A stretch of DNA of 43,168 nucleotides, from positions 1 to 43,168 of IMG/VR virus record IMGVR_UViG_3300018875_000009, one strand, 5' to 3'. The position numbers were made by a program, and so were the translations under genes. How positions within the stretch are numbered: position 1 is the first letter of the stretch; the number at the start of each line of letters is the position of its first letter. Below, piece after piece: positions 1 through 43,168 of the stretch. Under the pieces are notes generated by a model. The model saw nothing but the letters and a program-made list of their open reading frames with translations, made no database searches and was not told where the DNA came from. The DNA comes from a virus.

Positions 1-127
1 CATGGAGCGAATGAGGCTCACCGGATGATCGAGCTAGACGTGATCGGCACCCCTGCCCCCCAGGGCAGTAAGAGGCACGTTGGCGGGGGCCGAATGGTGG
101 AGTCCTCGAAGAAGGTCAAGCCGTGGC
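1..127. repeat. Terminal overlap: bases 1-127 are identical to 43042-43168, so the unit length is 43,041 bp
   Basis: Both ends compared base by base; identical over all 127 nt. Genes run continuously across the junction. Confidence 0.95.
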
Positions 128-447
128 GTAACGCGGTCACGGCCGAGGCCCTGAACCACACCTTCGGCCCCTGGCCGTATGTGGCCGTATTCGCCACCTT
201 CCGACTGAAGCGACCCAAGAGCCATTACCGCACCGGTCGGTTCGCCGACCAGCTCAGGCCAGATGCCCCCCTGTACCCGGCGAAGTACCCGGACGTAGAC
301 AAGCTCTGCCGCTCGACCCTTGACGGCCTGAAGGCCGGCCGGGCCTTCGGGGACGACGCCCAGGTGGTCATCCTCGGCGCGCGGAAGGTCTACGCGGAAC
401 GCGACCAGGAGCCCGGCGCGAACATTCGCGTCTATCCCGTTCTTTGA
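25..447 (+). CDS. rusA: RusA-family Holliday junction resolvase
   Basis: 140-aa ORF. N-terminus MIELDVIGTPAPQGSKRH and size are typical of RusA. ATGA overlap with the helicase-like gene across the wrap. Confidence 0.8.
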   Translation: MIELDVIGTPAPQGSKRHVGGGRMVESSKKVKPWRNAVTAEALNHTFGPWPYVAVFATFRLKRPKSHYRTGRFADQLRPDAPLYPAKYPDVDKLCRSTLDGLKAGRAFGDDAQVVILGARKVYAERDQEPGANIRVYPVL

Positions 448-462
448 TTCCGCCACCCGTCC

Positions 463-480
463 GAAACTATCATTTGGAAT
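463..480 (+). repeat. Copy of the dispersed intergenic motif (GAAACTATCATTTGGAAT), 7 nt upstream of the primase ATG
   Basis: Same 17-mer core as the copy upstream of the capsid gene (28005-28022, minus strand). Confidence 0.8.
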
Positions 481-487
481 ACAGCGG

Positions 488-877
488 ATGGATAAGCCGC
501 CGATTGCGGAAGTGCTAGAGCACTACGGAGCCACCGACGTTCCGGAAGGGTCGCGCTTCCGAAAGATGAAGTGCCCGTTCCACGAAGACCGAAATGCCTC
601 GGCTTCCGTCTGCACCGAAGAGAACCGCTTTCGGTGCTTCGCGTGCGATATCTCGGGCGACAGCTTCGACGTAATCGCAGACCAGGAAGGATGCCGTGAC
701 TTCGCTTGTACCCGATCCTGCGCTGAAAAGCTTCTTGGAGGAAGCTACGGCCAGGTACGAGGGGGATCTGACGAGAAGCCCCGCCGCCGTGGAGTATTTG
801 AAGACTCGCGGCCTGTCCGTGGACAACGCAGCCTCATTTCGGCTGGGGTACGTCGAAAGCCCCTTGCCGGGTCATGA
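488..877 (+). CDS. DNA primase, N-terminal CHC2 zinc-binding part (ORF 1 of a split primase)
   Basis: CPFHEDRNASASV...FRCFACDISGDSFDV zinc-finger signature. GC3 bias fades after about 700, although the frame stays open to 877. Confidence 0.65.
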   Translation: MDKPPIAEVLEHYGATDVPEGSRFRKMKCPFHEDRNASASVCTEENRFRCFACDISGDSFDVIADQEGCRDFACTRSCAEKLLGGSYGQVRGGSDEKPRRRGVFEDSRPVRGQRSLISAGVRRKPLAGS

Positions 878-1343
878 GGTTATGCGGGGGATGCTGGCTG
901 TCCCCTACCTGACTAGGGCCGGGGTCATGACCATTCGGTTCCGTCGCCTCGGCGACGGGGACGGGCCGAAATACCGGTCTGTCCCCGGTGACCCCCCGCG
1001 AATCTACAACGCGGGTTCACTCCTGATCCCCTCGGATCACATCGCCATCTGTGAAGGCGAATTCGACGCGATAGCGGCCACCCTGGCCGGAATCCCGGCG
1101 GTCGGAATCGCTGGTGTGAGCGCATGGAAGTCGTACTTCGCCCGATGCTTCAAGGGCTATCGGGCCGTGTACATCCTCGCCGACCACGACGACAAGGGAC
1201 AGGGGATGGAGTTCGCCGAGAAGGTCGCCGAACAGATCAAGAACGCTCGCATATCCCCCATGCCGGCCGGACACGACGTGAATTCGTTCGTCCTGGCCAA
1301 CGGCCCCGAAGCCCTTCTAGACCAACTGGAGATCAAGCGATGA
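696..1343 (+). CDS. DNA primase, TOPRIM catalytic part (ORF 2 of a split primase)
   Basis: GTG start 5 nt after SD AGGAAGGA (683-690). Motifs ICEGEFDAIA and ILADHDDKGQG. Confidence 0.75.
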   Translation: MTSLVPDPALKSFLEEATARYEGDLTRSPAAVEYLKTRGLSVDNAASFRLGYVESPLPGHEVMRGMLAVPYLTRAGVMTIRFRRLGDGDGPKYRSVPGDPPRIYNAGSLLIPSDHIAICEGEFDAIAATLAGIPAVGIAGVSAWKSYFARCFKGYRAVYILADHDDKGQGMEFAEKVAEQIKNARISPMPAGHDVNSFVLANGPEALLDQLEIKR

Positions 1344-1588
1344 CGAGTGAGGAACTGGCCGACGAAGTAGGGCACTTCATCCGGCAGTGCCGAGGGCGAA
1401 TCCTCGGTATCGGGGCCGAACAGTACGACGAAGGCGATGGACAACAGAAGTTCGAAACCATGCCGCTGGTCGAGCTGGTCGTGTACGCCCGTGAAGAAGC
1501 CCAAGACCTGGCCGTATACGCGGCCATGCTCGATATCCGACTGAAGCGACTCGAAGACGCTCTTCGAGAGAAGGGCGTCAGCCTGTGA
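1340..1588 (+). CDS. Hypothetical protein (82 aa)
   Basis: ATGA start/stop overlap with the primase ORF. High GC3. No recognisable motif. Confidence 0.5.
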   Translation: MTSEELADEVGHFIRQCRGRILGIGAEQYDEGDGQQKFETMPLVELVVYAREEAQDLAVYAAMLDIRLKRLEDALREKGVSL

Positions 1589-2352
1589 AGCGCATTGTTG
1601 TCCTGTCCGACATGCAGATTCCCTACCACGATAAGCGGGCCGTTCAGAACGTCCTTCGGTTCATCGAGCAGTACAAGCCCGATGAAGTCGCCTCGGTCGG
1701 CGACGAAGTCGACTTCCCGCAGATCAGCCGTTGGTCGAGAGGCATGGCCGGCGAGTACAAGGGGGATCTTCAGGCGCACTGTGATGCAGGGAAGCGGGTG
1801 CTCTCTTCCCTTCGCCGCGTGCACGACGGACCGATTCACGTCAGCCGCTCCAATCACATGGACCGGCCCCTTACCTACGTCCGAACGCGCGCCCCTGGCC
1901 TCATGGGCTTGAAGGCCCTCGAAGTGCCGTCCCTTCTCGACTTCGAGAAGTACGACGTGACCTACCACGAAGAGCCGTACGAAATTGCCCCCGGTTGGCT
2001 TCTCGCCCACGGTGACGAAGGCGCATCCTCGCGGGTTCCCGGCGGAACCGCTATGGCCCTGGCCCGTAAGTGGGGTTACTCCGTGGTCTGCGGTCACACT
2101 CACAAGCTCGGAATCCAGCACGAACACCGGGTAGTGAATTCGAAGCTCACGACCGAACTGTTCGGCTTCGAAGTCGGAAACCTTATGGCCCTGAAGTCTG
2201 CCCACTACCTCAAGGCCGGTCACGCCAATTGGCAACAGGGGTTCGGAATCCTCTACGTCGAGAAGAACCGCGTTACCCCTGCCCCTGTATTCATCCGCCC
2301 GAACGGCTCTTTCGTGGTCGAAGGCAAGACTTACGGCCTGAAGGCCGCCTAG
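1585..2352 (+). CDS. Metallophosphoesterase (calcineurin-like)
   Basis: Motifs VLSDMQIPYHD, GDEVD and CGHTHK. GTGA overlap with the upstream gene. Confidence 0.8.
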   Translation: MKRIVVLSDMQIPYHDKRAVQNVLRFIEQYKPDEVASVGDEVDFPQISRWSRGMAGEYKGDLQAHCDAGKRVLSSLRRVHDGPIHVSRSNHMDRPLTYVRTRAPGLMGLKALEVPSLLDFEKYDVTYHEEPYEIAPGWLLAHGDEGASSRVPGGTAMALARKWGYSVVCGHTHKLGIQHEHRVVNSKLTTELFGFEVGNLMALKSAHYLKAGHANWQQGFGILYVEKNRVTPAPVFIRPNGSFVVEGKTYGLKAA

Positions 2353-2362
2353 GAGATCCCCC

Positions 2363-2923
2363 ATGATGCACTGGACCCGCTACCAGAAGATTGCCGATTC
2401 CGTCGCCCGGAAGGTCGCCGAGGAGTACCCCGGCATTGACGCCGAGGACATTCGCCAGGAAATCCTTCTTCACGTCATGGAGAAGAAGAACGTTTACGAG
2501 TCGACCGACTACCCGGATGGTCAGCTTCGGAAGAACTTCCGGCAGGTCGCCGTGAGCTACGCGGGCCGGGAGCGCTACGCGTACATCTACCATTCCGCGG
2601 AGTACGTTTACACGTCCTCGGAGATTCGTCAGCTCTTCGAGAAGGCGTTCTTCCAGCCTGAGCTTTGGGAGACGGCCCCGACGAAGGACGACGGGGTTTC
2701 CGTCGCCGCCGGGGGCGTTGTTGTGGCCCTTTGGGACCTTGACCGGGCTTACTCGGCTCTCCCCGTTCTCGACGCCGAGGTTATCGCGAAGCGGTATGAG
2801 CGCGGGGAGCCTCTTTCCTCGGCTGAGACCATGCGCCTTTCTCGCGCTATCGACAAGATCGTTCGGACGCTGAACAACGGCGTCATCAAGAGGCAGCAGG
2901 AACGAAAGACCGCCGCTGCCTGA
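2363..2923 (+). CDS. Sigma-70/ECF-like factor or HTH DNA-binding protein (weak call)
   Basis: AGGAG SD upstream. By eye, a region-2-like segment ([13 protein letters not shown]) and a C-terminal region-4-like HTH ([13 protein letters not shown]). Confidence 0.4.
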
Positions 2924-2942
2924 ACCACTAGAAGGAACATTC

Positions 2943-5039
2943 TTGAATATCACCCATGCCCCGAACTTTGGCCCGACCGGCGCGACCGTGTATGAGCGCA
3001 CCTATCAGCGCGTGAAGCCGAATGGCGAGCGTGAATCGTGGCTCGACACCGTGACGCGCGTTGTCGACGGGAACCTGTCCCTTGTCCCCGAGAAGTACCG
3101 CAACCCCGGTGAGCGTGAACGGCTCATTGAGTTGATGTACGACTTCAAGGTTCTTCCCGCCGGTCGGCACCTGTGGGCTTCGGGCGTGCCCGGTCGTCAG
3201 TACCTCTTCAACTGTCACGTATCCGGTTGGGGCGACAAGCTCTCGGATCACTTCGAGTTCACGTTCATGAGGCTCATGGAAGGTGGCGGAGTTGGAGCCA
3301 ACTACAGCTCCCGTTTCCTGAAGCCGTACGGCGCCCCCAGGCGGCCCCTGAACGTCCACATCGTCTGTGACCCCGCGCACCCCGACTACGCGGCTATGAA
3401 GGCCGCTGGTGTGCTCTCTGACAACTACTCGCACGAATGGGGCGGGGCCTTCCCGGTAGAGGACTCTCGGGAGGGTTGGGCCGCCGCCCTGGTCGACCTT
3501 CTCGACACCTACGGCCGGCCGGACGTGCGCCACGCTGACCGCGTGTACGACGTGAGCCGCGTACGCGAGGAAGGCGCACCGCTCCGCACCTTCGGCGGTA
3601 CGGCCTCGGGTCCTCGACCCCTGGCCCGGATGATGCTCGACGTAGCCGAGGTGATGAACCGGGCCTTCGAGCGCCAGGCCGCCTCGGCCCCGTGGGAGCA
3701 TCTGACGCCGCTCGAAGCGATGGAGATTGACCACGCTATCGCCGAGTGTGTCGTGTCCGGCGGGAACCGCCGTTCTGCGCGTATGGCCATGGTGGAATGG
3801 GATGACCCGTTCATCATGCAATTCATCCGCTGTAAGGCCGATACGGGTAAGCACTGGACGACGAATATCAGCGTCGCTATCACGGATGAGTTCATTGAAG
3901 CGCTGAACGGCACTCCCGAAGAGGGCGCCGACGGAATGCCGCAGTACGGCCCTTCTGCGCACGCTCACGCCGTTCATGAGGCCGTAGTGAAGGGCATGCT
4001 CGACAACGGCGAGCCGGGTTACTTCAACCTGTCTCTTTGCAATGTCGGCGAGCCGAACGAGATCATCGCGAGTAACCCGTGTGGCGAAATCGCGCTCGAA
4101 AGCTGGGAAAACTGCAATCTCGGTCACGTCAACTTGGACGCTTTCGCGCCGAAGAAGCCGACCGATGAACCCGACCTCGAAGGCATCCTTGAGGCTCACC
4201 GCCTCATGACGCGTTTCCTGATTCGCGCCACCTACGGTGACGTGAACGATCCGAAGCAGGCTGAGACCCTGGCCCGTAACAGGCGAATCGGTGTTGGTCA
4301 CTTCGGCGTTCAGGGATATCTCGCGAAGCAGGGAATCAGGTACTCGAAGGCCCCTAGCTTCTTCCGGTTCCCGTTCGAGCTTCGCATTATGGCCAGTGAG
4401 GTGAAGGCCGCCGCTATCGACTACGCGCACCAGTTGCGCATTCCGGTGCCGGTCAAGATGACCACGGTTGCCCCCACGGGCACCATTGCGAAGATGCCGG
4501 GGGTCACCGAGGGAATCCACCCGATCTATGCCCGCCACTTCATCCGGCGGGTTCGCTTCTCCCTGGTCGACCCCGTACAGGCGGAGCGTGTAAACGTGCT
4601 CTTCACCCAGGGGCACAACGTCGAAGAGGACGTGTACGACAAGAGCGGTAACACGGTCGTGGTCGAGTTCCCGACGAAGGAAAAGCTGGTCGAAGAAGTC
4701 GAAGCGATGGGACTGCCGGCCGAGCTGGTCGAGTCTGCGGACGAAATCAGCTTCGCCGACATGCTCGCTTTTCAGGCTATGTATCAGAAGAACTTCGCTG
4801 ACAACGCGGTGAGCTTCACCGTGAACATCCTCCCTGGCCAGGTCTCCCAGGGCGAAGCCGAGGAGACGCTGAAGCGGTTCCTTCCCGTCCTGAAGGGAAC
4901 CACCGTGTTCCCTGACCTCACCCGGCCCCAGTCGCCTTACGAGCGGATCACGGCCGAGGAGTACGAGAAGGCCACCGCGAAGAGCGTGGACGCGTCCTAT
5001 GACGAAGCGTGCGCATCGGGTGCCTGCCCGGTGAAGTAG
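2943..5039 (+). CDS. nrdJ: Class II (adenosylcobalamin-dependent) ribonucleotide reductase
   Basis: 698 aa. Motifs NPCGEIAL and TVAPTGT with a C-terminal Cys pair. TTG start after SD GAAGGAAC. Confidence 0.88.
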
Positions 5040-5046
5040 CAGCCCT

Positions 5047-5087
5047 GAAGCTGTCATTTGAAACCGCCACCCCGGCGGCCCAATACT
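5047..5087 (+). promoter_or_regulatory. Dispersed motif GAAGCTGTCATTTGAAA, with a possible promoter (-35 TTGAAA 5058-5063, 18-nt spacer, -10 AATACT 5082-5087)
   Basis: Motif starts 8 nt after the nrdJ stop. Hexamer spacing read directly. The -10 is only moderate. Confidence 0.45.
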
Positions 5088-5112
5088 AGGAACACGAAAG
5101 AGGAGAGGGGCC

Positions 5113-5868
5113 GTGAAAAGGCCCGGTCCCTCTCCGCTCCAATCCCGGAAGGAACCCCCTTTGAAGGTCACTGTCGTTGCGGACACTATGACCCGTGACT
5201 TCCACATGGAGACGCTTACCGGCTTCGAGTCGGACGCTGCGAACCCTGCGGATCATCTGGCCGAGTTCGCCGGTCGAGAGTGCTACAAGAGCCACCACAA
5301 GCCGAATCCGAAGACCGCGACGAATGCGGCCTACCTGGCGAACATTCTCGACCACGGGCATACGTCGGTCCTCGAACACGCCACGGTGACCTTCTACGTT
5401 CAGCACGTATCCCGCGCGCTTCTTCTCGAACTGGAAAGGCACCGGTTCCTTTCCTTCTCCGTGGAATCTCAGAGGTACGTCGACATGGAGAAGGCCCACC
5501 CCGACCCGGTTGTTCCTCCGCTCTTCCGAGAGATCGAGGACGAAGACACCCGGCGGGATCTCAACAACCTTCTTTACGACCACTACGACGCGAGCCTTAG
5601 TCAGTACGCCTACGTATTCAACCGGCTTCGCGACGAAGACGTTCCGCTGAAGAAGGCCCGCGAAGCGGCCCGCGCTTTCCTGCCGAACTGTACGCCCGTT
5701 GACTTCGTGGTCACCGGGAACATTCGGGCCTGGCGTGACGTGCTGGGCAAGCGTTACCACCTGGCCGCCGACGCCGAGATTCGAGAGTTCGCGTCGCTCA
5801 TCCTCGCCGAGCTTCGCGACATAGCCCCCAACGCCGTTCAGGACATCCCGGAGACTCCCTATGCGTAA
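5113..5868 (+). CDS. thyX: Flavin-dependent thymidylate synthase ThyX
   Basis: RHRFLSFSVESQRY matches the ThyX motif RHRxxSxxxxSxR. GTG 5113 follows SD AGGAGAGGGG. An alternative in-frame TTG lies at 5161. Confidence 0.88.
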   Translation: MKRPGPSPLQSRKEPPLKVTVVADTMTRDFHMETLTGFESDAANPADHLAEFAGRECYKSHHKPNPKTATNAAYLANILDHGHTSVLEHATVTFYVQHVSRALLLELERHRFLSFSVESQRYVDMEKAHPDPVVPPLFREIEDEDTRRDLNNLLYDHYDASLSQYAYVFNRLRDEDVPLKKAREAARAFLPNCTPVDFVVTGNIRAWRDVLGKRYHLAADAEIREFASLILAELRDIAPNAVQDIPETPYA

Positions 5869-6118
5869 GACCTTCAGCCGCGCGAAGCGGCTTGCCGTGG
5901 CCCTGGCCCTGGCGCTCATGGCCGCTATCGGCATCGTGGCCTGTACCGAGGACAACGCGTGTGCGGCCTCGGCCCCCAGGATCGTGACCCCTCGGCCGGC
6001 CCCTGCCCCGGCCCCCCGCGTGCCGTCCTTCTCGAAGCCTTCACCCCCGAAGACGGGCGGTAGCTCGACCACGGTCGTTCCGGTTCCCGTGTACGTGGAC
6101 GACGACACGTCTTGCTGA
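5861..6118 (+). CDS. Putative secreted protein or lipoprotein (85 aa)
   Basis: Signal-peptide-like N-terminus with lipobox-like AIGIVAC, and a Pro-rich tail. Overlaps the thyX stop. Confidence 0.5.
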   Translation: MRKTFSRAKRLAVALALALMAAIGIVACTEDNACAASAPRIVTPRPAPAPAPRVPSFSKPSPPKTGGSSTTVVPVPVYVDDDTSC

Positions 6119-6480
6119 AGGTTCTCGTCACCGGTTCACGCGACTGGACCGACGCCCGGAGCATCGAGCTTGAGATGTTCCGGGCTTTGTATGAGTCGAA
6201 GACGTTCTTCGGCGACGCCGTACTAATCCACGGAGCGTGCCCCACAGGGGCCGATGCTCTCGCCGACCGGTACGCCAGGGCGACCGGCATGCACGTTCTC
6301 AGGTTCCCCGCCGATTGGGAGCGCCACGGCAAGCGCGCGGGATTCCTGCGTAACGCCGAGATGGTCGAGACCGGCCCGGATATCTGTCTGGCCTTCATCC
6401 GTAACGGAAGCCGTGGGGCTTCCATGACCGCTGATCTTGCCGAGAAGGCAGGAATCGAAACCCGGAGGTTCCTCGCATGA
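6112..6480 (+). CDS. DUF2493 / SLOG-type Rossmann-like protein
   Basis: VLVTGSRDW...LIHGACPTGADALADRYA...FPADWERHGKRAGFLRNAEM pattern recognised by eye. TTG start overlaps the upstream stop. Confidence 0.55.
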   Translation: MLKVLVTGSRDWTDARSIELEMFRALYESKTFFGDAVLIHGACPTGADALADRYARATGMHVLRFPADWERHGKRAGFLRNAEMVETGPDICLAFIRNGSRGASMTADLAEKAGIETRRFLA

Positions 6481-6638
6481 CCAAGACTCAGAGCCCGTTC
6501 GCCATGGCCGCCGACCTGATCGCCGCCGCTACGGCCCTCTACTCCTACTTCGAAGCCCTGAAGAGCGCGGGCTTCACGGACGCCCAGGCGTACAACATCG
6601 TTCGCGACATGGCCCGCGCGGGGGCCGCTGGTGGGTGA
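6477..6638 (+). CDS. Hypothetical protein (53 aa; below the ORF-track cutoff)
   Basis: ATGA overlap with the upstream gene. High GC3. The stop overlaps the GTG of the deaminase gene. Confidence 0.4.
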   Translation: MTKTQSPFAMAADLIAAATALYSYFEALKSAGFTDAQAYNIVRDMARAGAAGG

Positions 6639-7059
6639 CCCGCGGCCTACCTGGGACGAGTATTTCCTAGGGATCGCCCAGGCCGTGAGCACACGCGGAG
6701 ACTGCACCCGCGCGCAGGTTGGGGCGGTCATGGTTCAGGTGTTGGCCGGCCTCCCCACAGGGGTTGGCTTCGGGTACAACGGCCCCCCGCCGGGGGTGCC
6801 CGGTTGTCTCTCTGCTGGGGCGTGCCCTCGGGGCCGTCTGACCGCCGAAGAGTGCCCGCCGAATAGCGACTACTCGAACTGTACGGCCGATCATGCCGAG
6901 CGGAACGCGGTCCGTCTGACCCCTACCGAGCACCGCCAGGGCGCGACTCTCTACGTGACGCGCGAGCCGTGCCCGAGCTGCCGCACGCTGATCACGGCGG
7001 CCCAGATTGGCCGTGTCGTGTGGCCCGATGGTGAATGGCTTCCGCCACCCGGCCACTGA
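6631..7059 (+). CDS. Deoxycytidylate (dCMP) deaminase
   Basis: Zinc-binding motifs HAERNA and PCPSC. N-terminal WDEYFLGIA. Confidence 0.85.
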   Translation: MGDPRPTWDEYFLGIAQAVSTRGDCTRAQVGAVMVQVLAGLPTGVGFGYNGPPPGVPGCLSAGACPRGRLTAEECPPNSDYSNCTADHAERNAVRLTPTEHRQGATLYVTREPCPSCRTLITAAQIGRVVWPDGEWLPPPGH

Positions 7060-7084
7060 TACTCTCGACCCTGCACCTTCCCCT

Positions 7085-7097
7085 TCTCTCGCTGACA
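7085..7097 (-). repeat. Orphan inverted copy of the early-leader motif TGTCAGCGAGAGA, followed by SD-like GAAGGGGAAGG (7075-7085)
   Basis: The reverse complement of 7075-7097 reads GTGTCAGCGAGAGAAGGGGAAGG. No credible downstream minus-strand ORF. Confidence 0.6.
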
Positions 7098-7114
7098 CGG
7101 TGAAGGTTGGTGCG

Positions 7115-7146
7115 ACGGCCCCCGCTTCGGCGGGGGCCGTTTTCGT
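7115..7146 (+). terminator. Intrinsic terminator after the nucleotide-metabolism operon
   Basis: 11-bp GC stem (ACGGCCCCCGC / GCGGGGGCCGT), TTCG loop, then TTTTCG. Confidence 0.8.
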
Positions 7147-7176
7147 ATGCCCTGATCCTAGCATTTGATCCGGCCC

Positions 7177-7232
7177 GTTTAAACGGTTGACACACGTTCC
7201 AAATGACAGTAACGTTCTTCCTGTCAGCGAGA
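7177..7232 (+). promoter_or_regulatory. Early promoter cassette A: GTTTAAAC 7177-7184, -35 TTGACA 7187-7192, 17-nt spacer containing CCAAATGACAG, -10 TAACGT 7210-7215, leader TGTCAGCGAGA 7222-7232
   Basis: Hexamers and spacing read directly. The same architecture recurs about 10 times. Confidence 0.7.
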
Positions 7233-7274
7233 CGGACGCCGGAACGGCCGGCTTCCGGAGAGAAGGGGAAGAAC

Positions 7275-7931
7275 ATGCGAGAGATCACCCGCGAAGAGTG
7301 GCTTCACCTGGCTATCGAAGCCCTGCGCCCGGAGTTCGAGAAGATCGAGTTCCCGCTTCCCGAGAAGATTCATGTCAGCGTGGGCTTCGGCTACGGCGCT
7401 AAGCGCGAGTCGGCGAAGATCCTCGGCCAGTGCTGGGCGCGTCGGGTTTCCGAGGACGGCGTGAACCACATCTTCATCAGCCCCGAGCTTTCCGACGAAG
7501 CCCGCGTTCTCGACGTGCTGATTCATGAGCTGGTGCATGCGGCTGACGACTGCATGAGCGGCCACAAGGGGGCCTTCGCGAAGGCCGCTAAGGCTCTCGG
7601 CCTCACCGGGAAGATGACCGCCACGGTGGCCACCCCGGAACTGACCGAAAAGCTCCGGGAGTTGGCTAAGGCCCTCGGCCCCTACGCTCACGCCACCCTG
7701 TACCCCATGGGCAAGCCGATTCAGCCGAGGGAAGAGCCGAAGCCGGAAGACCCGGAGACCCCGGAAGAGCCCCCGGTTTCGTCCGGCCCGAAGAAGCAGG
7801 GAACCCGCATGATCAAGGTTGCCTGCAAGCCGGATTGCGGGTGCGGCGGGTACGTGGTCCGCACTACCGCGAAGTGGCTCGAAGTCGGAATGCCGATCTG
7901 CCCCATGGGAACGGTCATGGAACTTGCCTGA
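7275..7931 (+). CDS. SprT-like zinc metalloprotease
   Basis: HELVH (HExxH) in an SprT-like context (ILGQCW...IHELVHAADD...GHKGAFAK), with a C-terminal Cys cluster. SD GAAGGGGAAG lies upstream of ATG 7275. Confidence 0.65.
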   Translation: MREITREEWLHLAIEALRPEFEKIEFPLPEKIHVSVGFGYGAKRESAKILGQCWARRVSEDGVNHIFISPELSDEARVLDVLIHELVHAADDCMSGHKGAFAKAAKALGLTGKMTATVATPELTEKLRELAKALGPYAHATLYPMGKPIQPREEPKPEDPETPEEPPVSSGPKKQGTRMIKVACKPDCGCGGYVVRTTAKWLEVGMPICPMGTVMELA

Positions 7932-7943
7932 CAGCCCCTCACG

Positions 7944-7974
7944 CGGCCCCCTTCGGGGGGCCGTTCGTGTTTCC
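7944..7974 (+). terminator. Intrinsic terminator
   Basis: CGGCCCCC / GGGGGCCG stem, TTCG loop, T-rich tail. Confidence 0.75.
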
Positions 7975-7985
7975 GGGCCTGATCC

Positions 7986-8042
7986 AAGCTGTCATTTGAC
8001 ATGTCGTGTTTAAACGCTGTAACTTCTTCCCTGTCAGCGAGA
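7986..8042 (+). promoter_or_regulatory. Early promoter cassette B: AAGCTGTCATTTGACA, -35 TTGACA 7996-8001, 18-nt spacer with GTTTAAAC 8008-8015, -10 TAACTT 8020-8025, leader TGTCAGCGAGA 8032-8042
   Basis: Read directly. Confidence 0.7.
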
Positions 8043-8065
8043 CACAAACCCGAAGGGGAAGACCA

Positions 8066-8506
8066 GTGCAGACCATGAAGATTTCCGAGACGGCCAACGT
8101 CGCCGACTCGAAGGGCGTGTTCCTGTTCGGCGGGAAGGCCGCCGGTCGGAAGGGGCCGAAGAAGGATCTGGTGCCGGTCAAGGTCGAGCTTCACGCTCGG
8201 GGTGTGGCGAAGCTCGTCAACGCCGAGGACGGTTCCGAGGTTCTTCACTCCCGCGTAGGCACGGTCGTCTTCGCCGGTCCCGTGAACGGCAAGCCGGCCG
8301 AGGCCGAGGGCAAGCCGAAGCGGCCCCGAAAGAAGGCCGTGAAGGCCCCTGAGAAGGCCGAGAAGGCGAAGGTCGAGGAGAAGCCCCAGGCCCCCGCTAA
8401 GCGGCCCGGAAAGGCCCCCGCGAACTTCGTAGACCTGGCCCGGTCGGCGAACACTGAAGCGGCCCGCCGCTACTGGCAGAGGGTTGTAGACCAGTACGAA
8501 GGCTGA
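8066..8506 (+). CDS. Hypothetical protein with a Lys/Pro/Ala-rich basic C-terminal half
   Basis: GTG 6 nt after SD GAAGGGGA (ATG 8075 is the alternative). KPKRPRKKAVKAPEKAEKAK tail. Confidence 0.55.
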   Translation: MQTMKISETANVADSKGVFLFGGKAAGRKGPKKDLVPVKVELHARGVAKLVNAEDGSEVLHSRVGTVVFAGPVNGKPAEAEGKPKRPRKKAVKAPEKAEKAKVEEKPQAPAKRPGKAPANFVDLARSANTEAARRYWQRVVDQYEG

Positions 8507-8517
8507 CCGCTCCAAAC

Positions 8518-8550
8518 GGCCCCCGCTTCGGCGGGGGCCTTCTTCGTCTC
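8518..8550 (+). terminator. Intrinsic terminator
   Basis: GGCCCCCGC / GCGGGGGCC stem, TTCG loop, TTCTTCGTCTC tail. Confidence 0.75.
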
Positions 8551-8551
8551 G

Positions 8552-8609
8552 GAAGCTGTGATTTGGAATCTGCGTTTAAACGTGCTACGTTTCTCCTGTC
8601 AGCGAGAGA
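8552..8609 (+). promoter_or_regulatory. Early promoter cassette C: GAAGCTGTGATTTGGAA, -35 TTGGAA 8563-8568, 17-nt spacer with GTTTAAAC 8574-8581, -10 TACGTT 8586-8591, leader TGTCAGCGAGAGA 8597-8609
   Basis: Read directly. Confidence 0.7.
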
Positions 8610-8649
8610 CACCGGGAAAGGCCCGGTGCACAACCTGAAGGGGAAGACA

Positions 8650-8841
8650 ATGAACGTTTCCGGCGAGTGGGTCATCCTCGGTCACGGCCGTTCCGAGAAG
8701 GACGTTTACATGGGTCCGGGTACCTACTCGGAGATTGCCGAAGTCGTTCAGCTGTGGAACGACACTCACACCGAGCGTGAGCAGCGCGGGGAGGCCCCGC
8801 GCGGTTCTCTCCAGCGCTTCTACATGAAGCGCGTGGGCTAA
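8650..8841 (+). CDS. Hypothetical protein (63 aa)
   Basis: ATG after SD GAAGGGGAAG. Flanked by its own promoter cassette and terminator. Confidence 0.5.
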   Translation: MNVSGEWVILGHGRSEKDVYMGPGTYSEIAEVVQLWNDTHTEREQRGEAPRGSLQRFYMKRVG

Positions 8842-8854
8842 CCGCTCACCCCAA

Positions 8855-8886
8855 CCCCCCGCTTCGGCGGGGGGTTTCCTGTTTCT
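8855..8886 (+). terminator. Intrinsic terminator
   Basis: CCCCCCGC / GCGGGGGG stem, TTCG loop, TTTCCTGTTTCT tail. Confidence 0.8.
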
Positions 8887-8897
8887 CGACTCAGACC

Positions 8898-8955
8898 GTT
8901 TACACGCTTGCGCTCGATTCCAAATGACAGTATCGTTTCCCTTGTCAGCGAGAGA
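8898..8955 (+). promoter_or_regulatory. Early promoter cassette D: GTTTACAC 8898-8905, -35 TTGCGC 8908-8913, 17-nt spacer containing CCAAATGACAG 8920-8930, -10 TATCGT 8931-8936, leader TGTCAGCGAGAGA 8943-8955
   Basis: Read directly. Confidence 0.65.
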
Positions 8956-8994
8956 AGGGGGGCCGGAAGGCCCGGCCCCCGGAAGGGAAACGCA

Positions 8995-9102
8995 ATGCAC
9001 TTCGGAGACCCGCGCTTCAAGCTCGTCTGTAAGTGGCACAAGGACTGCGACGGAAACGTTCGCCAGGCCCACCGGTTCGAGTGGGTGAAGGTCGAGAAGT
9101 AG
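8995..9102 (+). CDS. Hypothetical mini-protein (35 aa, Cys/His-containing)
   Basis: ATG after SD GGAAGGGAAA and a leader hairpin. Has its own promoter and terminator. Very short, so uncertain. Confidence 0.35.
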   Translation: MHFGDPRFKLVCKWHKDCDGNVRQAHRFEWVKVEK

Positions 9103-9108
9103 CCCCGA

Positions 9109-9139
9109 GGGCGGCCCGAAAGGGCCGCCCTTCTTCTTT
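9109..9139 (+). terminator. Intrinsic terminator
   Basis: GGGCGGCCC / GGGCCGCCC stem, GAAA loop, TTCTTCTTT tail. Confidence 0.8.
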
Positions 9140-9144
9140 GCCCC

Positions 9145-9200
9145 GAAGCTAAACTTGAAATGGTATCGCTTCAGATGCTAGATTCCCAATGTCAGCGAGA
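9145..9200 (+). promoter_or_regulatory. Early promoter cassette E: GAAGCTAAACTTGAAA, -35 TTGAAA 9155-9160, 18-nt spacer, -10 TAGATT 9179-9184, leader TGTCAGCGAGA 9190-9200
   Basis: Read directly. Confidence 0.65.
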
Positions 9201-9228
9201 AACGGCCTTCGGGCCGGAAGGGAATCCT

Positions 9229-9885
9229 GTGCAGCGAACCGATAAGGCCGCCGCTTCCGTCGTTGCGGGCATTGCGGCGGGTGCCTTCACCCTCTCCTAC
9301 GAAGCTCTTCGGAACGTCTACCTGGGGAGCGCCGGAAACGGTGACCTCTCCCCCATCTACCCCCTGATAGTCGAAGGGTTTGTCACGGTGGCCGTGTGGG
9401 TGGCCTACCGGCTTCGTGACTACGGCTGGAAGGCCACGGCCTACCCGTGGACCCTGGCGGCCCTCTTCTTCGCCTACTCGCTGTGGTCGAACGCCCTCCC
9501 GGACACCGTTCCGGCCCCGGTCATCCTTGGCGTTCCCTCGGTTGCCGTCCCCCTGGCCGTCCATCTCTTCACGCACCTTCTGAAGAAGCGTGAGCCCGTG
9601 GGGGCCGAGCTGGTCGCCGAGCTGGTCGCCGAGGGCGGCCAGGACGACGAAGAGCCCCTGTCCGATGACCCGTGGCCGGCCTGGGAGCCCCCGGCGGTTC
9701 AGGCCCCCATCTTCGCGGCCTCGGTCGAGAAGATTCCCAGCGTCACGGCGGCCACGGATTCCAGCGCCATGGTCCGCGCCTGGGCGCGTCAGAACGGCTA
9801 CGCCGTGAAGGACACCGGACGCATCCCGGATGCCGTCCTGAAGGCTTACGCGAAGGCTCACGGAGGGGAGTTGGTCACCCCTTGA
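9229..9885 (+). CDS. Membrane protein (DUF2637-like N-terminal helices) with a C-terminal Lsr2-type DNA-binding domain
   Basis: GTG after SD GGAAGGGA. Three or four hydrophobic helices. C-terminus VRAWARQNGYAVKDTGRIPDAVLKAYAKAH parallels the Lsr2 C-terminus encoded at 10020-10352. Confidence 0.65.
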   Translation: MQRTDKAAASVVAGIAAGAFTLSYEALRNVYLGSAGNGDLSPIYPLIVEGFVTVAVWVAYRLRDYGWKATAYPWTLAALFFAYSLWSNALPDTVPAPVILGVPSVAVPLAVHLFTHLLKKREPVGAELVAELVAEGGQDDEEPLSDDPWPAWEPPAVQAPIFAASVEKIPSVTAATDSSAMVRAWARQNGYAVKDTGRIPDAVLKAYAKAHGGELVTP

Positions 9886-10019
9886 AGCTCGGGTGGTGCA
9901 TGACGGGGCATCACGGCACCTGCCCCGTCCGCACGGTAAGTGGAATCGCTTGTGGCTGTAGTTGCCACGCTGGTAAGAAGTCCAACGTAATCGAACTCTT
10001 CCCGAAGAAGGAAAACGCC

Positions 10020-10352
10020 ATGGCTCAGAAGGTCGAAGTGAAGCTGATTGACGACCTCGACGGTTCCGAGGCGACTCAGACCGTCCTGTTCGCCCTCGAC
10101 GGGAAGACGTACGAGATCGACCTGAACGACGGCCACGCGGCCGAACTCCGCGACGCCCTGGCCCCGTACCTCGGGGCGGCCCGGAAGGTCTCTGGCGCCC
10201 GTGGGGGCGTTCGCCGGATCGGGTCGGCGAAGCCCGCTGAAGACTCGGGCACGATCCGGGAATGGGCGCGACAGAACGGCTACGAGGTGAGCGACCGGGG
10301 CCGCGTGCCCGCGAGCGTCCGTGAGGCGTACGAGAAGGCGAAGGCCGCCTGA
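10020..10352 (+). CDS. lsr2: Lsr2-family nucleoid-associated protein
   Basis: N-terminus MAQKVEVKLIDDLDGSEATQTVLFALDGKTYEIDL. C-terminus IREWARQNGYEVSDRGRVPASVREAY (RGR motif). SD GAAGGAAAA upstream. An in-frame ATG at 9900 would add a Cys-rich extension. Confidence 0.85.
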   Translation: MAQKVEVKLIDDLDGSEATQTVLFALDGKTYEIDLNDGHAAELRDALAPYLGAARKVSGARGGVRRIGSAKPAEDSGTIREWARQNGYEVSDRGRVPASVREAYEKAKAA

Positions 10353-10372
10353 GCGGCGACCAGCTCGACTAC

Positions 10373-10400
10373 GGCCCCCGCTTCGGCGGGGGCCTTCTTC
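10373..10400 (+). terminator. Intrinsic terminator (first of a tandem pair)
   Basis: GGCCCCCGC / GCGGGGGCC stem, TTCG loop, TTCTTC tail. Confidence 0.75.
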
Positions 10401-10430
10401 ATGCCCAACAAGCCCTAGGAAGCCCTGTAC

Positions 10431-10462
10431 GGCCCCCGTCCCTGCGGGGGCCTTCTCTGTGT
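10431..10462 (+). terminator. Second tandem terminator-like hairpin
   Basis: GGCCCCCG / CGGGGGCC stem, 6-nt loop, TTCTCTGTGT tail. Confidence 0.6.
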
Positions 10463-10554
10463 CCGCACGCGTCCTGAACGGCCCTGTACGGCCCGCACAG
10501 CCCTTCCGCGGCCCCCTGGCCGGCCATCCGGTTCCGCGCACTCCCGCACCCTCG

Positions 10555-10600
10555 CAAGCTGTGATCTGGAACCTGTGTAAACGGGTGGCCCTGATCACTC
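10555..10600 (+). promoter_or_regulatory. Degenerate (probably decayed) cassette copy: CAAGCTGTGATCTGGAA + GTGTAAAC, with no usable -10
   Basis: Aligns with cassette C, but the -35 is CTGGAA, the palindrome is GTAAAC and the -10 position reads GCCCTG. Confidence 0.5.
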
Positions 10601-10609
10601 ACGTATAGC

Positions 10610-10639
10610 TTGCGCGCACACTCCAAATGTAAGTAACGT
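10610..10639 (+). promoter_or_regulatory. Promoter of the ORF-free region: -35 TTGCGC 10610-10615, 18-nt spacer containing CCAAATGTAAG, -10 TAACGT 10634-10639
   Basis: Same architecture as cassettes A, D and G, but the downstream leader motif is absent. Confidence 0.55.
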
Positions 10640-10645
10640 CGCTCC

Positions 10646-11110
10646 CGCACGGCTGATCTTGGCCGTGGCCGCGTACGACGGCCCCTCGGATGGCACCGGG
10701 GGGAAACGACATGCCAAGGGAGAGCGGCCCCAGGAAACCGCCCTGCGGCCCCCGAGTGACGACCGGGGGAGTCCAGACCAGTCGGGAGTAAGAGAACGGC
10801 TCTCCCTCACCAAAAGACCGACCCCGGTTGCCTCGGGAGGTAGAGAACGAACGGCATACCGAGTGACGAACAGACCGGGTGAAGGCAGGCCCGGACCGGT
10901 GGCCCCGCAGAGGGGTCGGGCATGCGGCCCCTAGCTTCGATCACACATCCCGGCCCTGCGGTGAGAGTAATTCCCTCAACACCGGTTCTGAAGGCGACGA
11001 CCGCGACGGGCGTACCGGAGAGAATCCCCTAGAGCGTGAGTAAGCCCCTTGGGGGCTCTTTAACTTGCGCTCTAGGGGGGTTCACTAGCTCCCCCCGCTC
11101 GGGGCACCCG
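10646..11110 (+). ncRNA. Candidate structured non-coding transcript (unclassified family)
   Basis: Own promoter. No ORF with an SD or coding-type GC3. Dense hairpins, including an 11-bp perfect long-range stem 11026-11036 / 11068-11078. Internal repeats GAGTGACGA x2 and AGAGAACG x2. Confidence 0.35.
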
Positions 11111-11167
11111 GAGCCTGGGAAAAGAGCAAGACGAAGAACAACAGAACAACCCAACCACCTAAGCCAC

Positions 11168-11215
11168 TAGACAGCCATTCCAAATGACAGTATGGTTTCC
11201 CCTGTCAGCGAGAGA
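11168..11215 (+). promoter_or_regulatory. Early promoter cassette G: -35 TAGACA 11168-11173, 17-nt spacer containing CCAAATGACAG 11180-11190, -10 TATGGT 11191-11196, leader TGTCAGCGAGAGA 11203-11215
   Basis: Read directly. Confidence 0.7.
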
Positions 11216-11237
11216 AGCGACAAGGAAGGGCGCACCA

Positions 11238-11435
11238 GTGGCGAAGGTTCGTAGGACCCCGGAAGGTCTGGCCGAGGCAATCAAGGCAGCAGGGTTCAAG
11301 GTCGAGCGACGGAATCACGGATGGCTGTGCTTCCCGGACGACAAGACGAAGCCTGCCGAATGGATCAGCCGGAACACGGGAGGCAGGGGCCAGAGGAACA
11401 ATGAGGCCGTAGCGAGAAGGTTCGGGGTTCTGTAA
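11238..11435 (+). CDS. Hypothetical protein (65 aa)
   Basis: GTG after SD AAGGAAGGG, in frame with ORF 11184-11435. Confidence 0.5.
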   Translation: MAKVRRTPEGLAEAIKAAGFKVERRNHGWLCFPDDKTKPAEWISRNTGGRGQRNNEAVARRFGVL

Positions 11436-11445
11436 CCTCCCCCAC

Positions 11446-11499
11446 GGGGGCCGGGCGACCGGCCCCCTTCACCGTGTCAGCGAGGAAGAAGGTTTAAAC
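11446..11499 (+). promoter_or_regulatory. Hairpin + leader motif GTGTCAGCGAG (11474-11484) + SD + GTTTAAAC (11492-11499), with no recognisable promoter
   Basis: GGGGGCCGG/CCGGCCCCC hairpin, then TTCACC-GTGTCAGCGAGGAAGAAGGTTTAAACC-ATG. Confidence 0.5.
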
Positions 11500-11500
11500 C

Positions 11501-11803
11501 ATGCGTGAGTATCAGGGCGTTGTGCGGGTGAGGCACCAGGGAAAGAACCTGGCCGAGTCCCCCGACCAGCTCGACGACGTGACCGGCGCTCTGGTCGAGT
11601 ACGGGGCCACGGCGCAGATGGGCGACGGATGGACCGAGTGGACCATGACCGTGCGCGTGCCGACCCTGTACGACGTTGCGGCCGTGGCCGGCCGAACCGT
11701 GCGCGACGCGTACGAAAACGCGGGATGGTCCGTAACCCTGGTGCGCGTGGACGCGTGGCAGGTAGCCGAGTGGGAGCACGCGAAGGGCTTGACCGACGAG
11801 TGA
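11501..11803 (+). CDS. Hypothetical protein (100 aa)
   Basis: ATG after a purine-rich SD. High GC3. Confidence 0.55.
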   Translation: MREYQGVVRVRHQGKNLAESPDQLDDVTGALVEYGATAQMGDGWTEWTMTVRVPTLYDVAAVAGRTVRDAYENAGWSVTLVRVDAWQVAEWEHAKGLTDE

Positions 11804-11807
11804 CCGA

Positions 11808-11835
11808 GGGCCGGGAGACCGGCCCTTTCCCTTTA
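11808..11835 (+). terminator. Intrinsic terminator
   Basis: GGGCCGG / CCGGCCC stem, GAGA loop, TTTCCCTTTACC tail. Confidence 0.7.
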
Positions 11836-11839
11836 CCTC

Positions 11840-11898
11840 GAAGCTGTCATTTGAAATCTCGTTTAAACGGTGCTACCGTCTCCCTTGTCAGCGAGAGA
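11840..11898 (+). promoter_or_regulatory. Early promoter cassette H: GAAGCTGTCATTTGAAA, -35 TTGAAA 11851-11856, 17-nt spacer with GTTTAAAC 11861-11868, -10 TACCGT 11874-11879, leader TGTCAGCGAGAGA 11886-11898
   Basis: Read directly. Confidence 0.7.
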
Positions 11899-11934
11899 AG
11901 CCCCCGGCAACGGGGGCGAGAGAAGGGAAGGCCA

Positions 11935-12117
11935 ATGGCCGTTTCGCTCCACAAGGGAGTTCACCGGTGGGTTCACTTCTACGAGGAGAACCTGACCTTC
12001 TGCCGCTTCTGCGGAACCGTCCTCGACATGGGCGACTCCCCCGCTAGCGACGACTGCACCCCCCTGCATGACGCGCACTGCGCTTGCGACCGGTGCCGAG
12101 AGGTTCGGAACCGCTAG
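11935..12117 (+). CDS. Hypothetical Cys-rich protein (60 aa)
   Basis: ATG after SD GAGAAGGGAAGG and a leader hairpin. CRFCG...CACDRC motifs. Confidence 0.45.
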   Translation: MAVSLHKGVHRWVHFYEENLTFCRFCGTVLDMGDSPASDDCTPLHDAHCACDRCREVRNR

Positions 12118-12126
12118 CGAAACCGA

Positions 12127-12158
12127 GGGGCCGGGAAACCGGCCCCTTCTTCGTTTCC
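12127..12158 (+). terminator. Intrinsic terminator
   Basis: GGGGCCGG / CCGGCCCC stem, GAAA loop, TTCTTCGTTTCC tail. Confidence 0.8.
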
Positions 12159-12160
12159 CT

Positions 12161-12220
12161 GAAGCTGTCATTTGACACGTAGCGTTTAAACGTCGTAGAG
12201 TTTCCCTTGTCAGCGAGAGA
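12161..12220 (+). promoter_or_regulatory. Early promoter cassette I: GAAGCTGTCATTTGACA, -35 TTGACA 12172-12177, 18-nt spacer with GTTTAAAC 12184-12191, -10 TAGAGT 12196-12201, leader TGTCAGCGAGAGA 12208-12220
   Basis: Best match in the window to a sigma-70/HrdB-type promoter. Confidence 0.75.
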
Positions 12221-12265
12221 ACGGCCCCTCGGGGCCGAGCTTGATAACTCAAGAGGGGAACACCG

Positions 12266-12673
12266 ATGAAGGTCTTTCGAGTCGGCGGAACGACGGACCA
12301 GATCACGACGTGTGAGCTGTGCGGGAAGCCCGAGCTTCGCGGAACGGTTCAGATGATCGAGCTTGACGCGGACGGGAACGACTTCGCAGACCACTACTTC
12401 GGCACTAGCTGTGCGGCGAAGGCCGCCGGGTGGACGCAGAAGGATGTGAGGCTGGCGGCCAGGGCCGCCGACCGGGCGAAGAAGGAAGCCGCCGAAAAGG
12501 CGCGGCGGGAAGCCGAGTACGAAGAGATGGTTCACCGCAACAAGGCCATGGACTGGTGGCTTCAGGAGAACTTCGGGACGGACGACATACACGAAGCGGC
12601 GAAGATCGCCGGTATGAGCTTCGTCCGCCTGTCCTGCGCTTTCAGCGACGAATACGCGCGCTGCCAGCCGTAG
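12266..12673 (+). CDS. Hypothetical protein (135 aa) with N-terminal CxxC and a charged helical middle
   Basis: ATG after SD AAGAGGGGAA. High GC3. Confidence 0.6.
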   Translation: MKVFRVGGTTDQITTCELCGKPELRGTVQMIELDADGNDFADHYFGTSCAAKAAGWTQKDVRLAARAADRAKKEAAEKARREAEYEEMVHRNKAMDWWLQENFGTDDIHEAAKIAGMSFVRLSCAFSDEYARCQP

Positions 12674-12682
12674 AGAACACAG

Positions 12683-12710
12683 AAGGGGCGGCCCACGGGG
12701 GCCGCCCCTT
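12683..12710. terminator. Bidirectional terminator between convergent genes
   Basis: 11-bp stem AAGGGGCGGCC / GGCCGCCCCTT with a 6-nt loop. Confidence 0.7.
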
Positions 12711-12763
12711 CTGCCTTGCTCGCACCGCCCGCCGGGGGGACTGGACACGGGCGGGGAGCTGGT

Positions 12764-13000
12764 CTAGGTGATCCGAGGCTCACCCGGTAGCGGGTCCGTG
12801 CCGACCGGCCGCGTGTCCTCGGGGTGTCCGTAGCTCTTGTGCACTGCCATGGCGTTAGCGGCCCTCTGGGCGGCCTGGGGGTCACCCTTCCGGGAGACCT
12901 CCCGAAGTCGCTTCACCAGCTTCGCGCACTGAAGGCAGTCTTTCGGGTCCACGTCGCCCCCGCGCGGGGCAACGAGACTCAACAGTTCTTCAACCGACAC
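12764..13000 (-). CDS. Small CxxC-x28-H protein, paralog 3 of a tandem family
   Basis: GTG after SD GGTGAGGAAAA. CLQC...KG...VH aligns with the two upstream paralogs. Confidence 0.55.
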   Translation of the reverse strand: MSVEELLSLVAPRGGDVDPKDCLQCAKLVKRLREVSRKGDPQAAQRAANAMAVHKSYGHPEDTRPVGTDPLPGEPRIT

Positions 13001-13009
13001 GGCTTTTCC

Positions 13010-13249
13010 TCACCACTTCCAGCCGTCGAGAAGGCCGCCCGCACACCGGCAACGCACCTTCGTGCGCCCCTGACAGGTCGAGCAACCATCGAAGCCCGCA
13101 CAGTCCGGGCACCAAACTTCCCGGTGACCGAAGCACTCGCCACAGATGGTGGCGTTCTCGATCATCCACTGAACGACCGAGGGGCGACCGAAGGACGTGT
13201 AGCCGGTACGGCCCGCGCGCTTCTTCGGCCGCTCCGGGGCCGTAGTCAC
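13010..13249 (-). CDS. DnaJ-type zinc-finger (CxxCxGxG repeat) mini-protein
   Basis: CGECFGH, CPDCAGFDG and CSTCQGR repeats. GTGA-coupled start at 13249 (the ORF track allows 13270). Confidence 0.55.
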   Translation of the reverse strand: MTTAPERPKKRAGRTGYTSFGRPSVVQWMIENATICGECFGHREVWCPDCAGFDGCSTCQGRTKVRCRCAGGLLDGWKW

Positions 13250-13449
13250 TTCGCGGCCCCATGGGTGCACTGCCGGATGTTCCGGGCCGCTTCGAACCGG
13301 GCCGAGGCATCGCCGGCCGCTATGGCGTCACGTAGCTTCTCGGCTTCCGCCTTACAGCGGCGACACCCCTTCTTCGGCTTTGCTTCGTACAGCCACGCGT
13401 CTAGCGGCAGGTCGACCGGCGGGCCGCCGTAGGCAGGCGGATCGGTCAT
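13246..13449 (-). CDS. Small CxxC-x28-CxH protein, paralog 2
   Basis: ATGA-coupled start at 13449. CRRC...AG...IRQCTH. Confidence 0.5.
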   Translation of the reverse strand: MTDPPAYGGPPVDLPLDAWLYEAKPKKGCRRCKAEAEKLRDAIAAGDASARFEAARNIRQCTHGAAK

Positions 13450-13658
13450 CCCGCCACCCCCAGGGCGGGGAGCTGTCGCCCCACGGCCCGCACCCGGTGC
13501 GGGTGATTCCTGATCTCCGCATTGGCGTACGCCACGGCTTCCGGAACCCCGGCTTCGCGGGCAATCTCCCGAGACTCCGCCTGAATCGCGCACTCTCCGC
13601 ACCCCTCGACCGCGACCGGTTCGAGGGGGGTCACTTCGGCAACTTGCTTCGCAGACAT
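13446..13658 (-). CDS. Small CxxC-x28-HxH protein, paralog 1
   Basis: ATG 13658 follows the minus-strand leader GTCAGCGAGAGG. CGEC...AG...IRNHPH. Confidence 0.5.
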   Translation of the reverse strand: MSAKQVAEVTPLEPVAVEGCGECAIQAESREIAREAGVPEAVAYANAEIRNHPHRVRAVGRQLPALGVAG

Positions 13659-13666
13659 GCCCTGGC

Positions 13667-13689
13667 CTCTCGCTGACGTTGTCGCTCTA
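13667..13689 (-). promoter_or_regulatory. Minus-strand -10 (TAGAGC, 13684-13689) plus leader motif GTCAGCGAGAG (13667-13677) for the divergent small-gene operon
   Basis: The reverse complement reads TAGAGC-GACAAC-GTCAGCGAGAGG-CCAGGGC-ATG. No clear -35. Confidence 0.5.
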
Positions 13690-13713
13690 CGCAACCGCGC
13701 CGTAGCCCGCGGC

Positions 13714-13738
13714 GGTACCTTTGGAGAGTCAGCGAGGG
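13714..13738 (+). promoter_or_regulatory. Fused partial motif pair GGTACCTTTGGAG + AGTCAGCGAGGG upstream of the HTH-TPR gene
   Basis: Read directly; 31 nt upstream of ATG 13769. Confidence 0.45.
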
Positions 13739-13768
13739 TGGAAAGCGTGGAAAGTTCGGGGGTAGGGC

Positions 13769-15100
13769 ATGACCGAGCGACGGCCGAACGAAGGGCTGAA
13801 GCGGCTACTCGGGGAGGCTGATTGGACCCTTGGACAGTTGGCCACGGCCATCAACCGGGCCGGGGACGAAGACGGGGTGAACGTTCGTTGCGACAAGAGC
13901 AACGTCAGTAAGTGGGTCGGGGGCACCACGCCCAATGAGAAGGTGCGGCCGTACGTCCTCGAAGCCCTCTCCCGCAGACTCGGCCGTCAGGTGACGCACG
14001 CCGAGGCCGGCCTACCGGCCCCGAAGGGAGACCCGACCGCCCCCGGTACCGTTGAAGGACTGGTGGACCTCGGAAGGGCGGACATGGACCCTTCACGCCG
14101 AAGCGTGCTCGGGGCCGGGCTGTACTCCGTCGCCCTCACGATCCCCGGTTGGCCGGACGTGCTAGGTCGAGCCGAGGCAGTGAAGAAGGGCAAAGGGCTT
14201 CGAATCGGCTTCCCCGAAGTCGACATGGTTGTTCAGATGACCGAGAAAGTCTCTGAGCTTGACGACCAGTTCGGGGGCCGCACGGCCCGGCCCATGGCCG
14301 CTACCTTCCTGGTGAATCAGGTGGTGCCCTACCTTCGAGCGGAAGCCCCCGAGGACGTACGGAAAGCCATGCTGTCCGCCGCTTCCGACCTGTGCTACCT
14401 GACCGGGTACATGGCCGTAGACGAAGGGCTTCACGGCCTCGCGCAGCGCTACTACCTGAAGGCCCTCGAACTGGCCGGGGCCGCCGAGGATCACCTGACC
14501 TACTGCACCACCCTTCGAGGGATGAGCGTTCAGGCCGTCGACCTCGGTCACGGGAAGCGAGCCATGGAGCTAGCCGACGCTGCCGCCGCCGCTTCCCCGA
14601 AGGCCGGCCCCCGCATGCTGGCCTTCCTCACCGGGCAGCAAGCGCACGCCGCAGCACAAGAGGGCGACAAGGCGACAGCCCTTCGCCGCATCCGGGAAGC
14701 CGAAGCGGCTATGGACCGCGCCGAGAGCCGAGGGAAGCCCCTCGGGAGCTACGATCCCGCCGCTCTCAACTACCACGTATCGCAAGTGCGTTACGAGCTG
14801 GGCGACGTTCACGGGTCCATCGAAGCCCTACAGGAGAGCAACCGGCTTCGCTTCTCCGTGTACCGCCGGGGCAACGTGCGCATGCGCGCCCTTCTCGCCG
14901 AGCGTCAGCTTCAAGTCGGGCACCTCGAAGAAGCCGTGAAGACCTGGGGCGAAGCCCTCGACGACTACCCGTTGGTTCACTCGGGCCGAGCTGACGAACG
15001 CTTCAAGAACATGCGTCGACTCATCCGGCCCCACCTTCGGCACCACGGGGCCGCCGAGCTGTTCGAGCGGGCACAGCTGATGAAGCCCGCGACCGTGTAA
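13769..15100 (+). CDS. XRE-type helix-turn-helix regulator with a C-terminal TPR-like domain (candidate immunity repressor)
   Basis: N-terminus LKRLLGEADWTLGQLATAI...SNVSKWVGG is an HTH. The C-terminal 250 aa are Ala/Leu-rich repeats (YYLKALELAG...). Divergent from a small-gene operon. Confidence 0.7.
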   Translation: MTERRPNEGLKRLLGEADWTLGQLATAINRAGDEDGVNVRCDKSNVSKWVGGTTPNEKVRPYVLEALSRRLGRQVTHAEAGLPAPKGDPTAPGTVEGLVDLGRADMDPSRRSVLGAGLYSVALTIPGWPDVLGRAEAVKKGKGLRIGFPEVDMVVQMTEKVSELDDQFGGRTARPMAATFLVNQVVPYLRAEAPEDVRKAMLSAASDLCYLTGYMAVDEGLHGLAQRYYLKALELAGAAEDHLTYCTTLRGMSVQAVDLGHGKRAMELADAAAAASPKAGPRMLAFLTGQQAHAAAQEGDKATALRRIREAEAAMDRAESRGKPLGSYDPAALNYHVSQVRYELGDVHGSIEALQESNRLRFSVYRRGNVRMRALLAERQLQVGHLEEAVKTWGEALDDYPLVHSGRADERFKNMRRLIRPHLRHHGAAELFERAQLMKPATV

Positions 15101-15122
15101 ACGCCCCAGGAAACGGCGAAAG

Positions 15123-15151
15123 CCCCCCGCCACCCAAGAGGGTGCGGGGGG
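15123..15151 (+). terminator. Terminator hairpin after the regulator gene
   Basis: CCCCCCGCCACCC / GGGTGCGGGGGG stem (one bulge), AAGA loop. Confidence 0.65.
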
Positions 15152-15171
15152 TTCGGCTAGGACGTGCTGAA

Positions 15172-15196
15172 GGGCCGTGGGAGGCAGTCACGGCCC
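15172..15196 (-). terminator. Hairpin ending the late/lysis operon
   Basis: GGGCCGTG / CACGGCCC stem, 9 nt after the holin-like stop on the minus strand. Confidence 0.5.
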
Positions 15197-15204
15197 CGCC
15201 CTAG

Positions 15205-15435
15205 TCAGGTTTCGTCCGCCAGGTCGACATGTTCCGGCGACGGGGTGAGAAGAGCGCTACGGGTCTTCGCGTCCTCGACCCGCTGAACGGCCTCACCGCC
15301 GGCCAGGCCGAGGACGGCCGCCAGGACGCCGAGAACCTGCGCTTCGGGTACGTGGACGCCGTACGCGGCCACAAGGCCGAGGACGGCCACAGCGAGCGCG
15401 TAGACGCGCGCCGGATGAGCCTTGAAGAACTTCAC
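15205..15435 (-). CDS. Holin-like two-TM membrane protein (76 aa)
   Basis: GTG 15435 follows SD AGGAGGA. Two hydrophobic helices (VYALAVAVLGLVAAYGV, VLGVLAAVLGLAGG). Lies directly downstream of the lysin gene. Confidence 0.55.
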   Translation of the reverse strand: MKFFKAHPARVYALAVAVLGLVAAYGVHVPEAQVLGVLAAVLGLAGGEAVQRVEDAKTRSALLTPSPEHVDLADET

Positions 15436-15446
15436 GGGGTTTCCTC

Positions 15447-16286
15447 CTAGGAGTAAGCCAACTTGAACAGGGCGGCCCAACCCTTCGGACCGATAGCCAC
15501 ATCCCAGGTCGAGCCCTTCGCCGCGTACTGCGGATACTTCCGATGGAACAGGCCCACCGATTCCTGAGTCTTCGGGCCGTAGTTGTCCGACTCGGGAACA
15601 CCCTTGTTCATGAATCCGGCGGCCTTCAGGGCACGCTGAAGACGCTTCGCCGAGGGGGTCGAGCTGTTCGGCCGAAGGCCCTTCGGGAAAGCCGGGGGAA
15701 CGTACTTCGAAGGCTTCGGCTTCGGCTTCGAGGGGGCCGGGGCAGGGGCGGAAGGCTTCGGGTTCAGGTGAGCGTTTACACGCCCCAGGAAGTAGTCCCA
15801 CGGGAAGTTCGGGCCGGGGTCATAGTGGTTGGTCTGGCCGTACGCCTTCGACACGTCGATGTGCCCGACGATGCCCTTCTTACCGGCCTTCAGCTCAGCA
15901 ACGGACAGCTTCCGGGCCGGGATGCTGTGCTTCCGGCACCAGCCGGCCACCACCTTAGCCGCGTTCTCCAGAACGCCCTTCGAATACTGGTCGAGCCATT
16001 CCGCGCGAGACTGCCGCGCGTAACCGGCAAGCTCGATGCCCAGGCCGTCAGAGTTCGCGCCCGGAGCATGCCAGGCCCGGTCACCATCCGCCACGCAGCG
16101 AACCGCGCTGTTGTTGTCCACGCAGACGTGAGCGGAAGCCTTCGAGCTAGCGGGCATGGTCGCGAACCAATGCGCGACGTTCTCGGCGGTCATCGGCCCC
16201 TCGGGGGCCTCCATGTCGTGAATCACGATCACGCGGATAGGAACGGTTCGGCCAGGGCCGTACCACTTCGCCTGTACGAAATCCAT
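15447..16286 (-). CDS. Endolysin: N-acetylmuramoyl-L-alanine amidase plus a C-terminal peptidoglycan-binding domain
   Basis: Amidase_2/PGRP-like N-terminus (VIVIHDMEAPEG...HVCVDN...WHAPGANSDGLGIELAG). PG_binding_1-like C-terminus (RLQRALKAAGFMNKGVPESDNYGPKTQESV). Confidence 0.88.
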   Translation of the reverse strand: MDFVQAKWYGPGRTVPIRVIVIHDMEAPEGPMTAENVAHWFATMPASSKASAHVCVDNNSAVRCVADGDRAWHAPGANSDGLGIELAGYARQSRAEWLDQYSKGVLENAAKVVAGWCRKHSIPARKLSVAELKAGKKGIVGHIDVSKAYGQTNHYDPGPNFPWDYFLGRVNAHLNPKPSAPAPAPSKPKPKPSKYVPPAFPKGLRPNSSTPSAKRLQRALKAAGFMNKGVPESDNYGPKTQESVGLFHRKYPQYAAKGSTWDVAIGPKGWAALFKLAYS

Positions 16287-16297
16287 CGTCGTCTTCC

Positions 16298-16627
16298 TTA
16301 CTCCGCAACCGGGGCGGTTCGAATGAGAGAGGTAAGTTCCTGGTGCTGAGCAACGACAAGGGACCTCAGCTCAGCAATAGCGGCTTGACCGGTAACCAGC
16401 TCGGAAAGGTGCCGATTCTCGGTTTCGAGCCGCGCGACACGGCCTGTCAGTTCGTCAAGCTGCGCTTCAAGCCGATCAGCTCGGGCCTTCTGCGCTTCCG
16501 CCTCACCCTTCCAAATCTCTGCCGTTTGGTTGTCGACGGACGACCGAACGCGCACATACGCGGCGGCCAAAAGGCCAACGGCGGTCAGTGCAGTAAACGC
16601 CCAACCGGAGAAGCCGAGAAGATCCAC
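16298..16627 (-). CDS. Membrane-anchored coiled-coil protein (lysis-associated?)
   Basis: N-terminal TM helix followed by heptad-like LEAQLDELTGRVARLETENRHL. GTG start after SD AAGGA. Confidence 0.5.
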   Translation of the reverse strand: MDLLGFSGWAFTALTAVGLLAAAYVRVRSSVDNQTAEIWKGEAEAQKARADRLEAQLDELTGRVARLETENRHLSELVTGQAAIAELRSLVVAQHQELTSLIRTAPVAE

Positions 16628-16646
16628 GGGAGTAATCCTTAAAACA

Positions 16647-17192
16647 TCAAGCGGTCAGACCGAGCCACCGAAATTCCATGCCGGTCACACGCTGGCCGCT
16701 ATCCGCGACAATCGTTGTCCCGCTGGTTTGGTAGGCGAAAAGCTCGAAATGGTCGCCCGCAGTGCAGGCCATCTCGAAGGTTCGAGTGACGAACGTGCCA
16801 GTAGTCGGGGCCGCCCCGATAGCGATGGTCGAAATGGTGCTGCCGCCGGTAGAAGCGCCAGCCGAGTTGAGGCGAAGGTTCAGAGCCCGATAACCGGTCG
16901 CGTGATATCCGAAGCGCGAATAGAACGAAATGAGGTACTGGCCGGACGTATTGATAGTGATGCGACTCGGGTTCGTCGTAGTCGAGTGCATTCCATCCGT
17001 GTCCCAGGCTTCCATACTGAACGGAAGCAGGGTCCAAGTGCTTGTTGGAAGCGAAACGTCAGCGCTAATGAACGCGTTGACCCTCGGCGGGTTCAACAGG
17101 AAGTCAATCGGGGTCTTCGTTGCGGCGGTCAGCTTCGCCGCCGTGACCTTCTCCCCCGCGAGGAAAGACTGAGTAGCGGGAACGGTAGCCAT
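16647..17192 (-). CDS. Minor tail protein / putative receptor-binding protein
   Basis: 181 aa, Ser/Thr/Gly-rich and beta-rich. Last gene of the tail module. Confidence 0.55.
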   Translation of the reverse strand: MATVPATQSFLAGEKVTAAKLTAATKTPIDFLLNPPRVNAFISADVSLPTSTWTLLPFSMEAWDTDGMHSTTTNPSRITINTSGQYLISFYSRFGYHATGYRALNLRLNSAGASTGGSTISTIAIGAAPTTGTFVTRTFEMACTAGDHFELFAYQTSGTTIVADSGQRVTGMEFRWLGLTA

Positions 17193-17270
17193 GCCGGCCT
17201 AACTCTCCAGAGATCAGGGCACGCCGAAGGGGCGGCCCGAAGGGCCGCCCCGTGAAGGCGTGTAAACGGG

Positions 17271-20090
17271 CTAGTAGGCCAGGACCGTGGTCCGGTCGAG
17301 CCTGCCTAGCGTCGGGTCTTCGAGAATCCAAACGTCGGAGTTCTCCGCCGGGGAAAGCGAAAGGGTCGTGACCCAATCCAGCGTTCCGCCGTTCACAGAC
17401 ACTTCGGTCTGAATGGCCTCAACGTAAAAGTCAAGGCTGGATTCTGGGGCCTGTGAAGGCAGATCGGAAAGCGTGATCCGATCCCCAATCTCGACGCCCA
17501 GGGCCACAAGGAACAGGCCCGGAGTAGCCGAAGCCTTCAGCGTCACCGAATCGCACCGGACGATAGGAAGCGCATAGCGGTTCAGCATCGTGTAAGCCGC
17601 ATCCTGAACCGAGCTATCCGCATCGGTTCGAAGCTCAATGCTCTTCGACTTCCGGCCGTAAGCGTCGATAGACGCCTGATTCTTCAGAACGCCCTCTGCC
17701 CCGTTGACTCGCTTGTACGTGACCTCATTGATAATCCGGTCTTCGTCCATCTCGAACTGAAGGCCAGGCTCATACGGCAGGCCGAGGCTGTCGCCCAGGG
17801 TGTACCGCACGGCGGCCCCCTGGCGCCGGTCCCGGTTGTGATAGGTCAGCCGGCCGTCGCCATCCATGAAGACGTACCCGGAAGCGTCCTCGGCGGCCCC
17901 CTGAAGCTCGTCAAGAGCCTTCGCGCCTGTAGACCAGGACGGCCCCTGAAGGAGACTCTTTCCGGCATCTACCGCCAGTTCGCCGAGGAAGTTCGCCATG
18001 GTGGCGAGACGTGAAATGCGGTCCGCTTCGCTCTCCACATAGTCGACGTTGTTCCCGTAACCGAGCTTCCAGATCGGGTCTAGATCGGCGTAATACAGTC
18101 GCCTATCCCAGATGGCAAGGTGACCGTACCGGCCATTCGCGTACTCCGCATAGATCGAACCCGCCTGCCTACCTGCGAGCGATGCCCAGCGAAGGTCTCG
18201 GATATCCTTGTTCGCCGGAACAGGGTCCGTGTCCGACGCGCGCCACGCGCCATTCACGAAGAGCTGAGTATCACCTTCCTGAATCGCCACCGCCACAAAA
18301 GACGGGTTCGCGGTGCTGAGCGAATATGCCCCACTGGTGAACGTCGTAACCGTGCCATCGGCGTAGGTGGTGCGAACTTCGAGCTTTCCAGTCGAGTCAA
18401 GGCGAATCGACAACAGATCCGCGCCCGTATCCGACCATGCAGCGAAAAGAGTTGTGTACTCCCCCGCACTCGGCCGGACCGGAAGACACCAGAAAGCCAC
18501 CGTGAATTCAGAACCGAGCGGGTACCTTCTCTGCCCACCCTCGCAGATATCAACGACGGTCCCTTGATTGCTCGCCACATTGGCGAGGCTGTAACACGTC
18601 GTATCATCCTTCGGGAGAATGGATTCAGCCCCGAGCAACGGGGTTCCGCCGCCGTACTTCGAGCCGACAAGCCGCGCCGGTTGCTGGTCGTTCGCCAGGT
18701 TCTCAAGTCGGGTGGCCCCTACGGGGTCACCGAGCGTCCAATACCCGAGAGGGTTCGTGGTGAGCACCTGGGCTTGCATGGGTGCGCGAAGGTCGGTGTT
18801 CGACAGCACCGAGAAGCCATCGACCGCCGAGACTTCGACCGTGGCCGTCAGGCCCTCGGAAGTCATCGGCCACTTCTCTATGTACCCGTGGAAGATCGAG
18901 CCGCCGGGGTTCCACTCAGAGAGTGTCGAGCCCTGTTCTAGCTGGATCTCGTCAATGAAGAGGTACCCGGTACCCCCGCCGTCCCCTCCGGTCGTTCCGA
19001 TGCTCAGGCCGGCCCACACGGCCCCTGCGGGAGCGATGACACCCGTCAGGGTCACCGGTACCCACTGGCCGTTCACCAGCGCCGTAGCGGGGCTGTTCGA
19101 GCTGGTCGTGATCAGGTTGCCCGCAGCGTCATACCAACGAACGAGCTGCTTCACGCTGAGCTGTGGCGAGGATGCCCCGAGACGCACCTGAGCCCGAAGG
19201 CTGTACGCCTTGCCAGGGACAACCTTCGCCAGACCCACGGGCTTGCCGTTGCTGAAGTAGCCGCACCGGATCGAGGACGCGTAATCCGCGGTGCCGTTGT
19301 TGCCCAGGTCGACGCGGATTGAACCCGCCCCAGACTTCGGCACGTTGGTCCAGTAGTTGGCGGTTCCCGCACTGTGCGAAGTCGAGAACATCGCCGAGGA
19401 TCGGCTTACGTCGCCGCCGGTAGACACGTCCTTCGGGGTGAGGTTCGCGGTACGGACACGGACCCTTCGTCGAGGAACCACGTTCGGGTAGTACGGCTGA
19501 GTCTTGAACCACTCGGCCTTCTCGCCGTAGGCGACAAGCCCCGCGTTCCCCTCGGGGTAGGTGTCCGCGTAGATGTAGAGAACGGCCGTAGCCGTACCGG
19601 CCGGCGGAGTCTCTTCGTGCGTGTAAACGGCCGGAGACGAGTCCGCCACGAACCGGGTACCGATCACGAAGCGCAGGGTGGCCCCGGAAGCGTCGAGCCA
19701 CTTCACAGCGAAGTAGCACGACACCGGCTTGCCGTTCGTGTAAACGGTCCGGGTCATGAGCCGGGGCTTACCGTCGTCGTCCACCTGGCCGACGTTGATA
19801 CTCGATATGGCCGTGTTGTCGGCACGGCCGTTCAGGTCCCAGGTGTACTGACCGGAGAAGCCCGACAGGATGTTTCCCCCCGACTTCTGCTTGCCGGGGG
19901 TGAAACGTCCGTCTGAGTTGTCGAGCGTCAGTGAAAGGGTTCCGGCTTCAATGCGGTCGAGTTCGTTGTTCCGGCCGCGCCGAACATCGAACCCCTTCAC
20001 ATAGTCGCTAATGTCGGTCCACGAATAGGACGAAGAGAAGGGGCCACCGTCAAAGGCGACTTCGACGGTGACCTTCGGAATCGTAGGCAC
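17271..20090 (-). CDS. Minor tail protein (distal-tail / baseplate-like, 939 aa)
   Basis: Directly follows the tape-measure gene. GTG 20090 lies 1 nt after the TMP stop (the ORF track allows 20159). Size and position are typical. Confidence 0.75.
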   Translation of the reverse strand: MPTIPKVTVEVAFDGGPFSSSYSWTDISDYVKGFDVRRGRNNELDRIEAGTLSLTLDNSDGRFTPGKQKSGGNILSGFSGQYTWDLNGRADNTAISSINVGQVDDDGKPRLMTRTVYTNGKPVSCYFAVKWLDASGATLRFVIGTRFVADSSPAVYTHEETPPAGTATAVLYIYADTYPEGNAGLVAYGEKAEWFKTQPYYPNVVPRRRVRVRTANLTPKDVSTGGDVSRSSAMFSTSHSAGTANYWTNVPKSGAGSIRVDLGNNGTADYASSIRCGYFSNGKPVGLAKVVPGKAYSLRAQVRLGASSPQLSVKQLVRWYDAAGNLITTSSNSPATALVNGQWVPVTLTGVIAPAGAVWAGLSIGTTGGDGGGTGYLFIDEIQLEQGSTLSEWNPGGSIFHGYIEKWPMTSEGLTATVEVSAVDGFSVLSNTDLRAPMQAQVLTTNPLGYWTLGDPVGATRLENLANDQQPARLVGSKYGGGTPLLGAESILPKDDTTCYSLANVASNQGTVVDICEGGQRRYPLGSEFTVAFWCLPVRPSAGEYTTLFAAWSDTGADLLSIRLDSTGKLEVRTTYADGTVTTFTSGAYSLSTANPSFVAVAIQEGDTQLFVNGAWRASDTDPVPANKDIRDLRWASLAGRQAGSIYAEYANGRYGHLAIWDRRLYYADLDPIWKLGYGNNVDYVESEADRISRLATMANFLGELAVDAGKSLLQGPSWSTGAKALDELQGAAEDASGYVFMDGDGRLTYHNRDRRQGAAVRYTLGDSLGLPYEPGLQFEMDEDRIINEVTYKRVNGAEGVLKNQASIDAYGRKSKSIELRTDADSSVQDAAYTMLNRYALPIVRCDSVTLKASATPGLFLVALGVEIGDRITLSDLPSQAPESSLDFYVEAIQTEVSVNGGTLDWVTTLSLSPAENSDVWILEDPTLGRLDRTTVLAY

Positions 20091-20091
20091 G

Positions 20092-23000
20092 CTAGAGTCC
20101 CGTCCTTCCCCCGTTACGCTTTCCGTTGCGAACGATCTCGTCTCGAATCGTGGTGGCAATAGCCTTCGCTAGAGCCTTCTCGGCCGTAACGTTCCCCTGA
20201 ACCGTCACGTAGACGTTCGGGGCGGCCTGGCCGCCCGTAGCGCCCTGAAGCGCCATTGCACGGGATATAGACCTGTTAGCAAGCCGCCCAGTAGGACGCG
20301 TGCCCGCCAACTCGTCTACGGCCTTCTGAACGTCGCCCTGGCCCTTCCGGATGCCCGCCGAGAAACCCTCGGCCGTGAAGCCACCCAGACCCATGAAGAC
20401 GCGACTCGGCGACTTGATCCCGAGCTTCTTCTTCAGGGTCTTGACCATGGAGTTCGCCAGGCCCTCAATGCGCTTCTTCAGGACCGATTCCTTGGCCTTC
20501 AGGCCACGAACAAGCCCCTCCATCGCGAAGATGCCCGCGTTGTAGTAGTCGCTCGCAACGAAGTTGCCGAGCTTGCTCGACTCGCTGTTGATGGCGTTAT
20601 AGGTCGAGTTCAGTTCCTTGATCTGGCCGCCACCAGCGTTCAAGAGAGCCTGTGCCATCTGGCCGCCCTCTTCGGGGCCGGCCTGGGCGATCTGATTGAT
20701 GATGCCTCGGCCGAGGCCGCGCTTCGCGAGGGTCTGAAGGTTCTTCCGGAAATCAATGATCCCCTTCAGCTTGCCCTTCAGTCGCGCGAGGATCGCGCTC
20801 GCCGAGTTGTCCCCGTACTGCGACGTATCCAGGGCACCCATGAACGAGCCGTAATCCCTGGCCTTCGAAGCCACCTGGGAAGCCATCTCGGACTTCGCCT
20901 TCTTCAGATTGGCCAGGTTGGCGCTCGCCGAAGAAAGCCGCTTCTGAATCGCCTCACGCTGCTTCGCCAGACTCGACAGTTTCTTGTTCTGAGCCGAGAT
21001 GTACTTATGAAGGCTGTTGGCCTTCGCCTTCGATATCTTCCCGGACTTGAACGCCTTCGTCACAAGGTCATGCAGCTTCTTCGAAGTCTCGGCCACCTTC
21101 TTCGATCCGCCGAGCATGCCCTTAACGAGACCCGCCGTGATCCACTTACCGATTTCCGCCATGACGCGGGAAGGCGAGTGAATCCCAAGAGCCTTCTTGA
21201 TCGGGCCGGGGATAGCGTCGACAACCGACTTCGCCGCGCCGATCACAGCACCCAGGGAATTCTTGATGCCGTTGACGAGACCCTGAATGATGTTCTTACC
21301 GATCTGGAGAAGCTGACCGGGAAGAGAGGTGAAGAAGCCCTTGATCTTTCCGGGAATCTCCTTCGCGATCTGAAGAAGGCCCCTGGCGTTGACAGAGACA
21401 GCGGTCTTGATGTTCTGCCAACCGGTGTTCCAGATCGACTTAATGAAGTTGATTCCACCCGAGATCACGGAACGCAGACTAGAAACCCAACCGGACACGC
21501 CGCCCTTAATGAATTCCTTTGCCGCGTTGAAGGCGTTCTTGATGGCCTCCCAACCACTTCGCCAAAAGCTAGTGATCTTAGCAAGGCCGCCCCGGAGGAC
21601 TCCGACCAGGGAACCGTAAATCCAGACCTTGAAGGCACCGACAATGAAGTTCCAGATGCCAGAGAAGATCTGCTTGACGCCATTCCAGGCCCGCGACCAG
21701 TTGCCGGTGAAGATGCCGATGAAGACATTCACGACACCCTGAATCACGGAAAGAGCACCGCTGATTACGCCGAGGATGCCGGACCAAAGACCCTTCAGGG
21801 TCGCGATCACGACCGGGCCGAGGAACTTCCAAAGAATCTGGAGAATCGGGGCCAGGACGTTGACCGCAACACCGATACCCTGAAGAACGGTGCGTATCAC
21901 GTTCCCGAATTGCTGAATGACCGGCTGAGCCTGCTGGAACATTCCCGAGAGAACGGGAACGATTTGCGTCTTCAGGAAGTTGACGAAGGTTCGGAAGTGC
22001 GGAAGTACGGTCTGCACCAGCCCCATAAGGGCCGGTAGAACCGTCCCGTAGACCACGCTCGCTATCGTTCCGAGAACGGGCGCGACAGCCGAAGCCACGC
22101 TTCGGAAAAGCGGGAGGACGGAACCGCGAACCACCGAACCGAGCTGACTAAAGGTAGTCCCGACCGCCGACATTCCGCGCTGAACATCCGGGCCGATCTT
22201 CGCGAACTCGGCCTTGAATGGGGCGAGGATGCTACCCACTGCCGCGAATCCCTCACGGAGCCCGCGGCCGATTCCCCGGAACGTATCCCCTAGCGGAGAG
22301 ACGTTAGCGCCCAGGTCGGAAATGATGCCGCTCAGACCGGCAATGGCCTTTTTCCCGATAGGGAGAAGGGGAGTACCGATCTTGATAAGCAGGTGATCCC
22401 ATGCGTCGCTCAGGGCCGCAAGCTGACCGTTAGCAGTCTTCGACTGCTTGTCCATTGCTTCGCCCCACTTGGAGTTAAACACTCCTTCGAGGAGAGGCAG
22501 AATCTTGTCAGTCGAAAGTTCGCCGGCCGAAGCCATCTCTCGAAGCTCGGCCGAGGTCTTACCGGTTGCTTCCTCAAGCGACTTCCAAACAGAAAGGCCG
22601 TTGTCAGCCATCTGGTTGAAGTCTTCGAGGGAGAAGCGGCCGTTACCGATGGCCTGGGAAAGAGCGGTCAGAACGTTGTCGAAAGACGCGCCCCGAACAC
22701 CCATGGCCGAGGCCGCGTTACCCCAGGCCGTCAGGTGCGGGATAACGTCCTTCGCCGCAACACCGACACCCTGAAGCTTCACGCTCGCCTGCTGAAGACC
22801 CTTCAGCTCGAACGGCGTCCTGGCCGCGAAATCGGCCAGGTCTTGCATGTGCTTCTTCGCGTTCTCGGCGGAACCGGTCAGGGTCTCGAAAGCCACCTGC
22901 ATGGATTCCGCGTCCGCTGCGGCCTTGAAGGCCATCACACCGACCGCACCAGCACCAATGCCTATACCGGCCGCCGCCGTGGCACCGAAGGCGGCCAGAC

Positions 23001-23145
23001 GGCCCCCCATGCCCGCGAGGGCACCGGAGAACCGCCCGGTCTGACGCTCCAAATCTTCGGCTTCGTCTCCGAGGTCTCGAAGAGCCGCTTCAGCCTGAGA
23101 AGCGTTACCGACGATGACAACGCGAAGCGTCCTCTGATCCGCCAT
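20092..23145 (-). CDS. Tape measure protein
   Basis: 1017 aa, Ala/Gly/Lys-rich with hydrophobic glycine-zipper segments. Follows the chaperone frameshift pair. Confidence 0.9.
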   Translation of the reverse strand: MADQRTLRVVIVGNASQAEAALRDLGDEAEDLERQTGRFSGALAGMGGRLAAFGATAAAGIGIGAGAVGVMAFKAAADAESMQVAFETLTGSAENAKKHMQDLADFAARTPFELKGLQQASVKLQGVGVAAKDVIPHLTAWGNAASAMGVRGASFDNVLTALSQAIGNGRFSLEDFNQMADNGLSVWKSLEEATGKTSAELREMASAGELSTDKILPLLEGVFNSKWGEAMDKQSKTANGQLAALSDAWDHLLIKIGTPLLPIGKKAIAGLSGIISDLGANVSPLGDTFRGIGRGLREGFAAVGSILAPFKAEFAKIGPDVQRGMSAVGTTFSQLGSVVRGSVLPLFRSVASAVAPVLGTIASVVYGTVLPALMGLVQTVLPHFRTFVNFLKTQIVPVLSGMFQQAQPVIQQFGNVIRTVLQGIGVAVNVLAPILQILWKFLGPVVIATLKGLWSGILGVISGALSVIQGVVNVFIGIFTGNWSRAWNGVKQIFSGIWNFIVGAFKVWIYGSLVGVLRGGLAKITSFWRSGWEAIKNAFNAAKEFIKGGVSGWVSSLRSVISGGINFIKSIWNTGWQNIKTAVSVNARGLLQIAKEIPGKIKGFFTSLPGQLLQIGKNIIQGLVNGIKNSLGAVIGAAKSVVDAIPGPIKKALGIHSPSRVMAEIGKWITAGLVKGMLGGSKKVAETSKKLHDLVTKAFKSGKISKAKANSLHKYISAQNKKLSSLAKQREAIQKRLSSASANLANLKKAKSEMASQVASKARDYGSFMGALDTSQYGDNSASAILARLKGKLKGIIDFRKNLQTLAKRGLGRGIINQIAQAGPEEGGQMAQALLNAGGGQIKELNSTYNAINSESSKLGNFVASDYYNAGIFAMEGLVRGLKAKESVLKKRIEGLANSMVKTLKKKLGIKSPSRVFMGLGGFTAEGFSAGIRKGQGDVQKAVDELAGTRPTGRLANRSISRAMALQGATGGQAAPNVYVTVQGNVTAEKALAKAIATTIRDEIVRNGKRNGGRTGL

Positions 23146-23608
23146 TAGAAAGACTCCCGACTAGCGTTGAACTCGTTCATGTATTCGCAGAAAGCGCGAT
23201 ACTCGGCAGCACGCATGCGCCGTACTTCGCCGGGAGTCATGCGGTAGAAGTGGCAGAACGCTGCCCGCTCTTTTAGGCGTTCTGCGCGTCCTCGTTTCCC
23301 GGACCGTCCACGCCCACAAGCTCAAGAGCGGAAACGCGGACTCGCCGGGCATCCTCAAGGGAAAAGTCCGGCTTCTCGATTCGCTGAGTAATCCAGATGA
23401 GCGCCTTCAGCGCCTTAGTGCTGATCTGAGTCTGAAGCTCGGGGCGGCCCTTCCCGTCCAGCACCTTCTTACCGTCCGGGCCAATGACCGGCTTCGGCTG
23501 AAGAACCTCGTAAAGCGGGGCACCCACAACGTCCTCAAAGTCTTCGAGATCACCGATGGTGAGAACGTCGGGGTCGATACGAAGGGCAACAGTCTCGTTC
23601 GTGCTCAT
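23145..23608 (-). CDS. Tail assembly chaperone -1 frameshift product (G-T-like)
   Basis: Slippery G_GGA_AAC at 23294-23300 (minus strand). The -1 frame then reads GKRGRAERLKERAAFCHFYRMTPGEVRRMRAAEYRAFCEYMNEFNASRESF and ends in a TAATG overlap with the TMP start. Confidence 0.7.
23273..23608 (-). CDS. Tail assembly chaperone (G-like)
   Basis: 111 aa and acidic, directly upstream of the TMP. Slippery heptamer near its 3' end. Confidence 0.75.
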   Translation of the reverse strand: MSTNETVALRIDPDVLTIGDLEDFEDVVGAPLYEVLQPKPVIGPDGKKVLDGKGRPELQTQISTKALKALIWITQRIEKPDFSLEDARRVRVSALELVGVDGPGNEDAQNA

Positions 23609-24069
23609 TCTGGGAATGCCTCCTGTGTGATTTCGTCAATGCGACGCATGTACTCTTCGATAAGCTCAGGCCCCTTCTCCCGGATCGTGGGGTGAAGGAA
23701 GTAGCCAGGACCGCCGGACCAACCCGAGAATTGGTTTCCTCGCCAGGGGCGGAAACCTCGGGCGATTCGGCCCGTGCGCGTTCTCGTCGTTGCGCCGAAC
23801 TCGGCCCCGAGGGCGTACGGCTTTCTCGCCGAACCGAGGCGAACGGCCGCATAGTTCTGCGTCTTCGTCGCCCGGAGGGATTCCGCCGCCGCCCTTTGCT
23901 GGCGGGTGAGGCCGGCGGCCTTCGTCTTGGCCGCATCCGTGAGCTTGTCGGCGACGTTGAAGTTCGCCTGTTTCACTTCATCGCGTAGACCGTCAGCACC
24001 GATCCGCGCGAGAGCGCGGGTGAACTGAGCTAGCCCTTCGACGTTCGCGGCATAGCCGTGCGTGGGCAT
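23605..24069 (-). CDS. Virion structural protein (possibly HK97-gp10-like tail component)
   Basis: 154 aa, between the major tail and chaperone genes. The dispersed motif lies 13 nt upstream of its ATG. Confidence 0.45.
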   Translation of the reverse strand: MPTHGYAANVEGLAQFTRALARIGADGLRDEVKQANFNVADKLTDAAKTKAAGLTRQQRAAAESLRATKTQNYAAVRLGSARKPYALGAEFGATTRTRTGRIARGFRPWRGNQFSGWSGGPGYFLHPTIREKGPELIEEYMRRIDEITQEAFPE

Positions 24070-24082
24070 AGCTCAGCTCCCC

Positions 24083-24100
24083 TTTTCAAATGACACCTTC
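24083..24100 (-). repeat. Minus-strand copy of the dispersed motif (GAAGGTGTCATTTGAAAA)
   Basis: The reverse complement of 24083-24100 was read directly. Sits between the major-tail stop and the next start. Confidence 0.75.
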
Positions 24101-24120
24101 AGGGCAAAAGAAGAGAGCCC

Positions 24121-25089
24121 TTAGACAATCGCCTTGTAGGTAATGGTGACCGGCGAAGCGGTACCGTCCGTAAGCGCGATACCGGAAAGGTCATGCTCGA
24201 CCACTTCCATCCCGCCCACGGTGACCGGGCCTTCATCGAACCGCGCGAACGGCATTTCGACCTTGACCTGAGAACCGTCCGGCCCATCCCAAAGAACCGT
24301 TATGTTGGCGACAGCCCCACTCGCGATGGCCGCAGCAACACGGTTCGCGTGAGCCGTCCCACTGAACTCGCCCTTGATCGACCACTCATACTTGCGAAGC
24401 TCGGACTCCAGCGGTTCAGCCTTCATGCCGCTAGACCGGATGAAGTACCGGTCATCCTTCAGGCCGTTGGTCGCCTTCAGCGAGAAGTCGGAGATATCGA
24501 AGTTCGAGCCGCCCACGGTGACCGTTCCGCCACCGAAGCTGAAGAGCTTCGTGTTCGGGACGAAGGTAGGAACCGCCAGGGCGTACGCGCCCGTACCCTC
24601 GCCGATCGTCTCCTTAGCGAAGTCGCACGTCACGGTGAGGTTCAGAAGCTCGTCAACGGCGTTCGCAAGCTCCCATTCCTTGACCTTGCCACCTTGGTAG
24701 GTGAACGGGATCTTCGCGCCCGTGTTGTCGACTCGGCCAACCTGAGCCGTGAAGCTCTTCCCGTTCAGGTCCCCGAGGGTGGCCGTGTACGTGGTGAAGC
24801 CCCCCGAGGGAGCGCCGGCCGTGACCGTGCCCATCATGTGCTTCAGCCAGAAGTCGAAGCCCCCGGAAAGAACCTCCATCTTCACGTCACCCTCGGCCCC
24901 CTTGGGGTTCGGGGCGAAGCGGTCACTGCGAAGAACGCGGGTGCCCGCTCGAATCGCCTCACTGTCGATTCGCTCGTACTTGCCCTCAATGCCTTCGTCG
25001 GTGAACTCGAAGAACTTCGTAGGGGCAACCGCAGTGCCGTAGGTCGACTCGTCGGCAACGCCAAAGTATGCGTCGTGAATGGTGGCCAT
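24121..25089 (-). CDS. Major tail protein
   Basis: 322 aa, in the position upstream of the chaperones and TMP. Composition typical of siphovirus tail-tube proteins. Confidence 0.7.
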   Translation of the reverse strand: MATIHDAYFGVADESTYGTAVAPTKFFEFTDEGIEGKYERIDSEAIRAGTRVLRSDRFAPNPKGAEGDVKMEVLSGGFDFWLKHMMGTVTAGAPSGGFTTYTATLGDLNGKSFTAQVGRVDNTGAKIPFTYQGGKVKEWELANAVDELLNLTVTCDFAKETIGEGTGAYALAVPTFVPNTKLFSFGGGTVTVGGSNFDISDFSLKATNGLKDDRYFIRSSGMKAEPLESELRKYEWSIKGEFSGTAHANRVAAAIASGAVANITVLWDGPDGSQVKVEMPFARFDEGPVTVGGMEVVEHDLSGIALTDGTASPVTITYKAIV

Positions 25090-25253
25090 TACTTAGCCGT
25101 CTCCTTCTTCGCCTTGATCTCCTGCCACCCCTGGCGAAGAAGCGCCTGGGCAACGTCGTCCGCGACCTCGATAGGGTCGCCCTTCTCGGCGGTAAGACCC
25201 AGCGAGGGAACCTCTACCGCCGAATAAGGCCCGTTGTAAGCAACGGTCTTCAC
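25089..25253 (-). CDS. Hypothetical small protein (54 aa; below the ORF-track cutoff)
   Basis: GTG start overlaps the upstream stop. TAATG overlap with the major tail start. High GC3. Confidence 0.45.
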   Translation of the reverse strand: MKTVAYNGPYSAVEVPSLGLTAEKGDPIEVADDVAQALLRQGWQEIKAKKETAK

Positions 25254-25675
25254 TACAGCCTCGCCTTCACGCGAACTACAGCCTCGAACTGGCCTTCATA
25301 GACCTGATCCGAGGGGAAGCTAGTGAGCTTCTTAGGAACGAAGTCCGACGTAACGACGGACTGAATACCGAGATTGGGGTTGGCCTTCATGCCGTCCTCG
25401 ATACCGGCGGCCATGCGCTGAAGCTCCATCTCGACTTCTTCCGAAGTCGCCCCCGAGAGCTGACAGTTCACGATCACGCTGACTTCGAAGACCTCTTCAC
25501 GGCTTCGGTTCGTCACCCACTGGGAATCCGGCCACTGAACTTCACCCACGAACACCCAACGGCGTTCGGGGTTCCTGGTCGGGTAGCCCCAGGTGACTTG
25601 ATAACCGGCAAGCGCCGGAAGGCCCTTGATCATGCCGCGAAGCGCGGCCTTCACCGCGAAAGCGTTAGTGCTCAC
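25253..25675 (-). CDS. Head-tail connector / tail terminator-like protein
   Basis: 140 aa. GTGA coupling. Position between the head and tail genes. Confidence 0.5.
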   Translation of the reverse strand: MSTNAFAVKAALRGMIKGLPALAGYQVTWGYPTRNPERRWVFVGEVQWPDSQWVTNRSREEVFEVSVIVNCQLSGATSEEVEMELQRMAAGIEDGMKANPNLGIQSVVTSDFVPKKLTSFPSDQVYEGQFEAVVRVKARL

Positions 25676-26526
25676 CGGGCCACCCCGAACACGTCATAGA
25701 AAATGCCGTACTTGTAGCGCTTCAGAACCGCGTCGACTTCGGGAATCCCCGTCTCGTAGCCGTTCCGGCCAGGGGTAGCCAAGGTGAAATTCCCGCCCTC
25801 GGCGGCCACAAAGGCGGTAGCCCTGTCCGGGATACCGCTTCTCTCGGCGGTCAGTACCGAGCGAAGCCGCAGCAGACCGGCTCGCTTCGCGTCCTCGGGG
25901 ACCTGGGCGAAGCCGTAGGTGAACGTCACCCAGTACGTAGCGCCGTCTTCCAGCTCGTACGGAGCGCGAAGGAAGCCCGTAGGGTCAACGGACCAACCGG
26001 CCAGGTCCACGGCCCCAGAGGGGCCAGTCACGGCCCCAGAGGGGCCTTCCACGGCCTTCAGGGCGGTCACATCGAAGTACCCCAGGAACACGCTCGCCGT
26101 ACCGTCGCCCAGCACTCCCACGCGCACGGTCCGGGGGACGAACGAACGGCCAGTGATTCGCTCGAACTCGTCTTCAACCACTTCCCGGTAGTGCTTCAGC
26201 TCGGCCGTGGGGAAGCGGGCCGAGTCCTCAAGGTCCATGTCCGACGCGCGAGCCTCGGGCAGCGTGAACAGGAAGCCCCCGACTACCTCGAAGGTCTCCC
26301 GGTCGACCGCCAGGCCGGCCGCCGTCCAGTCGACCGTGTAAACGCCCTCCGGCTGTGCCGGAAGGGTGACCGCCCACTCATCCCCCGAGCTGGTCGCCGC
26401 ACCCGTGTAAACGGTCCGCCCCGAGGCGTCCCGCACGGTCACCGACACGGCAGGGACAGTCATAGGCGACTCGTCGTCAAGGAAGGTGTGCGTCAGCTTG
26501 ACGGCCCTACCGCTCAGAAACCGCAC
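25672..26526 (-). CDS. Head-tail adaptor-like structural protein (contains a 7-aa tandem duplication)
   Basis: 284 aa, in the position after the capsid gene. GPSGAVT-GPSGAVD is encoded by a 21-bp tandem repeat. Confidence 0.5.
   Translation of the reverse strand: MRFLSGRAVKLTHTFLDDESPMTVPAVSVTVRDASGRTVYTGAATSSGDEWAVTLPAQPEGVYTVDWTAAGLAVDRETFEVVGGFLFTLPEARASDMDLEDSARFPTAELKHYREVVEDEFERITGRSFVPRTVRVGVLGDGTASVFLGYFDVTALKAVEGPSGAVTGPSGAVDLAGWSVDPTGFLRAPYELEDGATYWVTFTYGFAQVPEDAKRAGLLRLRSVLTAERSGIPDRATAFVAAEGGNFTLATPGRNGYETGIPEVDAVLKRYKYGIFYDVFGVAR
26008..26049. repeat. 21-bp in-frame tandem repeat x2 (CACGGCCCCAGAGGGGCCAGT / ...TTC), plus a 7-nt partial third copy
   Basis: Read directly. Confidence 0.85.
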
Positions 26527-26535
26527 AGTGCCCCC

Positions 26536-26754
26536 TTACGCGGCCTTCCGCGGCCTACCCGGACCGCGCTTCTCGGGGGCCGCAGAAGCGGCCGTCTCGC
26601 GCTTCTCTGCGGCCGTCTCCGCGACAGCCTCGGCGCGCTTGTCATTGATCAGCGACAGGGCGAGACCCGCAGGAAGCTCGACCTCTTCGCCCACAGCAGG
26701 GAACGGCGCTCCATCGAGAAGCCCCGAACCGTTCTCAAGAATGCGAACCTTCAT
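26536..26754 (-). CDS. Hypothetical head-associated protein (72 aa)
   Basis: ATG-started ORF between the capsid and adaptor-like genes. High GC3. Confidence 0.5.
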   Translation of the reverse strand: MKVRILENGSGLLDGAPFPAVGEEVELPAGLALSLINDKRAEAVAETAAEKRETAASAAPEKRGPGRPRKAA

Positions 26755-26780
26755 AACCTCAACTCCGGTAGGGAATGACC

Positions 26781-26808
26781 GAGGGGCCGCCCCGAAGGGC
26801 GGCCCCTC
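26781..26808 (-). terminator. Strong hairpin just after the major capsid gene (possible partial terminator or mRNA stabiliser)
   Basis: 11-bp stem GAGGGGCCGCC / GGCGGCCCCTC. No T-tract. Confidence 0.45.
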
Positions 26809-26815
26809 AAGCCGC

Positions 26816-28000
26816 TTACGCGGTAACGGTCAGAGCCTTGACGGAAGCCAGGTCGAACAGGTCGCCGGAACCGCGCCAGGTGACCTTGAACGCAACCACG
26901 TCCCGGTCGTAGCCGTACTCATCCGAGCGGACAACCCGAAGCGACTTCACCTGACGAATCAGGTACTTCGACGGGTCGCCGTAGACGAGAACCTTCGCGC
27001 CAGCCCCGGAGGTGACCACGTTCGGGTCAGTCATGATCGGGGTGCCAAGGATCGTGTCCGGGGCACCAGCGGTAAGCGCCGGCTGCCAAATGTAGTTACC
27101 GGTGCTGTCCTTCAGCTTCCGCAGGTTCCGAATAGCCGTGTCGGAAGTCATGAAGACCGCGTTCCGGCGGTACGGCTTCAGAATCGAGTGCTGAAGGTCG
27201 ATCAGGTTGTCAGTCGAAACGCTCGCCAGGTCGGCAGCGTTCACCGCGCCGGTAGAACGGGTGATCCAGCCGAAGGGCTTACCAGCGCCGTCCCCGACCA
27301 GAAGATCGGCCATGACCTTATCGGCGACAGCCTCGCCCGCGTCCTCGGCGAGAATGCCGAGGATGTCAAGCTGAGAGTCATCGACAATTTCCTGAGTCGC
27401 CTCAACGATGACGCCGTACTTGTACGAACCGATATTCGTCTTCGTCCAAGAACCGTCGCTCTTACCGTACGGAGTGTTCTCCGCAACCTGAGCGGCGGTC
27501 GGGCGACCGTTCTTCACCGGGTACTCAAGCGTCTCACCCGAAGCCGTGGTGAGGGTACGGGCCTTCGAGAAGAAGTCGGACCGAACCCGCATAGCTTCGA
27601 TGACCTGAGCGACGAAGGTAGTCGCGTAGGTGTTGCCCGCGTTCGCAGCGTTACCGCTGGTCGCGGTGCGAAGGTCGAAGTCGACACCCGGCAGCTCACC
27701 GCGCGCCACCGCGCGCAGCTCGGCCGCCTCATCGCGCTCGCCCTGGCGGGCCTCGGGAGTACCGGGCAGCACCAGGCCGCCGGCCCTCTCCGCCAGAGAA
27801 CGAACCTCGGCCTCACGCTCGCCACGCTCGACAGCCTCTCGGGCCTCAACCTCCAGGGCTCGAACGTCAGCGTCGATACGCTCGACGCGCTCGCGCTTCT
27901 CGGCCTCGGAAAGACCGGTGTCAGTCTCGACCGAACGAAGCTCGGCAATCAGATCGGCCCGCTTCTCCAGCGCGGCCTTAGCAACGGACGCGAAGTCCAT
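26816..28000 (-). CDS. Major capsid protein (HK97-fold type) with an N-terminal coiled-coil delta-like region
   Basis: 394 aa, after the protease gene. Charged Ala/Glu/Arg-rich N-terminal 100 aa, then a typical capsid body. Confidence 0.88.
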   Translation of the reverse strand: MDFASVAKAALEKRADLIAELRSVETDTGLSEAEKRERVERIDADVRALEVEAREAVERGEREAEVRSLAERAGGLVLPGTPEARQGERDEAAELRAVARGELPGVDFDLRTATSGNAANAGNTYATTFVAQVIEAMRVRSDFFSKARTLTTASGETLEYPVKNGRPTAAQVAENTPYGKSDGSWTKTNIGSYKYGVIVEATQEIVDDSQLDILGILAEDAGEAVADKVMADLLVGDGAGKPFGWITRSTGAVNAADLASVSTDNLIDLQHSILKPYRRNAVFMTSDTAIRNLRKLKDSTGNYIWQPALTAGAPDTILGTPIMTDPNVVTSGAGAKVLVYGDPSKYLIRQVKSLRVVRSDEYGYDRDVVAFKVTWRGSGDLFDLASVKALTVTA

Positions 28001-28004
28001 GAAC

Positions 28005-28022
28005 GCTCCAAATGATAGTTTC
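28005..28022 (-). repeat. Minus-strand copy of the dispersed motif (GAAACTATCATTTGGAGC), 5-6 nt upstream of the capsid ATG
   Basis: The reverse complement was read directly. Its GGAG doubles as the capsid SD. Confidence 0.8.
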
Positions 28023-28029
28023 AGATCTG

Positions 28030-28716
28030 CTAGAAGCGACGAAGAGCCGCGAGAGCCGCCACCGGATCGGTAGGAAGCTCGTAACGGGGAAAAGCGGTCC
28101 GCGCTTCAGTCGTGAGCGCCGGAACCTCGACTTCGCCCCGAATAGCGGCCCGGATCGCTTCCGGCGAATCCAGCCGCGCAACAGAAAGCCCGCGCTTCTC
28201 GGCCAGAAGCTCAAGCGCACGGGCACCGACCCCCGAAGTGGAATCGGCGTAGGCCGGGTAAGTCACCGGCGAGACATCGAACAGGGCGATCTTCTGAAGG
28301 GTGCGAAGCGGAAACCCGTCTTCGTCCTCGGCCCAGTGATCACCCTCGGGGCCGGAAGTCTTGAAGCCAAACGAAGACTGAGAAACGTCCCCGCGTTCCA
28401 TGGCCGTTGCCAGATCACGCGCATAAGTCGTGTCGGGCATGTCGACTTCGTAATGAAGACCTTCCGTGTCCTCGGAGAGCCGCAGCGTTCCGCTTCGGTT
28501 CCGGCCGAGGATCAGGTTCGGGTCATGATTGAACAGGGCGCGGATGTCATCCCGCCCGATGCTTTCGCTAGTCGCCCCCTGGGCGACACGCTCACGGAAT
28601 CCCCCGAGGTTCGAGGAACGGGCATCCCACTTCAGCGCGTAACCGTAGAAGTTGAACTTCCCGCCCTCGGATCGAACCTCGAACTCCGTAGGGACGGCCC
28701 TACGCTCCATCTGCAT
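28030..28716 (-). CDS. Prohead (capsid maturation) protease, HK97 family
   Basis: FEVRSEGGKFNFYGYALKWDARSSNLGGFRERV... N-terminus. ATG 28716 follows SD GAAGGACG (the ORF track allows 28788, inside portal). Confidence 0.8.
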   Translation of the reverse strand: MQMERRAVPTEFEVRSEGGKFNFYGYALKWDARSSNLGGFRERVAQGATSESIGRDDIRALFNHDPNLILGRNRSGTLRLSEDTEGLHYEVDMPDTTYARDLATAMERGDVSQSSFGFKTSGPEGDHWAEDEDGFPLRTLQKIALFDVSPVTYPAYADSTSGVGARALELLAEKRGLSVARLDSPEAIRAAIRGEVEVPALTTEARTAFPRYELPTDPVAALAALRRF

Positions 28717-30046
28717 TCTTGTCGTCCTTCTGATCCGTGCCGTTCGGGTCCTGTTGTGCGTTTGGGTCCGCGTTCGGATCAGGGGCAACCGGTGCAGCCG
28801 GCGGGGCCTGGGGAGGCTGATTCGCCTCGGCCTTCTTCGCTTCCTTGTCTTCGTCGCCTACGACGCCGAGGTTCAAGGGCCGGTAGTAACGCTGGCCGAG
28901 CTTCTTCGGAAGCGGGGCCAGGTCTTCCATAGCGCGAATCTCGTCCGCGTTCAGGAAGCCGTTATTGAGCGCGACCTGATAAGCCTCGTAACGATCCTTC
29001 GTCTTCGCTCGAAGTCGAGCGTCCACGTTGAACCGGATGTACTGAAGGCCAGGAAGAAGGAACGTCGATACCGCCTGTTCGATACGAACGATCCACGGCA
29101 TTAGCGTCTGGTCCACGAAGAACTTGTTTTGCTCTTCGATACCGGTTCCCCAGGTCGAGCTAACCGAGGAGTCGACCAGATACGCGGGCACGCGGTACAG
29201 AAGCGCAATCTCGGTCTTCTGGAACTTCCGCGTTTCGAGGAACTGAGCCTGTTCCGGGGAAAGCGTGATCGGCTTGAACTGAGCCCCGCCCGTAAGGACG
29301 CCAACGCTGTGACTGTTCTTCACACCCGCGTGCGTCTTCCGGAACATGTCCCGCAGAAGCCGGGCTTCGTCCGGCCTCGGGGTTCCCGGATGCTCGATGA
29401 CGCCGGCCATCGTGGTTCCCTGTTCAAAGAACCGTGATCCGAACTCTTCAGCCACAAGCCCCAGGCCGATAGCCTCTCTGGCCACGTCGATAGGCGACAG
29501 ACCGCGACTAGTGCCGGGAACTGTGAACGCCGGGATATGAAGGATCTGCGACCTGTCGAGAACGCCCTGAATGGCGCCCTGGTCGTCGCTCACCTCATAC
29601 CGGTTGTCGCCGAGCGGGCCGTCAAGGATGGTGACGTACTGCGGGTGAATGCAGTACAGGGCGACCACTTCGCCCCGGTCGTTCCGCAGGGTGTAGATGA
29701 ACGCGTTTCCGTCAGTCAGAAGACTGATGATCACGCGGAACCAAAACTCGTAAGAGGTTTGGAAGGGGTTCGGCTGTCGAATCCACCGAGGGGACCGGAC
29801 CGGATCGAACGTTTCCTTCCGGCCGTTTATCTTCGTGTAGTGGTCGACCGGCAGGGACGCCACGGCATCCGCAATGAGCGATTGGCAGGCGTATACGGCC
29901 ACCATCTGAAGACTGTTCCGGCGGGTGACCTTCCGGCCCGAAGCCGTACGGAGAAAGCCCGTGGACTCTACGTCCCGTTCCCAATCGGAAGCCAGGCCCG
30001 ACATAGCCGCGCGAACCTCGGAACCGATGCGTGTAAACAGGCTCAC
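28700..30046 (-). CDS. Portal protein
   Basis: 448 aa between terL and the protease. GTGA coupling. Acidic/Pro-rich C-terminus. Confidence 0.88.
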   Translation of the reverse strand: MSLFTRIGSEVRAAMSGLASDWERDVESTGFLRTASGRKVTRRNSLQMVAVYACQSLIADAVASLPVDHYTKINGRKETFDPVRSPRWIRQPNPFQTSYEFWFRVIISLLTDGNAFIYTLRNDRGEVVALYCIHPQYVTILDGPLGDNRYEVSDDQGAIQGVLDRSQILHIPAFTVPGTSRGLSPIDVAREAIGLGLVAEEFGSRFFEQGTTMAGVIEHPGTPRPDEARLLRDMFRKTHAGVKNSHSVGVLTGGAQFKPITLSPEQAQFLETRKFQKTEIALLYRVPAYLVDSSVSSTWGTGIEEQNKFFVDQTLMPWIVRIEQAVSTFLLPGLQYIRFNVDARLRAKTKDRYEAYQVALNNGFLNADEIRAMEDLAPLPKKLGQRYYRPLNLGVVGDEDKEAKKAEANQPPQAPPAAPVAPDPNADPNAQQDPNGTDQKDDKNADGA

Positions 30047-30234
30047 GACCGCTTACCCCCGTCCGCCGCGTAACCGATAAGCCCGAGGCACACGGCCACT
30101 GCGAAATGCCCGAGAGGGCGCGCAACGTCGTAGGCAGCAACGGCAATGAAGCCGAGACTGCCCACCTGAAAGACGTTCGGGACAAACGAATTAGCGACCG
30201 ACCGGAGGGAGCGGCCCACGTTGGGCCGGTCCAT
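30043..30234 (-). CDS. Small membrane protein (63 aa)
   Basis: AGGAG SD. Two hydrophobic segments. Sits between terL and portal. Confidence 0.5.
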   Translation of the reverse strand: MDRPNVGRSLRSVANSFVPNVFQVGSLGFIAVAAYDVARPLGHFAVAVCLGLIGYAADGGKRS

Positions 30235-30241
30235 GAATCTC

Positions 30242-31981
30242 CTAATCGTCGTCTTCTAGGAAGTAATCCCTCTGCCGCACGGCAGGAGTAAGAAGGGCTT
30301 CCAACTCGGAATCCGAATACTCTTCGTTGAAGTTCACGAAGGTCACATGAACTTCCTCTTCCGCCGGAAGAGCAGTGAGGAAGAAGGCGTTAGCCAATGC
30401 GGCGATACCGTCGATCTTCTCGCCGCTCTTCGCCTTCGAAGGCTTGACCAATCCGTCACCGGTCACGTCAAGCTCGACGTTGTCAGCCATCCACCGAAGG
30501 ACAGGGTGGCCGCCGTGGTGCAAGCCACGGGCCGCCAAAGCCGATTCGATGGCCTTACACGGATCGTTCAACCTGGCCGCAGACTGAGGCACCTTCACAG
30601 CCGTAAGGCCGTGTTCCTCAAGCTCGTTCACAAGCTGAGTCGCGTTCCACGGGTCATAGCCGAAGAAGCGGATACGGAAGTCTTCAGCGTCCTTCGCGAC
30701 GTGCCGGAAGATGGCCTTGAAGTCCGTTGTCGGACCCTCGGTCACCGTAAGAAAGCCTTCGCGCTCCCAGACCTCGAACGAAGTCTTCATGGCGCTTCGC
30801 TTCTCGACCGCCGGCCGAGGAACCCAGAAGTGCGGAAGAACCGTCCAGCCGTCCGCGTCCGGGTCGGTCGGCGAACCGGGGAACAGGAGAACCCAGGCGT
30901 TGAAGTCGCCCGTGGCGGCCAAGTCGATACCCGCATAGCAGGGGCGACCCTTCAGCTGTTCCCGGTTGACCTTCGCGGCCCCGTTCTCGTCCCATAGGTG
31001 CATGTCGAGCCACCTGTTCGCCTGAGACACCCACTGATTCAGGCGGAACACCCGGAAGGCGTTCTGAGCCGTAGGCTTCTCGGCCGCTTCCATGGCTTCG
31101 GCCCGAAGGTTGTTGATGTTCAGGAAGGACCCGAGGGCGGGATTCGCCAGGTACCAACCCGTACCCTTCGGGTTCTTCGCCGAGGGCGGTTCGCCTTCGT
31201 CTTTCCAATCCCAGTCGTCCGGAACATTTCGCGCGAACACGAAACGGTTAGGGTCTAGGTTCTGATCCTCGCGAACACGAAGAGAATGTTCGTGCTCTTC
31301 GAGAGCGAAGGCCGCGGTTCGATATGCGGCCGTTGTCGCCGCAATCATGATCGGCTGTCGACGGGTACCGAAACCCTGACGCATGGCGTCCCAAAGGTGC
31401 CGGTCCCTCTGAGTCAGAACCTCATCGAACAGAACCATCGACGGGTTAGTTCCGAGGGCGCCGGCCGCGTCACCGGGCAACACCTGATAGAACGAATTCG
31501 TCTTCCGGTCGATGATCCGCTTCTTCGAGTCGATGATTTCGAGTCGCTTCGAGAGGATCGGGTTCAGCTCGACCATGCGCTTGGCGGTGTTGTAAACCAA
31601 CCCTGCCTGATCACGGTCAGCCGCAACCGAATAGACCTCGGCGGATTCCTCGAAGTCGCCGACCAACCCGAGAAGCGCGAACGCTGAAAGAAGTTCGCTC
31701 TTCCCGTTCTTGCGTGCCATCTCAATCCACGCAATGCGGTACTGACGAACGTATTCCTCGTACTGGTCATCCCACATGACCGTTCCGAAGAGCGGCCTTA
31801 CGATCTCGTCCTTCTGCCAAGGATCGAGAAGGAACGGGGCACCAGCGTGCCGACCCTTCGTGTGCACAATCAGCTTCTCAATGAAGTTGATAGCGTGCGC
31901 GGCCTTCTTCTCGTCATAGAGAAAGAAGCCTTCTCGCGCGTTCACCGGACCGAAGGGCGAGGGAACGATTCCGTCGTTCAC
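30242..31981 (-). CDS. terL: Terminase large subunit
   Basis: 579 aa. ATPase region (ARKNGKSEL Walker-A-like, VLFDE Walker-B-like) and a C-terminal nuclease region. Confidence 0.9.
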   Translation of the reverse strand: MNDGIVPSPFGPVNAREGFFLYDEKKAAHAINFIEKLIVHTKGRHAGAPFLLDPWQKDEIVRPLFGTVMWDDQYEEYVRQYRIAWIEMARKNGKSELLSAFALLGLVGDFEESAEVYSVAADRDQAGLVYNTAKRMVELNPILSKRLEIIDSKKRIIDRKTNSFYQVLPGDAAGALGTNPSMVLFDEVLTQRDRHLWDAMRQGFGTRRQPIMIAATTAAYRTAAFALEEHEHSLRVREDQNLDPNRFVFARNVPDDWDWKDEGEPPSAKNPKGTGWYLANPALGSFLNINNLRAEAMEAAEKPTAQNAFRVFRLNQWVSQANRWLDMHLWDENGAAKVNREQLKGRPCYAGIDLAATGDFNAWVLLFPGSPTDPDADGWTVLPHFWVPRPAVEKRSAMKTSFEVWEREGFLTVTEGPTTDFKAIFRHVAKDAEDFRIRFFGYDPWNATQLVNELEEHGLTAVKVPQSAARLNDPCKAIESALAARGLHHGGHPVLRWMADNVELDVTGDGLVKPSKAKSGEKIDGIAALANAFFLTALPAEEEVHVTFVNFNEEYSDSELEALLTPAVRQRDYFLEDDD

Positions 31982-32041
31982 TGGTCACCCCCGTTCCGTC
32001 GTCTTCGCATCACACAAAGACCGGTTAGGGCCGGGGAACCC

Positions 32042-32362
32042 TCACACGCGATTGCCCTTCGAGGAATTGCAGCCCAGGTGTGCAGCCTGGCAATTACTCT
32101 CGACGTGCCCCGGAGTGCCGGGGCCGTGGGAAAGGGGAACGATGTGGTCGAGCGAAGCGCTAAGAGGCTTCGGGAACCGAATCACCCGGTCGATAGGCTC
32201 GCCGCAGAGCTGACACCGCCACCCATCACGATTAAAAACCTTCGCCCTACTCACCTTCTCGTACGGAACTCCCCACTGATCACACCGACGCTTTATCGCG
32301 TACTCGCGACGCGACAACCAACCCGCCGGCCTACGCCTACGGCGCTTCTTCTTCACGGTCAC
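32042..32362 (-). CDS. HNH endonuclease
   Basis: CQLCGEPI...LDHIVPLSHGPG...SNCQAAHLGCNSSKGN. Confidence 0.8.
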   Translation of the reverse strand: MTVKKKRRRRRPAGWLSRREYAIKRRCDQWGVPYEKVSRAKVFNRDGWRCQLCGEPIDRVIRFPKPLSASLDHIVPLSHGPGTPGHVESNCQAAHLGCNSSKGNRV

Positions 32363-32370
32363 GGCAAGCC

Positions 32371-32637
32371 CTAGACGAAGGTCGGGTAAAGCCGCGCGTT
32401 CTCGGTAGTCGTCTCGCTGACAACGACCGAACCCGAGTAGTCGAGCGTTCGAGAGTTGAGCACGCGGCCAGGGTTCACCGCCGCGTACAGCGCGACCTTC
32501 GCGGCCATGTAGTCGCGCGCAACCTGATCAAGCTCCGGTGTCCGCTCAACGTCCGGAGAGAACGGGAAGACCTCGGAAGGAATGTCCTCGGCGAAGAAGA
32601 ACCGATACTCGCGGTTCGCGGTAGTCACCTGAGCCAT
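32371..32637 (-). CDS. Hypothetical protein (88 aa)
   Basis: ATG 32637 is preferred, because the ORF-track start at 32673 directly abuts the tRNA gene (32674-32748) and leaves no room for an SD or promoter. Confidence 0.45.
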   Translation of the reverse strand: MAQVTTANREYRFFFAEDIPSEVFPFSPDVERTPELDQVARDYMAAKVALYAAVNPGRVLNSRTLDYSGSVVVSETTTENARLYPTFV

Positions 32638-32673
32638 GGATGAACCCCAATCAGGGAAGACGTGTAAACGCAT

Positions 32674-32748
32674 TGGGGCGCACTGCGGGATTCGAACCCG
32701 CGACGCCTCCCGGAAGGGGAGGAGTTTTAGCCGCTAAACTAAGTGCGC
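32674..32748 (-). tRNA. tRNA-Glu(UUC)-like gene with a non-canonical anticodon loop (CCUUCCG) and an encoded CCA
   Basis: Hand-folded cloverleaf: acceptor GCGCACU/AGUGCGC, D arm GUUU-AGCGGCUA-AAAC, anticodon arm CCUCC-CCUUCCG-GGAGG, T arm GCGGG-UUCGAAU-CCCGC. Confidence 0.6.
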
Positions 32749-32804
32749 GTTCCCTCCGTCAGGTGATCAGCCCGAGTTTCAGGAACAGGGGAGCTACCCC
32801 ACTG

Positions 32805-32877
32805 TGGGAACGGAGGGAATCGAACCCCCGACGCACCGGATTTCACCCGGTAGCTCTTCCGACTGAGCTACGTTCCC
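32805..32877 (-). tRNA. tRNA-Phe(GAA)
   Basis: Hand-folded cloverleaf: acceptor GGGAACG/CGUUCCC, D arm GCUC-AGUCGGAA-GAGC, anticodon arm ACCGG-GUGAAAU-CCGGU, T arm GGGGG-UUCGAUU-CCCUC. No encoded CCA. Confidence 0.8.
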
Positions 32878-32970
32878 TTCGGGGAGCCACCCACGGACCG
32901 CGACCGCCCTTCGCGGGTCAACGTGGGGGCTCAACCCATAGGCCCCCGAGAAGGGGCCTGAGCGCCCCTG

Positions 32971-33432
32971 TCAGCTCAGGAGAGAGAGAACCTGAGCGTC
33001 GGGGCCGTCCTCGGAATTCGAGGGCACAGACAGCCGCGTACGGTCGCTAGGCGACAAGCCGAAGCGGCTACCGAACTTCAACATGAGATCCGCCGCGTCT
33101 CGCATGACCTGAGCGGCAGGGTTCTTGACCAATCCGCCGTCTCGGCCGGCCACAAGGGGGCCGTACTCGGCCATGGCTTCGCGGGCAGCGTCGAACGTCG
33201 CCCAGGCTTCGCAGTAGGCGACCAGATAGGCCCGGTCAACCTTCGTCAGAAGGCCCAGGCGGTCAAGCTCGGGGACGATACGGCCCCACTCGGCCAGGGC
33301 TTCGCCCTTCAGGTCGGCGGGAGGCCGAGGCGCACCCTTCGAAGGCTCCGGTTCGGCACCGTTCAGCTTCTTCTTCGAAGGATTCCCCTTCAGCTCGACC
33401 AGCTTGGAAGGAGTCGGGGGCGGTCCGGGCAT
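32971..33432 (-). CDS. terS: Terminase small subunit (P27-family-like)
   Basis: MPGPPPTPSKLVELKGNPSKKKLN N-terminus. ATG 33432 follows SD GAGAGAGG (the ORF track allows 33513). Confidence 0.78.
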   Translation of the reverse strand: MPGPPPTPSKLVELKGNPSKKKLNGAEPEPSKGAPRPPADLKGEALAEWGRIVPELDRLGLLTKVDRAYLVAYCEAWATFDAAREAMAEYGPLVAGRDGGLVKNPAAQVMRDAADLMLKFGSRFGLSPSDRTRLSVPSNSEDGPDAQVLSLLS

Positions 33433-33647
33433 GTCTGCAACCTCTCTCGGTCTGAAATTCCCCTCTCTGGGAAACGGTTCTGTAATTCGCGCGGAGTCAT
33501 CCGCGCTGGTCAACGGCCTACACGCTTGCTCACTCCGTTATTCGGAGCAATCCGAATTCCCACGAACTCAGGCGAACCCCCGCGCGTTCACAAAGCAGGA
33601 AGGGCGCGGGTGCGGGGAAGGCTCCCCGGAAAGTTTCAGATCCCCCC

Positions 33648-33661
33648 TCCGGCTCATTTGA
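33648..33661. repeat. Perfect 14-bp palindrome GGCTCATTTGAGCC in the terS-upstream non-coding region
   Basis: Read directly. Shares the CATTTGA core with the dispersed motif. Confidence 0.7.
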
Positions 33662-33821
33662 GCCGAGAATCTGAGCCAGCTAGCTTGACAATGCTTGATC
33701 TGGTGTGTTCTCGGCTACGCCGTTGGCATGGCTGGGATCACTTCGGTTAGGGAGTGAGAGCCGGACCATGCGAGCTGGTGAGGGATTGAAGCAGGGGCGG
33801 GGTGCTGCCTTGACGGCACCC

Positions 33822-34145
33822 CTAGTAGCGTTTCCCTTTTCGGTAGTCGTTCTCTCGTCTTGTGTTGCATGATCGACAGAGAACCCGAGTGTTATCGAGG
33901 GTGTTGGTTCCACCATCCTTCAAAGGAAGGATGTGGTCTCCGGTTAGGTCTTTGTCTGTACCGCAGAAAGAACAGTAGGGCTGAAGTCTGATGGCTTCTG
34001 CCCTTACCTTCTGCCATTGGTAGTCGTACAGCCCTGGCCTTCGAGTGTTCTTACTCTTGTGCTTTCGTGGTGCGGTAGCACATTGAGCACAGGGCACCCC
34101 GAGGGGGTGCAGCCTTTTGTGGCGGGGGCACATGCTGTAAGGCAT
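33822..34145 (-). CDS. HNH endonuclease (packaging-associated position)
   Basis: CAQC...CSFCG...GDHILPLKDGGTNTLDNTRVLCRSCN. SD GAGAGGGGGTGG. Confidence 0.85.
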   Translation of the reverse strand: MPYSMCPRHKRLHPLGVPCAQCATAPRKHKSKNTRRPGLYDYQWQKVRAEAIRLQPYCSFCGTDKDLTGDHILPLKDGGTNTLDNTRVLCRSCNTRRENDYRKGKRY

Positions 34146-34477
34146 GGGGCCACCCCCTCTCTAGGGGGGTACCCCCTTGGTCTTCATTCTGTATAGACCT
34201 GTTAAGGGCCAGGGCTTCTAATGCCCTGGCCTTAGATAGCTTCCTTATAGGGGCGGCCTCGGGAGGGCCGCCCTTCTGCTACTGCTCTCTTCCGTTCGCA
34301 GTAGCTCTAGAGCTATCTCTGTCCCCCGATCCCCCCGGCTTCCGTTCGCTCGCTCCGCTCTCTCACTACAGCCGACCCCCTTACCCCCTAGCTGTCGCCA
34401 GGGGTAGACCTGTTGGTTCGGCAGAGGCCCCACAACGGGGCCTCTAACCTGGGGTTCCTTGATCCCGCCAGGGCAGC

Positions 34478-34551
34478 GAAGCTATGTTTTGGAATGCCAG
34501 CGAGGAACGGCCCAGGAGGGGCCGGGAGCTAGCAGAGAAGCCCGTTTAAAC
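34478..34551 (+). promoter_or_regulatory. Dispersed motif GAAGCTATGTTTTGGAAT (34478-34495) fused to leader-like GCCAGCGAGGAA, then a hairpin and GTTTAAAC (34544-34551)
   Basis: Read directly. First element of the + arm. Confidence 0.55.
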
Positions 34552-34571
34552 CGCCGAGGAAAGAGGCTGCT

Positions 34572-34781
34572 GTGTTCCTGCCCCCGAAGACTGTTGCTGC
34601 CACGAACCGCTATGTCGAGAACGGCCCCGAGGACCGGAACCCGGTCTTCAAGCACGACTTCCGGGGGCGCGTCGACTTCTCTGGCGGAATTCTTCGCTAC
34701 AGCACGACCACCCCGGCCCCGGCTAAGAAGAAGGGCAATGCCGCTTCGGTCATGGCCCGTATTGCTCAGGCCCGAAGCTGA
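34572..34781 (+). CDS. Hypothetical protein (69 aa)
   Basis: GTG after SD AGGAAAGAGG. High GC3. Its TGA stop lies inside the next motif copy. Confidence 0.55.
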   Translation: MFLPPKTVAATNRYVENGPEDRNPVFKHDFRGRVDFSGGILRYSTTTPAPAKKKGNAASVMARIAQARS

Positions 34782-34791
34782 TATTTGGAAT
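34774..34791 (+). repeat. Copy of the dispersed motif (GAAGCTGATATTTGGAAT)
   Basis: Read directly. Confidence 0.75.
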
Positions 34792-34801
34792 GGTGGCCCG
34801 A

Positions 34802-34993
34802 ATGACTCTCGTCAAGGCTCTTCAGATGATCCGGCCCTTCGAGGATCTTCCTCACTACGAAACCGCCGTGGCTCAGCTTCATGTGGCCGCCGGCCGAGGA
34901 AAGCGGGAGCTTCACAGGGCCGCCTACCGAATCCGCGACGCTTTCGCCGCGTATGAGTACGCCGTGAACTACGGAAAGGCCGAGGCCGCGTGA
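34802..34993 (+). CDS. Hypothetical protein (63 aa)
   Basis: ATG 34802 follows GGTGG. The ORF-track ATG at 34790 lacks an SD. Confidence 0.5.
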   Translation: MTLVKALQMIRPFEDLPHYETAVAQLHVAAGRGKRELHRAAYRIRDAFAAYEYAVNYGKAEAA

Positions 34994-35208
34994 TCGAGCA
35001 ACTAGGGGAACTTCAGACCGGCCTTCTCCTGTTCGGCGGGTTCTTCGCTCTTATCGCCTTTATCTGCCTCGCCCTCGAAGACCTCTGGCATTCGTGGAAG
35101 GAACGGAACCCCAATGAGCGATTGGGAAACGGTCGACCTCGGCACGCTCGACGCCGAGGAAAGAGAGCGCATCCTTCGCGACCTTCATGGAGTAGAGAAC
35201 GACTGTGA
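34990..35208 (+). CDS. Small membrane protein with a basic tail
   Basis: GTGA coupling and one clear TM helix. GC3 drops in the last 30 codons, where ORF 35114-35212 overlaps. Confidence 0.45.
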   Translation: MIEQLGELQTGLLLFGGFFALIAFICLALEDLWHSWKERNPNERLGNGRPRHARRRGKRAHPSRPSWSRERL

Positions 35209-35212
35209 GTGA
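35114..35212 (+). CDS. Possible 32-aa acidic mini-ORF overlapping the previous gene's tail
   Basis: ATG after SD GAAGGAACGG. Better GC3 than the overlapping frame. Confidence 0.3.
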   Translation: MSDWETVDLGTLDAEERERILRDLHGVENDCE

Positions 35213-35732
35213 ACGGGCTTCTACGGCCCCCCGCATCTTGGAGCTATGCGCCGGTTACGGCGGCCTGGGGATGGCCGTAGAAGCTCTAACGGGTGGCCGC
35301 GTTACTTGGGTGGCGGACAACGATCCGAATAAGGCCCTGATCCTGGAACGTCGCTTCCCTGGGGTGCCGAACCTCGGGGATATCACTCAAATCGACTGGG
35401 CGACGCTCGCTGAAGAGGGCGTAGAGATCATCACGGCCGGTTTTCCGTGCCAGGACATTTCGAATGCGGGGAAACGGGTTGGTATCGAAGGGTCGCGCTC
35501 GGGAATCTGGGCGAACGTCGCGGAAGCCGTTCGCGTTCTTCGACCGAAGCTCGTCTTCCTGGAAAACGTCTCCGCAATCCGAAGCCGAGGACTCTCCCGC
35601 GTACTCGGGGACTTGGCCGCGTGCGGGTATGACGCAGTCTGGACGTGCTATCGAGCTTCCGCCGCTGGCGCCCCCCACCACCGCGATAGGTGGTTTCTCG
35701 TTGCCGCTCCTGCCGACTCCAACGGCCGCTGA
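35205..35732 (+). CDS. C5 cytosine DNA methyltransferase, N-terminal part (motifs I-VIII)
   Basis: ELCAGYGGLG (motif I), GFPCQDIS (IV), VFLENV (VI), HHRDRWF (VIII). Confidence 0.85.
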   Translation: MSERASTAPRILELCAGYGGLGMAVEALTGGRVTWVADNDPNKALILERRFPGVPNLGDITQIDWATLAEEGVEIITAGFPCQDISNAGKRVGIEGSRSGIWANVAEAVRVLRPKLVFLENVSAIRSRGLSRVLGDLAACGYDAVWTCYRASAAGAPHHRDRWFLVAAPADSNGR

Positions 35733-36294
35733 CGGCCGCCGAGGACCGGACTACGCGAAAGCGGCCCGCCCTGGGGCCGGTGGGGATGACCTTGTTACGG
35801 CCATGGCTCGACTGTGGCCCCGAGATAAGACCGAGAAGCTACTGAAGACCCCTACCGCGAATCTCGGCCGGAATGGTGCCCCCCAGCATCCCGACAAGAG
35901 GAAAGCGGGCGGCCACGGGCCGACCCTTGAAGACGAAGTGTGTTTTCTGCTGAACGTCGAGCCTGGGGCCGACTATGGGGGCGATTTCAGCCCCTCGGAA
36001 TGGTGGGGAGACTTCGCCCCCGCTGTCCGCCGTTGGGAAGTGCTCACCGGTCAACCGGCACCCGTTCCGGTCGAGTACGGGCCGCGTGGCGGCCTTCGTC
36101 TGGCCCCTCGGTTCGCCGAGTGGCTTATGGGGATCGTGCCCGGATGGATCACGAAGGTTGAAGGTCTCGACCGAGGCCAGCAACTCAAGGCCGTAGGCGA
36201 TGGGGTCGTTCCGCAACAGGCTTTCGCGGCCTTCGCTCACCTACTCGGGGAGCTTGAGAGGAGAGACGTTGGAAGCGTCCCTGACGCTGCCTAG
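35701..36294 (+). CDS. C5 cytosine DNA methyltransferase, C-terminal part (target-recognition region plus motifs IX-X), in the +1 frame
   Basis: TTG 35701 lies 7 nt after SD AGGTGG. LLPTPTAADGRRG..., LKTPTANLGRNG..., AVGDGVVPQQA (motif X-like). Confidence 0.65.
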   Translation: MPLLPTPTAADGRRGPDYAKAARPGAGGDDLVTAMARLWPRDKTEKLLKTPTANLGRNGAPQHPDKRKAGGHGPTLEDEVCFLLNVEPGADYGGDFSPSEWWGDFAPAVRRWEVLTGQPAPVPVEYGPRGGLRLAPRFAEWLMGIVPGWITKVEGLDRGQQLKAVGDGVVPQQAFAAFAHLLGELERRDVGSVPDAA

Positions 36295-36916
36295 CGAAGA
36301 GATGGCCAGGGCCGCCTACAACGCCCTGGCCTTCTTCCCGGCCCGGTCCATGGTGAAGACCGCGCGGGTTCAGGTGAGCCCCGCCGGCCTCACGGTCACG
36401 GGAACGGACGGGTACGCAATCGGACAGGATACGGCCCCGGTTGAGGACTACGAAGGCCCCTCTGGGGGCGTGACGCTGCATGTTGGCCGTGACGCCCTGG
36501 CCGACCTTGACTCGGCCGGTAGGAAGGACAAGAAGGGCTTCGGCAGGCTCGAAGTGAAGCCCGGTGACGGGCTGGTGTTCCGTCCGGGCAACAACGACAC
36601 CCCTACGGCGGCCCAGGACGTTTCGGCTCAGGCCGATGACGCCCTATGGGGCATGCTCGACAGCCTGTTTACACGGCTCGAAGGGCGGCCCCTGGCCGTG
36701 CCCGAGCTGGTCGCGTTCGACCCTGCCCTTCTGGCCCGGTTCTCGAAGGTCAAGGCTCCGAAGGGGAAGGACGGCCTCGGCCGTGCCCTCGACATGCTGA
36801 TTTTCGACGCGAAGGAACCAATCCTGATCAAGATAGGCCCCACCTTCCGGGGTGTGATCATGCCCATTGATCGGGAGGTTCACGGGGAGAACGTTGGTCA
36901 AGATGGACTTTGGTAG
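36269..36916 (+). CDS. Hypothetical protein, possibly beta-clamp-like
   Basis: TTG 36269 follows SD GAGAGGAGAG (ATG 36302 is the alternative). GTDGYAIG and C-terminal RGVIMPI are reminiscent of DnaN motifs. Weak call. Confidence 0.45.
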   Translation: MEASLTLPSEEMARAAYNALAFFPARSMVKTARVQVSPAGLTVTGTDGYAIGQDTAPVEDYEGPSGGVTLHVGRDALADLDSAGRKDKKGFGRLEVKPGDGLVFRPGNNDTPTAAQDVSAQADDALWGMLDSLFTRLEGRPLAVPELVAFDPALLARFSKVKAPKGKDGLGRALDMLIFDAKEPILIKIGPTFRGVIMPIDREVHGENVGQDGLW

Positions 36917-37022
36917 CTACTCGCCGTGCGAAGAGTACGGCTGTGACATGCAAGTGATCGACCCCGAGGCCCCGAGGCTCACCTACCGGTGCACCGATTG
37001 CGGGGCCGAGTACACGGAATGA
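36903..37022 (+). CDS. Zinc-ribbon mini-protein (39 aa; below the ORF-track cutoff)
   Basis: C..C...CTDC pattern. High GC3. Followed by a terminator. Confidence 0.4.
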   Translation: MDFGSYSPCEEYGCDMQVIDPEAPRLTYRCTDCGAEYTE

Positions 37023-37026
37023 CGAA

Positions 37027-37052
37027 ACCCCCGGCCCATCAGGGCCGGGGGT
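37027..37052. terminator. Bidirectional terminator between convergent operons
   Basis: ACCCCCGGCCC / GGGCCGGGGGT stem, ATCA loop, TTCTCTGCGTT tail. Confidence 0.75.
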
Positions 37053-37061
37053 TCTCTGCGT

Positions 37062-37331
37062 TCACGGCTGCTGTTGCTCGGGGTTCCAATCTTCGATTGC
37101 CACAACCGCGTGCTTGCTGGCGGGGGCCTTCCGCGGCTTCGGGGCCTTCCGGTCGGTCCCCAGGTCATACAGCTCGACCAGGGGCGCCTTATGCTCGCCG
37201 CACAGGTCCACGTCCTTCGGCTTGCCCCCTCGGCTGACCGTGAAGCCCTCGACCTCTTCGTCACTGCCGCACACGTCGCACCGAGCTAGCTCGATCAGTT
37301 CTCTAACCACGGCCCGCCCTCCTCTCGTCAA
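37062..37331 (-). CDS. Small protein resembling a Cys-substituted Lsr2 N-terminal domain, with a basic PKPRKAP tail
   Basis: By eye, CDVCGSDEEVEGFTVSRGGKPKDVDLCGEHKAPLVELY aligns with Lsr2 DDLDGSEATQTVLFALDGKTYEIDLNDGHAAELRDAL. Lies downstream of int. Confidence 0.45.
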   Translation of the reverse strand: MTRGGRAVVRELIELARCDVCGSDEEVEGFTVSRGGKPKDVDLCGEHKAPLVELYDLGTDRKAPKPRKAPASKHAVVAIEDWNPEQQQP

Positions 37332-38418
37332 GCGGGATGATCTTACCGCCGTCCTGTCCAGCGGTCAGGAACGGCTGTCCCTTCATCATCTGCGCGTACT
37401 TCTGCCGCTCGATATCCAATCCTAGGTACCGCTCGGTCGTGCTCACCTCCTTGTGGTTCAGGGCCGCCTGCACGATCCGAAGGGCGTAGTCATGGCCCTT
37501 GTGGACCAGGGAGTCATAGAGGATGCGCGCGAAGGAACGGCGAAGCGTGTGCCACGCGTCCCCAGGGTCAAGCTCGATGCCGGCCTTCTCGGCAACGTCC
37601 TTGATGATGTAGGTCGGGTGAGTGATCCACCCCTCGGGGTTGAGTCGGCGAACCGGGTCCGGTACCTGGGCGTGACCGGCTATGAACTTGCGCTTGTGGC
37701 ACACCGGGAACAGGTAGTAGGACCGCTTCAGCGTCCCGACCTCTTCCGTGTAGATGCGAAGCCACTCCCGAAGCTCCCGCTCAAGGTCGAGCGACAGGGG
37801 AACCGTTACCTCTTCCTTCGTCTTCGGCAGGTACACGTACAGCTCCCCCTTGTTGAAGGACACGTCTCGCACCCGCATCTGAACCGCCTCGGAGATGCGA
37901 AGGCCCGTGTTCGCCAGGAAGGCGATCAAGGCACGGTCGCGGGGGTAGTCCGCCGCTTCGATCAAGAGAAGCACTTCTTCCCGCGTCATGCGGTAGCGGT
38001 TCCGGTTGGTCTGGGTGCTCTTCTCCTTCAGGCCCTCGGTCAGTTGCTCCATGGTCCGGAGCGTCCATTCACGGCGCTCACAGAAGCGGAAGAAGCTACG
38101 CATGGTGGCCCGATAGTTGGCCAGGGTGGTGGACCCGCACGTCTCATGAAGGCCGCCAGGGCCGTAGAAGAAGGCTTCGATGTGCTGCGCCCGGAGGGTG
38201 CTTACGTGACAGTCGCCGACATGCACGGCGAACCGTCGAAAGAGGCTCCGAAGGTAGTGCAACGGCCGGCCGTGCCCTACTTGGGCTTCCCGTTGCTCGA
38301 CGTACAGCTTCCCCGCGTAGCTTACTTTTGGAGTTGCAGCCCTAGCCATTCCGAATGTGCCCTTCGTCCGTTCAGTCGACCGCCGTACGGCAGCGCTGAC
38401 CAGCGGCTTCCCAGGCAT
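37303..38418 (-). CDS. int: Tyrosine integrase
   Basis: C-terminal catalytic region: ...GLRISEA..., WHTLRRSFA, ...ALNHKEVSTTERYLG (R..HxxR..Y). Confidence 0.9.
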   Translation of the reverse strand: MPGKPLVSAAVRRSTERTKGTFGMARAATPKVSYAGKLYVEQREAQVGHGRPLHYLRSLFRRFAVHVGDCHVSTLRAQHIEAFFYGPGGLHETCGSTTLANYRATMRSFFRFCERREWTLRTMEQLTEGLKEKSTQTNRNRYRMTREEVLLLIEAADYPRDRALIAFLANTGLRISEAVQMRVRDVSFNKGELYVYLPKTKEEVTVPLSLDLERELREWLRIYTEEVGTLKRSYYLFPVCHKRKFIAGHAQVPDPVRRLNPEGWITHPTYIIKDVAEKAGIELDPGDAWHTLRRSFARILYDSLVHKGHDYALRIVQAALNHKEVSTTERYLGLDIERQKYAQMMKGQPFLTAGQDGGKIIPLDERRAGRG

Positions 38419-38668
38419 ACTAACATTTGGAACCTAGCTTCCAGGACAACTAGGAAATGCGCTCTGACCTGCGGAAACGTACGGCTTAAGCCCCCAAGGT
38501 AGGGGCCTCGGAGGGGGCCGTCAAGGGCCGTTCGAACGAGCGATTCGAACAAATATCCGTCACAGCAAAGTTAAGAAACTGTGTTTCTTTTCTAGACCGT
38601 ACAACCCTTCATGCTCTACGTGCGTATACTTCATTTGGAGCTAGACGCGTGGTCCGCGTCGAGCTTCG

Positions 38669-38698
38669 TTGACAGCTCGTCAGATATCTCAGTAGCTT
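38669..38698 (+). promoter_or_regulatory. Sigma-70-type promoter: -35 TTGACA 38669-38674, 18-nt spacer, -10 TAGCTT 38693-38698
   Basis: Read directly. Lies in the lower-GC int/HTH intergenic region. Confidence 0.55.
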
Positions 38699-38743
38699 GA
38701 TCAACAACACACATTGACCGACAGACTTGAAGGGTTCCCCTTT

Positions 38744-39229
38744 ATGCCGGCCCCCAGACTGCTGCCAACCAGCGACGTGCTTCGTAAGCATCGCTCGGAG
38801 GGGATGACCTACGAGGAGATCGGGAAGATGTACGGCGTTTCAAAGGGGGCCGTGTATCAGGCCCTTCGCAACGCCAACCAGACGAAGACGCGCCCCGATC
38901 ACAGCAAGTACATTCCGTGGACCGTCCGGACCGAACATGCCCAGGCTCGACCTAACGGCATGCTTCGGCTTTACTCGCGTCGCGAGCAGGGCGAGACGCT
39001 ACCTGCGGTCAAGGAACGCATGCTCGACAAGTGGCTGGCCGAGCTGAAGGAAGCCAACGTGGTGGTCTGTTATCACCGCGACATGGCCCCGAATCCCGCC
39101 AGCCCTACCGGCGGGTGGTACTACTCGAAGCGTCGACCTTCGGACGGCGACAGCCTGATTCGCTTCGAGCCCGAGAAGAAGCCGGGCGAAGAAGTCGCGA
39201 AGGTCTCGGACCCCTCGGGCGCTGCCTAG
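38744..39229 (+). CDS. Helix-turn-helix DNA-binding protein (candidate Cro, excision or immunity factor)
   Basis: GMTYEEIGKMYGVSKGAVYQALRNA is an HTH. ATG 38744 follows GAAGGG (the ORF-track TTG is at 38714). Confidence 0.6.
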   Translation: MPAPRLLPTSDVLRKHRSEGMTYEEIGKMYGVSKGAVYQALRNANQTKTRPDHSKYIPWTVRTEHAQARPNGMLRLYSRREQGETLPAVKERMLDKWLAELKEANVVVCYHRDMAPNPASPTGGWYYSKRRPSDGDSLIRFEPEKKPGEEVAKVSDPSGAA

Positions 39230-39263
39230 CTTCGTTTAAACAATCTACGCGCGTGCACCGACG

Positions 39264-39289
39264 GGCCGCCCCTAGCGGGCGGCCTTTTT
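39264..39289 (+). terminator. Intrinsic terminator
   Basis: GGCCGCCC / GGGCGGCC stem, 5-nt loop, TTTTT run. Confidence 0.85.
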
Positions 39290-39296
39290 GCTGCCT

Positions 39297-39354
39297 GAAG
39301 CTGTTATTTGACACCGCCAGGGGCGTCGAGCGAAGATATACCTGTCAGCGAGGG
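39297..39354 (+). promoter_or_regulatory. Cassette K upstream of whiB: GAAGCTGTTATTTGACA, -35 TTGACA 39308-39313, weak -10 GAAGAT 39332-39337, leader TGTCAGCGAGGG 39343-39354
   Basis: Read directly. The -10 matches only at A2 and T6. Confidence 0.5.
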
Positions 39355-39438
39355 AAGGCCACGGAGGAACCGGCAAGGAAAGCCGGGGACGTGAGCAAAA
39401 CCGAGCGGCCAGAATACCCCCGGCATAAGTGAGGCATC

Positions 39439-39771
39439 TTGCACCCCTGCGAGGCTGACCCGGATCTTTGGTTTTCGGAAAAGGCCGAGGATATAGCCCA
39501 GGCGAAGGAAGCCTGCGGCTTCTGCCCGGTTCGCGCTGAGTGTGCCGAGTTGGGCGAAGAGGAAGAGTTCGGCGTTTGGGGCGGTATGACCTCGGACGAG
39601 ATTCGCAGCGCGAAACGCTTCCGTCTCGTCATGCTCGAAGAGTGGACGAATTCTAAGATTCGATCCATGCAGGCTAGCGGCGTCTCGATCTCGGCCATGG
39701 CCCGTGAGCTGGGCATGCCCCGCAAGACGTTGGCGGACCGGCTTCGCCGAATGACCGGCCTTGCTGCGTAG
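39439..39771 (+). CDS. whiB: WhiB-family Fe-S transcription factor with a C-terminal HTH extension
   Basis: Cys at HPCE plus CGFCPVRAEC (C-x2-C-x5-C) and GVWGG. C-terminus SISAMARELGMPRKTLADRLRR. TTG start after SD AAGTGAGG. Confidence 0.82.
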   Translation: MHPCEADPDLWFSEKAEDIAQAKEACGFCPVRAECAELGEEEEFGVWGGMTSDEIRSAKRFRLVMLEEWTNSKIRSMQASGVSISAMARELGMPRKTLADRLRRMTGLAA

Positions 39772-39949
39772 TAAGGCAACCCTTAGCTACTAACAGGTTC
39801 TGAACATCTGGTCACAAAGCCGTAACAACGATGTTTGAACCTCAACAAAGTGTTCACGGAGTGAACGTTTCCGGTTACGCTTTGATCCTAACCTCGCAGC
39901 TCAAAAGGCTTCCGGGGTTGCTCTGTGTGCGGAAGTAACGGCCTCGGGG

Positions 39950-40246
39950 ATGCCCATGCTCGTAGAAAGCTCTCAAGGAGTGGACCTCAATAATGCAGGG
40001 GTCGACCTTCAGGGCATAGACATTCTGTGGGACATACCTCAAGTGATCTCTGTCGCGAGACTGAGATACGCGAACGGAACGCGGATCGAATTCGCGTACT
40101 GCCGACAGAATGCTGATGAAGACGATTTCGAAGTAGCCCGCAATATGGCTCCAACCCCCTCGGTACCGCTGAAGAGCTACCCGAGCGACACCCTCGGTTG
40201 CGGCCATGACGACGAATACACGACCGCCTGTTGGGTGTTCCACTAA
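39950..40246 (+). CDS. Hypothetical acidic protein in a low-GC island (coding strand ambiguous)
   Basis: GC3 is only about 64 percent by hand count, against about 85 percent in neighbouring genes. A + strand terminator follows. A competing minus ORF at 39875-40267 has the same GC3. Confidence 0.3.
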   Translation: MPMLVESSQGVDLNNAGVDLQGIDILWDIPQVISVARLRYANGTRIEFAYCRQNADEDDFEVARNMAPTPSVPLKSYPSDTLGCGHDDEYTTACWVFH

Positions 40247-40276
40247 CCCCATCGGCCACAACTTCACATAGACCTA

Positions 40277-40308
40277 GGGGCACCCCCCGAGGGTGCCCCT
40301 TCTGTTTG
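40277..40308 (+). terminator. Intrinsic terminator
   Basis: GGGGCACCC / GGGTGCCCC stem, 5-nt loop, TTCTGTTTG tail. Confidence 0.75.
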
Positions 40309-40312
40309 CCCT

Positions 40313-40330
40313 GAACCTGTTATTTGGAAA
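40313..40330 (+). repeat. Copy of the dispersed motif (GAACCTGTTATTTGGAAA)
   Basis: Read directly; 13 nt upstream of ATG 40344. Confidence 0.75.
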
Positions 40331-40343
40331 GAGAGAGAACGCC

Positions 40344-40592
40344 ATGACCGCCTTCCGTTCCGAGGACACTCGCACCCTGAACTTCACCGACGTTGACGGC
40401 CGCCCGGTCAGCGTGCGCCCCATCTATGACTCTGGCCTCGGCCGGAACGTCATCGAGCTGGTCGTTCACGGCGCGACCGTGCGCCTGTCCAACGGCATAG
40501 TTCCCAAGTTCGTGGACGGCGTGACCACGGCGGCCTTCCTCGGGGAGCTGGACAACGTGACCACGGGCAACCCGACCCCCGCCGGGGCGTGA
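40344..40592 (+). CDS. Hypothetical protein (82 aa)
   Basis: ATG after the GAGAGAGAAC purine tract, in frame with ORF 40293-40592. Confidence 0.55.
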   Translation: MTAFRSEDTRTLNFTDVDGRPVSVRPIYDSGLGRNVIELVVHGATVRLSNGIVPKFVDGVTTAAFLGELDNVTTGNPTPAGA

Positions 40593-41422
40593 CCGTGGGC
40601 GAACCGATAGCTCACCGGTCCGTATCGCAGTATTCGAGCTTCGTACGGTGCGGAGAGGCTTACCGGCTTGAGAAGGTCGCCAGGGCTCCCCAGGCTCAGG
40701 CCGCGTGGTTCATCCAAGGGACCGCCTACCACGAAGCCGTAGAGAAGTGGGAGCGCTCGAACCGGGCCTTCGGCCCCGACCGCATGGCCGAGTGGTTCGA
40801 AGAAGCCTGGGAACGGGAGATGGCCGCCGCCCTGGCCGTCGAGCCGGACGTGTCCCGGTGGCTCACCGGCGGAGTCACGAAGCCTGAGACCGACATCAAG
40901 AACCGCCGGAAACGTGGCCGTGATCAGGTAGAAGCGTACTTCGAGTACGCGATAGAAGCCCCTGAACGCATCTGGGAGCCGATAGAGGGACAGCCGGCCA
41001 TCGAGCTTCCGTTCACGCTGAATCTCGACGGAATCGAGGTCCGCGGGTTCATTGATCAGGTGATCGAGTATCCGGACGGACACCTTCGAGTAAGGGACCT
41101 GAAGACCGGAACCAAGCTCCCTGACACGGCTTTTCAGCTAGCCATCTACGACCACGCCCTGAACGACATGTTCGGCGTGAAACCCGGATTCGGGGATTTC
41201 TTCATGGCGAAGAACAACGCCCCGACCGACCCTTGGAATCTTCAGGATTACACCTTGGAGAAGGTGACCCGGTGGTTCCGCAACATGGATAAGGCCGTAC
41301 GTCTCGGCCTGTTCCTTCCCAACCCTGGCGACGCGTGCCGTACCTGTACGGTCCGGCGATTCTGCGACTTCAACGGAGTCGACGCCCGCCAATACCCCTA
41401 CGAAGAGAGTGTGAATGTCTGA
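40589..41422 (+). CDS. Cas4-family / RecB-like PD-(D/E)XK exonuclease with a 4-Cys cluster
   Basis: N-terminal Cys (FVRCGE), GFIDQV...VRDLKTG nuclease core, C-terminal CRTCTVRRFC. Confidence 0.78.
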   Translation: MTVGEPIAHRSVSQYSSFVRCGEAYRLEKVARAPQAQAAWFIQGTAYHEAVEKWERSNRAFGPDRMAEWFEEAWEREMAAALAVEPDVSRWLTGGVTKPETDIKNRRKRGRDQVEAYFEYAIEAPERIWEPIEGQPAIELPFTLNLDGIEVRGFIDQVIEYPDGHLRVRDLKTGTKLPDTAFQLAIYDHALNDMFGVKPGFGDFFMAKNNAPTDPWNLQDYTLEKVTRWFRNMDKAVRLGLFLPNPGDACRTCTVRRFCDFNGVDARQYPYEESVNV

Positions 41423-41849
41423 GACCGCCGAGAAGTTCACCGTGACCATGAAGAGCCACGGCGGCCATGACGCGACGTGGGTTGTCGTCAAGGCCGATTC
41501 CCAGGCCGAGCTTGTCGACCTCCTGAGCGGCTTCTCTCAGTCTGGCGTGTCCGCCCTGATCGGGGAGGCCGTGACCGCCCTTCGGGCCGAAGAGATCCTT
41601 GGGGCTCAGCTCGGGGCGCGTCCGGTCGAGCACCCCGGCAACTACGACCGAGGCGGCCAGAACGGCGCTCAGGCGCCCTCTCAGGCCCCCGCCGGCCAGA
41701 CCCCCTACGGCACTCCCCCGACGTGCCCGCACGGCACGAAGCGGTTCCTGGAGAAGCCCTACAAGAACAAGCCCGGCACCTGGAAGGCGTGGGCTTGCCC
41801 GGCCCCCCAGGGCACCCCGGACGCGTGCTCTCTGGAGTTCATCCGGTAG
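41415..41849 (+). CDS. Hypothetical protein (144 aa) with a Gly/Pro/Gln-rich linker and a C-terminal Cys/His cluster
   Basis: Overlaps the upstream stop. High GC3. Confidence 0.55.
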   Translation: MSETAEKFTVTMKSHGGHDATWVVVKADSQAELVDLLSGFSQSGVSALIGEAVTALRAEEILGAQLGARPVEHPGNYDRGGQNGAQAPSQAPAGQTPYGTPPTCPHGTKRFLEKPYKNKPGTWKAWACPAPQGTPDACSLEFIR

Positions 41850-41853
41850 GCCC

Positions 41854-41871
41854 GAAGCTGTCATTTGAAAA
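41854..41871 (+). repeat. Copy of the dispersed motif (GAAGCTGTCATTTGAAAA). GTTTAAAC follows at 41929-41936.
   Basis: Read directly. Confidence 0.8.
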
Positions 41872-41953
41872 GGCAGGGGCGCGACTGCCAGGCCACACGG
41901 CCACCCAACGCGCCTTCTTCATGCCCCCGTTTAAACAACCCCGGAGTACCGCC

Positions 41954-42253
41954 ATGCCTACGAAGCTCGACGCGCAGAAGAACCGTGACGCTGCCATTGC
42001 CCAGGTCGACGCGAACGCGGACGCCGAATGGAAGGCGTACGCCCTCGGCTTCATCGCTGAACTGTCCGGCCGGCTCGAAGAGTTCACGACCGATGACCTG
42101 TGGGACGCCGGACTCATCAAGCCCCGTGAGCCGCGCGCCCTCGGCCCCGTGATGCGACGGGCCGCGAAGCGTGGACTCATCACCACGACCGGAGACTTCC
42201 GGGCGAGCCGCTATCGGAACTGTGCGCCGCTCCCTGTTTGGACTGCCGCGTAA
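41954..42253 (+). CDS. Hypothetical protein (99 aa)
   Basis: ATG after SD CCGGAG, in frame with ORF 41477-42253 (whose upstream part looks non-coding). Confidence 0.55.
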   Translation: MPTKLDAQKNRDAAIAQVDANADAEWKAYALGFIAELSGRLEEFTTDDLWDAGLIKPREPRALGPVMRRAAKRGLITTTGDFRASRYRNCAPLPVWTAA

Positions 42254-42274
42254 CAACCCTCCGAAGGACCGCCC

Positions 42275-43069
42275 TTGTACACGATTGTTCGAGCTAAGGG
42301 CGACGCCGGAAAGACCGGCGAACCCCTTCCTACCCTGTTCAAGACCTTCGCGGCGAATACTGTCCACTTCCGCCGAGGGCAATTCACGATCATCTCGGCG
42401 GCCCCCGGTGTCGGTAAGTCGGCCCTGAGCCTCTGCCTGGCCCTACACGCCCGCGTGCCCGCCTTCTATTTCAGCGCGGACACTGACCCGCAAACGATGT
42501 TCGTGCGGGCCGCAGCGAACGTCTCGGGCTGGTCGACCAGGGATATCGAGAACGCGCTAGAGCACGGCAACACGAAGGCCGTAGAAGCTCAGCTTGACGG
42601 GTTCGATCATCTTCGGTGGGACTTCACCGCAAGTCTCACGATTGATGACCTCGAAGCGGAGTTGAAGGCTTTCGCGGTCACCTATGGGGCCTGGCCGGAA
42701 CTGATCATCGTGGACAACCTGTCCAACGTCGTTCCGGACGCCGAGGGCGACAGCAACTCTTACGTCGCTCTGGAAAAGGTCTGTGAGTACCTGCACGAAC
42801 TTGCCCGCGAAACGGGCGCGTGCGTAGTCGCCCTGCACCACGTCAAGGGTGACAGCAACGACGGAAATAGCCCCGTGCCCCTGTCTCAGATCAAGGGGCA
42901 GATTGGCCGCGTGCCGGAAATGATCCTGACGCTTCACCGGATCGGGGACGACGGCTCTCGACAGATGGGCGTATCCGTCGTGAAGAACCGTACGGGAAAG
43001 GCTGACGCGTCCGGCGCGATGATCCTCTATCTCGATGCCGACATGGAGCGAATGAGGCTCACCGGATGA
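42275..43069 (+). CDS. DnaB-like / RecA-fold replicative helicase ATPase
   Basis: Walker A AAPGVGKSALSL, Walker B ELIIVDNL, LHHVKG sensor-like motif. Confidence 0.72.
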   Translation: MYTIVRAKGDAGKTGEPLPTLFKTFAANTVHFRRGQFTIISAAPGVGKSALSLCLALHARVPAFYFSADTDPQTMFVRAAANVSGWSTRDIENALEHGNTKAVEAQLDGFDHLRWDFTASLTIDDLEAELKAFAVTYGAWPELIIVDNLSNVVPDAEGDSNSYVALEKVCEYLHELARETGACVVALHHVKGDSNDGNSPVPLSQIKGQIGRVPEMILTLHRIGDDGSRQMGVSVVKNRTGKADASGAMILYLDADMERMRLTG

Positions 43070-43168
43070 TCGAGCTAGACGTGATCGGCACCCCTGCCCC
43101 CCAGGGCAGTAAGAGGCACGTTGGCGGGGGCCGAATGGTGGAGTCCTCGAAGAAGGTCAAGCCGTGGC
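43042..43168. repeat. Second copy of the 127-nt terminal overlap (includes the first 103 nt of rusA)
   Basis: Identical to 1-127. Confidence 0.95.

Follow-up and report, generated by a model that had tools for sequence, protein, structure and literature searches.

Which function is served by a short sequence that recurs between the genes of a temperate Streptomyces phage and mostly runs with transcription? We addressed this question for motif A, an 18-base asymmetric sequence (consensus YGAAGCTGTCATTTGRAA) in the viral record IMGVR_UViG_3300018875_000009, the 43,168 nt of which we call the window. We put the probability at roughly 70% that motif A provides the operators and stoperators for the immunity repressor encoded by the phage itself, a protein of 161 aa (38744-39229). 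Such a genome-wide silencing system is already known; new here is its presence in an undescribed phage lineage.

Motif A is restricted to non-coding DNA

Allowing up to three mismatches, the consensus matched 16 times in the window (0.09 expected), versus a maximum of one match in 100 dinucleotide shuffles. An iterated position weight matrix (PWM) retrieved 20-21 sites (mean 0.92, maximum 5 in 100 Markov shuffles), and weak copies bring the total to about 20-25. The original prediction had listed about 19 copies, with coordinates correct within one base. As it had proposed, motif A is intergenic: predicted coding sequence was free of hits, though intergenic DNA amounts to just 15% of the window, and two apparent overlaps are trivial (34773, last 9 nt of a gene; 40312, mis-called GTG start ahead of the ATG at 40344).

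Sixteen sites are direct, that is, co-oriented with transcription, on both arms: 14 on the plus arm (462, 5046, 7984, 8551, 10554, 11839, 12160 and, from 34477 on, the seven sites 34477, 34773, 38316, 38415, 39296, 40312 and 41853) and two on the minus arm (24084 and 28006). The four inverted copies already described (7197, 8918, 10621 and 11178) are real and share the same position within a predicted promoter spacer, each abutting the predicted -10. The PWM hit at 9183, a fifth inverted one, merely overlaps another motif and was left out of the count. The degenerate copies at 7154, 9145, 13714 and 38625 plausibly count as weak sites; they, too, are co-oriented and lie between genes. Within motif A, the blocks GAAnCT and ATTTGGAA are conserved about 10 bp apart, while the centre varies.

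Motif A is part of predicted promoter cassettes and of short operon gaps

The plus strand between 7000 and 12700 comprises about nine single-gene cassettes with the order terminator, A, B (CGTTTAAACG), -10, C (TGTCAGCGAGA), small hairpin, Shine-Dalgarno sequence (SD) and small gene. B is a palindrome and C a leader at the predicted transcript start; motif A is one element of these three, an arrangement absent from the original prediction. The identical GTCA centres across cassettes could reflect cassette duplication instead of selection. The sites are as follows; L numbers denote related genomes.

462-479, plus: direct; 40-nt gap between RusA-like stop (447) and primase Zn-ribbon ATG (488); centre TATCAT 18 nt past TTGATT, over predicted -10; syntenic site in L252, L255 and L249
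5046-5063, plus: direct; RNR stop 6 nt before, ThyX after; syntenic in L252 (13290) and L249 (10516)
7154-7170, plus: degenerate direct copy, GATCCTAGCATTTGATC; homologous copy in L242 (8462)
7197-7214, minus: inverted; fills spacer of predicted promoter TTGACA-17-TAACGT; GTTTAAAC upstream (7177-7184), leader C downstream (7222-7232)
7984-8001, plus: direct; 3' TTGACA is predicted -35, 18 nt to TAACTT; terminator 7943-7964 before; B 8008-8015, C 8032-8042
8551-8568, plus: direct; predicted -35, TTGGAA-17-TACGTT; terminator 8518-8539 before; B 8574-8581, C 8597-8607
8918-8935, minus: inverted; spacer of predicted TTGCGC-17-TATCGT; terminator 8853-8876 before; C 8943-8953
9145-9160 and 13714-13726, plus: weak A-like copies
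10554-10571, plus: degenerate, direct, followed by GTGTAAAC; paired with inverted 10621-10638
10621-10638, minus: inverted; spacer of predicted TTGCGC-18-TAACGT; heads about 600 nt of non-coding DNA
11178-11195, minus: inverted; spacer of predicted TAGACA-17-TATGGT; C 11203-11213
11839-11856, plus: direct; predicted -35, TTGAAA-17-TACCGT; B 11861-11868, C 11886-11896
12160-12177, plus: direct; predicted -35, TTGACA-18-TAGAGT; terminator 12125-12148 before; B 12184-12191, C 12208-12218
24084-24101, minus: direct, late arm; between tail tube stop (24121) and next ATG (24069)
28006-28023, minus: direct, late arm; 29-nt gap before major capsid ATG (28000), 3' GGAG 5 nt from this ATG
34477-34494, plus: first on early arm, candidate early-promoter operator; centre TATGTT 18 nt past TTGATC, over predicted -10; identical or near-identical site in L240 (5760) and L246 (6037)
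34773-34790, plus: direct; overlaps stop of 34572-34781, next gene just after
38415-38432, plus: integrase-repressor gap; weaker copy at 38316-38333
38625-38640, plus: degenerate copy upstream of the repressor gene
39296-39313, plus: direct, ends TTGACA; repressor-gene terminator 39263-39285 just before, C-like leader 39343-39353 downstream, ahead of WhiB-like gene
40312-40329, plus: direct; terminator 40276-40300 just before, ATG (40344) 14 nt on
41853-41870, plus: direct; 3 nt past stop at 41849

Motif A might itself be a promoter element, namely a -35 extended upstream or a flanked -10 (TAnnnT). Host RNA polymerase would read it, perhaps assisted by the phage's WhiB-HTH fusion protein (39439-39771) or sigma-like protein (2363-2923). 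Many copies are placed between a terminator and a gene, pointing with transcription. The 3' end of four to five direct ones is TTGACA, TTGGAA or TTGAAA, followed after 17-18 nt by a TAnnnT box and accompanied by a conserved leader, so that the -35 role originally proposed for some 3' ends holds for these predicted promoters. However, a -10 at this spacing accompanies only these 4-5 of the 16 direct sites. The centre reads TAnnnT in just 4 of 20 window sites, whereas the dominant TGTCAT lacks the A at position 2 that is essential in a -10. For five sites a start codon is 0-14 nt away, and the site at 28006 provides the SD, leaving no room for a promoter with the motif as its -35; the inverted copies, for their part, are embedded in spacers that belong to other promoters. 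The direct copies at 462 and 34477 cover a predicted -10 rather than a -35, which the original prediction did not include. Motif A thus occupies three registers on predicted promoters, as operators commonly do but as no fixed promoter element could.

The SD at 28006, likewise correctly described before, raises the alternative that motif A works at the RNA level, as a signal associated with starts, translation or processing, comparable to the SAS/ESAS of cluster K mycobacteriophages. Those, too, are repeated, co-oriented intergenic motifs near gene starts; motif A is co-oriented with transcription in 5' regions, and both at 28006 and in L249 its 3' GGAG is spaced from a start codon as an SD would be. 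But while cluster K SAS reportedly keep a fixed short distance to the start codon and include the ribosome-binding site, this distance varies from 5 to about 100 nt for motif A (6 to about 100 nt in the original prediction). Furthermore, transcripts are predicted to start downstream of the -35-type copies, four copies have the inverted orientation, an Rfam search gave no match, and a matching repressor is present. We therefore judge an RNA signal highly improbable, and the cluster K likeness drawn earlier is unsupported.

The phage encodes a candidate immunity repressor of the L5 family

Among the several regulators encoded in the genome, one protein is the preferred candidate for recognition of motif A.

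2363-2923: sigma-like protein
13769-15100: 443-aa HTH-TPR regulator (PHROG 10886)
37303-38418, minus: tyrosine integrase (Pfam Phage_integrase, E 6e-24), divergent from the repressor gene
near 38462-38480: attP core, placed by the prophage junction in L255
38744-39229, plus: candidate immunity repressor, 161 aa, with N-terminal HTH and L5-type 'Stoperator' domain
39439-39771: WhiB-HTH fusion protein

The 161-aa protein matched Pfam Sigma70_r4 (E 7.6e-7) and PHROG 357/3929 'transcriptional repressor', and tblastn searches with it found annotated immunity repressors in 750 phage records (581 Mycobacterium, 143 Streptomyces, 24 Gordonia). Its sole match among PDB sequences was 7r6r/7tz1 (E 9.4e-8), which spans residues 2-142 and both DNA-binding domains, and its AF2 model matched only 7r6r_A (TM 0.72; next 0.21). 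That is, judged by sequence and modelled fold, it is a member of the L5 gp71/TipsytheTRex repressor family.

Repressors of this family recognize asymmetric 13-14-bp sites, of which 20-30 per genome are found between genes in one orientation to transcription (PMC9283540, PMC6550527, PMC5559632, PMC13313380, PMC10276819); TipsytheTRex sites vary most in the middle (PMC9283540). A control scan of L5 agreed, yielding 21 sites, 20 of them in one orientation. Since motif A is real, exclusively non-coding and biased in orientation, as are the known sites, and since the genome encodes a gp71-family repressor, the 161-aa protein presumably binds motif A. Members of the family bind asymmetric DNA as monomers, with HTH and 'Stoperator' domain in successive major grooves; two conserved blocks about 10 bp apart around a variable centre are consistent with such a two-domain monomer.

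In the lysogenic state, about 20-25 sites would carry bound repressor, which would block initiation at sites over a predicted -35 (7984, 8551, 11839, 12160 and 39296) or -10 (462 and 34477) and, from the inverted sites, within the predicted spacer (7197, 8918, 10621 and 11178). Sites in short operon gaps without room for a promoter (5046, 24084, 28006, 34773, 40312 and 41853) would act as polar roadblocks against read-through transcription, as demonstrated in L5, and those upstream of the repressor gene would mediate autoregulation, for which the integrase-repressor gap sites (38316, 38415 and 38625) are candidates. We infer the mechanism at each class of sites, elongation block included, as well as the assignment of repressor domains to half-sites.

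Site and repressor diverge together

We then compared relatives (IMG/VR contigs and Streptomyces prophages), following site and repressor through about six lineages. Sites were kept in the same gene gaps with the same orientation. Their sequence differed: the centre is GTCA in the window, AGTA in L243-245 and AGCA in L246, while L249 (repressor 58% identical) carries GAAACTAGCATTGAAY and L250 (48% identical) ATACTAAGGTGTGYAA. DnaB, exonuclease and WhiB are equally diverged in L249 and L243, but the 3' half-site changed in L249 only, which has the more divergent repressor. Thus, the site shifts along with the repressor and not with neighbouring proteins, which supports the stoperator reading. 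So does a Streptomyces prophage with 10 sites in 10 kb of its own DNA, compared with no site across 10 kb of the flanking host DNA. L242 and L255 show the cassette architecture again, with an A centre specific to the lineage but unaltered B and C; this constancy of B and C against a changing A also favours the stoperator reading.

For the promoter element, the relatives cut both ways. TAGTAT, TAGCAT or TAAGGT is present in nearly all sites of L243-246, L252, L249 and L250, and since the centre of most relatives is thus a -10-like TAnnnT, a promoter role may apply to them. But within any one genome the sites have changed their centre jointly, something that recognition by host polymerase would not require, and the motif does not follow the divergence of the sigma-like protein or of WhiB. 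As an account of motif A in the window, a promoter element is therefore unlikely.

Equally doubtful is that another phage protein, such as the HTH-TPR regulator or the WhiB-HTH fusion, binds motif A and the repressor acts on a different sequence, for instance C or B. The link between protein and site is one we infer in a genome with several regulators, and motif C, which is co-oriented, also holds TGTCA. However, C is limited to predicted transcript starts of one region and B is palindromic; unlike the known sites of the family, neither combines asymmetry with a scattered distribution over both arms, and both are unchanged among relatives with differing repressors. WhiB identity is the same in L243 and L249 despite their different motifs, and TPR-type regulators normally bind a symmetric site as oligomers, which counts against the HTH-TPR protein.

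Comparison with known systems

With the repressor reading preferred, the closest counterpart are the cluster A mycobacteriophages (L5 gp71, Bxb1 gp69, TipsytheTRex; also Gordonia subcluster A15), whose repressor is homologous over both DNA-binding domains. They share a set of asymmetric sites (about 20-25) that are spread over short gaps between genes on either arm and mostly have one orientation relative to transcription; some lie over promoters and some upstream of the repressor gene. Also shared is a site sequence that changes with the repressor among relatives. As in L5, one site follows the major tail gene (24084-24101), and the early-arm gene order is that of the L5 right arm. The stoperator likeness is thus stronger than originally claimed, and, for the system as a whole, 'analogy, not homology' is probably incorrect, given the sequence and fold homology of the repressor and this gene order.

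The DNA site itself has no reliable sequence homology to cluster A stoperators. It measures 17-18 bp instead of 13-14, has an unrelated consensus and lacks the TCAAG core invariant in cluster A, which speaks against the stoperator reading. So do the heptamer GCTGTCA, common to L5 sites but on the opposite strand relative to transcription (and not conserved in the phage's own relatives), and the four to five inverted sites, several inside predicted promoter spacers, whereas L5 stoperators function in one orientation only. Cluster A phages also differ in having a single Pleft in place of many predicted repressor-gated promoters; here, the repressor gene adjoins a divergent tyrosine integrase and attP, structural genes are phiC31-like, the host is Streptomyces and LysB is missing.

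In the early region of phiC31, promoters and terminators form several units, whose conserved inverted repeats (CIRs) are the targets of the c repressor. The window phage resembles this Streptomyces phage in size (about 41-43 kb), GC content (about 62-63%), a related capsid and an early region in which small promoter-terminator units are numerous and operator-like elements recur. In contrast, CIRs are palindromic and their repressor is unrelated; motif A is asymmetric and only B is palindromic.

Rhodococcus cluster CA phages have the same architecture and likewise a lineage-specific consensus (Rasputin: 25 stoperators, TGTCTATTGTCAAG; PMC13313380), but retain the TGTCAAG cluster A core that is absent here. 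Stoperators are also known from R4-like (cluster BD) Streptomyces phages (R4 TGTGCAAGTGTNGC, Zemlya GTGTGCAACCTTCGTA, also phiHau3; PMC10276819 Table S3). These differ in consensus, genome layout and integrase (serine versus tyrosine), and the window genome had no nucleotide similarity to them, yet host genus, repressor family (30-33% identity) and dispersed intergenic sites are shared. L250, the most divergent relative found, has GTGTGCAA in common with the Zemlya and R4 motifs.

Motif A and its distribution in the window

The 43,168-bp window was scanned for motif A, an 18-bp repeat and candidate repressor site, with the 18-mer YGAAGCTGTCATTTGRAA; 16 matches at ≤3 mismatches compare with 0.09 expected. 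Dinucleotide shuffles yielded a maximum of one match across 100 sequences, so the repetition described in the original prediction holds against shuffled controls. An iterated position weight matrix (PWM) found 21 sites (mean 0.92, maximum 5 in Markov shuffles), and a centre-masked PWM found 20. The copy number is 20–21 PWM sites plus about four degenerate copies, with two copies on the late arm (minus strand; capsid and tail genes). Rechecked in the window, the coordinates first read by eye were correct to within one base, the four inverted copies were real and the degenerate copies were plausible as sites. The consensus, TGAAGCTGTCATTTGGAA, is asymmetric, without dyad symmetry, and not palindromic. 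The CIR-type operator of phiC31 is an inverted repeat bound by the phiC31 c-type repressor; A, being asymmetric, does not match it.

We mapped genes with a codon-usage model, which leaves 15% of the window as intergenic DNA, and every A site falls within this share. The apparent coding exceptions are trivial: the copy at 34773 covers the last 9 nt of a gene (its stop codon), and that at 40312 lies in a mis-called start. With no true coding copy, the proposed restriction of A to intergenic DNA was borne out; by our own arithmetic, the chance of at least 18 of 20 random sites falling there is ~0.15^18. The sites comprise 14 direct copies on the plus (early) arm, two direct copies on the late arm, one in the gap before the capsid ATG and one in that after the tail tube gene, and four inverted copies, all in one register inside predicted promoter spacers. 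Co-orientation with transcription thus stood for 16 of 20 sites; the four exceptions are the inverted copies that the original prediction had already listed.

The distance from A to the next start codon ranges from 5 to ~100 nt, with five copies placed 0–14 nt from a start, and few copies supply a Shine-Dalgarno (SD) sequence. This speaks against the suggested likeness to the start-associated sequences (SAS) of cluster K phages, which combine a fixed short start-codon distance with a ribosome-binding site. An SAS-like role of A at the RNA level is highly improbable, given the variable spacing, the inverted copies and the position of A upstream of predicted transcript starts.

Predicted promoter registers and a recurring cassette

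Eleven A sites overlap −35, spacer or −10 elements of promoters predicted from sequence, in three registers.

A sites in predicted promoters
7984, 8551, 11839, 12160, 39296: A over the predicted −35 (A 3' end = −35)
7197, 8918, 10621, 11178: A inverted in the predicted spacer, abutting the −10
462, 34477: A over the predicted −10 (A centre = −10; TTGATY-18-TATCAT/TATGTT)

The other copies lie in tight gaps inside operons and have no partner hexamer. A could in principle be a sigma-70-type promoter element itself, as its centre is a −10-like TAnnnT in most relatives, but the dominant centre in the window, TGTCAT, does not fit, five copies sit only 0–14 nt from start codons, and the inverted copies would go unexplained. 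Nor does every copy have a partner hexamer at 16–19 nt: a predicted −10 at −35 spacing follows just 4–5 of the 16 direct copies, and only 4 of 20 copies could themselves be a −10. We therefore consider a promoter element unlikely.

Within 7.0–12.7 kb, about nine units repeat one cassette: a GC hairpin with T tract (a terminator, confirmed by separate checks), A, the palindrome B, a TAnnnT −10, the leader C, a small hairpin, an SD sequence and a small gene. The B variant GTTTAAAC occurs in 9 copies (0.17 expected), and the 10-mer CGTKTAMACG, covering the palindrome CGTTTAAACG and its half-variants, in 15 (0.16 expected). Genes on both arms contain seven of the B copies, and B recurs 5–7 times in relatives, including one with a 48%-identical repressor. 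An orientation bias of CGTTTACACG in the window (8/11) was dropped after relatives gave 3/6 and 3/7. C, TGTCAGCGAGA, has 13 copies versus 1.0 expected and is constant among relatives. Since it starts 5–6 nt after each predicted −10, about ten transcripts would begin with the 11 nt of C; a small variable hairpin then follows. C might act as a leader, as a second operator or as a nut-like element.

Positions of B and C copies
B 10-mers: 2605, 4587, 7176, 8573, 8897, 11860, 12183, 15094, 15773, 17259, 19620, 19737, 26335, 26404, 32661
C, plus strand: 7222, 8032, 8597, 8943, 9190, 11203, 11475, 11886, 12208, 39343
C, minus strand: 7087, 13668

Covariation of A with the repressor

Relatives of the window are ~42–43 kb IMG/VR contigs and Streptomyces prophages, with a few in Micromonospora and Catellatospora. 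Searching them for A, as had been proposed, showed that the sites are retained between the same genes and on the strand of those genes. In the prophage of Streptomyces sp. ALI-76-A (GCA_030287445.1), a relative available in culture, 10 kb of prophage DNA contained 10 A sites and the adjoining 10 kb of host DNA none. Within A, conservation covers the flanks, GAAnCT and ATTTGGAA, which are spaced by about one helical turn, while the 4-nt centre is lineage-specific.

Repressor identity to the window and form of A in relatives (L numbers)
Window: 100%; centre GTCA
L240–242: 72–80%; mixed centres
L246: 73%; centre AGCA
L243–245: 68–70%; centre AGTA
L249: 58%; GAAACTAGCATTGAAY
L250: 48%; ATACTAAGGTGTGYAA

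The L249 and L250 motifs came from a repeated-word search independent of the window PWM and restricted to intergenic DNA, because GC-rich coding words dominated the unrestricted counts. L249 and L243 are about equally close to the window in DnaB (93 versus 94%), exonuclease (85 versus 86%) and WhiB (66 versus 64%); their repressors differ in identity to the window (58 versus 70%), and L249 alone has an altered 3' half-site. In this small sample, A changes in step with the repressor; DnaB, exonuclease, WhiB and the sigma-like protein show no such tracking. Relatives with a different A keep the same B and C. Binding of A by another phage DNA-binding protein would be less economical than binding by the repressor, and we judge it improbable. 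Covariation over these few lineages assigns no half-site to either repressor domain, HTH or Stoperator.

Across L240–L252, identity to the window was 48–80% for the repressor and 49–78% for WhiB, versus 87–96% for DnaB and 76–90% for the exonuclease. Such fast divergence of repressor and WhiB is what diversifying selection on immunity determinants would be expected to produce. Exact 14-mer A scans of viral_contigs and genome_contigs returned only random single matches, and a PWM rescan no true relative.

The candidate repressor and its relation to L5

38744–39229 (plus): 161-aa candidate repressor

The candidate repressor carries a sigma-70-region-4-like HTH at its N terminus and a Stoperator domain at its C terminus, and matches PHROG repressor families. 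By tblastn, it retrieved proteins annotated as immunity repressors from phages of Mycobacterium (581 records), Streptomyces (143) and Gordonia (24), with 28–33% identity and 80–94% coverage. Among all PDB sequences the sole match was 7R6R/7TZ1, the immunity repressor of TipsytheTRex (cluster A2; E 9.4e-8), aligned over residues 2–142, so that both the HTH and the 'Stoperator' domain are covered. An AF2 model (pLDDT 80.5) likewise matched 7R6R_A alone, with TM 0.72/0.70 over 142 columns (next TM 0.21). Structural residues are kept (P58/W59, H65, L74/R75 and W97, corresponding to P70/W71, H77, L86/R87 and W112 of the homologue gp71 of mycobacteriophage L5), while the recognition helix differs between the two proteins. 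The original prediction had called the resemblance to L5 an analogy, not homology; for the system this is probably wrong, the repressor being homologous by sequence and fold, and for the site sequence it stands.

Repressors of this family bind asymmetric sites as monomers, with 20–30 sites per genome located in promoters and short intergenic gaps in one orientation relative to transcription (PMC9283540, PMC6550527), and reversal of a site abolishes the elongation block (PMC9283540, PMC6550527). As a positive control, the same site analysis of L5 found 21 sites at ≤2 mismatches, 20 of which share one orientation relative to the nearest gene, and one of which lies just after the major tail gene. 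The L5-type system and the window thus share a gp71-family repressor, an asymmetric site on both arms in ~20–30 copies, short gaps, one main orientation and, in a small sample, a site consensus that shifts with the repressor among relatives.

The published L5 reading, GGTGGMTGTCAAG, lies on the antisense strand. A GCTGTCA heptamer shared with the L5 consensus GGTGGCTGTCAAG was rejected as site homology: it is antisense in 20 of 21 L5 sites, and these positions read AGTA, AGCA or CATA in the window's relatives. Owing to this opposite polarity and lack of conservation, we claim homology for the repressor and the site grammar, not for the site sequence. Cluster A and CA sites measure 13–14 bp with a conserved TGTCAAG/TCAAG end, whereas A measures 17–18 bp and has no TCAAG; the sites of R4-like Streptomyces phages, which use the same system, also lack that end (PMC10276819).

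We infer, with a probability of about 0.7, that A is the operator/stoperator set of the window's gp71-type repressor. At promoter-overlapping copies the repressor would block initiation at a dozen predicted early promoters, and at promoter-less copies it would block read-through; copies upstream of its own gene would permit autoregulation. The L5-type model has a monomeric repressor that blocks elongation in an orientation-dependent manner, with polymerase meeting the HTH first.

A more elaborate two-layer reading builds on the constant same-strand pairing of A with the lineage-invariant CGTTTAAACG, and on the enrichment of B, also beside a different A in relatives. Two genome-wide systems might then be superimposed: a monomeric repressor specific to immunity would occupy A, and B would be bound by a conserved dimeric factor, for which the 443-aa regulator, an Lsr2-like phage protein and a host protein are candidates. 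In addition, the Stoperator domain, not the HTH, may face oncoming polymerase at co-oriented A sites, which would contradict the present 'HTH-first' elongation-block model. Taken together, we regard this reading as doubtful.

Repressor-stoperator systems as a kind are already known from cluster A mycobacteriophages, R4-like Streptomyces phages (PMC10276819) and Rhodococcus cluster CA phages (PMC13313380), and also occur in Gordonia A15 phages (PMC5559632). The searchable literature held no description of this lineage, the 17–18-bp consensus, the three promoter registers or the A-B-C cassette, and searches for the three motif strings returned only unrelated primer sequences. Prophage silencing of this type would thereby extend to an uncultured, widespread ~43 kb Streptomyces temperate phage and prophage lineage, whose site is longer, different and present both in promoter-less gaps and in three promoter registers. 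A repressor profile retrieved 1,698 cluster representatives at E ≤ 0.001; the stricter cut-off of E ≤ 1e-10 left 554 distinct clusters (50% identity). The family is therefore far larger than its characterised clusters, and many more such systems are probably unrecognised. The natural allele series of repressors (80% to 48% identity), accompanied by matching site variants, makes the evolution of two-domain monomer specificity directly testable. In Streptomyces engineering, the 18-bp site and its repressor could be used together as a small transcriptional insulator whose effect depends on orientation.

Genome context

As an assembly, the window is either circular or terminally redundant, ~43,041 bp long and 62% GC. 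Its ends (1–127 and 43042–43168) form an exact 127-bp direct overlap, a RusA-like gene spans the junction, and the same genome is present as Logan contig SRR5855437_29124. No close nucleotide relative was found among 50,697 phage records. The published Samy prophage is unrelated (61 kb, with a serine integrase).

The early arm encodes, in order, the repressor, exonuclease, DnaB, resolvase, split primase, metallophosphoesterase, a 'sigma-K'-like protein, a class II ribonucleotide reductase (RNR) and ThyX. The L5 right arm (44882–31607) has the gene order of window positions 38744–43168 plus 1–5868, down to the split primase and the 'sigma-K'-like gene beside the RNR gene. The capsid is phiC31-like (34% identical). 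By gene order and similarity, the genome is clearly a mosaic of an L5-like early arm and a capsid closest to that of phiC31. It also encodes a tyrosine integrase, a WhiB-HTH protein, two Lsr2-type proteins and two tRNAs.

Further features
488–877 and 696–1343: primase as two ORFs overlapping in different frames (Zn-ribbon, Toprim)
9229–9885 and 10020–10352: two Lsr2-type genes, each with its own predicted cassette promoter
12764–13658 (minus): four small Cys-rich genes, divergent from the 443-aa regulator
13769–15100 (plus): 443-aa HTH-TPR-like regulator (PHROG 10886, E 4e-72)
32674–32748 and 32804–32877 (minus): tRNA-Glu(TTC) and tRNA-Phe(GAA), at the late-arm head downstream of the small terminase gene

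In ALI-76-A, host genes reach the repressor gene, so that attP falls between this gene and the integrase gene. There, the prophage starts after host DNA with ctctgacctgcggaaacg (~38462–38480), the likely attP core. Integration at this sequence would split the repressor gene from the A sites at 38316 and 38415.

The 885 bp at 10353–11237 contain no convincing ORF. Two tandem terminators come first; an A/B pair with a promoter-like TTGCGC-18-TAACGT follows at ~10600–10640, and then ~600 nt of untranslated sequence with hairpins. This region may encode a non-coding RNA; Rfam found nothing in the window besides the two tRNAs, and no match within 10353–11237.

One Lsr2-type protein is a complete Lsr2, and the other joins an Lsr2 DNA-binding domain to a DUF2637 membrane domain. 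The Zn-ribbon primase ORF was missed by the codon-usage gene map; in L5 and in relatives, the primase is encoded by two genes side by side. C-like leaders flank the divergence between the Cys-rich genes and the 443-aa regulator, at 13668–13678 (minus) and 13727–13738 (plus).

Follow-up and report, generated by a model that had tools for sequence, protein, structure and literature searches.

About eight self-contained early-gene units lie between 7.2 and 12.7 kb of the window (the whole 43,168-nt stretch of viral DNA that was analysed), and their predicted mRNAs share the first nine bases. In the model that we favor, to which we give an even chance of being right as a whole, the genome is of the Streptomyces prophage type and the region consists of insulated early-gene expression units of a temperate Streptomyces phage, controlled at three levels: transcription, silencing of read-through messages in cis, and an antisense RNA directed against the shared tag. 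The model is computational and builds on motifs, their geometry and conservation, complementarities and covariation, all of which are shown by the sequence and its comparison with relatives; the start sites, the small RNA with its timing, and repression as its effect are predictions.

Organization of the array and its promoters

The same layout is kept in about 18 related Streptomyces prophages and viral contigs, with about 100 cassettes. An initial annotation had described the region as an array of promoter/leader/terminator modules, and this is confirmed by the excess of motifs over chance, the promoter geometry and the terminators, which are GC hairpins 3' of the ORFs (Table 1). The sequence also supports the view that the promoters are probably of the host type. 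The cassette coordinates given at that time are correct, as are those of the related copies at 11476, 13669-13677 (minus strand), 13728, 34495 (one mismatch) and 39344. We infer that the units are early and that most are monocistronic, as had been claimed, but the 9191 and 11204 units are polycistronic. The statement that repetition gene by gene is unusual needs tempering, since in phiC31 too the early promoters, operators and terminators are repeated many times, although the sequences are unrelated.

All eight promoter-bearing units, each with a copy of GTCAGCGAG at 7.2-12.7 kb, have a TAnnnT -10 element 6-7 nt before the G of this sequence. A -35-like hexamer, which agrees with TTGACA at 3-6 of 6 positions, is present 17-18 nt upstream of the -10. 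This geometry is identical across three different layouts in the window and also in the ~100 cassettes of the ~18 relatives. The sequence GTTTAAAC (9 matches in the window versus 0.17 expected) had been assigned to the spacer, a location that holds for only four of the eight promoters (8008, 8574, 11861 and 12184). At 7177 it precedes the -35, at 8898 it takes the form GTTTACAC, at 9191 and 11204 it is absent, and at 11492 it is found between the SD and the ATG. The dispersed motif CTGTCATTTGRAA has 19 matches versus 0.66 expected. The promoters are also overlapped by GAARCTnTCATTTGRAA, an asymmetric motif of 13-18 bp that is located at the -35 or, in inverted orientation, in the spacer; it is most likely the binding site of a putative phage repressor.

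Table 1. Positions of features in the window; +1 is the predicted first transcribed base and "motif" is the dispersed DNA motif
Feature	Position	Strand	Promoter signals	Leader and end	Product or remark
Candidate 72-nt anti-leader small RNA	7073..7145	+	-10-like TACTCT 7060..7065, 6-7 nt before stem base G7073	stem-loop 7073-7113; terminator hairpin 7117-7138; U tail	
Complement of leader and SD	7076..7096	+			CCTTCCCCTTCTCTCGCTGAC, exact complement of GTCAGCGAGAGAAGGGGAAGG
Cassette 1	7150..7964	+	motif 7150-7162; GTTTAAAC 7177-7184; -35 TTGACA 7187-7192; inverted motif 7197-7209; -10 TAACGT 7210-7215	+1 G7223; hairpin 7233-7257; SD 7262-7271; terminator 7943-7964	SprT-like protein, 218 aa; ORF 7275-7931
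Cassette 2	7989..8539	+	motif 7989-8001 including -35 TTGACA 7996-8001; GTTTAAAC 8008-8015; -10 TAACTT 8020-8025	+1 G8033; leader hairpin absent; SD 8052-8061; terminator 8518-8539	146-aa protein, no function assigned; ORF 8066-8506
Cassette 3	8556..8876	+	motif 8556-8568 (-35 TTGGAA); GTTTAAAC 8574-8581; -10 TACGTT 8586-8591	+1 G8598; hairpin 8610-8628; SD 8637-8646; terminator 8853-8876	63-aa protein; ORF 8650-8841
Cassette 4	8898..9132	+	GTTTACAC 8898-8905; -35 TTGCGC 8908-8913; inverted motif 8918-8930; -10 TATCGT 8931-8936	+1 G8944; hairpin 8958-8980; terminator 9107-9132	35-aa Cys-rich peptide; ORF 8995-9102
Cassette 5, polycistronic	9146..10452	+	-35 TTGAAA 9155-9160; extended -10 TGCTAGATT 9176-9184	+1 G9191; hairpin 9203-9216; terminators 10373-10394, 10431-10452	membrane DUF2637 protein with Lsr2 DNA-binding domain (9229-9885); Lsr2 (10020-10352)
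Leaderless promoter module	10559..11140	+	motif-like 10559-10571, 10622-10633; -10 TAACGT 10634-10639		
Cassette 6, bicistronic	11168..11830	+	-35 TAGACA 11168-11173; inverted motif 11178-11190; -10 TATGGT 11191-11196	+1 G11204; terminator ~11808-11826	65-aa ORF 11238-11435; 100-aa ORF 11501-11803
Cassette 6 internal leader copy	11476-11500	+	no promoter		precedes 100-aa ORF
Cassette 7	11844..12148	+	motif 11844-11856; GTTTAAAC 11861-11868; -10 TACCGT 11874-11879	+1 G11887; hairpin 11900-11917; terminator 12125-12148	60-aa Cys-rich protein; ORF 11935-12117
Cassette 8	12165..12710	+	motif 12165-12177 (-35 TTGACA); GTTTAAAC 12184-12191; -10 TAGAGT 12196-12201	+1 G12209; hairpins 12222-12237, 12240-12253; terminator ~12685-12708	135-aa protein; ORF 12266-12673
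Divergent leader pair, minus copy	13669-13677	-			minus-strand gene
Divergent leader pair, plus copy	13728-13736	+			443-aa regulator gene 13769-15100
Promoter and leader copy GTCAGCGAGGGAAGG	39301..39352	+	motif at -35		heads long operon

The predicted shared 5' tag

In the window, GTCAGCGAG is present in 11 forward and 3 reverse copies, far above chance, and TGTCAGCGAGAGA, with up to 2 mismatches, has 13 matches versus 1.5 expected (none of 100 shuffles is as high). The leader had been called an invariant 13-mer. However, its core is the 9-mer GTCAGCGAG, since the preceding T varies, positions 10-13 read AGA, ACG, AAA or GGA, and the exact 13-mer is present in only five of nine array copies. 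The SD also had been called conserved; GAAGGGGAAG is exact in only three cassettes, and the others carry relatives such as GGAAGGGAA. Among ~100 copies in ~18 relatives the 9-mer is nearly invariant, the single variant being GTCAGCGAA in the relative L069; a search of the relatives for an altered leader gave none. As had been proposed, the leader appears to represent the first transcribed bases: GTCAGCGAG starts at the predicted +1, which is exactly where conservation starts, while the base before it varies. Comparison of related phages, a check that had been suggested, reveals that conservation of the leader does not depend on that of the ORFs, the 9-mer being nearly invariant whereas the SprT-like protein is 71-85% identical. 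In primary transcripts the first 9 nt are predicted to be unpaired (0.73). A hairpin separates the tag from the SD in 50 of 63 unique cassettes and is absent from the other 13; neither its loops nor its stems are conserved in sequence.

Two conserved copies of the tag have no promoter. One is the copy at 11476, which is preceded by no TAnnnT and lies just after a hairpin (~11446-11468) without a T tail; the other is a reverse copy upstream of the array. Such copies imply a role for the tag beyond the start site and, together with conservation that begins exactly at +1, argue that the tag functions in RNA. They also bear on the idea that the leader is simply an initial transcribed sequence that aids initiation or escape and has spread with the promoter by duplication and gene conversion, with no control of its own. 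The cassettes are clearly paralogous, and a constant spacing to the -10 is what a promoter-linked element would show, but within the modules changes have accumulated in the -35, spacer, -10, hairpin and SD and hardly at all in the 9-mer; we consider this explanation very unlikely. The initial interpretation is supported for the modules, for the leader at the predicted +1, for its ORF-independent conservation and for a probable function of the common 5' end in RNA, but not for the proposed partner: rather than a protein or an initiating-nucleotide effect, the best candidate is a phage-encoded antisense small RNA.

Outside of the array, leader copies are present at a divergent pair of promoters, one of which serves a 443-aa regulator that matches phrog_10886 ("transcriptional regulator") and has homologues in the Streptomyces phages Ponzi, SV1 and Raleigh. 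The unit at 39301..39352 is conserved in three relatives (L002, L012 and L042).

A candidate antisense RNA upstream of the array

The reverse copy (7076-7097) sits in the loop of a covarying stem, between a conserved TAnnnT and the best terminator. Neither this copy nor the pairing in cis to the SD, described below, was part of the initial annotation. In an alignment of 13 relatives the T, A and final T of TACTCT are invariant and the middle bases vary; the hexamer is kept even where the upstream gene differs. The -35 region (ATGGCTTCCGCCA) has no resemblance to TTGACA, and it may be that the RNA is made only as part of the upstream operon, of which it would form the 3' end. The 21-mer at 7076-7096 is identical in the 13 relatives and, with the next base, makes 22 invariant columns versus a mean column identity of 73%. 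In two additional relatives there is an insertion of 1-2 nt, but CTCGCTGAC and CCTTCCCCTT are retained. In the relatives examined, the anti-leader is always ~135 bp upstream of the first forward leader.

The predicted RNA, whose loop sequence is CUCGCUGAC, has a minimum free energy of -44.5 kcal/mol (z = -5.7 versus shuffles). Its outer stem carries compensatory changes (GCACC/GGUGC, GUUCC/GGAAC, GGUCC/GGGCC) that represent few independent events, two main clades and two singletons. In the alignment 95.3% of cells are paired; shuffles give 86.8%, with none of 500 reaching the observed value, and sliding the partners gives 41-57%. The RNA has no Rfam family match. Its exact complementarity to the leaders, from +1, extends for 9-17 nt, and CCTTCACCGTGTCAGCGAG (11466-11484, around the 11476 copy) is identical to its reverse complement over 19 nt; duplex energies with the targets are only 0.2-3 SD better than a GC-rich background.

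The main rival to an antisense RNA is that GTCAGCGAG is a DNA site, at which a phage repressor, perhaps a monomer that recognises an asymmetric sequence, binds from +1 to +9 in every early and regulatory promoter and blocks RNA polymerase. Promoterless copies would then block elongation like the stoperators of mycobacteriophage L5, and the reverse copy would be an extra binding site. The element is asymmetric, has many copies co-oriented with transcription on both strands, and occurs in both of the divergent promoters (13669, 13728) at the putative regulator gene; a DNA-binding protein would also explain its invariance, and there is a precedent in cluster A mycobacteriophages (PMC9283540, PMC6550527). 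However, a DNA site needs neither conservation that starts exactly at +1 nor a rigid spacing from the -10. In addition, conservation of the reverse copy covers the SD-like half; in the cassettes, hairpins that vary in length lie between this half and the core, a gap that RNA pairing tolerates and a rigid DNA site does not. The reverse copy also lies in a covarying stem, the G.U pairs of which are compatible with the + strand alone, and GAARCTnTCATTTGRAA already occupies operator/stoperator positions. Finally, immunity operators usually diverge among relatives, but GTCAGCGAG does not. We regard a DNA site as unlikely.

The tag could instead act in RNA through a protein, such as a ribonuclease or an RNA-binding factor of phage or host origin, that reads GUCAGCGAG and sets message stability, processing or translation, the 7076-7096 copy being incidental or a decoy. 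Conservation from +1 fits this idea, as does the 11476 copy, whose location directly after a hairpin resembles a processing site that recreates the same 5' end. There is precedent in T4 RegB, a nuclease that inactivates many early messages via a common short sequence (PMC3014915). However, no candidate RNA-binding protein or nuclease is recognised among the array proteins, and a protein partner gives no reason for every relative to keep a 21-nt exact complement that has a -10-like hexamer, a covarying stem and a terminator of its own. A protein partner is, in our view, quite unlikely.

Predicted pairing of upstream bases with the ribosome binding site

In some cassettes the 10 nt before +1 can pair with the SD of the same cassette; in others such pairing is weak or absent. 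In cassette 4, CGTTTCCCTT (these 10 nt) exactly complements AAGGGAAACG at the SD. Orthologues contain compensatory changes, as in cassette 5, where GATTCCC/GGGAATC becomes GGTTCCC/GGGAACC. Within the window the mean duplex energy is -11.2 kcal/mol for own pairs versus -9.0 for swapped partners (p = 0.0017); the same test gives p from 0.0008 to 0.2 in other phages and p < 0.001 for 65 pooled cassettes. Pyrimidine-rich and purine-rich tracts pair to some degree in any case; own-SD pairing beats shuffles of its own bases in 52 of 60 cassettes (mean z = -1.45). Predicted folds of read-through transcripts form the SD helix in 7 of 9 cassettes. In 8 of 9 the SD is predicted to become less accessible, its unpaired fraction dropping typically from ~0.6 to ~0.2. 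The pairing is strong at 8944, 9191 and 12209 and weak at 8598 and 11204, and the fold at 11887 is opposite in direction. If these folds are correct, read-through transcripts should be translationally silent. The T4 genes e, soc, 49 and I-TevI follow the same logic (PMC3014915); the read-through message of gene e is silent, like that proposed here for some cassettes.

Such silencing would defeat the purpose of antitermination, in which leader and hairpin would form a nut (boxA-boxB) or put type site that lets polymerase pass the terminators after each gene. A linear conserved element followed by a GC hairpin near each transcript 5' end, in units that all end with one or more terminators, has the expected arrangement. 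However, the hairpins lack sequence conservation, are missing from the 13 cassettes noted above, and give no Rfam match, making antitermination highly improbable.

An untagged RNA module

A leaderless promoter module, absent from the earlier list of cassettes, lies within the array at 10559..11140 and contains no GTCAGCGAG, no SD and no conserved ORF. Conservation and a consensus fold make it a candidate to drive a structured non-coding RNA of ~490 nt (~10647-11140). In 11 relatives the identity over this region is 72-78% and indel lengths are not divisible by three; the fold has 115 pairs, 22 with compensatory changes. There is no Rfam match at E up to 10.

Proposed control of the array

At the first level, each unit would be transcribed from its own host σ70 (HrdB)-type promoter, with a TTGACA-like -35, a 17-18 nt spacer and a -10 TAnnnT; the putative phage repressor would bind GAARCTnTCATTTGRAA across the promoter, and the GC hairpin terminator would close the unit. 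At the second level, the stretch made up of the end of the -10 and the 6-7 nt that precede the start is, in some cassettes, complementary to the unit's own Shine-Dalgarno region. Thus, a transcript arriving from upstream would fold and hide the ribosome site, whereas one from the unit's own promoter would lack the 5' arm and be translatable. At the third level, transcripts would start with the single-stranded tag GUCAGCGAG(AGA), in most cases with a GC hairpin between it and the SD. The ~72-nt RNA encoded just upstream of the array (7073-7145) would display UCUCGCUGAC in its stem loop, with CCUUCCCCUUC adjoining; its pairing would begin at the 5' tag and continue, across the hairpin, at the SD. 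This pairing would keep every tagged message from being translated and might also induce its decay. If the model is correct, one RNA could control a dozen phage genes together, providing either a threshold in the lysogen or a shut-off of early genes later in infection.

Promoters, leaders and terminators of the cassette array

The region between 7.1 and 12.7 kb contains eight promoter-bearing cassettes, each named here by its predicted +1 (7223, 8033, 8598, 8944, 9191, 11204, 11887 and 12209). In all eight, a -10 element of the form TAnnnT lies 6-7 nt upstream of the G of a 9-nt leader sequence, GTCAGCGAG (the tag), and a -35 hexamer with 3-6 of 6 positions identical to TTGACA lies 17-18 nt from the -10. 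Promoters of the host σ70 (HrdB) type are defined here by a TTGACA-like -35, a spacer of 16-19 nt, a TAnnnT -10 and a start 6-8 nt past the -10; the predicted +1, the G of GTCAGCGAG, falls within this expected distance, and the same -35/-10 geometry is kept in about 65 cassettes of related phages. The array promoters are built in three layouts (see table), which nevertheless share one -35/-10 geometry and one distance to GTCAGCGAG. This common geometry is the best sequence evidence that the promoters are of the host σ70 (HrdB) type, with a predicted start at the G.

The recurring elements are far more frequent in the window than expected. The 13-mer TGTCAGCGAGAGA, an extended form of the tag, occurs 13 times with up to two mismatches (1.5 expected), the palindrome GTTTAAAC occurs 9 times (0.17 expected), and the dispersed motif CTGTCATTTGRAA has 19 matches in either orientation (0.66 expected). 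The cassette leader includes GUCAGCGAG; the tag forms the predicted 5' end of the transcript and precedes the start codon by 16-48 nt. A terminator scan finds 18 terminator-like sites against 6.9 expected, one of which closes each unit; after the array genes, GC hairpins are followed by tails of mixed T and C.

The initial annotation had described a uniform module, and its description needs to be narrowed in several respects. An invariant leader core does exist, but it comprises the 9 nt of GTCAGCGAG rather than 13, as the preceding T and positions 10-13 vary. The palindrome GTTTAAAC is present in the promoter spacer of only four promoters, and the Shine-Dalgarno (SD) sequence GAAGGGGAAG, said to be conserved, is exact in only three cassettes. 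Nor are all units monocistronic, as the 9191 and 11204 units carry two genes each. In the first of these, both genes encode proteins with Lsr2 domains; in the second, the downstream gene (11501-11803) has a copy of the leader in front of it without a promoter. An extra promoter module, with its -10 at 10634-10639, has neither leader nor open reading frame (ORF). Two tiny Cys-rich ORFs, together with a possible Cys-rich frame before Lsr2, have no family match and may encode zinc-ribbon peptides.

Features of the window, with positions and strand
Feature	Position	Strand	Description
Promoter layout 1	8033, 8598, 11887, 12209		dispersed motif, forward, forms the -35; GTTTAAAC in spacer
Promoter layout 2	7223, 8944, 11204		GTTTAAAC or GTTTACAC 5' of the -35 (absent at 11204); inverted motif in spacer, abutting the -10
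Promoter layout 3	9191		degenerate motif at -35; extended -10 TGCTAGATT
Pre-start/SD pair	8944		CGTTTCCCTT/AAGGGAAACG
Pre-start/SD pair	7223		GTTCTTCC/GGAAGAAC
Pre-start/SD pair	9191		GATTCCC/GGGAATC
Dispersed motif, in short gaps	467-479, 34778-34790, 40317-40329, 41858-41870	+	5-15 nt before start codons, inside operons
Dispersed motif, in short gaps	24084-24096, 28006-28018	-	5-15 nt before start codons, inside operons
Palindrome GTTTAAAC	7177, 8008, 8574, 11492, 11861, 12184, 34544, 39234, 41929		often as CGTTTAAACG
9191 unit, gene 1	9229-9885	+	DUF2637 membrane protein with C-terminal Lsr2 DNA-binding domain
9191 unit, gene 2	10020-10352	+	full Lsr2 homologue (dimerisation and DNA-binding domains)
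Cys-rich ORF	8995-9102	+	35 aa
Cys-rich ORF	11935-12117	+	60 aa
Cys-rich frame, possible	~9882-10019	+	before Lsr2
Candidate small RNA	7073-7145	+	contains the reverse tag copy at 7076-7096
~490-nt RNA	10647-11140	+	promoter 10622-10646; between Lsr2 gene and next cassette
443-aa regulator	13769-15100		candidate binder of the dispersed motif
tRNA-Glu(UUC), tRNA-Phe(GAA)	32674-32877	-	adjoin minus-strand structural operon
ORF-poor region	~33440-34450		~1 kb, several hairpins

Relatives and conservation of the leader

A megablast search with positions 7000-13000 against 50,697 phage records gives no match, and a sensitive blastn search finds only the SprT-like gene (~72% identity), in phages of Arthrobacter, Microbacterium and Streptomyces. 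Relatives of the terminase are distant, all with less than 42% identity. Streptomyces phage Ponzi encodes a homologue of the 443-aa regulator (66% identity); its genome contains no GTCAGCGAG and a single GTTTAAAC. Because homologues of this regulator are confined to Streptomyces phages, the window, as judged by homology, represents an undescribed lineage of temperate phages or prophages of Streptomyces. About 18 relatives are recovered by pattern and protein scans: IMG/VR contigs (L002, L012, L019, L031, L037, L042, L047, L061, L069 and L071, with L001/L028 more distant), prophages of Streptomyces yaanensis, S. antimicrobicus and three Streptomyces sp. genomes, and one metagenome contig.

Every relative follows a common plan, in which a reverse copy of the 9-mer comes first, 7-12 forward copies follow ~135 bp further on across ~6 kb, and a last reverse copy serves a minus-strand gene. 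Within roughly 100 cassettes GTCAGCGAG is nearly invariant, the sole exception being GTCAGCGAA in contig L069, while the -35, spacer, -10, hairpins and SDs have all drifted and the SprT-like protein is 71-85% identical. Comparison of related phages, a check named in the initial annotation, thus shows that the leader is kept independently of the ORFs. No relative whose tag has changed throughout was found among the relatives and the metagenome scans: a protein-based scan of the metagenome collection finds no relative, and a 16-nt pattern scan of it gives 120 hits, mostly chance, with one true relative in which the leader is unchanged. A literature search on the motif and on leader or promoter repeats of Streptomyces phages found nothing relevant.

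The tag as a probable RNA element

Conservation of the tag starts exactly at the predicted +1, and the base just before it can be T, A, C or G. Furthermore, two conserved copies lack a promoter. One precedes the 100-aa ORF at 11501-11803, where it follows a hairpin without a T tail (the 11476 copy), and the other is the reverse copy at the head of the array. In this reverse copy the tag and an SD-like half are conserved as one continuous 21-mer, whereas in 50 of the 63 unique cassettes these two halves are split by a hairpin of variable length. A DNA-binding protein that recognizes GTCAGCGAG at +1 is a serious alternative reading of such a conserved 9-mer. However, a hairpin inserted between the two halves can be tolerated by base pairing and not by a rigid protein-DNA site, which argues for reading at the RNA level. 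Together with conservation from +1, the promoterless copies and the continuous 21-mer point to a tag that acts in RNA. The common post-transcriptional control point proposed at the outset is supported in outline, with the added details that the partner of the tag is likely an antisense small RNA and that several cassettes also appear to carry a cis-acting guard against read-through. Antitermination through nut (boxA/boxB) or put sites was set aside as unlikely, as the hairpin loops vary (GGAA, GAAA, UUCG, AACG, GCAA and others) and the hairpin is absent in 13 of the 63 cassettes.

A candidate anti-leader small RNA

The sequence CCTTCCCCTTCTCTCGCTGAC of the reverse copy, read on the plus strand, is the exact complement of GTCAGCGAGAGAAGGGGAAGG, that is, of the leader plus SD. 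It lies within a candidate RNA of ~72 nt (the anti-leader). Across 13 relatives the 21-mer is identical and, with the next base, forms 22 invariant columns in a row within an alignment whose mean column identity is 73%. This run persists where the upstream gene differs from the dCMP deaminase homologue seen in the window. Upstream of the RNA, a hexamer fits the TAnnnT pattern: its T, A and final T never change, whereas its central bases do, and the stem begins with a G 6-7 nt further on. The -35 is not canonical, and the small RNA may accordingly be made solely as the 3' end of the operon that precedes it. The dispersed motif is absent from this putative promoter region, which would fit expression that is independent of the repressor.

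The candidate RNA has a folding z-score of -5.7 against shuffles. Its consensus fold displays UCUCGCUGAC in a loop and is followed by a strong terminator with a GUUUU tail. Compensatory changes are present in the stem (GCACC/GGUGC, GUUCC/GGAAC, GGUCC/GGGCC), although they represent few independent events, and its G.U pairs are workable on the plus strand only. Paired cells make up 95.3% of the alignment compared to 86.8% for column shuffles, none of which (0 of 500) scores as high; sliding the partners by 1-3 columns lowers the value to 41-57%. Like antisense small RNAs, the element has a conserved predicted structure with the complementary bases in a loop, and it is complementary to the 5' end and ribosome site of its putative targets. 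Exact complementarity from +1 extends for 9-17 nt in the various cassettes, for 21 nt with leader plus SD, and for 19 nt at the 11476 copy because the flank CCTTCACCGT is also shared. At putative targets of the 11476 type, the flanks agree with the small RNA of the same phage over more nucleotides than with small RNAs from other phages (10.1 vs 7.8 nt, p = 0.03, n = 7 relatives). The core tag, being nearly invariant everywhere, gives leader/anti-leader covariation nothing to act on. The leader is predicted to be largely single-stranded over its first 9 nt in primary transcripts (unpaired fraction 0.73). RNAduplex energies for small RNA and target are just 0.2-3 standard deviations better than the GC-rich background, a measure that discriminates poorly in such DNA.

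In the proposed mechanism, the loop of the small RNA would pair with the 5' end of the message and the pairing would then spread to the SD, repressing translation. Such an RNA might set a threshold in lysogens or shut off the early genes. Two ways in which the reverse copy could instead serve the minus strand were rejected: the short GTG ORF there is not conserved in relatives and has an SD-GTG spacing of 0-2 nt, and a minus-strand promoter lacks a TAnnnT at the right distance. Searches against Rfam with the small RNA, the leader and the ~490-nt RNA give no family matches, with nothing near threshold in 7000-12800; over the whole window only two tRNAs reach the gathering threshold, and no C4 antisense RNA is among the matches. 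A further copy of the anti-leader, again accompanied by a covarying stem and terminator, is present at 6890-6910 of a Streptomyces yaanensis locus (L055), with no adjoining cassette array in the 8 kb of that locus; it may be a prophage remnant or reflect a different arrangement.

Predicted pairing of pre-start bases with the SD in cis

The 10 nt that precede +1 consist of the final bases of the -10 and the next 6-7 nt. In several cassettes they are complementary to the SD and spacer of the same cassette (see table). Column-wise covariation could not be used for this pairing across paralogous cassettes, given the register shifts and the misalignment of the SD region by MAFFT, and so own pairs were compared with swapped partners and with shuffles. 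In the window, own duplexes have a mean of -11.2 kcal/mol and duplexes with swapped partners one of -9.0 (p = 0.0017); in other phages p ranges from 0.0008 to 0.2, and for 65 pooled cassettes p < 0.001. The own pair beats shuffles of the cassette's own 10 nt in 52 of 60 cases (mean z = -1.45). Cassettes 8944, 9191 and 12209 show strong pairing, whereas 8598 and 11204 show a weak one. Orthologues display changes from A-U to G-C via G.U intermediates.

When read-through RNA is modelled from 40 nt upstream, an anti-SD helix is predicted in seven of nine window cassettes, and the predicted unpaired fraction of the SD is lower than in the primary transcript for eight of nine, typically falling from ~0.6 to ~0.2. 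If the predicted +1 is right, a transcript from the cassette's own promoter would not contain the 5' arm of this helix. A transcript that enters from upstream would have its SD hidden in the helix, and one from the cassette's own promoter, free of the arm, would be translatable. Repeated in series, such arms would complement the terminators with a translational barrier between neighbouring units.

For the full model of tagged messages, a trans-acting antisense small RNA and a cis-acting anti-SD guard, the chances that it is correct seem to us about even. A wider proposal is offered more tentatively, at somewhat less than even confidence. In it, virtually all early and regulatory messages of this lineage would begin with the same invariant 9-13 nt, and a single trans antisense RNA would recognise this tag through its loop while blocking the ribosome site with its flanking sequence. 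Together with promoter-embedded anti-SD arms, this would constitute an RNA-level immunity or shut-off regulon, alongside a previously undescribed ~490-nt RNA.

The dispersed motif, the palindrome and other elements

With its flanks, the dispersed motif reads GAARCTnTCATTTGRAA. It overlaps the -35 in five promoters, and it is also found in short gaps inside operons. These intergenic copies are co-oriented with transcription on both strands, and 3-4 copies are inverted inside promoter spacers. The motif is most likely a repressor site, and the 443-aa regulator is a candidate for the protein that binds it. A switch of motif specificity between phages (CTGTCA vs CTAGTA) was rejected, as single relatives mix both variants. 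The palindrome GTTTAAAC occurs in promoter spacers, 5' of a -35 and within 5' untranslated regions (11492 and 34544); it could be the site of a second regulator or an AT-rich site for the phage Lsr2-like proteins.

Between the Lsr2 gene and the next cassette lies the sequence of a predicted, highly structured ~490-nt RNA with its own putative promoter. In 11 relatives the region keeps 72-78% identity and has indels of lengths not divisible by three, and it is apparently non-coding. The consensus fold, closed by a long-range helix, contains 115 pairs, and compensatory changes occur at 22 of these. Rfam gives no match to it at E up to 10, and it may be a new large phage RNA. Elsewhere, two tRNA genes adjoin the minus-strand structural operon, and a region of about 1 kb with few convincing ORFs lies directly 5' of a degenerate leader, GCCAGCGAG, at 34496; this region may hold attachment or regulatory sequences.

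Comparison with known systems

A conceptually similar early region is that of phiC31. Both are temperate phages of Streptomyces in which copies of a near-identical promoter recur from one gene to the next across the early region, operator copies are numerous, and the small genes are set apart by GC hairpin terminators, those of phiC31 being tail-less. Yet the motifs and proteins are unrelated, and a phiC31-type system was rejected. The phiC31 genome contains 10 copies of its promoter core GGTTGCCGAC and 15 of the CIR operator core CTCACGTGAG, neither of which is present in the window, while GTCAGCGAG and GTTTAAAC are absent from phiC31. The TTGACA/TAnnnT pattern is not followed by phiC31 promoters, and the phiC31 operator is palindromic, unlike the asymmetric GAARCTnTCATTTGRAA. 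The phiC31 record annotates a phage sigma factor, gp12; a tblastn search of the window with gp12 and the c repressor gives no hit at E up to 0.01. No shared transcribed leader or anti-leader was found in phiC31.

The dispersed motif resembles the stoperators of cluster A/L5 phages, asymmetric sites of ~13 bp that are present in many copies, overlap the early promoter, lie in short gaps and are co-oriented with transcription (PMC9283540, PMC6550527). The window motif shares the asymmetry, length, copy number, overlap with early promoters and location in intergenic gaps. The L5 sequence is different, however, and the window has 3-4 copies inverted in promoter spacers.

The predicted cis guard resembles T4 genes e, soc, 49 and I-TevI, in which a helix buries the ribosome site of long transcripts, and a promoter located within the DNA of the 5' arm produces transcripts that lack the arm and are translated (PMC3014915). 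Several window cassettes are predicted to have this arrangement, both in the pairing of the SD in transcripts that enter from upstream and in the placement of the promoter. In T4 it is found at single late genes and delays expression; in the window it is predicted at several successive units, which it would shield from one another. Unlike in T4, the anti-SD helix encloses the leader and often a hairpin, and its support is statistical, with weak pairing in some cassettes.

Phage antisense RNAs, including P22 sar, P1/P7 c4 and lambda OOP, have been reviewed (PMC12197685). These RNAs, the IS10 RNA-OUT/RNA-IN pair and the candidate small RNA are alike in having a terminated stem-loop whose loop is complementary to the translation start region. 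In IS10 the antisense loop meets the very 5' end of the message, as the loop of the candidate would. The known phage antisense RNAs have one or two targets and are mostly encoded opposite or adjoining them, whereas the candidate would act in trans on about a dozen messages through a common tag.

Control of many messages through one short sequence is also seen with T4 RegB, an endoribonuclease that inactivates many early messages via a sequence shared at translation starts (PMC3014915). RegB is a protein that cuts GGAG, whereas the shared element of the window lies at the 5' end and not at the SD; no RegB-like nuclease was recognised here. The start-associated sequences of cluster K mycobacteriophages are short conserved repeats before many genes that abut the start codon and include the SD, in contrast to the more distant tag of the window. 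Halovirus HF2 has conserved intergenic promoter repeats before many genes (PMC8707807), but these are archaeal promoters, unlike the tag. Each mechanism has precedents; none was found for their combination, or for control of about a dozen messages by one RNA through a 5' tag that they share.

Significance

The timing of phage gene expression is usually credited to repressors, sigma factors and antiterminators, and post-transcriptional control in Streptomyces phages is, to our knowledge, almost unexplored. The review that covers the phage antisense RNAs lists no example from Streptomyces (PMC12197685). As small, insulated promoter-leader-terminator parts with their own predicted protection against read-through, the cassettes would be useful in Streptomyces synthetic biology. 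If the model is confirmed, one small RNA would address a whole class of messages through their shared 5' tag, providing a simple and evolvable threshold or shut-off for a dozen genes at once, and this would be the first such example in Streptomyces phages.

Follow-up and report, generated by a model that had tools for sequence, protein, structure and literature searches.

A candidate new large structured RNA in Streptomyces phages and prophages

Does a long gap without a credible gene in a viral genome hold a gene for a non-coding RNA, a decayed gene or a replication origin? The question was raised by the window analysed here, a 43,168-nt stretch covering positions 1 to 43,168 of the IMG/VR record IMGVR_UViG_3300018875_000009, in which an initial annotation made from the sequence alone proposed that an independently promoted, structured RNA of about 450 nt lies in the gap at 10353-11167, with an origin or decayed cassettes as alternatives. 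Our analysis supports the main proposal. The interval 10646-11117 (+) follows a conserved promoter, is better conserved than the neighbouring protein genes, matches no described RNA family in Rfam 15 and recurs in several groups of high-GC phages and prophages, so it looks like a new class of large phage RNA whose function is unknown.

The gap and its transcription unit

After the Lsr2-like gene (10020-10352), no ORF in the gap has gene-like composition. The ORF at 10659-10934 has a GC3 of 0.68, against 0.72-0.91 for the ORFs kept in our crude GC3-based gene map, and in that map this is the longest stretch without a credible gene; the other candidate, at 33.5-34.6 kb, holds an HNH endonuclease gene with low GC3. 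Two intrinsic terminator hairpins follow the Lsr2-like gene, the first at 10373-10394 (+) (GGCCCCCGC-TTCG-GCGGGGGCC, followed by TTCTTC), a unit that recurs at 7115 and 8516, and the second at 10431-10452 (+), an 86% copy of the first, and together they insulate the RNA unit from upstream transcription. The repeat GCCCTGTACGGCCC lies in the spacer 10400-10570, which is not conserved. The decayed cassette noted initially is real, yet it lies upstream of the RNA at about 10553-10600 (+), as a degenerate cassette-type element (AAGCTGTGATCTGGAA...GTGTAAACGG) whose -10 position is lost and of which GTGTAAACG is kept in relatives, as seen on alignment to three of them. The promoter of the RNA was confirmed at 10610-10639 (+), with a -35 TTGCGC (10610-10615), an 18-nt spacer and a -10 TAACGT (10634-10639); TTGC and AGTAACGT are kept in every relative whose sequence reaches that far. 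This host-type promoter shares TCCAAATG..AGTA with the early-gene promoters but lacks their TGTCAGCGAG leader.

In the absence of expression data, the transcript and its ends are inferred: the start of the structured RNA, about 472 nt at 10646-11117 (+), from the -10 position, and the end as the 3′ strand of a closing helix. The RNA is followed at 11118-11167 (+) by an unstructured, A/C-rich and U-poor tail (50% A, 30% C, 18% G, 2% T), which is a compositional outlier, since 18 of the 20 50-nt segments of the genome with T<=2 and G<=11 lie here. We infer that this tail is a candidate Rho-loading (rut) tract. No terminator-like site was found between 11083 and 11238, and the next unit, which is not part of the RNA, spans 11168-11435 (+) and comprises a promoter TAGACA-17-TATGGT (11168-11196), the leader TGTCAGCGAG (11203) and a 65-aa ORF (11238-11435) that always follows the RNA in this phage group. 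The 65-aa protein looked HicA-like by eye, yet Pfam at E<=10 and PHROGs at E<=0.01 gave nothing; it exists in only 14 clusters and also occurs without the RNA, so it is not an obligate partner.

Conservation and the predicted fold

The RNA is conserved in 17 related Streptomyces phage and prophage loci at 86-89% nucleotide identity, against 76-79% for the flanking genes. Against 15 relatives, its 5′ domain is 86.5% identical and its core 88.8%, whereas Lsr2 scores 76.4%, the 65-aa gene 79.0% and the next gene 78.1%. No ORF is conserved, as ORF ends differ in every relative, variable columns split 72/54/65 over the three codon phases, and gap runs have lengths mod 3 of 144 (1), 56 (2) and 11 (0). 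On a MAFFT alignment of 15 sequences, the curated structure has 111 pairs, of which 97.5% are kept, and 28 pairs show changes on both sides, against 12.1 +/- 1.8 in shuffles (0 of 500 reach the observed value) and 1-7 in slid controls. On a core alignment of 22 distinct sequences, 20 of 37 pairs change on both sides, against 11.0 +/- 1.8 for shuffles and 5-10 for slid controls. However, the 17 close relatives are 75-95% identical, so some covariation counts reflect shared ancestry, and the core alignment was fitted to the covariance model, which biases counts towards the structure. Many conserved U-G and G-U pairs (for example 440-500, 445-495 and 454-486) would be A-C mismatches on the other strand and fit only the + strand. 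Single-sequence folding is only weakly better than chance (z = -1.95 for the + strand and -0.81 for the - strand), and therefore the evidence for structure is comparative and not thermodynamic.

In the predicted fold, three 5′ hairpins at 10648-10702 (H1 10648-53/10662-67, H2 10668-71/10679-82 and H3 10683-89/10696-702, with the invariant loop AUGGCA) are absent from the short lineages L030, L040 and L042. H1, which covaries, and H2 supersede the helix 10661-66/10678-83 of the initial annotation. The 5′ strand of the closing helix (10710-10720, CAUGCC-AA-GGG) pairs with 11107-11117; it varies little within the family, yet cross-lineage covariation was read from the sequences of L040 (GCAC-AA-GGG/CCC-AAG-GUGC), L042 (CAC-AU-GGG/CCC-AAA-GUG) and L030 (UCGGGUG/CACCCGA). 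The 5′ domain at 10724-10860 contains hairpins H4-H8, of which H6 and H8 carry the duplicated, invariant loop motif UA(A)GAGAA..CGGC. The repeat AGAGAACG is real and conserved, being part of a 17-nt duplication at 10782-98 and 10833-49, while CCGAGTGACGA occurs twice in the window but is not kept as a repeat in relatives. In many relatives H8 holds an optional inserted hairpin capped by 4-nt loops of varying sequence, such as GAGA, UUCG and GCAA. The helix 10749-54/10764-69 and the hairpin 10784-10806 were both confirmed, with compensatory changes.

The most conserved part is the core domain at 10863-10983, for which a pseudoknot is proposed. It includes HA 10863-70/10936-44, HC 10874-80/10895-900, closing the loop GAAGGCAGGCCCGG, HB 10885-94/10950-59, in which this loop pairs with CCGGCCCUGC downstream to form the pseudoknot, H9 10901-06/10912-17 with loop GCAGA, H10 10918-21/10927-30 and H11 10960-66/10974-83 with loop UAAUUCC. 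HB and several other helices never vary, so they are proposed and not proven. HC, which covaries across lineages, was preferred to a local hairpin CCGGG/CCCGG around GGUGAAGG. Within the core, the 25-mer CGGGTGAAGGCAGGCCCGGACCGGT at 10876-10900 is identical in the window and its three closest viral relatives, and its central 20-mer was the seed that recovered the family. Further downstream, the long hairpin H13 (11022-11082) has a C-rich/G-rich base and 7 pairs with changes on both sides, the window carrying a fully compensated sequence variant of its stem; the stem 11026-36/11068-78, enclosing 11043-57, is also confirmed. It is followed at 11083-11117 by a C-rich, G-poor single strand (CUCCCCCCGCUC...) and the 3′ strand of the closing helix. 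The alternative "switch" helix 11075-80/11091-96 suggested initially is not conserved, as the C6 run reads CCACCC or CCGCCC in relatives. A candidate alternative helix between alignment columns 154-158 and 330-334 scored high in our scan, yet shared variation plus G-U tolerance explains it, and it conflicts with two better-supported helices. The RNAalifold pairing of columns 377-384 with 403-413 is uncertain, since in many relatives a local hairpin CGUAC-loop-GUACG competes with it and one relative breaks the long pairing.

Distribution of the RNA and absence of known families

A covariance model of the core found five divergent lineages (L028, L029, L030, L040 and L042) at E of 1e-6 to 1e-9, from unrelated phages, that keep this core with completely different helix sequences. 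Helix HA reads GUGAcGAA/UUCgaUCAC in the family, GUCGGUG..GCGUG/CACGCACCGAC in L028 and GAACAuCCAGGG/CCCUGGUGUUC in L030, the last of which shares no detectable protein with the window. The promoter-plus-RNA unit is an insertable module, being present in shortened form in unrelated phages and absent from a close relative (loci L032 and L033), where Lsr2 is followed by 141 bp and then the 65-aa gene, and where no model hit was obtained even with filters off. It is interesting to note that the RNA occurs as a prophage in culturable strains, namely Streptomyces antimicrobicus SMC 277, S. hintoniae DSM 41014 and S. cucumeris NEAU-Y11. Among cultured phages, blastn of the region and of the core found only Lsr2 genes and chance hits; a 31-nt, 87% match in Gordonia phages lies inside a 326-aa CDS on the other strand, where the model finds nothing. 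The structural region has no megablast match, and the best portal identity is 37-39%. Eight of the 20-mer hits in genomes and metagenomes, and two hits from a second pattern, were chance matches, the eight lying in coding sequence.

Searches of Rfam 15 gave only noise apart from tRNAs. At gathering thresholds the whole window gave only two tRNAs; at E<=10, the interval 10200-11400 gave nothing meaningful, with every hit far below its gathering score and the best, an "anti-hemB" hit at 23.5 bits, falling on the two upstream terminator hairpins; and at E<=1 the distant homologues L028, L029 and L030 gave nothing. These searches detected no known aptamer class, including no cobalamin hit despite a superficial AAGGGA..GAGUCCAGACC resemblance, and no 6S, RNase P, tmRNA, group I/II intron, HEARO or other large bacterial RNA, while ARAGORN found no tmRNA. 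Nor is there a tandem array of the kind expected of a type III toxin-antitoxin RNA (ToxI-like), only the two-copy 17-nt duplication.

Possible modes of action and comparison with known RNAs

We consider it almost certain that 10646-11117 (+) encodes a conserved, structured and functional RNA. Our best guess is that it acts in trans as a stable folded RNA, although this is no better than an even choice against a role in cis. It could be a stable scaffold, an RNA-protein particle, an RNA-only assembly or a catalyst, in the manner of the phage-borne GOLLD and ROOL RNAs. Its 3′ end may be made by Rho acting on the A/C-rich tail, or by trimming back to the closing helix, and because the promoter lacks the early-gene leader and operator-like sequences, the RNA may also be expressed from the prophage. 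No protein partner or target has been identified; a search for antisense targets in the phage genome found 94 complementary matches of 10 nt or more, against about 59 for shuffled RNA, none outstanding or conserved. Perhaps, and this remains tentative, the invariant pseudoknotted core is an active site or a binding pocket, the RNA being a new ribozyme, an RNA-only assembly or the largest known sensor RNA, controlling Rho-dependent read-through in phage early operons, and moving between unrelated actinobacterial phages as a self-contained promoter-plus-RNA module.

The main rival, which is possible though less favoured, is a very large cis-acting sensor or attenuator transcribed together with the downstream early genes, whose fold would decide whether RNA polymerase continues, either by exposing or hiding the C-rich Rho-loading tract or by making polymerase resistant to the many terminators downstream. 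Every other early cassette ends in an intrinsic terminator, whereas none follows the RNA in the window or in three divergent lineages, and a same-strand gene always follows within 10-250 nt, which fits co-transcription and a cis role at least as well as a free-standing RNA. Moreover, the downstream genes at 11.2-12.7 kb are each separated by terminators. In L030 the 3′ strand of the closing helix abuts AGGAGGAG and the ATG of a 46-aa zinc-finger ORF, and in L040 and L042 even longer tails of 135-171 nt with about 50% C run straight into a ribosome-binding site and a gene. Nonetheless, in the window and all 17 close relatives a complete promoter with its own leader sits between the RNA and the next gene, and the relative that lacks the RNA expresses that gene from the same promoter. 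At 300-470 nt with about 17 helices, the RNA also appears several times larger than known riboswitch or antitermination RNAs, we found no conserved alternative terminator/antiterminator or SD-sequestering pairing, and in L029 a terminator-like hairpin lies about 240 nt after the RNA.

The remaining readings are all unlikely. A pre-primer or origin RNA, forming a persistent RNA-DNA hybrid at its purine-rich end, would agree with a self-promoted structured transcript of about 500 nt, followed by a purine- and A-rich tract with almost no T, in the early region of the genome. Yet this alternative is weakened because the replication genes lie about 9 kb away around the genome junction (DnaB-like helicase at 42275-43069, PD-(D/E)XK nuclease at 40589-41422, RusA at 25-447 and primase at 696-1343) and because the constraint is on base pairing in the + strand. 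In addition, the gap holds no iterons or AT-rich unwinding element, no minus-strand promoter was found in it by the consensus scan, L030 has the RNA but no purine-rich tail, and the absence of the unit from a close relative is hard to reconcile with an essential origin. The suggestion that the RNA is a decoy, whose repeated GAGAACGG loops mimic the early mRNA leader and titrate a leader-binding factor, draws on the two invariant loop copies in H6 and H8 and on the GCGAGAGAAG contained in the early leaders, but it is not supported: the shared part is only a purine hexamer, the invariant leader TGTCAGCGAG has 12 exact copies in the genome and none in the RNA, the distant lineages keep GUAGAGA in only one hairpin, and no such factor is known. 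Least likely is a decayed or unusual protein-coding gene with helices incidental to high GC content. A 91-codon ORF (10659-10934) does exist, and the conserved ATG at 10690 in the invariant H3 loop, which starts a 33-codon ORF in the window, opens ORFs of 23-84 codons in all 15 aligned sequences; but frames as well as ends differ between relatives, there is no ribosome-binding site, and a sequence more conserved than real genes changes in a compensatory way in its helices.

Bacterial and phage RNAs of more than 300 nt with complex, covariation-supported folds are rare, and almost every class found so far has led to new biochemistry, as with RNase P, self-splicing introns, OLE, and the GOLLD and ROOL cages. 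The present RNA would be the first such large class tied to the early region of Streptomyces temperate phages, which could bear on how these phages control terminator-studded early operons or interact with host defences. The ColE1 RNA II primer would likewise be a self-promoted structured transcript of about 500 nt with 5′ hairpins, but the RNA described here is far from the replication genes, is dispensable in a close relative, shows no antisense RNA promoter and lacks the tail in L030. With Rho-dependent riboswitch leaders and the phage HK022 put antitermination RNA it seems to share a position just downstream of an early promoter and upstream of genes and terminators, the lack of a following intrinsic terminator, and a C-rich, G-poor unstructured tract after the fold, as at Rho-loading sites; it is, however, probably 4-7 times larger, has in this phage group a separate promoter before the next gene, shows no conserved alternative pairing and matches no known riboswitch or leader family. 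GOLLD RNA is also encoded by phages and prophages, several hundred nucleotides long, multi-branched, pseudoknotted and of unknown function. Yet there is no match to its Rfam model at any threshold tried, the present RNA is about 470 nt against more than 800, it occurs in the early region of Streptomyces-type phages, and it is not next to tRNA genes, as the two tRNAs of the window (tRNA-Glu and tRNA-Phe, 32674-32877) lie 21 kb away. Similarly, ROOL RNA is a large, pseudoknotted, phage- or prophage-borne RNA with no known protein partner and no known function (PMC12286853), but its Rfam model is not matched, hosts, sequence and fold differ, and the RNA described here has no tRNA-island context and is followed by an A/C-rich tail.

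The phage genome and the gap

The 43,168-base window is a complete temperate phage genome of Streptomyces type, whose first and last 127 bases (1-127 and 43042-43168) are identical, reflecting either a terminal repeat or a circular assembly overlap. It encodes a tyrosine integrase (37303-38418, minus strand), an amidase endolysin, a prohead protease, RusA, a Toprim primase, a class II ribonucleotide reductase, ThyX, a DnaB-like helicase, a PD-(D/E)XK nuclease and two Lsr2-type proteins. An HNH endonuclease gene (33822-34145, minus strand, GC3 0.59) lies within a stretch of lower G+C (33514-34571 and 35205-35732) in which no ORF has gene-like GC3; it is flanked by 300-430 nt without annotated function, and a C5 cytosine methylase gene lies just beyond. 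No cultured phage is close, as a megablast search with 22.5 kb found nothing and the portal protein is at best 37-39% identical to any phage in the collection examined.

The early region consists of small cassettes, each with a promoter, a fixed leader TGTCAGCGAG, a gene and a terminator. These cassettes were noted at 7088-12217, 32413 and 39343 (TGTCAGCGAG copies), and also at 5044, 7151, 8549, 11837, 12158, 39294 and 41851. Each has an upstream motif, GAAGCTGTCATTTGA (containing the palindrome TGTCA-NN-TGACA) or GTTTAAAC, a -10 of the form TAnnnT and an invariant transcript leader TGTCAGCGAGAGAA, of which 12 exact copies were found against 3.3 expected with one mismatch allowed. This looks like a shared operator or leader system, yet the promoter of the RNA lacks the leader.

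Directly upstream of the gap, two Lsr2-type genes lie in tandem; the first (9160-9885) encodes a DUF2637 membrane protein fused to an Lsr2 DNA-binding domain and the second (10020-10352) a full-length Lsr2, and their C-terminal domains are 71% identical at the DNA level over 90 nt. The gap that follows contains two terminator hairpins (10373-10394 and 10431-10452), about 150 nt of spacer that is not conserved in relatives, a degenerate cassette element at about 10553-10600, and the promoter described in the initial annotation, with TTGCGC (10610-15), an 18 nt spacer and TAACGT (10634-39). About 470 nt with no credible ORF come next, followed by a 50-nt A/C-rich tail and the promoter of the next gene at 11168-11196. 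The only sizeable ORF, 10659-10934, has a GC3 of 0.68, against 0.72-0.91 for the ORFs kept in our crude GC3-based gene map.

Conservation and predicted structure of the RNA

Relatives were recovered in three ways. A search with the protein encoded at 11501-11800 gave three viral contigs, scans with the invariant 20-mer GGTGAAGGCAGGCCCGGACC gave four more viral contigs, eight full-length Streptomyces prophage loci plus a truncated copy in S. regalis, and two metagenome contigs, while look-ups of homologues of the downstream 65-aa protein gave further contigs. In every close relative the order is Lsr2, the RNA region, the 65-aa gene, then the 100-aa gene. The 65-aa protein (11238-11435) is itself very conserved (75-94% identity), has no Pfam or PHROG match and exists in only 14 clusters among 5.8 billion proteins, all from this phage group. 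Against 15 relatives, the 5′ domain of the RNA is 86.5% identical and the core 88.8%, with the flanking genes at 76-79%. The promoter hexamers are kept as well, TTGC in the -35 and AGTAACGT around the -10 being present in all sequences that reach that far.

The region is not a protein gene. In a 15-sequence alignment, ORF boundaries differ from sequence to sequence, variable columns are spread 72/54/65 over the three codon phases, and gap runs have lengths mod 3 of 144 (1), 56 (2) and 11 (0). It is rather a structured RNA read from the + strand. RNAalifold predicted 118 pairs on this alignment, 28 of them with compensatory changes, which we curated into 111 pairs in 20 helices and counted on the same MAFFT alignment, not fitted to any structure. 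In total, 97.5% of cells pair, compared to 92.7 +/- 0.3% in 500 shuffles and 40-55% when the 3′ partners were slid by 1-3 columns, and 28 pairs are changed on both sides, compared to 12.1 +/- 1.8 in the shuffles (none reaches 28) and 1-7 in the slid controls. Many conserved pairs are U-G or G-U, which would be A-C mismatches in the complementary strand, so the constraint is on the + strand transcript. It is worth mentioning that the folding energy of the single sequence is only marginally better than that of shuffles (z = -1.95 for the + strand and -0.81 for the - strand), and the case therefore rests on comparison.

The predicted architecture starts with three 5′ hairpins (10648-53/10662-67, 10668-71/10679-82 and 10683-89/10696-702), after which a closing helix joins 10710-20 with 11107-17. 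Hairpins H4-H8 lie between 10724 and 10860, two of them carrying the duplicated, invariant loop motif UA(A)GAGAA..CGGC. They are followed by a core domain (10863-10983), a poorly defined linker, a long hairpin (11022-11082) and a C-rich single strand. Eleven of 15 relatives carry an extra small hairpin (GCCC-NNNN-GGG, with 4-nt loops of varying sequence such as GAGA, UUCG and GCAA) inserted in the H8 loop (alignment columns 225-235, between window 10847 and 10848), which the window lacks, and a second variable insert lies between the core and the long 3′ hairpin (columns 414-437). In the core, helix HA (10863-70/10936-44) encloses helix HC (10874-80/10895-900), whose 14-nt loop, GAAGGCAGGCCCGG, can pair with CCGGCCCUGC at 10950-59, just beyond HA, forming a pseudoknot (HB). 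As HB never varies, apart from two wobble changes and an occasionally unpaired terminal pair, it is proposed and not proven. HA also encloses two hairpins, one capped by the loop GCAGA, and a hairpin with the loop UAAUUCC follows.

Divergent lineages and mobility of the unit

The core is ancient and mobile. A covariance model of the core and two further pattern scans recovered five divergent lineages, represented by the contigs L028, L029, L030 (identical to L031), L040 (identical to L043) and L042, with E-values of 1e-6 to 1e-9. These lineages keep the invariant loop, its partner strand and the AAUYCCC loop, yet their helices have entirely different sequences. Helix HA reads GUGAcGAA/UUCgaUCAC or GUAGCUAG/CUAGCUAC in the family, GUCGGUG..GCGUG/CACGCACCGAC in L028 and GAACAuCCAGGG/CCCUGGUGUUC in L030. 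Similarly, HC reads ACCgGGU/ACCGGU in the family, GUGGU/ACCAC in L028, GAUCG/CGAUC in L040 and GUACG/CGUAC in L042, while the closing helix reads CAUGCC-AA-GGG/CCC-GA-GGCAUG in the family, UCGGGUG/CACCCGA in L030, GCAC-AA-GGG/CCC-AAG-GUGC in L040 and CAC-AU-GGG/CCC-AAA-GUG in L042. On the 22 distinct core sequences, 20 of 37 pairs change on both sides, against 11.0 +/- 1.8 for shuffles and 5-10 for slid controls, although this alignment was fitted to the model, which favours the structure. L030 shares no detectable protein with the window. The short lineages (about 270-340 nt) lack the 5′ hairpins and H4-H6, and the short L030 version carries in its 3′ part (about 7660-7640, minus strand) a second copy of the core motif, CCGGUGAAGGCAG, which suggests an internal duplication.

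The unit is an insertable module. The most divergent homologue of the 65-aa gene lies in two contigs of a related phage (L032 and L033), where the Lsr2 gene is followed directly by that gene after 141 bp holding a terminator and a cassette promoter (L032 2097-2237). With filters off, the model finds nothing in these contigs, which represent a natural deletion or pre-insertion state. In S. regalis NRRL 3151 (contig L024, 3886-4185), only the 3′ half of the RNA survives, outside any phage synteny and next to a DDE-transposase-like ORF, and it is probably a truncated remnant.

Possible roles and comparison with known RNAs

No intrinsic terminator follows the fold. Instead, there is an A/C-rich tract with almost no U (11118-11167), a strong compositional outlier in a genome of 63% G+C; of the 20 50-nt windows in the genome with T<=2 and G<=11, 18 lie here. 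The tract is kept in all but one close relative. A/C-rich or C-rich tracts with 2-4% T follow the RNA in several lineages, and in L040 (1890-2060) and L042 (626-760, minus strand) the tract is much longer (135-171 nt, about 50% C) and runs into the ribosome-binding site of the next gene, while in L030 the closing helix abuts the ribosome-binding site of a 46-aa zinc-finger ORF. A C-rich, G-poor, unstructured tract resembles a Rho-loading site, and we infer that it may act as one.

Our analysis confirmed the gap and supported the main interpretation of the initial annotation, which had proposed a structured ncRNA with its own promoter. The unit is separate, conserved, promoter-driven and exchangeable between phages, and is inferred to produce an RNA under strong selection for a specific closed fold with a near-invariant pseudoknotted core. 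As to how it works, we favour, with no more than moderate confidence, a trans-acting stable RNA (scaffold, particle, assembly or catalyst) with its 3′ end set by Rho or by trimming to the closing helix, given its size and complexity, its own promoter, the separate promoter of the next gene and its dispensability in a relative. Nonetheless, a cis-acting leader governing read-through into the terminator-studded downstream genes remains the main alternative, for which the missing terminator, the rut-like tract and the tight coupling to a downstream gene in three lineages argue. A primer or origin role, also raised in the initial annotation as an origin, seems unlikely, being weakened by the distance from the replication genes, the absence of iterons and the relative that lacks the unit. 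A coding role, and the suggestion in the initial annotation that the RNA could act as a decoy for a leader-binding factor, have little support.

Finally, the RNA matches nothing described in the resources searched. Rfam 15 at gathering thresholds finds only the two tRNAs at 32.7 kb, and there is no meaningful hit at E<=10 on the region or at E<=1 on the distant homologues. Literature searches found no description of such an RNA in Streptomyces phages, and the 50-genome ncRNA survey that we checked mentions only unrelated Streptomyces motifs. We regard it as a new family of large structured phage RNA; large ornate phage RNAs of unknown function are already known, but the fold and sequence of this one are not. 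The closest known RNAs are GOLLD and ROOL, both of which are large, pseudoknotted, phage- or prophage-borne RNAs of unknown function, and GOLLD also has a conserved 3′ region and a variable 5′ region (PMC12286853). Yet the RNA identified here fails their models and lacks their tRNA neighbourhood, as the two phage tRNA genes, tRNA-Glu(UUC) and tRNA-Phe(GAA) at 32674-32877 (minus strand), lie 21 kb from it.

Follow-up and report, generated by a model that had tools for sequence, protein, structure and literature searches.

The window (the whole 43,168-nucleotide stretch of DNA analyzed here) derives from a temperate Streptomyces phage, and its positions 12764-13658 on the minus strand constitute a single four-gene operon of small, probably zinc-binding proteins, in the order P1-P2-P4-P3 (Table 1). 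P1, P2 and P3 belong to a family of proteins 55-100 aa in length that had not been curated before, for which the name ZH is coined here. The four open reading frames that an earlier note had reported were all present on the minus strand at the positions listed, with the sequences it gave. Contrary to the tandem triplication supposed in that note, the paralogs are not contiguous but are interrupted by P4. The translational coupling it proposed was borne out at the first two junctions, where the P1 stop codon is overlapped by the ATG of P2 (ATGA) and the P2 stop codon by the GTG of P4 (GTGA); the P4 stop codon is followed by a 9-nt spacer and then by the GTG of P3, which has a GAGGA ribosome-binding site. 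Relative to their orthologs in a related locus (L008), the dN/dS ratios were 0.22 for P1, 0.26 for P2 and 0.36 for P4.

Table 1. Positions of the operon genes and flanking elements in the window
Feature	Position	Strand	Description	Basis
Bidirectional terminator hairpin	12680..12713		15-16 bp GC-rich stem, 4-nt loop	inverted repeat
P3	12764..13000	-	78-aa divergent ZH paralog, CLQC-x28-HKSYGH; GTG start	leave-out HMM
P4	13010..13249	-	79-aa Cys-rich mini-protein (CR_P4), four Cys knuckles	phrog_28723 match
P2	13246..13449	-	67-aa ZH mini-protein, P2-type subfamily	ORF and sequence, HMM, AF2 model
P1	13446..13658	-	70-aa ZH mini-protein, P1-type subfamily	ORF and sequence, family HMM
Divergent control region, 110 bp	13659..13768		back-to-back promoter elements, repeats	
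NsdA-family HTH/TPR-like regulator	13769..15100	+	443 aa; divergent from cassette	NF053720, phrog_10886

The promoter elements and the terminator were identified via repeats and folding, and a scan of the operon region for consensus promoters and terminators yielded no matches. The hairpin terminates both the operon and a convergent early gene on the plus strand (12266-12673); the segment 12660-12765 folds with -65.8 kcal/mol (z -4.4). Within the control region, the 11-nt leader core GTCAGCGAGAG is located on the minus strand at 13667-13677, after TAGAGC, while GTCAGCGAGGG occurs on the plus strand at 13728-13738 and a direct repeat, AGGGTGGAA/AGCGTGGAA, at 13735-13752. The “conserved leader” claimed earlier is restricted to the core and the -10-like TAGAGC, which match other early promoters; nothing beyond those does. 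Leaders with this core number 14. The control region is highly conserved in L008, and the stretch comprising the P1 leader and ATG is identical. Among GenBank phages no near-identical DNA was found, and Rfam detected two tRNAs in the window and nothing else.

The operon is indeed divergent from a gene for an HTH-TPR-type regulator, which can now be assigned to the NsdA family (NF053720, 435.5 bits, E 3e-130, cut-off 75; phrog_10886, E 4e-72) and is the putative switch regulator. Its homologs in Ponzi, SV1, Raleigh and ToastyFinz are annotated as HTH DNA-binding proteins. In SV1, the equivalent slot is occupied by an ORF annotated as “histidine kinase”, perhaps comparable to the ATPases, of anti-sigma-like type, that WhiJ loci encode.

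The ZH family and its predicted fold

The CxxC-x28-(H/C) register noted earlier was exact in P1, P2 and P3 on direct reading, and the shared Gly at +14 was present in all three, all of which conform to the ZH motif, CxxC-x28-(H/C)x1-4H with Gly near +14. Smith-Waterman comparison of each of the three pairs gave z values of about 4.1-4.5 (empirical p 0.002-0.004), and the P1-family and P2-family profiles aligned without gaps across 49 columns (E 9.4e-6), the two ligand pairs coinciding. A leave-out family HMM, built from 140 sequences with the window's own proteins excluded, recovered P1 (4.8e-22), P2 (5e-22) and P3 (1.7e-9, 24 bits), and failed to match P4. When the family HMM was run against all window ORFs of 30 aa or more (426 in number), P1, P2 and P3 alone were matched (P3 with E 6.9e-7), the next best having an E value of 0.012. 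The pairwise, profile and leave-out HMM tests therefore agree with the proposal of three paralogs with a conserved four-ligand motif, and the paralogy is real.

The family comprises 302 unique sequences in at least 173 clusters (50% identity), and all members with a name or location are from Streptomyces. The four ligands, CxxC...[H/C]x1-4H, are kept in 96% of the unique sequences, and the exact x28 spacer in 279 of the 302 (92%), 204 of which carry Gly at +14. The H-x4-H variant of P3 is found in 17 other members. In the P1-type alignment, C20, C23, H52 and H54 are invariant, as are C29, C32, C61 and H63 among the 17 P2-type sequences. The core of P1, for which five homologs were found, reads LEPVAVEGC-GE-C...NAEIRNHPH, and that of P2 reads WLYEAKPKxGCxxC...ARFEAARNIRQCTH.

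No match above threshold was obtained for P1-P3 in Pfam, PHROGs or NCBIfam, or for 143 ZH members in Pfam and NCBIfam, and a sequence search of the PDB with the family profiles A3 and A4 returned only noise. The statement that the family was not recognized therefore holds for the curated libraries (Pfam, NCBIfam), and profile searches placed P1-P3 in no unrelated known family. The ZH and CR genes are often absent from public annotations.

The helical hairpin suspected by the earlier note is also predicted by AF2, with the four candidate ligands acting as a clasp. In the P2 model (mean pLDDT 69.8), the helices H30-45 and H48-59 form the hairpin with a pLDDT of about 85; the CxxC caps helix 1 at its N-terminus and the (H/C)x1-4H lies just past helix 2, such that the clasp would close the open end of the hairpin. 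The ligands are predicted to be disposed as in a structural zinc site, in a model of a kind that cannot show a metal. Foldseek comparison of the P2 model with the PDB and BFVD gave only generic helical hairpins, all with E > 1.

The ZAS anti-sigma factors, such as RsrA, are likewise small helical actinomycete proteins, in which a His and a CxxC hold zinc, stabilize the bundle and may provide a redox switch. The ZAS signature, however, is Hx3Cx2C plus an upstream Cys or His, whereas ZH proteins carry the reverse order, CxxC-x28-HxH, and two helices only. The H-x3-C-x2-C signature is absent from P1-P4 and no similarity to ZAS HMMs was detected, the sole related match being CnrY/NccY at E 0.017, below the cut-off.

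P4-type proteins and the P1-P2-P4 cassette

P4 belongs to a family of its own, distinct from ZH, and this P4-type family resembles the DnaJ cysteine-rich domain (DnaJ-CR) at the motif level. The three CxxCxGxG repeats previously ascribed to it lack the final Gly: P4 contains three CxxCxG knuckles (CGECFGHR, CPDCAGFD and CSTCQGRT) plus a fourth, CRCAGG, and thus departs from the four-repeat CxxCxGxG pattern. The fourth knuckle is CPxCxGG in all 21 other aligned P4-type sequences. The designation “DnaJ-type” accordingly stands for the motif and fails at curated profile thresholds, since similarity to DnaJ-CR-like HMMs was sub-threshold (NCBIfam DnaJ, E 0.26; BSD2 in the PDB, E 0.23) and Pfam gave no match at E<=1. 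P4 did match phrog_28723, of unknown function (E 5.1e-13; protein residues 6-79 on positions 4-81 of 83), and phage homologs were found in Diane, Vash, Shady and Andris. Across the P4-type family, sub-threshold matches were obtained to GRXCR1-2_C (10 of 17), BSD2_CRD (6 of 17) and Anti-TRAP (2 of 17). The single-sequence AF2 model of P4 (pLDDT 49.5) was too poor for reading a fold, the V-shaped two-zinc fold of DnaJ-CR included.

P4-type proteins share with the standalone DnaJ-CR relatives (anti-TRAP, BSD2 and the C-terminal domain of GRXCR) the four Cys-x2-Cys knuckles with Gly after the second Cys. They differ from them in having no match at the Pfam gathering score, no J-domain, an incomplete CxxCxGxG and a conserved basic N-terminal segment, APERPxKPRAGRRG, specific to the P4-type family (APERPxKRAGRxG in P4); the window protein differs further in its CxC at knuckle 4. 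Among these relatives, anti-TRAP, a small DnaJ-CR-like zinc protein, binds its target regulator and so blocks and inactivates it (PMC2896485).

P1-type genes were found directly 5' of P2-type genes in about 30 fetched loci, and in 20 of the 23 loci bearing the pair a CR_P4 gene follows. At about 20 loci of Streptomyces the three genes occur together as a fixed cassette, with gene junctions mostly of -4 nt. The cassette is old and translationally coupled, and it moves as one block between prophages and integrative elements. A tblastn search of PLSDB plasmids with P1, P2 and P4 gave no match. As an account of history, the “tandem triplication” does not hold: the P1-type and P2-type subfamilies are ancient and separate and co-travel with the P4-type, and only P3, for which no close homologs were found, is an additional divergent copy unique to the window phage. 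A second triple-ZH candidate, locus L051, was discarded as a frameshifted remnant.

The C-terminal tail of P1-type proteins, GRxLPxVxVWGVxV, occurs only in members paired with P2 and P4 (it is degenerate, GRQLPALGVAG, in P1 itself). Because the tail is confined to such members and the genes overlap, the mini-proteins probably assemble with each other. A trend towards charge complementarity of P1- and P2-type proteins (-1.2 versus +2.0), considered as a sign of heterodimers, was weak and is not relied on. More generally, a second Cys/His mini-protein is usually encoded 3' of a ZH gene; CR_P4 and DUF7848, both of which occupy this slot, are not detectably homologous (E 0.19).

Regulator linkage and possible functions

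Of 79 unique loci, 76-86% have a ZH gene next to an HTH regulator. This figure overstates the independent associations, since a few insertion events have probably given rise to many of the loci as orthologous copies, and it comes from a biased sample, the loci having been retrieved with patterns derived from P1 and P2. In 60 of the 79 loci the regulator ends no more than 700 bp upstream (XRE-DUF5753 in 45, NsdA-like in 8 and HTH-TPR in 7), and at least eight further loci carry other HTH/GntR regulators or DUF6879 with XRE. The layouts “<NsdA ZH> CR_P4>” and “HTH-TPR> ZH> DUF7848>” recur in IMG/VR phages, and in Shady, gp66 and gp68 lie close together. Because ZH genes usually adjoin a DNA-binding regulator across hundreds of Streptomyces mobile elements, the family is probably a new accessory part of the genetic switches of these elements.

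In 43 loci the ZH gene lies on the same strand immediately 3' of an XRE-DUF5753 (HTH_31-DUF5753) regulator. This arrangement recalls the pairs of WhiJ-like XRE (HTH_31-DUF5753) regulators with BldB-like DUF397 proteins, in which a 60-90-aa protein is encoded directly 3' of the regulator and which are also abundant and paralogous in Streptomyces. Such pairs act as pleiotropic regulators rather than toxin-antitoxin systems (PMC10364602). In contrast to DUF397 proteins, however, ZH proteins carry the Cys/His ligand motif (and P1-P3 and the 143 members lack a DUF397 match), are usually followed by a second Cys-rich mini-protein and reside in mobile elements. In the window, moreover, the regulator is of NsdA type and divergent, unlike the upstream HTH_31-DUF5753 gene of those 43 other ZH loci.

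An XRE gene with a small 3' gene was first proposed as a type II toxin-antitoxin layout for these very XRE/DUF397 pairs (PMC10364602), and the location of ZH genes in mobile elements, including a minimal integrative element, would suit a toxin-antitoxin, abortive-infection or other defense module, with the XRE-type regulator as antitoxin and the small protein(s) as toxin. We consider this improbable: 14 such pairs of S. coelicolor did not act as toxin-antitoxin systems (PMC10364602), PADLOC matched none of the cassette or neighboring proteins, and the window cassette is divergent from its regulator and hence not co-transcribed with it.

The cassette inserts beside HTH regulators of three different architectures. 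Homology among the three types was considered and rejected, as they have in common at most the HTH, or weak full-length similarity. The presence of the same trio beside all of them argues against a specific fit to the regulator C-terminal domain and allows for a target elsewhere. It is possible, though doubtful in our view, that the ZH and CR proteins are the output of the switch, small zinc proteins that bind a component of the host (RNA polymerase, sigma or anti-sigma factors, Wbl/Lsr2-type regulators or elements of defense), with the adjacent HTH regulator controlling only their expression. The cassette is indifferent to regulator type (XRE-DUF5753, HTH-TPR or NsdA-like) and, in the window, is served by a promoter and a terminator of its own, both of which are consistent with such effectors. 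A chromosomal mini-element of 4.3-5 kb, present in about 20 species and carrying ZH and DUF7848 genes, consists of an integrase, a regulator, these small proteins and little else, which suggests that the small proteins are its cargo. On the other hand, Foldseek (PDB, BFVD) and PADLOC revealed no resemblance to known host-targeting phage proteins, and the 43 co-directional loci follow the pattern of XRE/DUF397 partner pairs.

The earlier note had likened the operon to the slot of Cro or antirepressor functions, and by position the match is good: a self-contained operon is divergent from a putative lysogeny regulator across a 110-bp region. It differs from such modules in comprising four genes instead of one and in facing a 443-aa NsdA-family protein rather than a CI-type repressor. 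Since the mini-proteins have no HTH, a Cro-like role is unlikely. The same low standing applies to small DNA-binding factors in general, whether Cro-like transcription factors or recombination directionality factors acting on operator or att DNA, to which the divergent position, the serine integrases near many ZH loci and the basic N-terminal segments of P2 and P4 would point. Against them, Pfam revealed neither HTH nor known DNA-binding domain in P1-P3 and the 143 members, the mean net charge of the family (+0.2) is close to zero and unlike that of DNA-binding proteins, the P1-type proteins are acidic, and the window integrase is of the tyrosine type and lies 24 kb away.

The regulator beside the cassette combines an HTH with TPR-like repeats, as do AimR and Rap, and cysimiditide precursors are zinc-binding actinobacterial proteins of about 60 aa with CxxCxGxG (bioRxiv 10.1101/2024.10.02.616296). 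The mini-proteins might accordingly be arbitrium/RRNPP-type peptides sensed by the TPR regulator, or zinc-organized RiPP precursors, for which a radical-SAM/SPASM gene after the P2-type gene in L005-L007 and L051 could also speak. That adjacency, however, is confined to one decayed chromosomal lineage. The operon and the conserved cassette lack the PIMT-type methyltransferase gene of the cysimiditide definition (bioRxiv 10.1101/2024.10.02.616296), and neither the window nor the cassette holds any methyltransferase or other maturase. The N-termini of P1-P3, polar or acidic, contain no hydrophobic signal segment, their genes diverge from the regulator gene, and conservation extends across the whole folded core, with no signal peptide or leader/core organization. 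Both readings thus appear very remote.

Our tentative preference, drawn from the analysis as a whole and held with less than even confidence, is that the ZH and CR proteins are metal-stabilized modules that bind other proteins and modulate the regulator or switch beside them, in the manner of XRE/DUF397 pairs. Judging from gene association, such protein-protein interaction modules would probably act on the neighboring regulator or switch. In the window phage, the cassette would be expressed from the promoter facing the NsdA-like gene and would antagonize or tune the NsdA-like regulator, as an anti-repressor or co-regulator, with P3 as an extra, diverged specificity variant. The closest parallels would be the DUF397/BldB-type small proteins of XRE-DUF5753 regulators and anti-TRAP.

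A more speculative extension, which we think unlikely, is that the cassette forms a new class of metal- or redox-sensing anti-regulator complex, in which the CxxC...HxH clasp provides a thiol/zinc switch like those of RsrA, Hsp33 and Spx, and that domesticated chromosomal copies feed the signal into development and antibiotic regulation via XRE-DUF5753 regulators. If so, the oxidative or metal status of the Streptomyces mycelium would bear on prophage induction or on the excision of small integrative elements.

Streptomyces genomes encode XRE-type regulators by the dozen that have small-protein partners of unexplained mechanism, and most lysogeny switches of Streptomyces phages are uncharacterized. 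To these partners the ZH proteins add a second family, unrelated to the first, with a clear putative metal site and a fixed three-gene cassette. With one regulator, a 110-bp control region and a four-gene operon, the window phage offers a tractable system for the role of such mini-proteins.

ZH proteins in the P operon

The P1–P4 sequences given in the earlier note match exactly the ORFs read from the window, and all four ORFs have codon-position GC typical of coding sequence. The minus-strand operon, separated by 110 bp from the divergent NsdA-like gene, has overlaps at P1/P2 (ATGA) and P2/P4 (GTGA); P3 follows P4 after 9 nt and has its own GAGGA ribosome-binding site, and the hairpin that closes the operon also terminates the convergent plus-strand gene. 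Relative to orthologs in a related contig (L008), dN/dS of P1, P2 and P4 was 0.22–0.36. The mini-protein set is conserved, under purifying selection and translationally coupled, with metal-site-like motifs.

Features of the window (positions in nucleotides)
Feature	Position	Strand	Remarks
P1	13446-13658	-	70 aa
P2	13246-13449	-	67 aa
P4	13010-13249	-	79 aa
P4, fourth Cys knuckle	13010-13030	-	CRCAGG
P3	12764-13000	-	78 aa
Hairpin closing the P operon	12680-12713		15-16-bp GC hairpin
NsdA-like gene	13769-15100	+	HTH/TPR-like regulator
Lsr2-DNA-binding-domain genes	9160-9885; 9672-10352	+	one DUF2637 fusion, one full Lsr2
Repeat shared by the Lsr2 genes	9768-9857; 10250-10339		90 nt, 71% identity
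Small Cys/His-rich early ORF	11935-12117	+	60 aa; CRFC...C..LH..HCACDRC
Cys/His-rich early protein	12266-12673	+	135 aa; CELCG...HYFGTSC
Early-gene hairpins	11445-11466; 11805-11826; 12125-12146		GGGCCGG-N4-CCGGCCC
GTCAGCGAGAG copies	7223; 8033; 8598; 8944; 9191; 11204; 11476; 11887; 12209; 13728; 39344	+
GTCAGCGAGAG copies	7096; 13677; 32421	-
Tyrosine integrase	37303-38418

The proposed paralogy of P1, P2 and P3 is borne out by pairwise local alignments (z ~4.1–4.5, p 0.002–0.004 per pair). Close homologs were found for P2 (16) and P1 (5), and none for P3. Within the P1 family, and likewise within the P2 family, none of the four candidate ligand residues varies, and the two family profiles align over 49 gap-free columns in which both pairs of ligands line up (E 9.4e-6, probability 83%); P3 scored E 2.5e-4 against the P2 profile and E 0.018 against that of P1. 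Among 1.84 billion cluster representatives, a joint profile of the three matched 173 proteins (E≤1e-3), almost all of them 55–100 aa long. An HMM of 140 sequences drawn from these matches, with the window's own proteins removed, scored P1 at 4.8e-22, P2 at 5e-22 and P3 at 1.7e-9 and did not match P4; among 426 window ORFs only P1, P2 and P3 matched the HMM (next best E 0.012). On these scores P3 is therefore a genuine, though divergent, member of the family, here termed ZH.

Across 302 unique ZH sequences, CxxC...(H/C)x1-4H occurs in 96% and the spacer between ligand pairs is exactly 28 residues in 92%; among the sequences with that spacer, 73% have Gly at +14. As distal pair, 193 of the 302 carry HxH, 49 carry CxH (the P2 type) and 17 carry H-x4-H (the P3 type); the consensus reads LEPvPvxGCxVCxAL...RExAR..GD.S.V.D.NVEIRNHPH. 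An AlphaFold2 model of P2, made with the family alignment, comprises two helices (30–45 and 48–59, pLDDT ~85), in which CxxC is predicted to cap the N-terminus of helix 1 and CxH to follow helix 2 directly. The family, which the earlier note did not recognise, is covered by none of the models in Pfam, NCBIfam or PADLOC; searches of PDB by sequence, and of PDB and BFVD by Foldseek, returned generic hairpins only. All source-named members are annotated "hypothetical protein" and come from Streptomyces, as do 88 of 88 ZH loci from GTDB representative genomes. ZH is an uncurated family of probable zinc proteins, known only from Streptomyces. A toxin–antitoxin or defence role for the mini-proteins is less likely, PADLOC having returned no match.

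The P1-P2-P4 cassette

In about 30 fetched loci the P2-type gene is directly preceded by a P1-type gene, sometimes uncalled by annotators, and 20 of the 23 unique loci bearing such a pair continue with a P4-type gene, mostly with 4-nt overlaps at the junctions. P1-type proteins of such trios share a C-terminal tail, GRxLPxVxVWGVxV, that is absent from single-copy ZH proteins and degenerate in the window's P1 (GRQLPALGVAG). The recurrent linkage, coupled junctions and trio-specific tail therefore mark P1-P2-P4 as an old co-inherited unit, rather than a recent triplication. Among the loci found, only the window has a third intact ZH gene; a second candidate, L051, was rejected as a frameshifted remnant.

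Mini-genes of the P1 and P4 types are systematically under-annotated; uncalled copies lie in public records at L003:5756-6004 and 6084-6497, in a related prophage (L004:5483-6004 and 6205-6438) and in phage Vash (MK450421; L102:3001-3240). In the chromosomal lineage of L005–L007 and L051, an HTH or NsdA-like regulator is divergent from the P2-type gene, and a radical-SAM/SPASM enzyme and a kinase-like protein come next; L051 additionally holds frameshifted P1-type and P4-type remnants.

The P4 family (CR_P4, matching phrog_28723) has a basic N-terminus and four Cys knuckles, CGxCFGHR...WCPxCxGFxGC..C...V.CPECAGG. P4 had been called DnaJ-type. The resemblance holds at motif level, but matches to DnaJ-CR-like domains (GRXCR1-2_C, BSD2_CRD and Anti-TRAP; PDB BSD2, E 0.23) were sub-threshold, and membership is thus not demonstrated. 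The window's fourth knuckle carries a one-codon deletion relative to the C-P/x-x-C-x-G-G of the other aligned sequences (21/21), a change that might leave the second predicted metal site weaker.

Regulators and genomic context

The window represents a temperate phage or prophage of Streptomyces (GC ~63%) and also carries genes for a capsid protein, an endolysin and Lsr2-like products, together with two tRNAs. Among GenBank phages none is near-identical; Streptomyces phage Ponzi comes nearest, and its large HTH protein shares 66% identity with the NsdA-like product, which clearly belongs to the NsdA family (NF053720, 435 bits, E 3e-130; also phrog_10886). The two adjacent Lsr2 genes share a repeat, and two further Cys/His-rich early proteins are unrelated to ZH, the longer being conserved in the related prophage L004.

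In total, 60 of 79 unique ZH loci have an HTH regulator ending ≤700 bp upstream: 45 XRE HTH_31-DUF5753 (43 on the same strand), eight NsdA-like (each divergent, like that of the window) and seven HTH-TPR. In the other 19, the upstream gene was HTH_3/HTH_31 in at least four, GntR in one and DUF6879 (preceding an XRE gene) in three. A second Cys/His-rich mini-protein lies directly downstream in 49 of the 79 (CR_P4 in 19, DUF7848 in 31, both in one). Four architectures recur: sm1-DUF6879-XRE5753-ZH_P1-ZH_P2-CR_P4, adjoining a phage capsid gene; serine recombinase-sm1-DUF6879-XRE5753-ZH-DUF7848, a mini-element of 4.3–5 kb in ~20 Streptomyces species; <NsdA ZH(n)> CR_P4>, in the window, L008 and the IMG/VR phages L103, L106 and L108; and HTH-TPR> ZH> followed by DUF7848 or CR_P4. 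The mini-element (L057–L090, e.g., L089:1000-6076 and L058:989-5438), whose sm1 position encodes a 70–90-aa protein, has integrated at the 5' end of a gene for an NHL-repeat/thioredoxin-like protein, and lies between a 53-aa N-terminal fragment of that gene and an intact copy.

Among cultured phages, Shady carries a ZH gene (gp66) two genes ahead of CR_P4 (gp68) and the integrase, and in Diane and Vash CR_P4 lies downstream of a ~400-aa HTH regulator. Related phages differ in what they carry divergent from the NsdA-like regulator: SV1 (L002 2943-3910) has an ORF annotated "histidine kinase" and a 165-aa protein, and Ponzi (L001 5331-5878) two unrelated small proteins, one of 122 aa and a Cys-rich one of 60 aa, none of them ZH members. 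The mini-proteins are tightly linked to HTH regulators in regulatory/lysogeny modules of Streptomyces mobile elements.

Putative early promoters and possible function

The window contains 14 copies of the 11-nt motif GTCAGCGAGAG (≤1 mismatch), where 1.3 would be expected. Copies in the early region form the end of a ~60-nt repeated unit, (A)GCTGTCATTTGACA - GTTTAAAC - TAnnnT - TTCCCTT - GTCAGCGAGAG, which reads as a putative TTGACA/N18/TAGAGT promoter with GTCAGCGAGAG at the transcript start. Near-identical hairpins follow each small early gene, so that the 11.2–12.7 kb region consists of successive promoter-leader-gene-terminator units. The P operon had been said to use this conserved leader; the GTCAGCGAGAG core is present there, but the rest of the unit is not shared, and the same holds for the NsdA-like gene.

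The initial observation was upheld and extended to an uncurated family and a defined cassette. In the window phage, the mini-proteins would be expressed from the promoter facing the NsdA-like gene. By analogy, we tentatively propose that ZH and CR proteins could be metal-stabilised protein-binding modules that assemble with one another and tune the regulator beside them, or the switch, anti-TRAP being the proposed parallel (PMC2896485). ZH and its regulator would likewise be analogous to XRE/DUF397 pairs, which act as regulators and not as toxin–antitoxin systems (PMC10364602). XRE-DUF5753, NsdA-like and HTH-TPR proteins have in common the HTH alone, or weak similarity at best; that the P1-P2-P4 trio accompanies regulators of such differing architecture equally allows the mini-proteins to be aimed at a host target, a role we consider less probable than modulation of the regulator. 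Direct DNA binding, or a RiPP/peptide nature of these proteins, is less likely than either. A regulator with small partner proteins is already known as a type of system; the ZH cassette is a new form of it.
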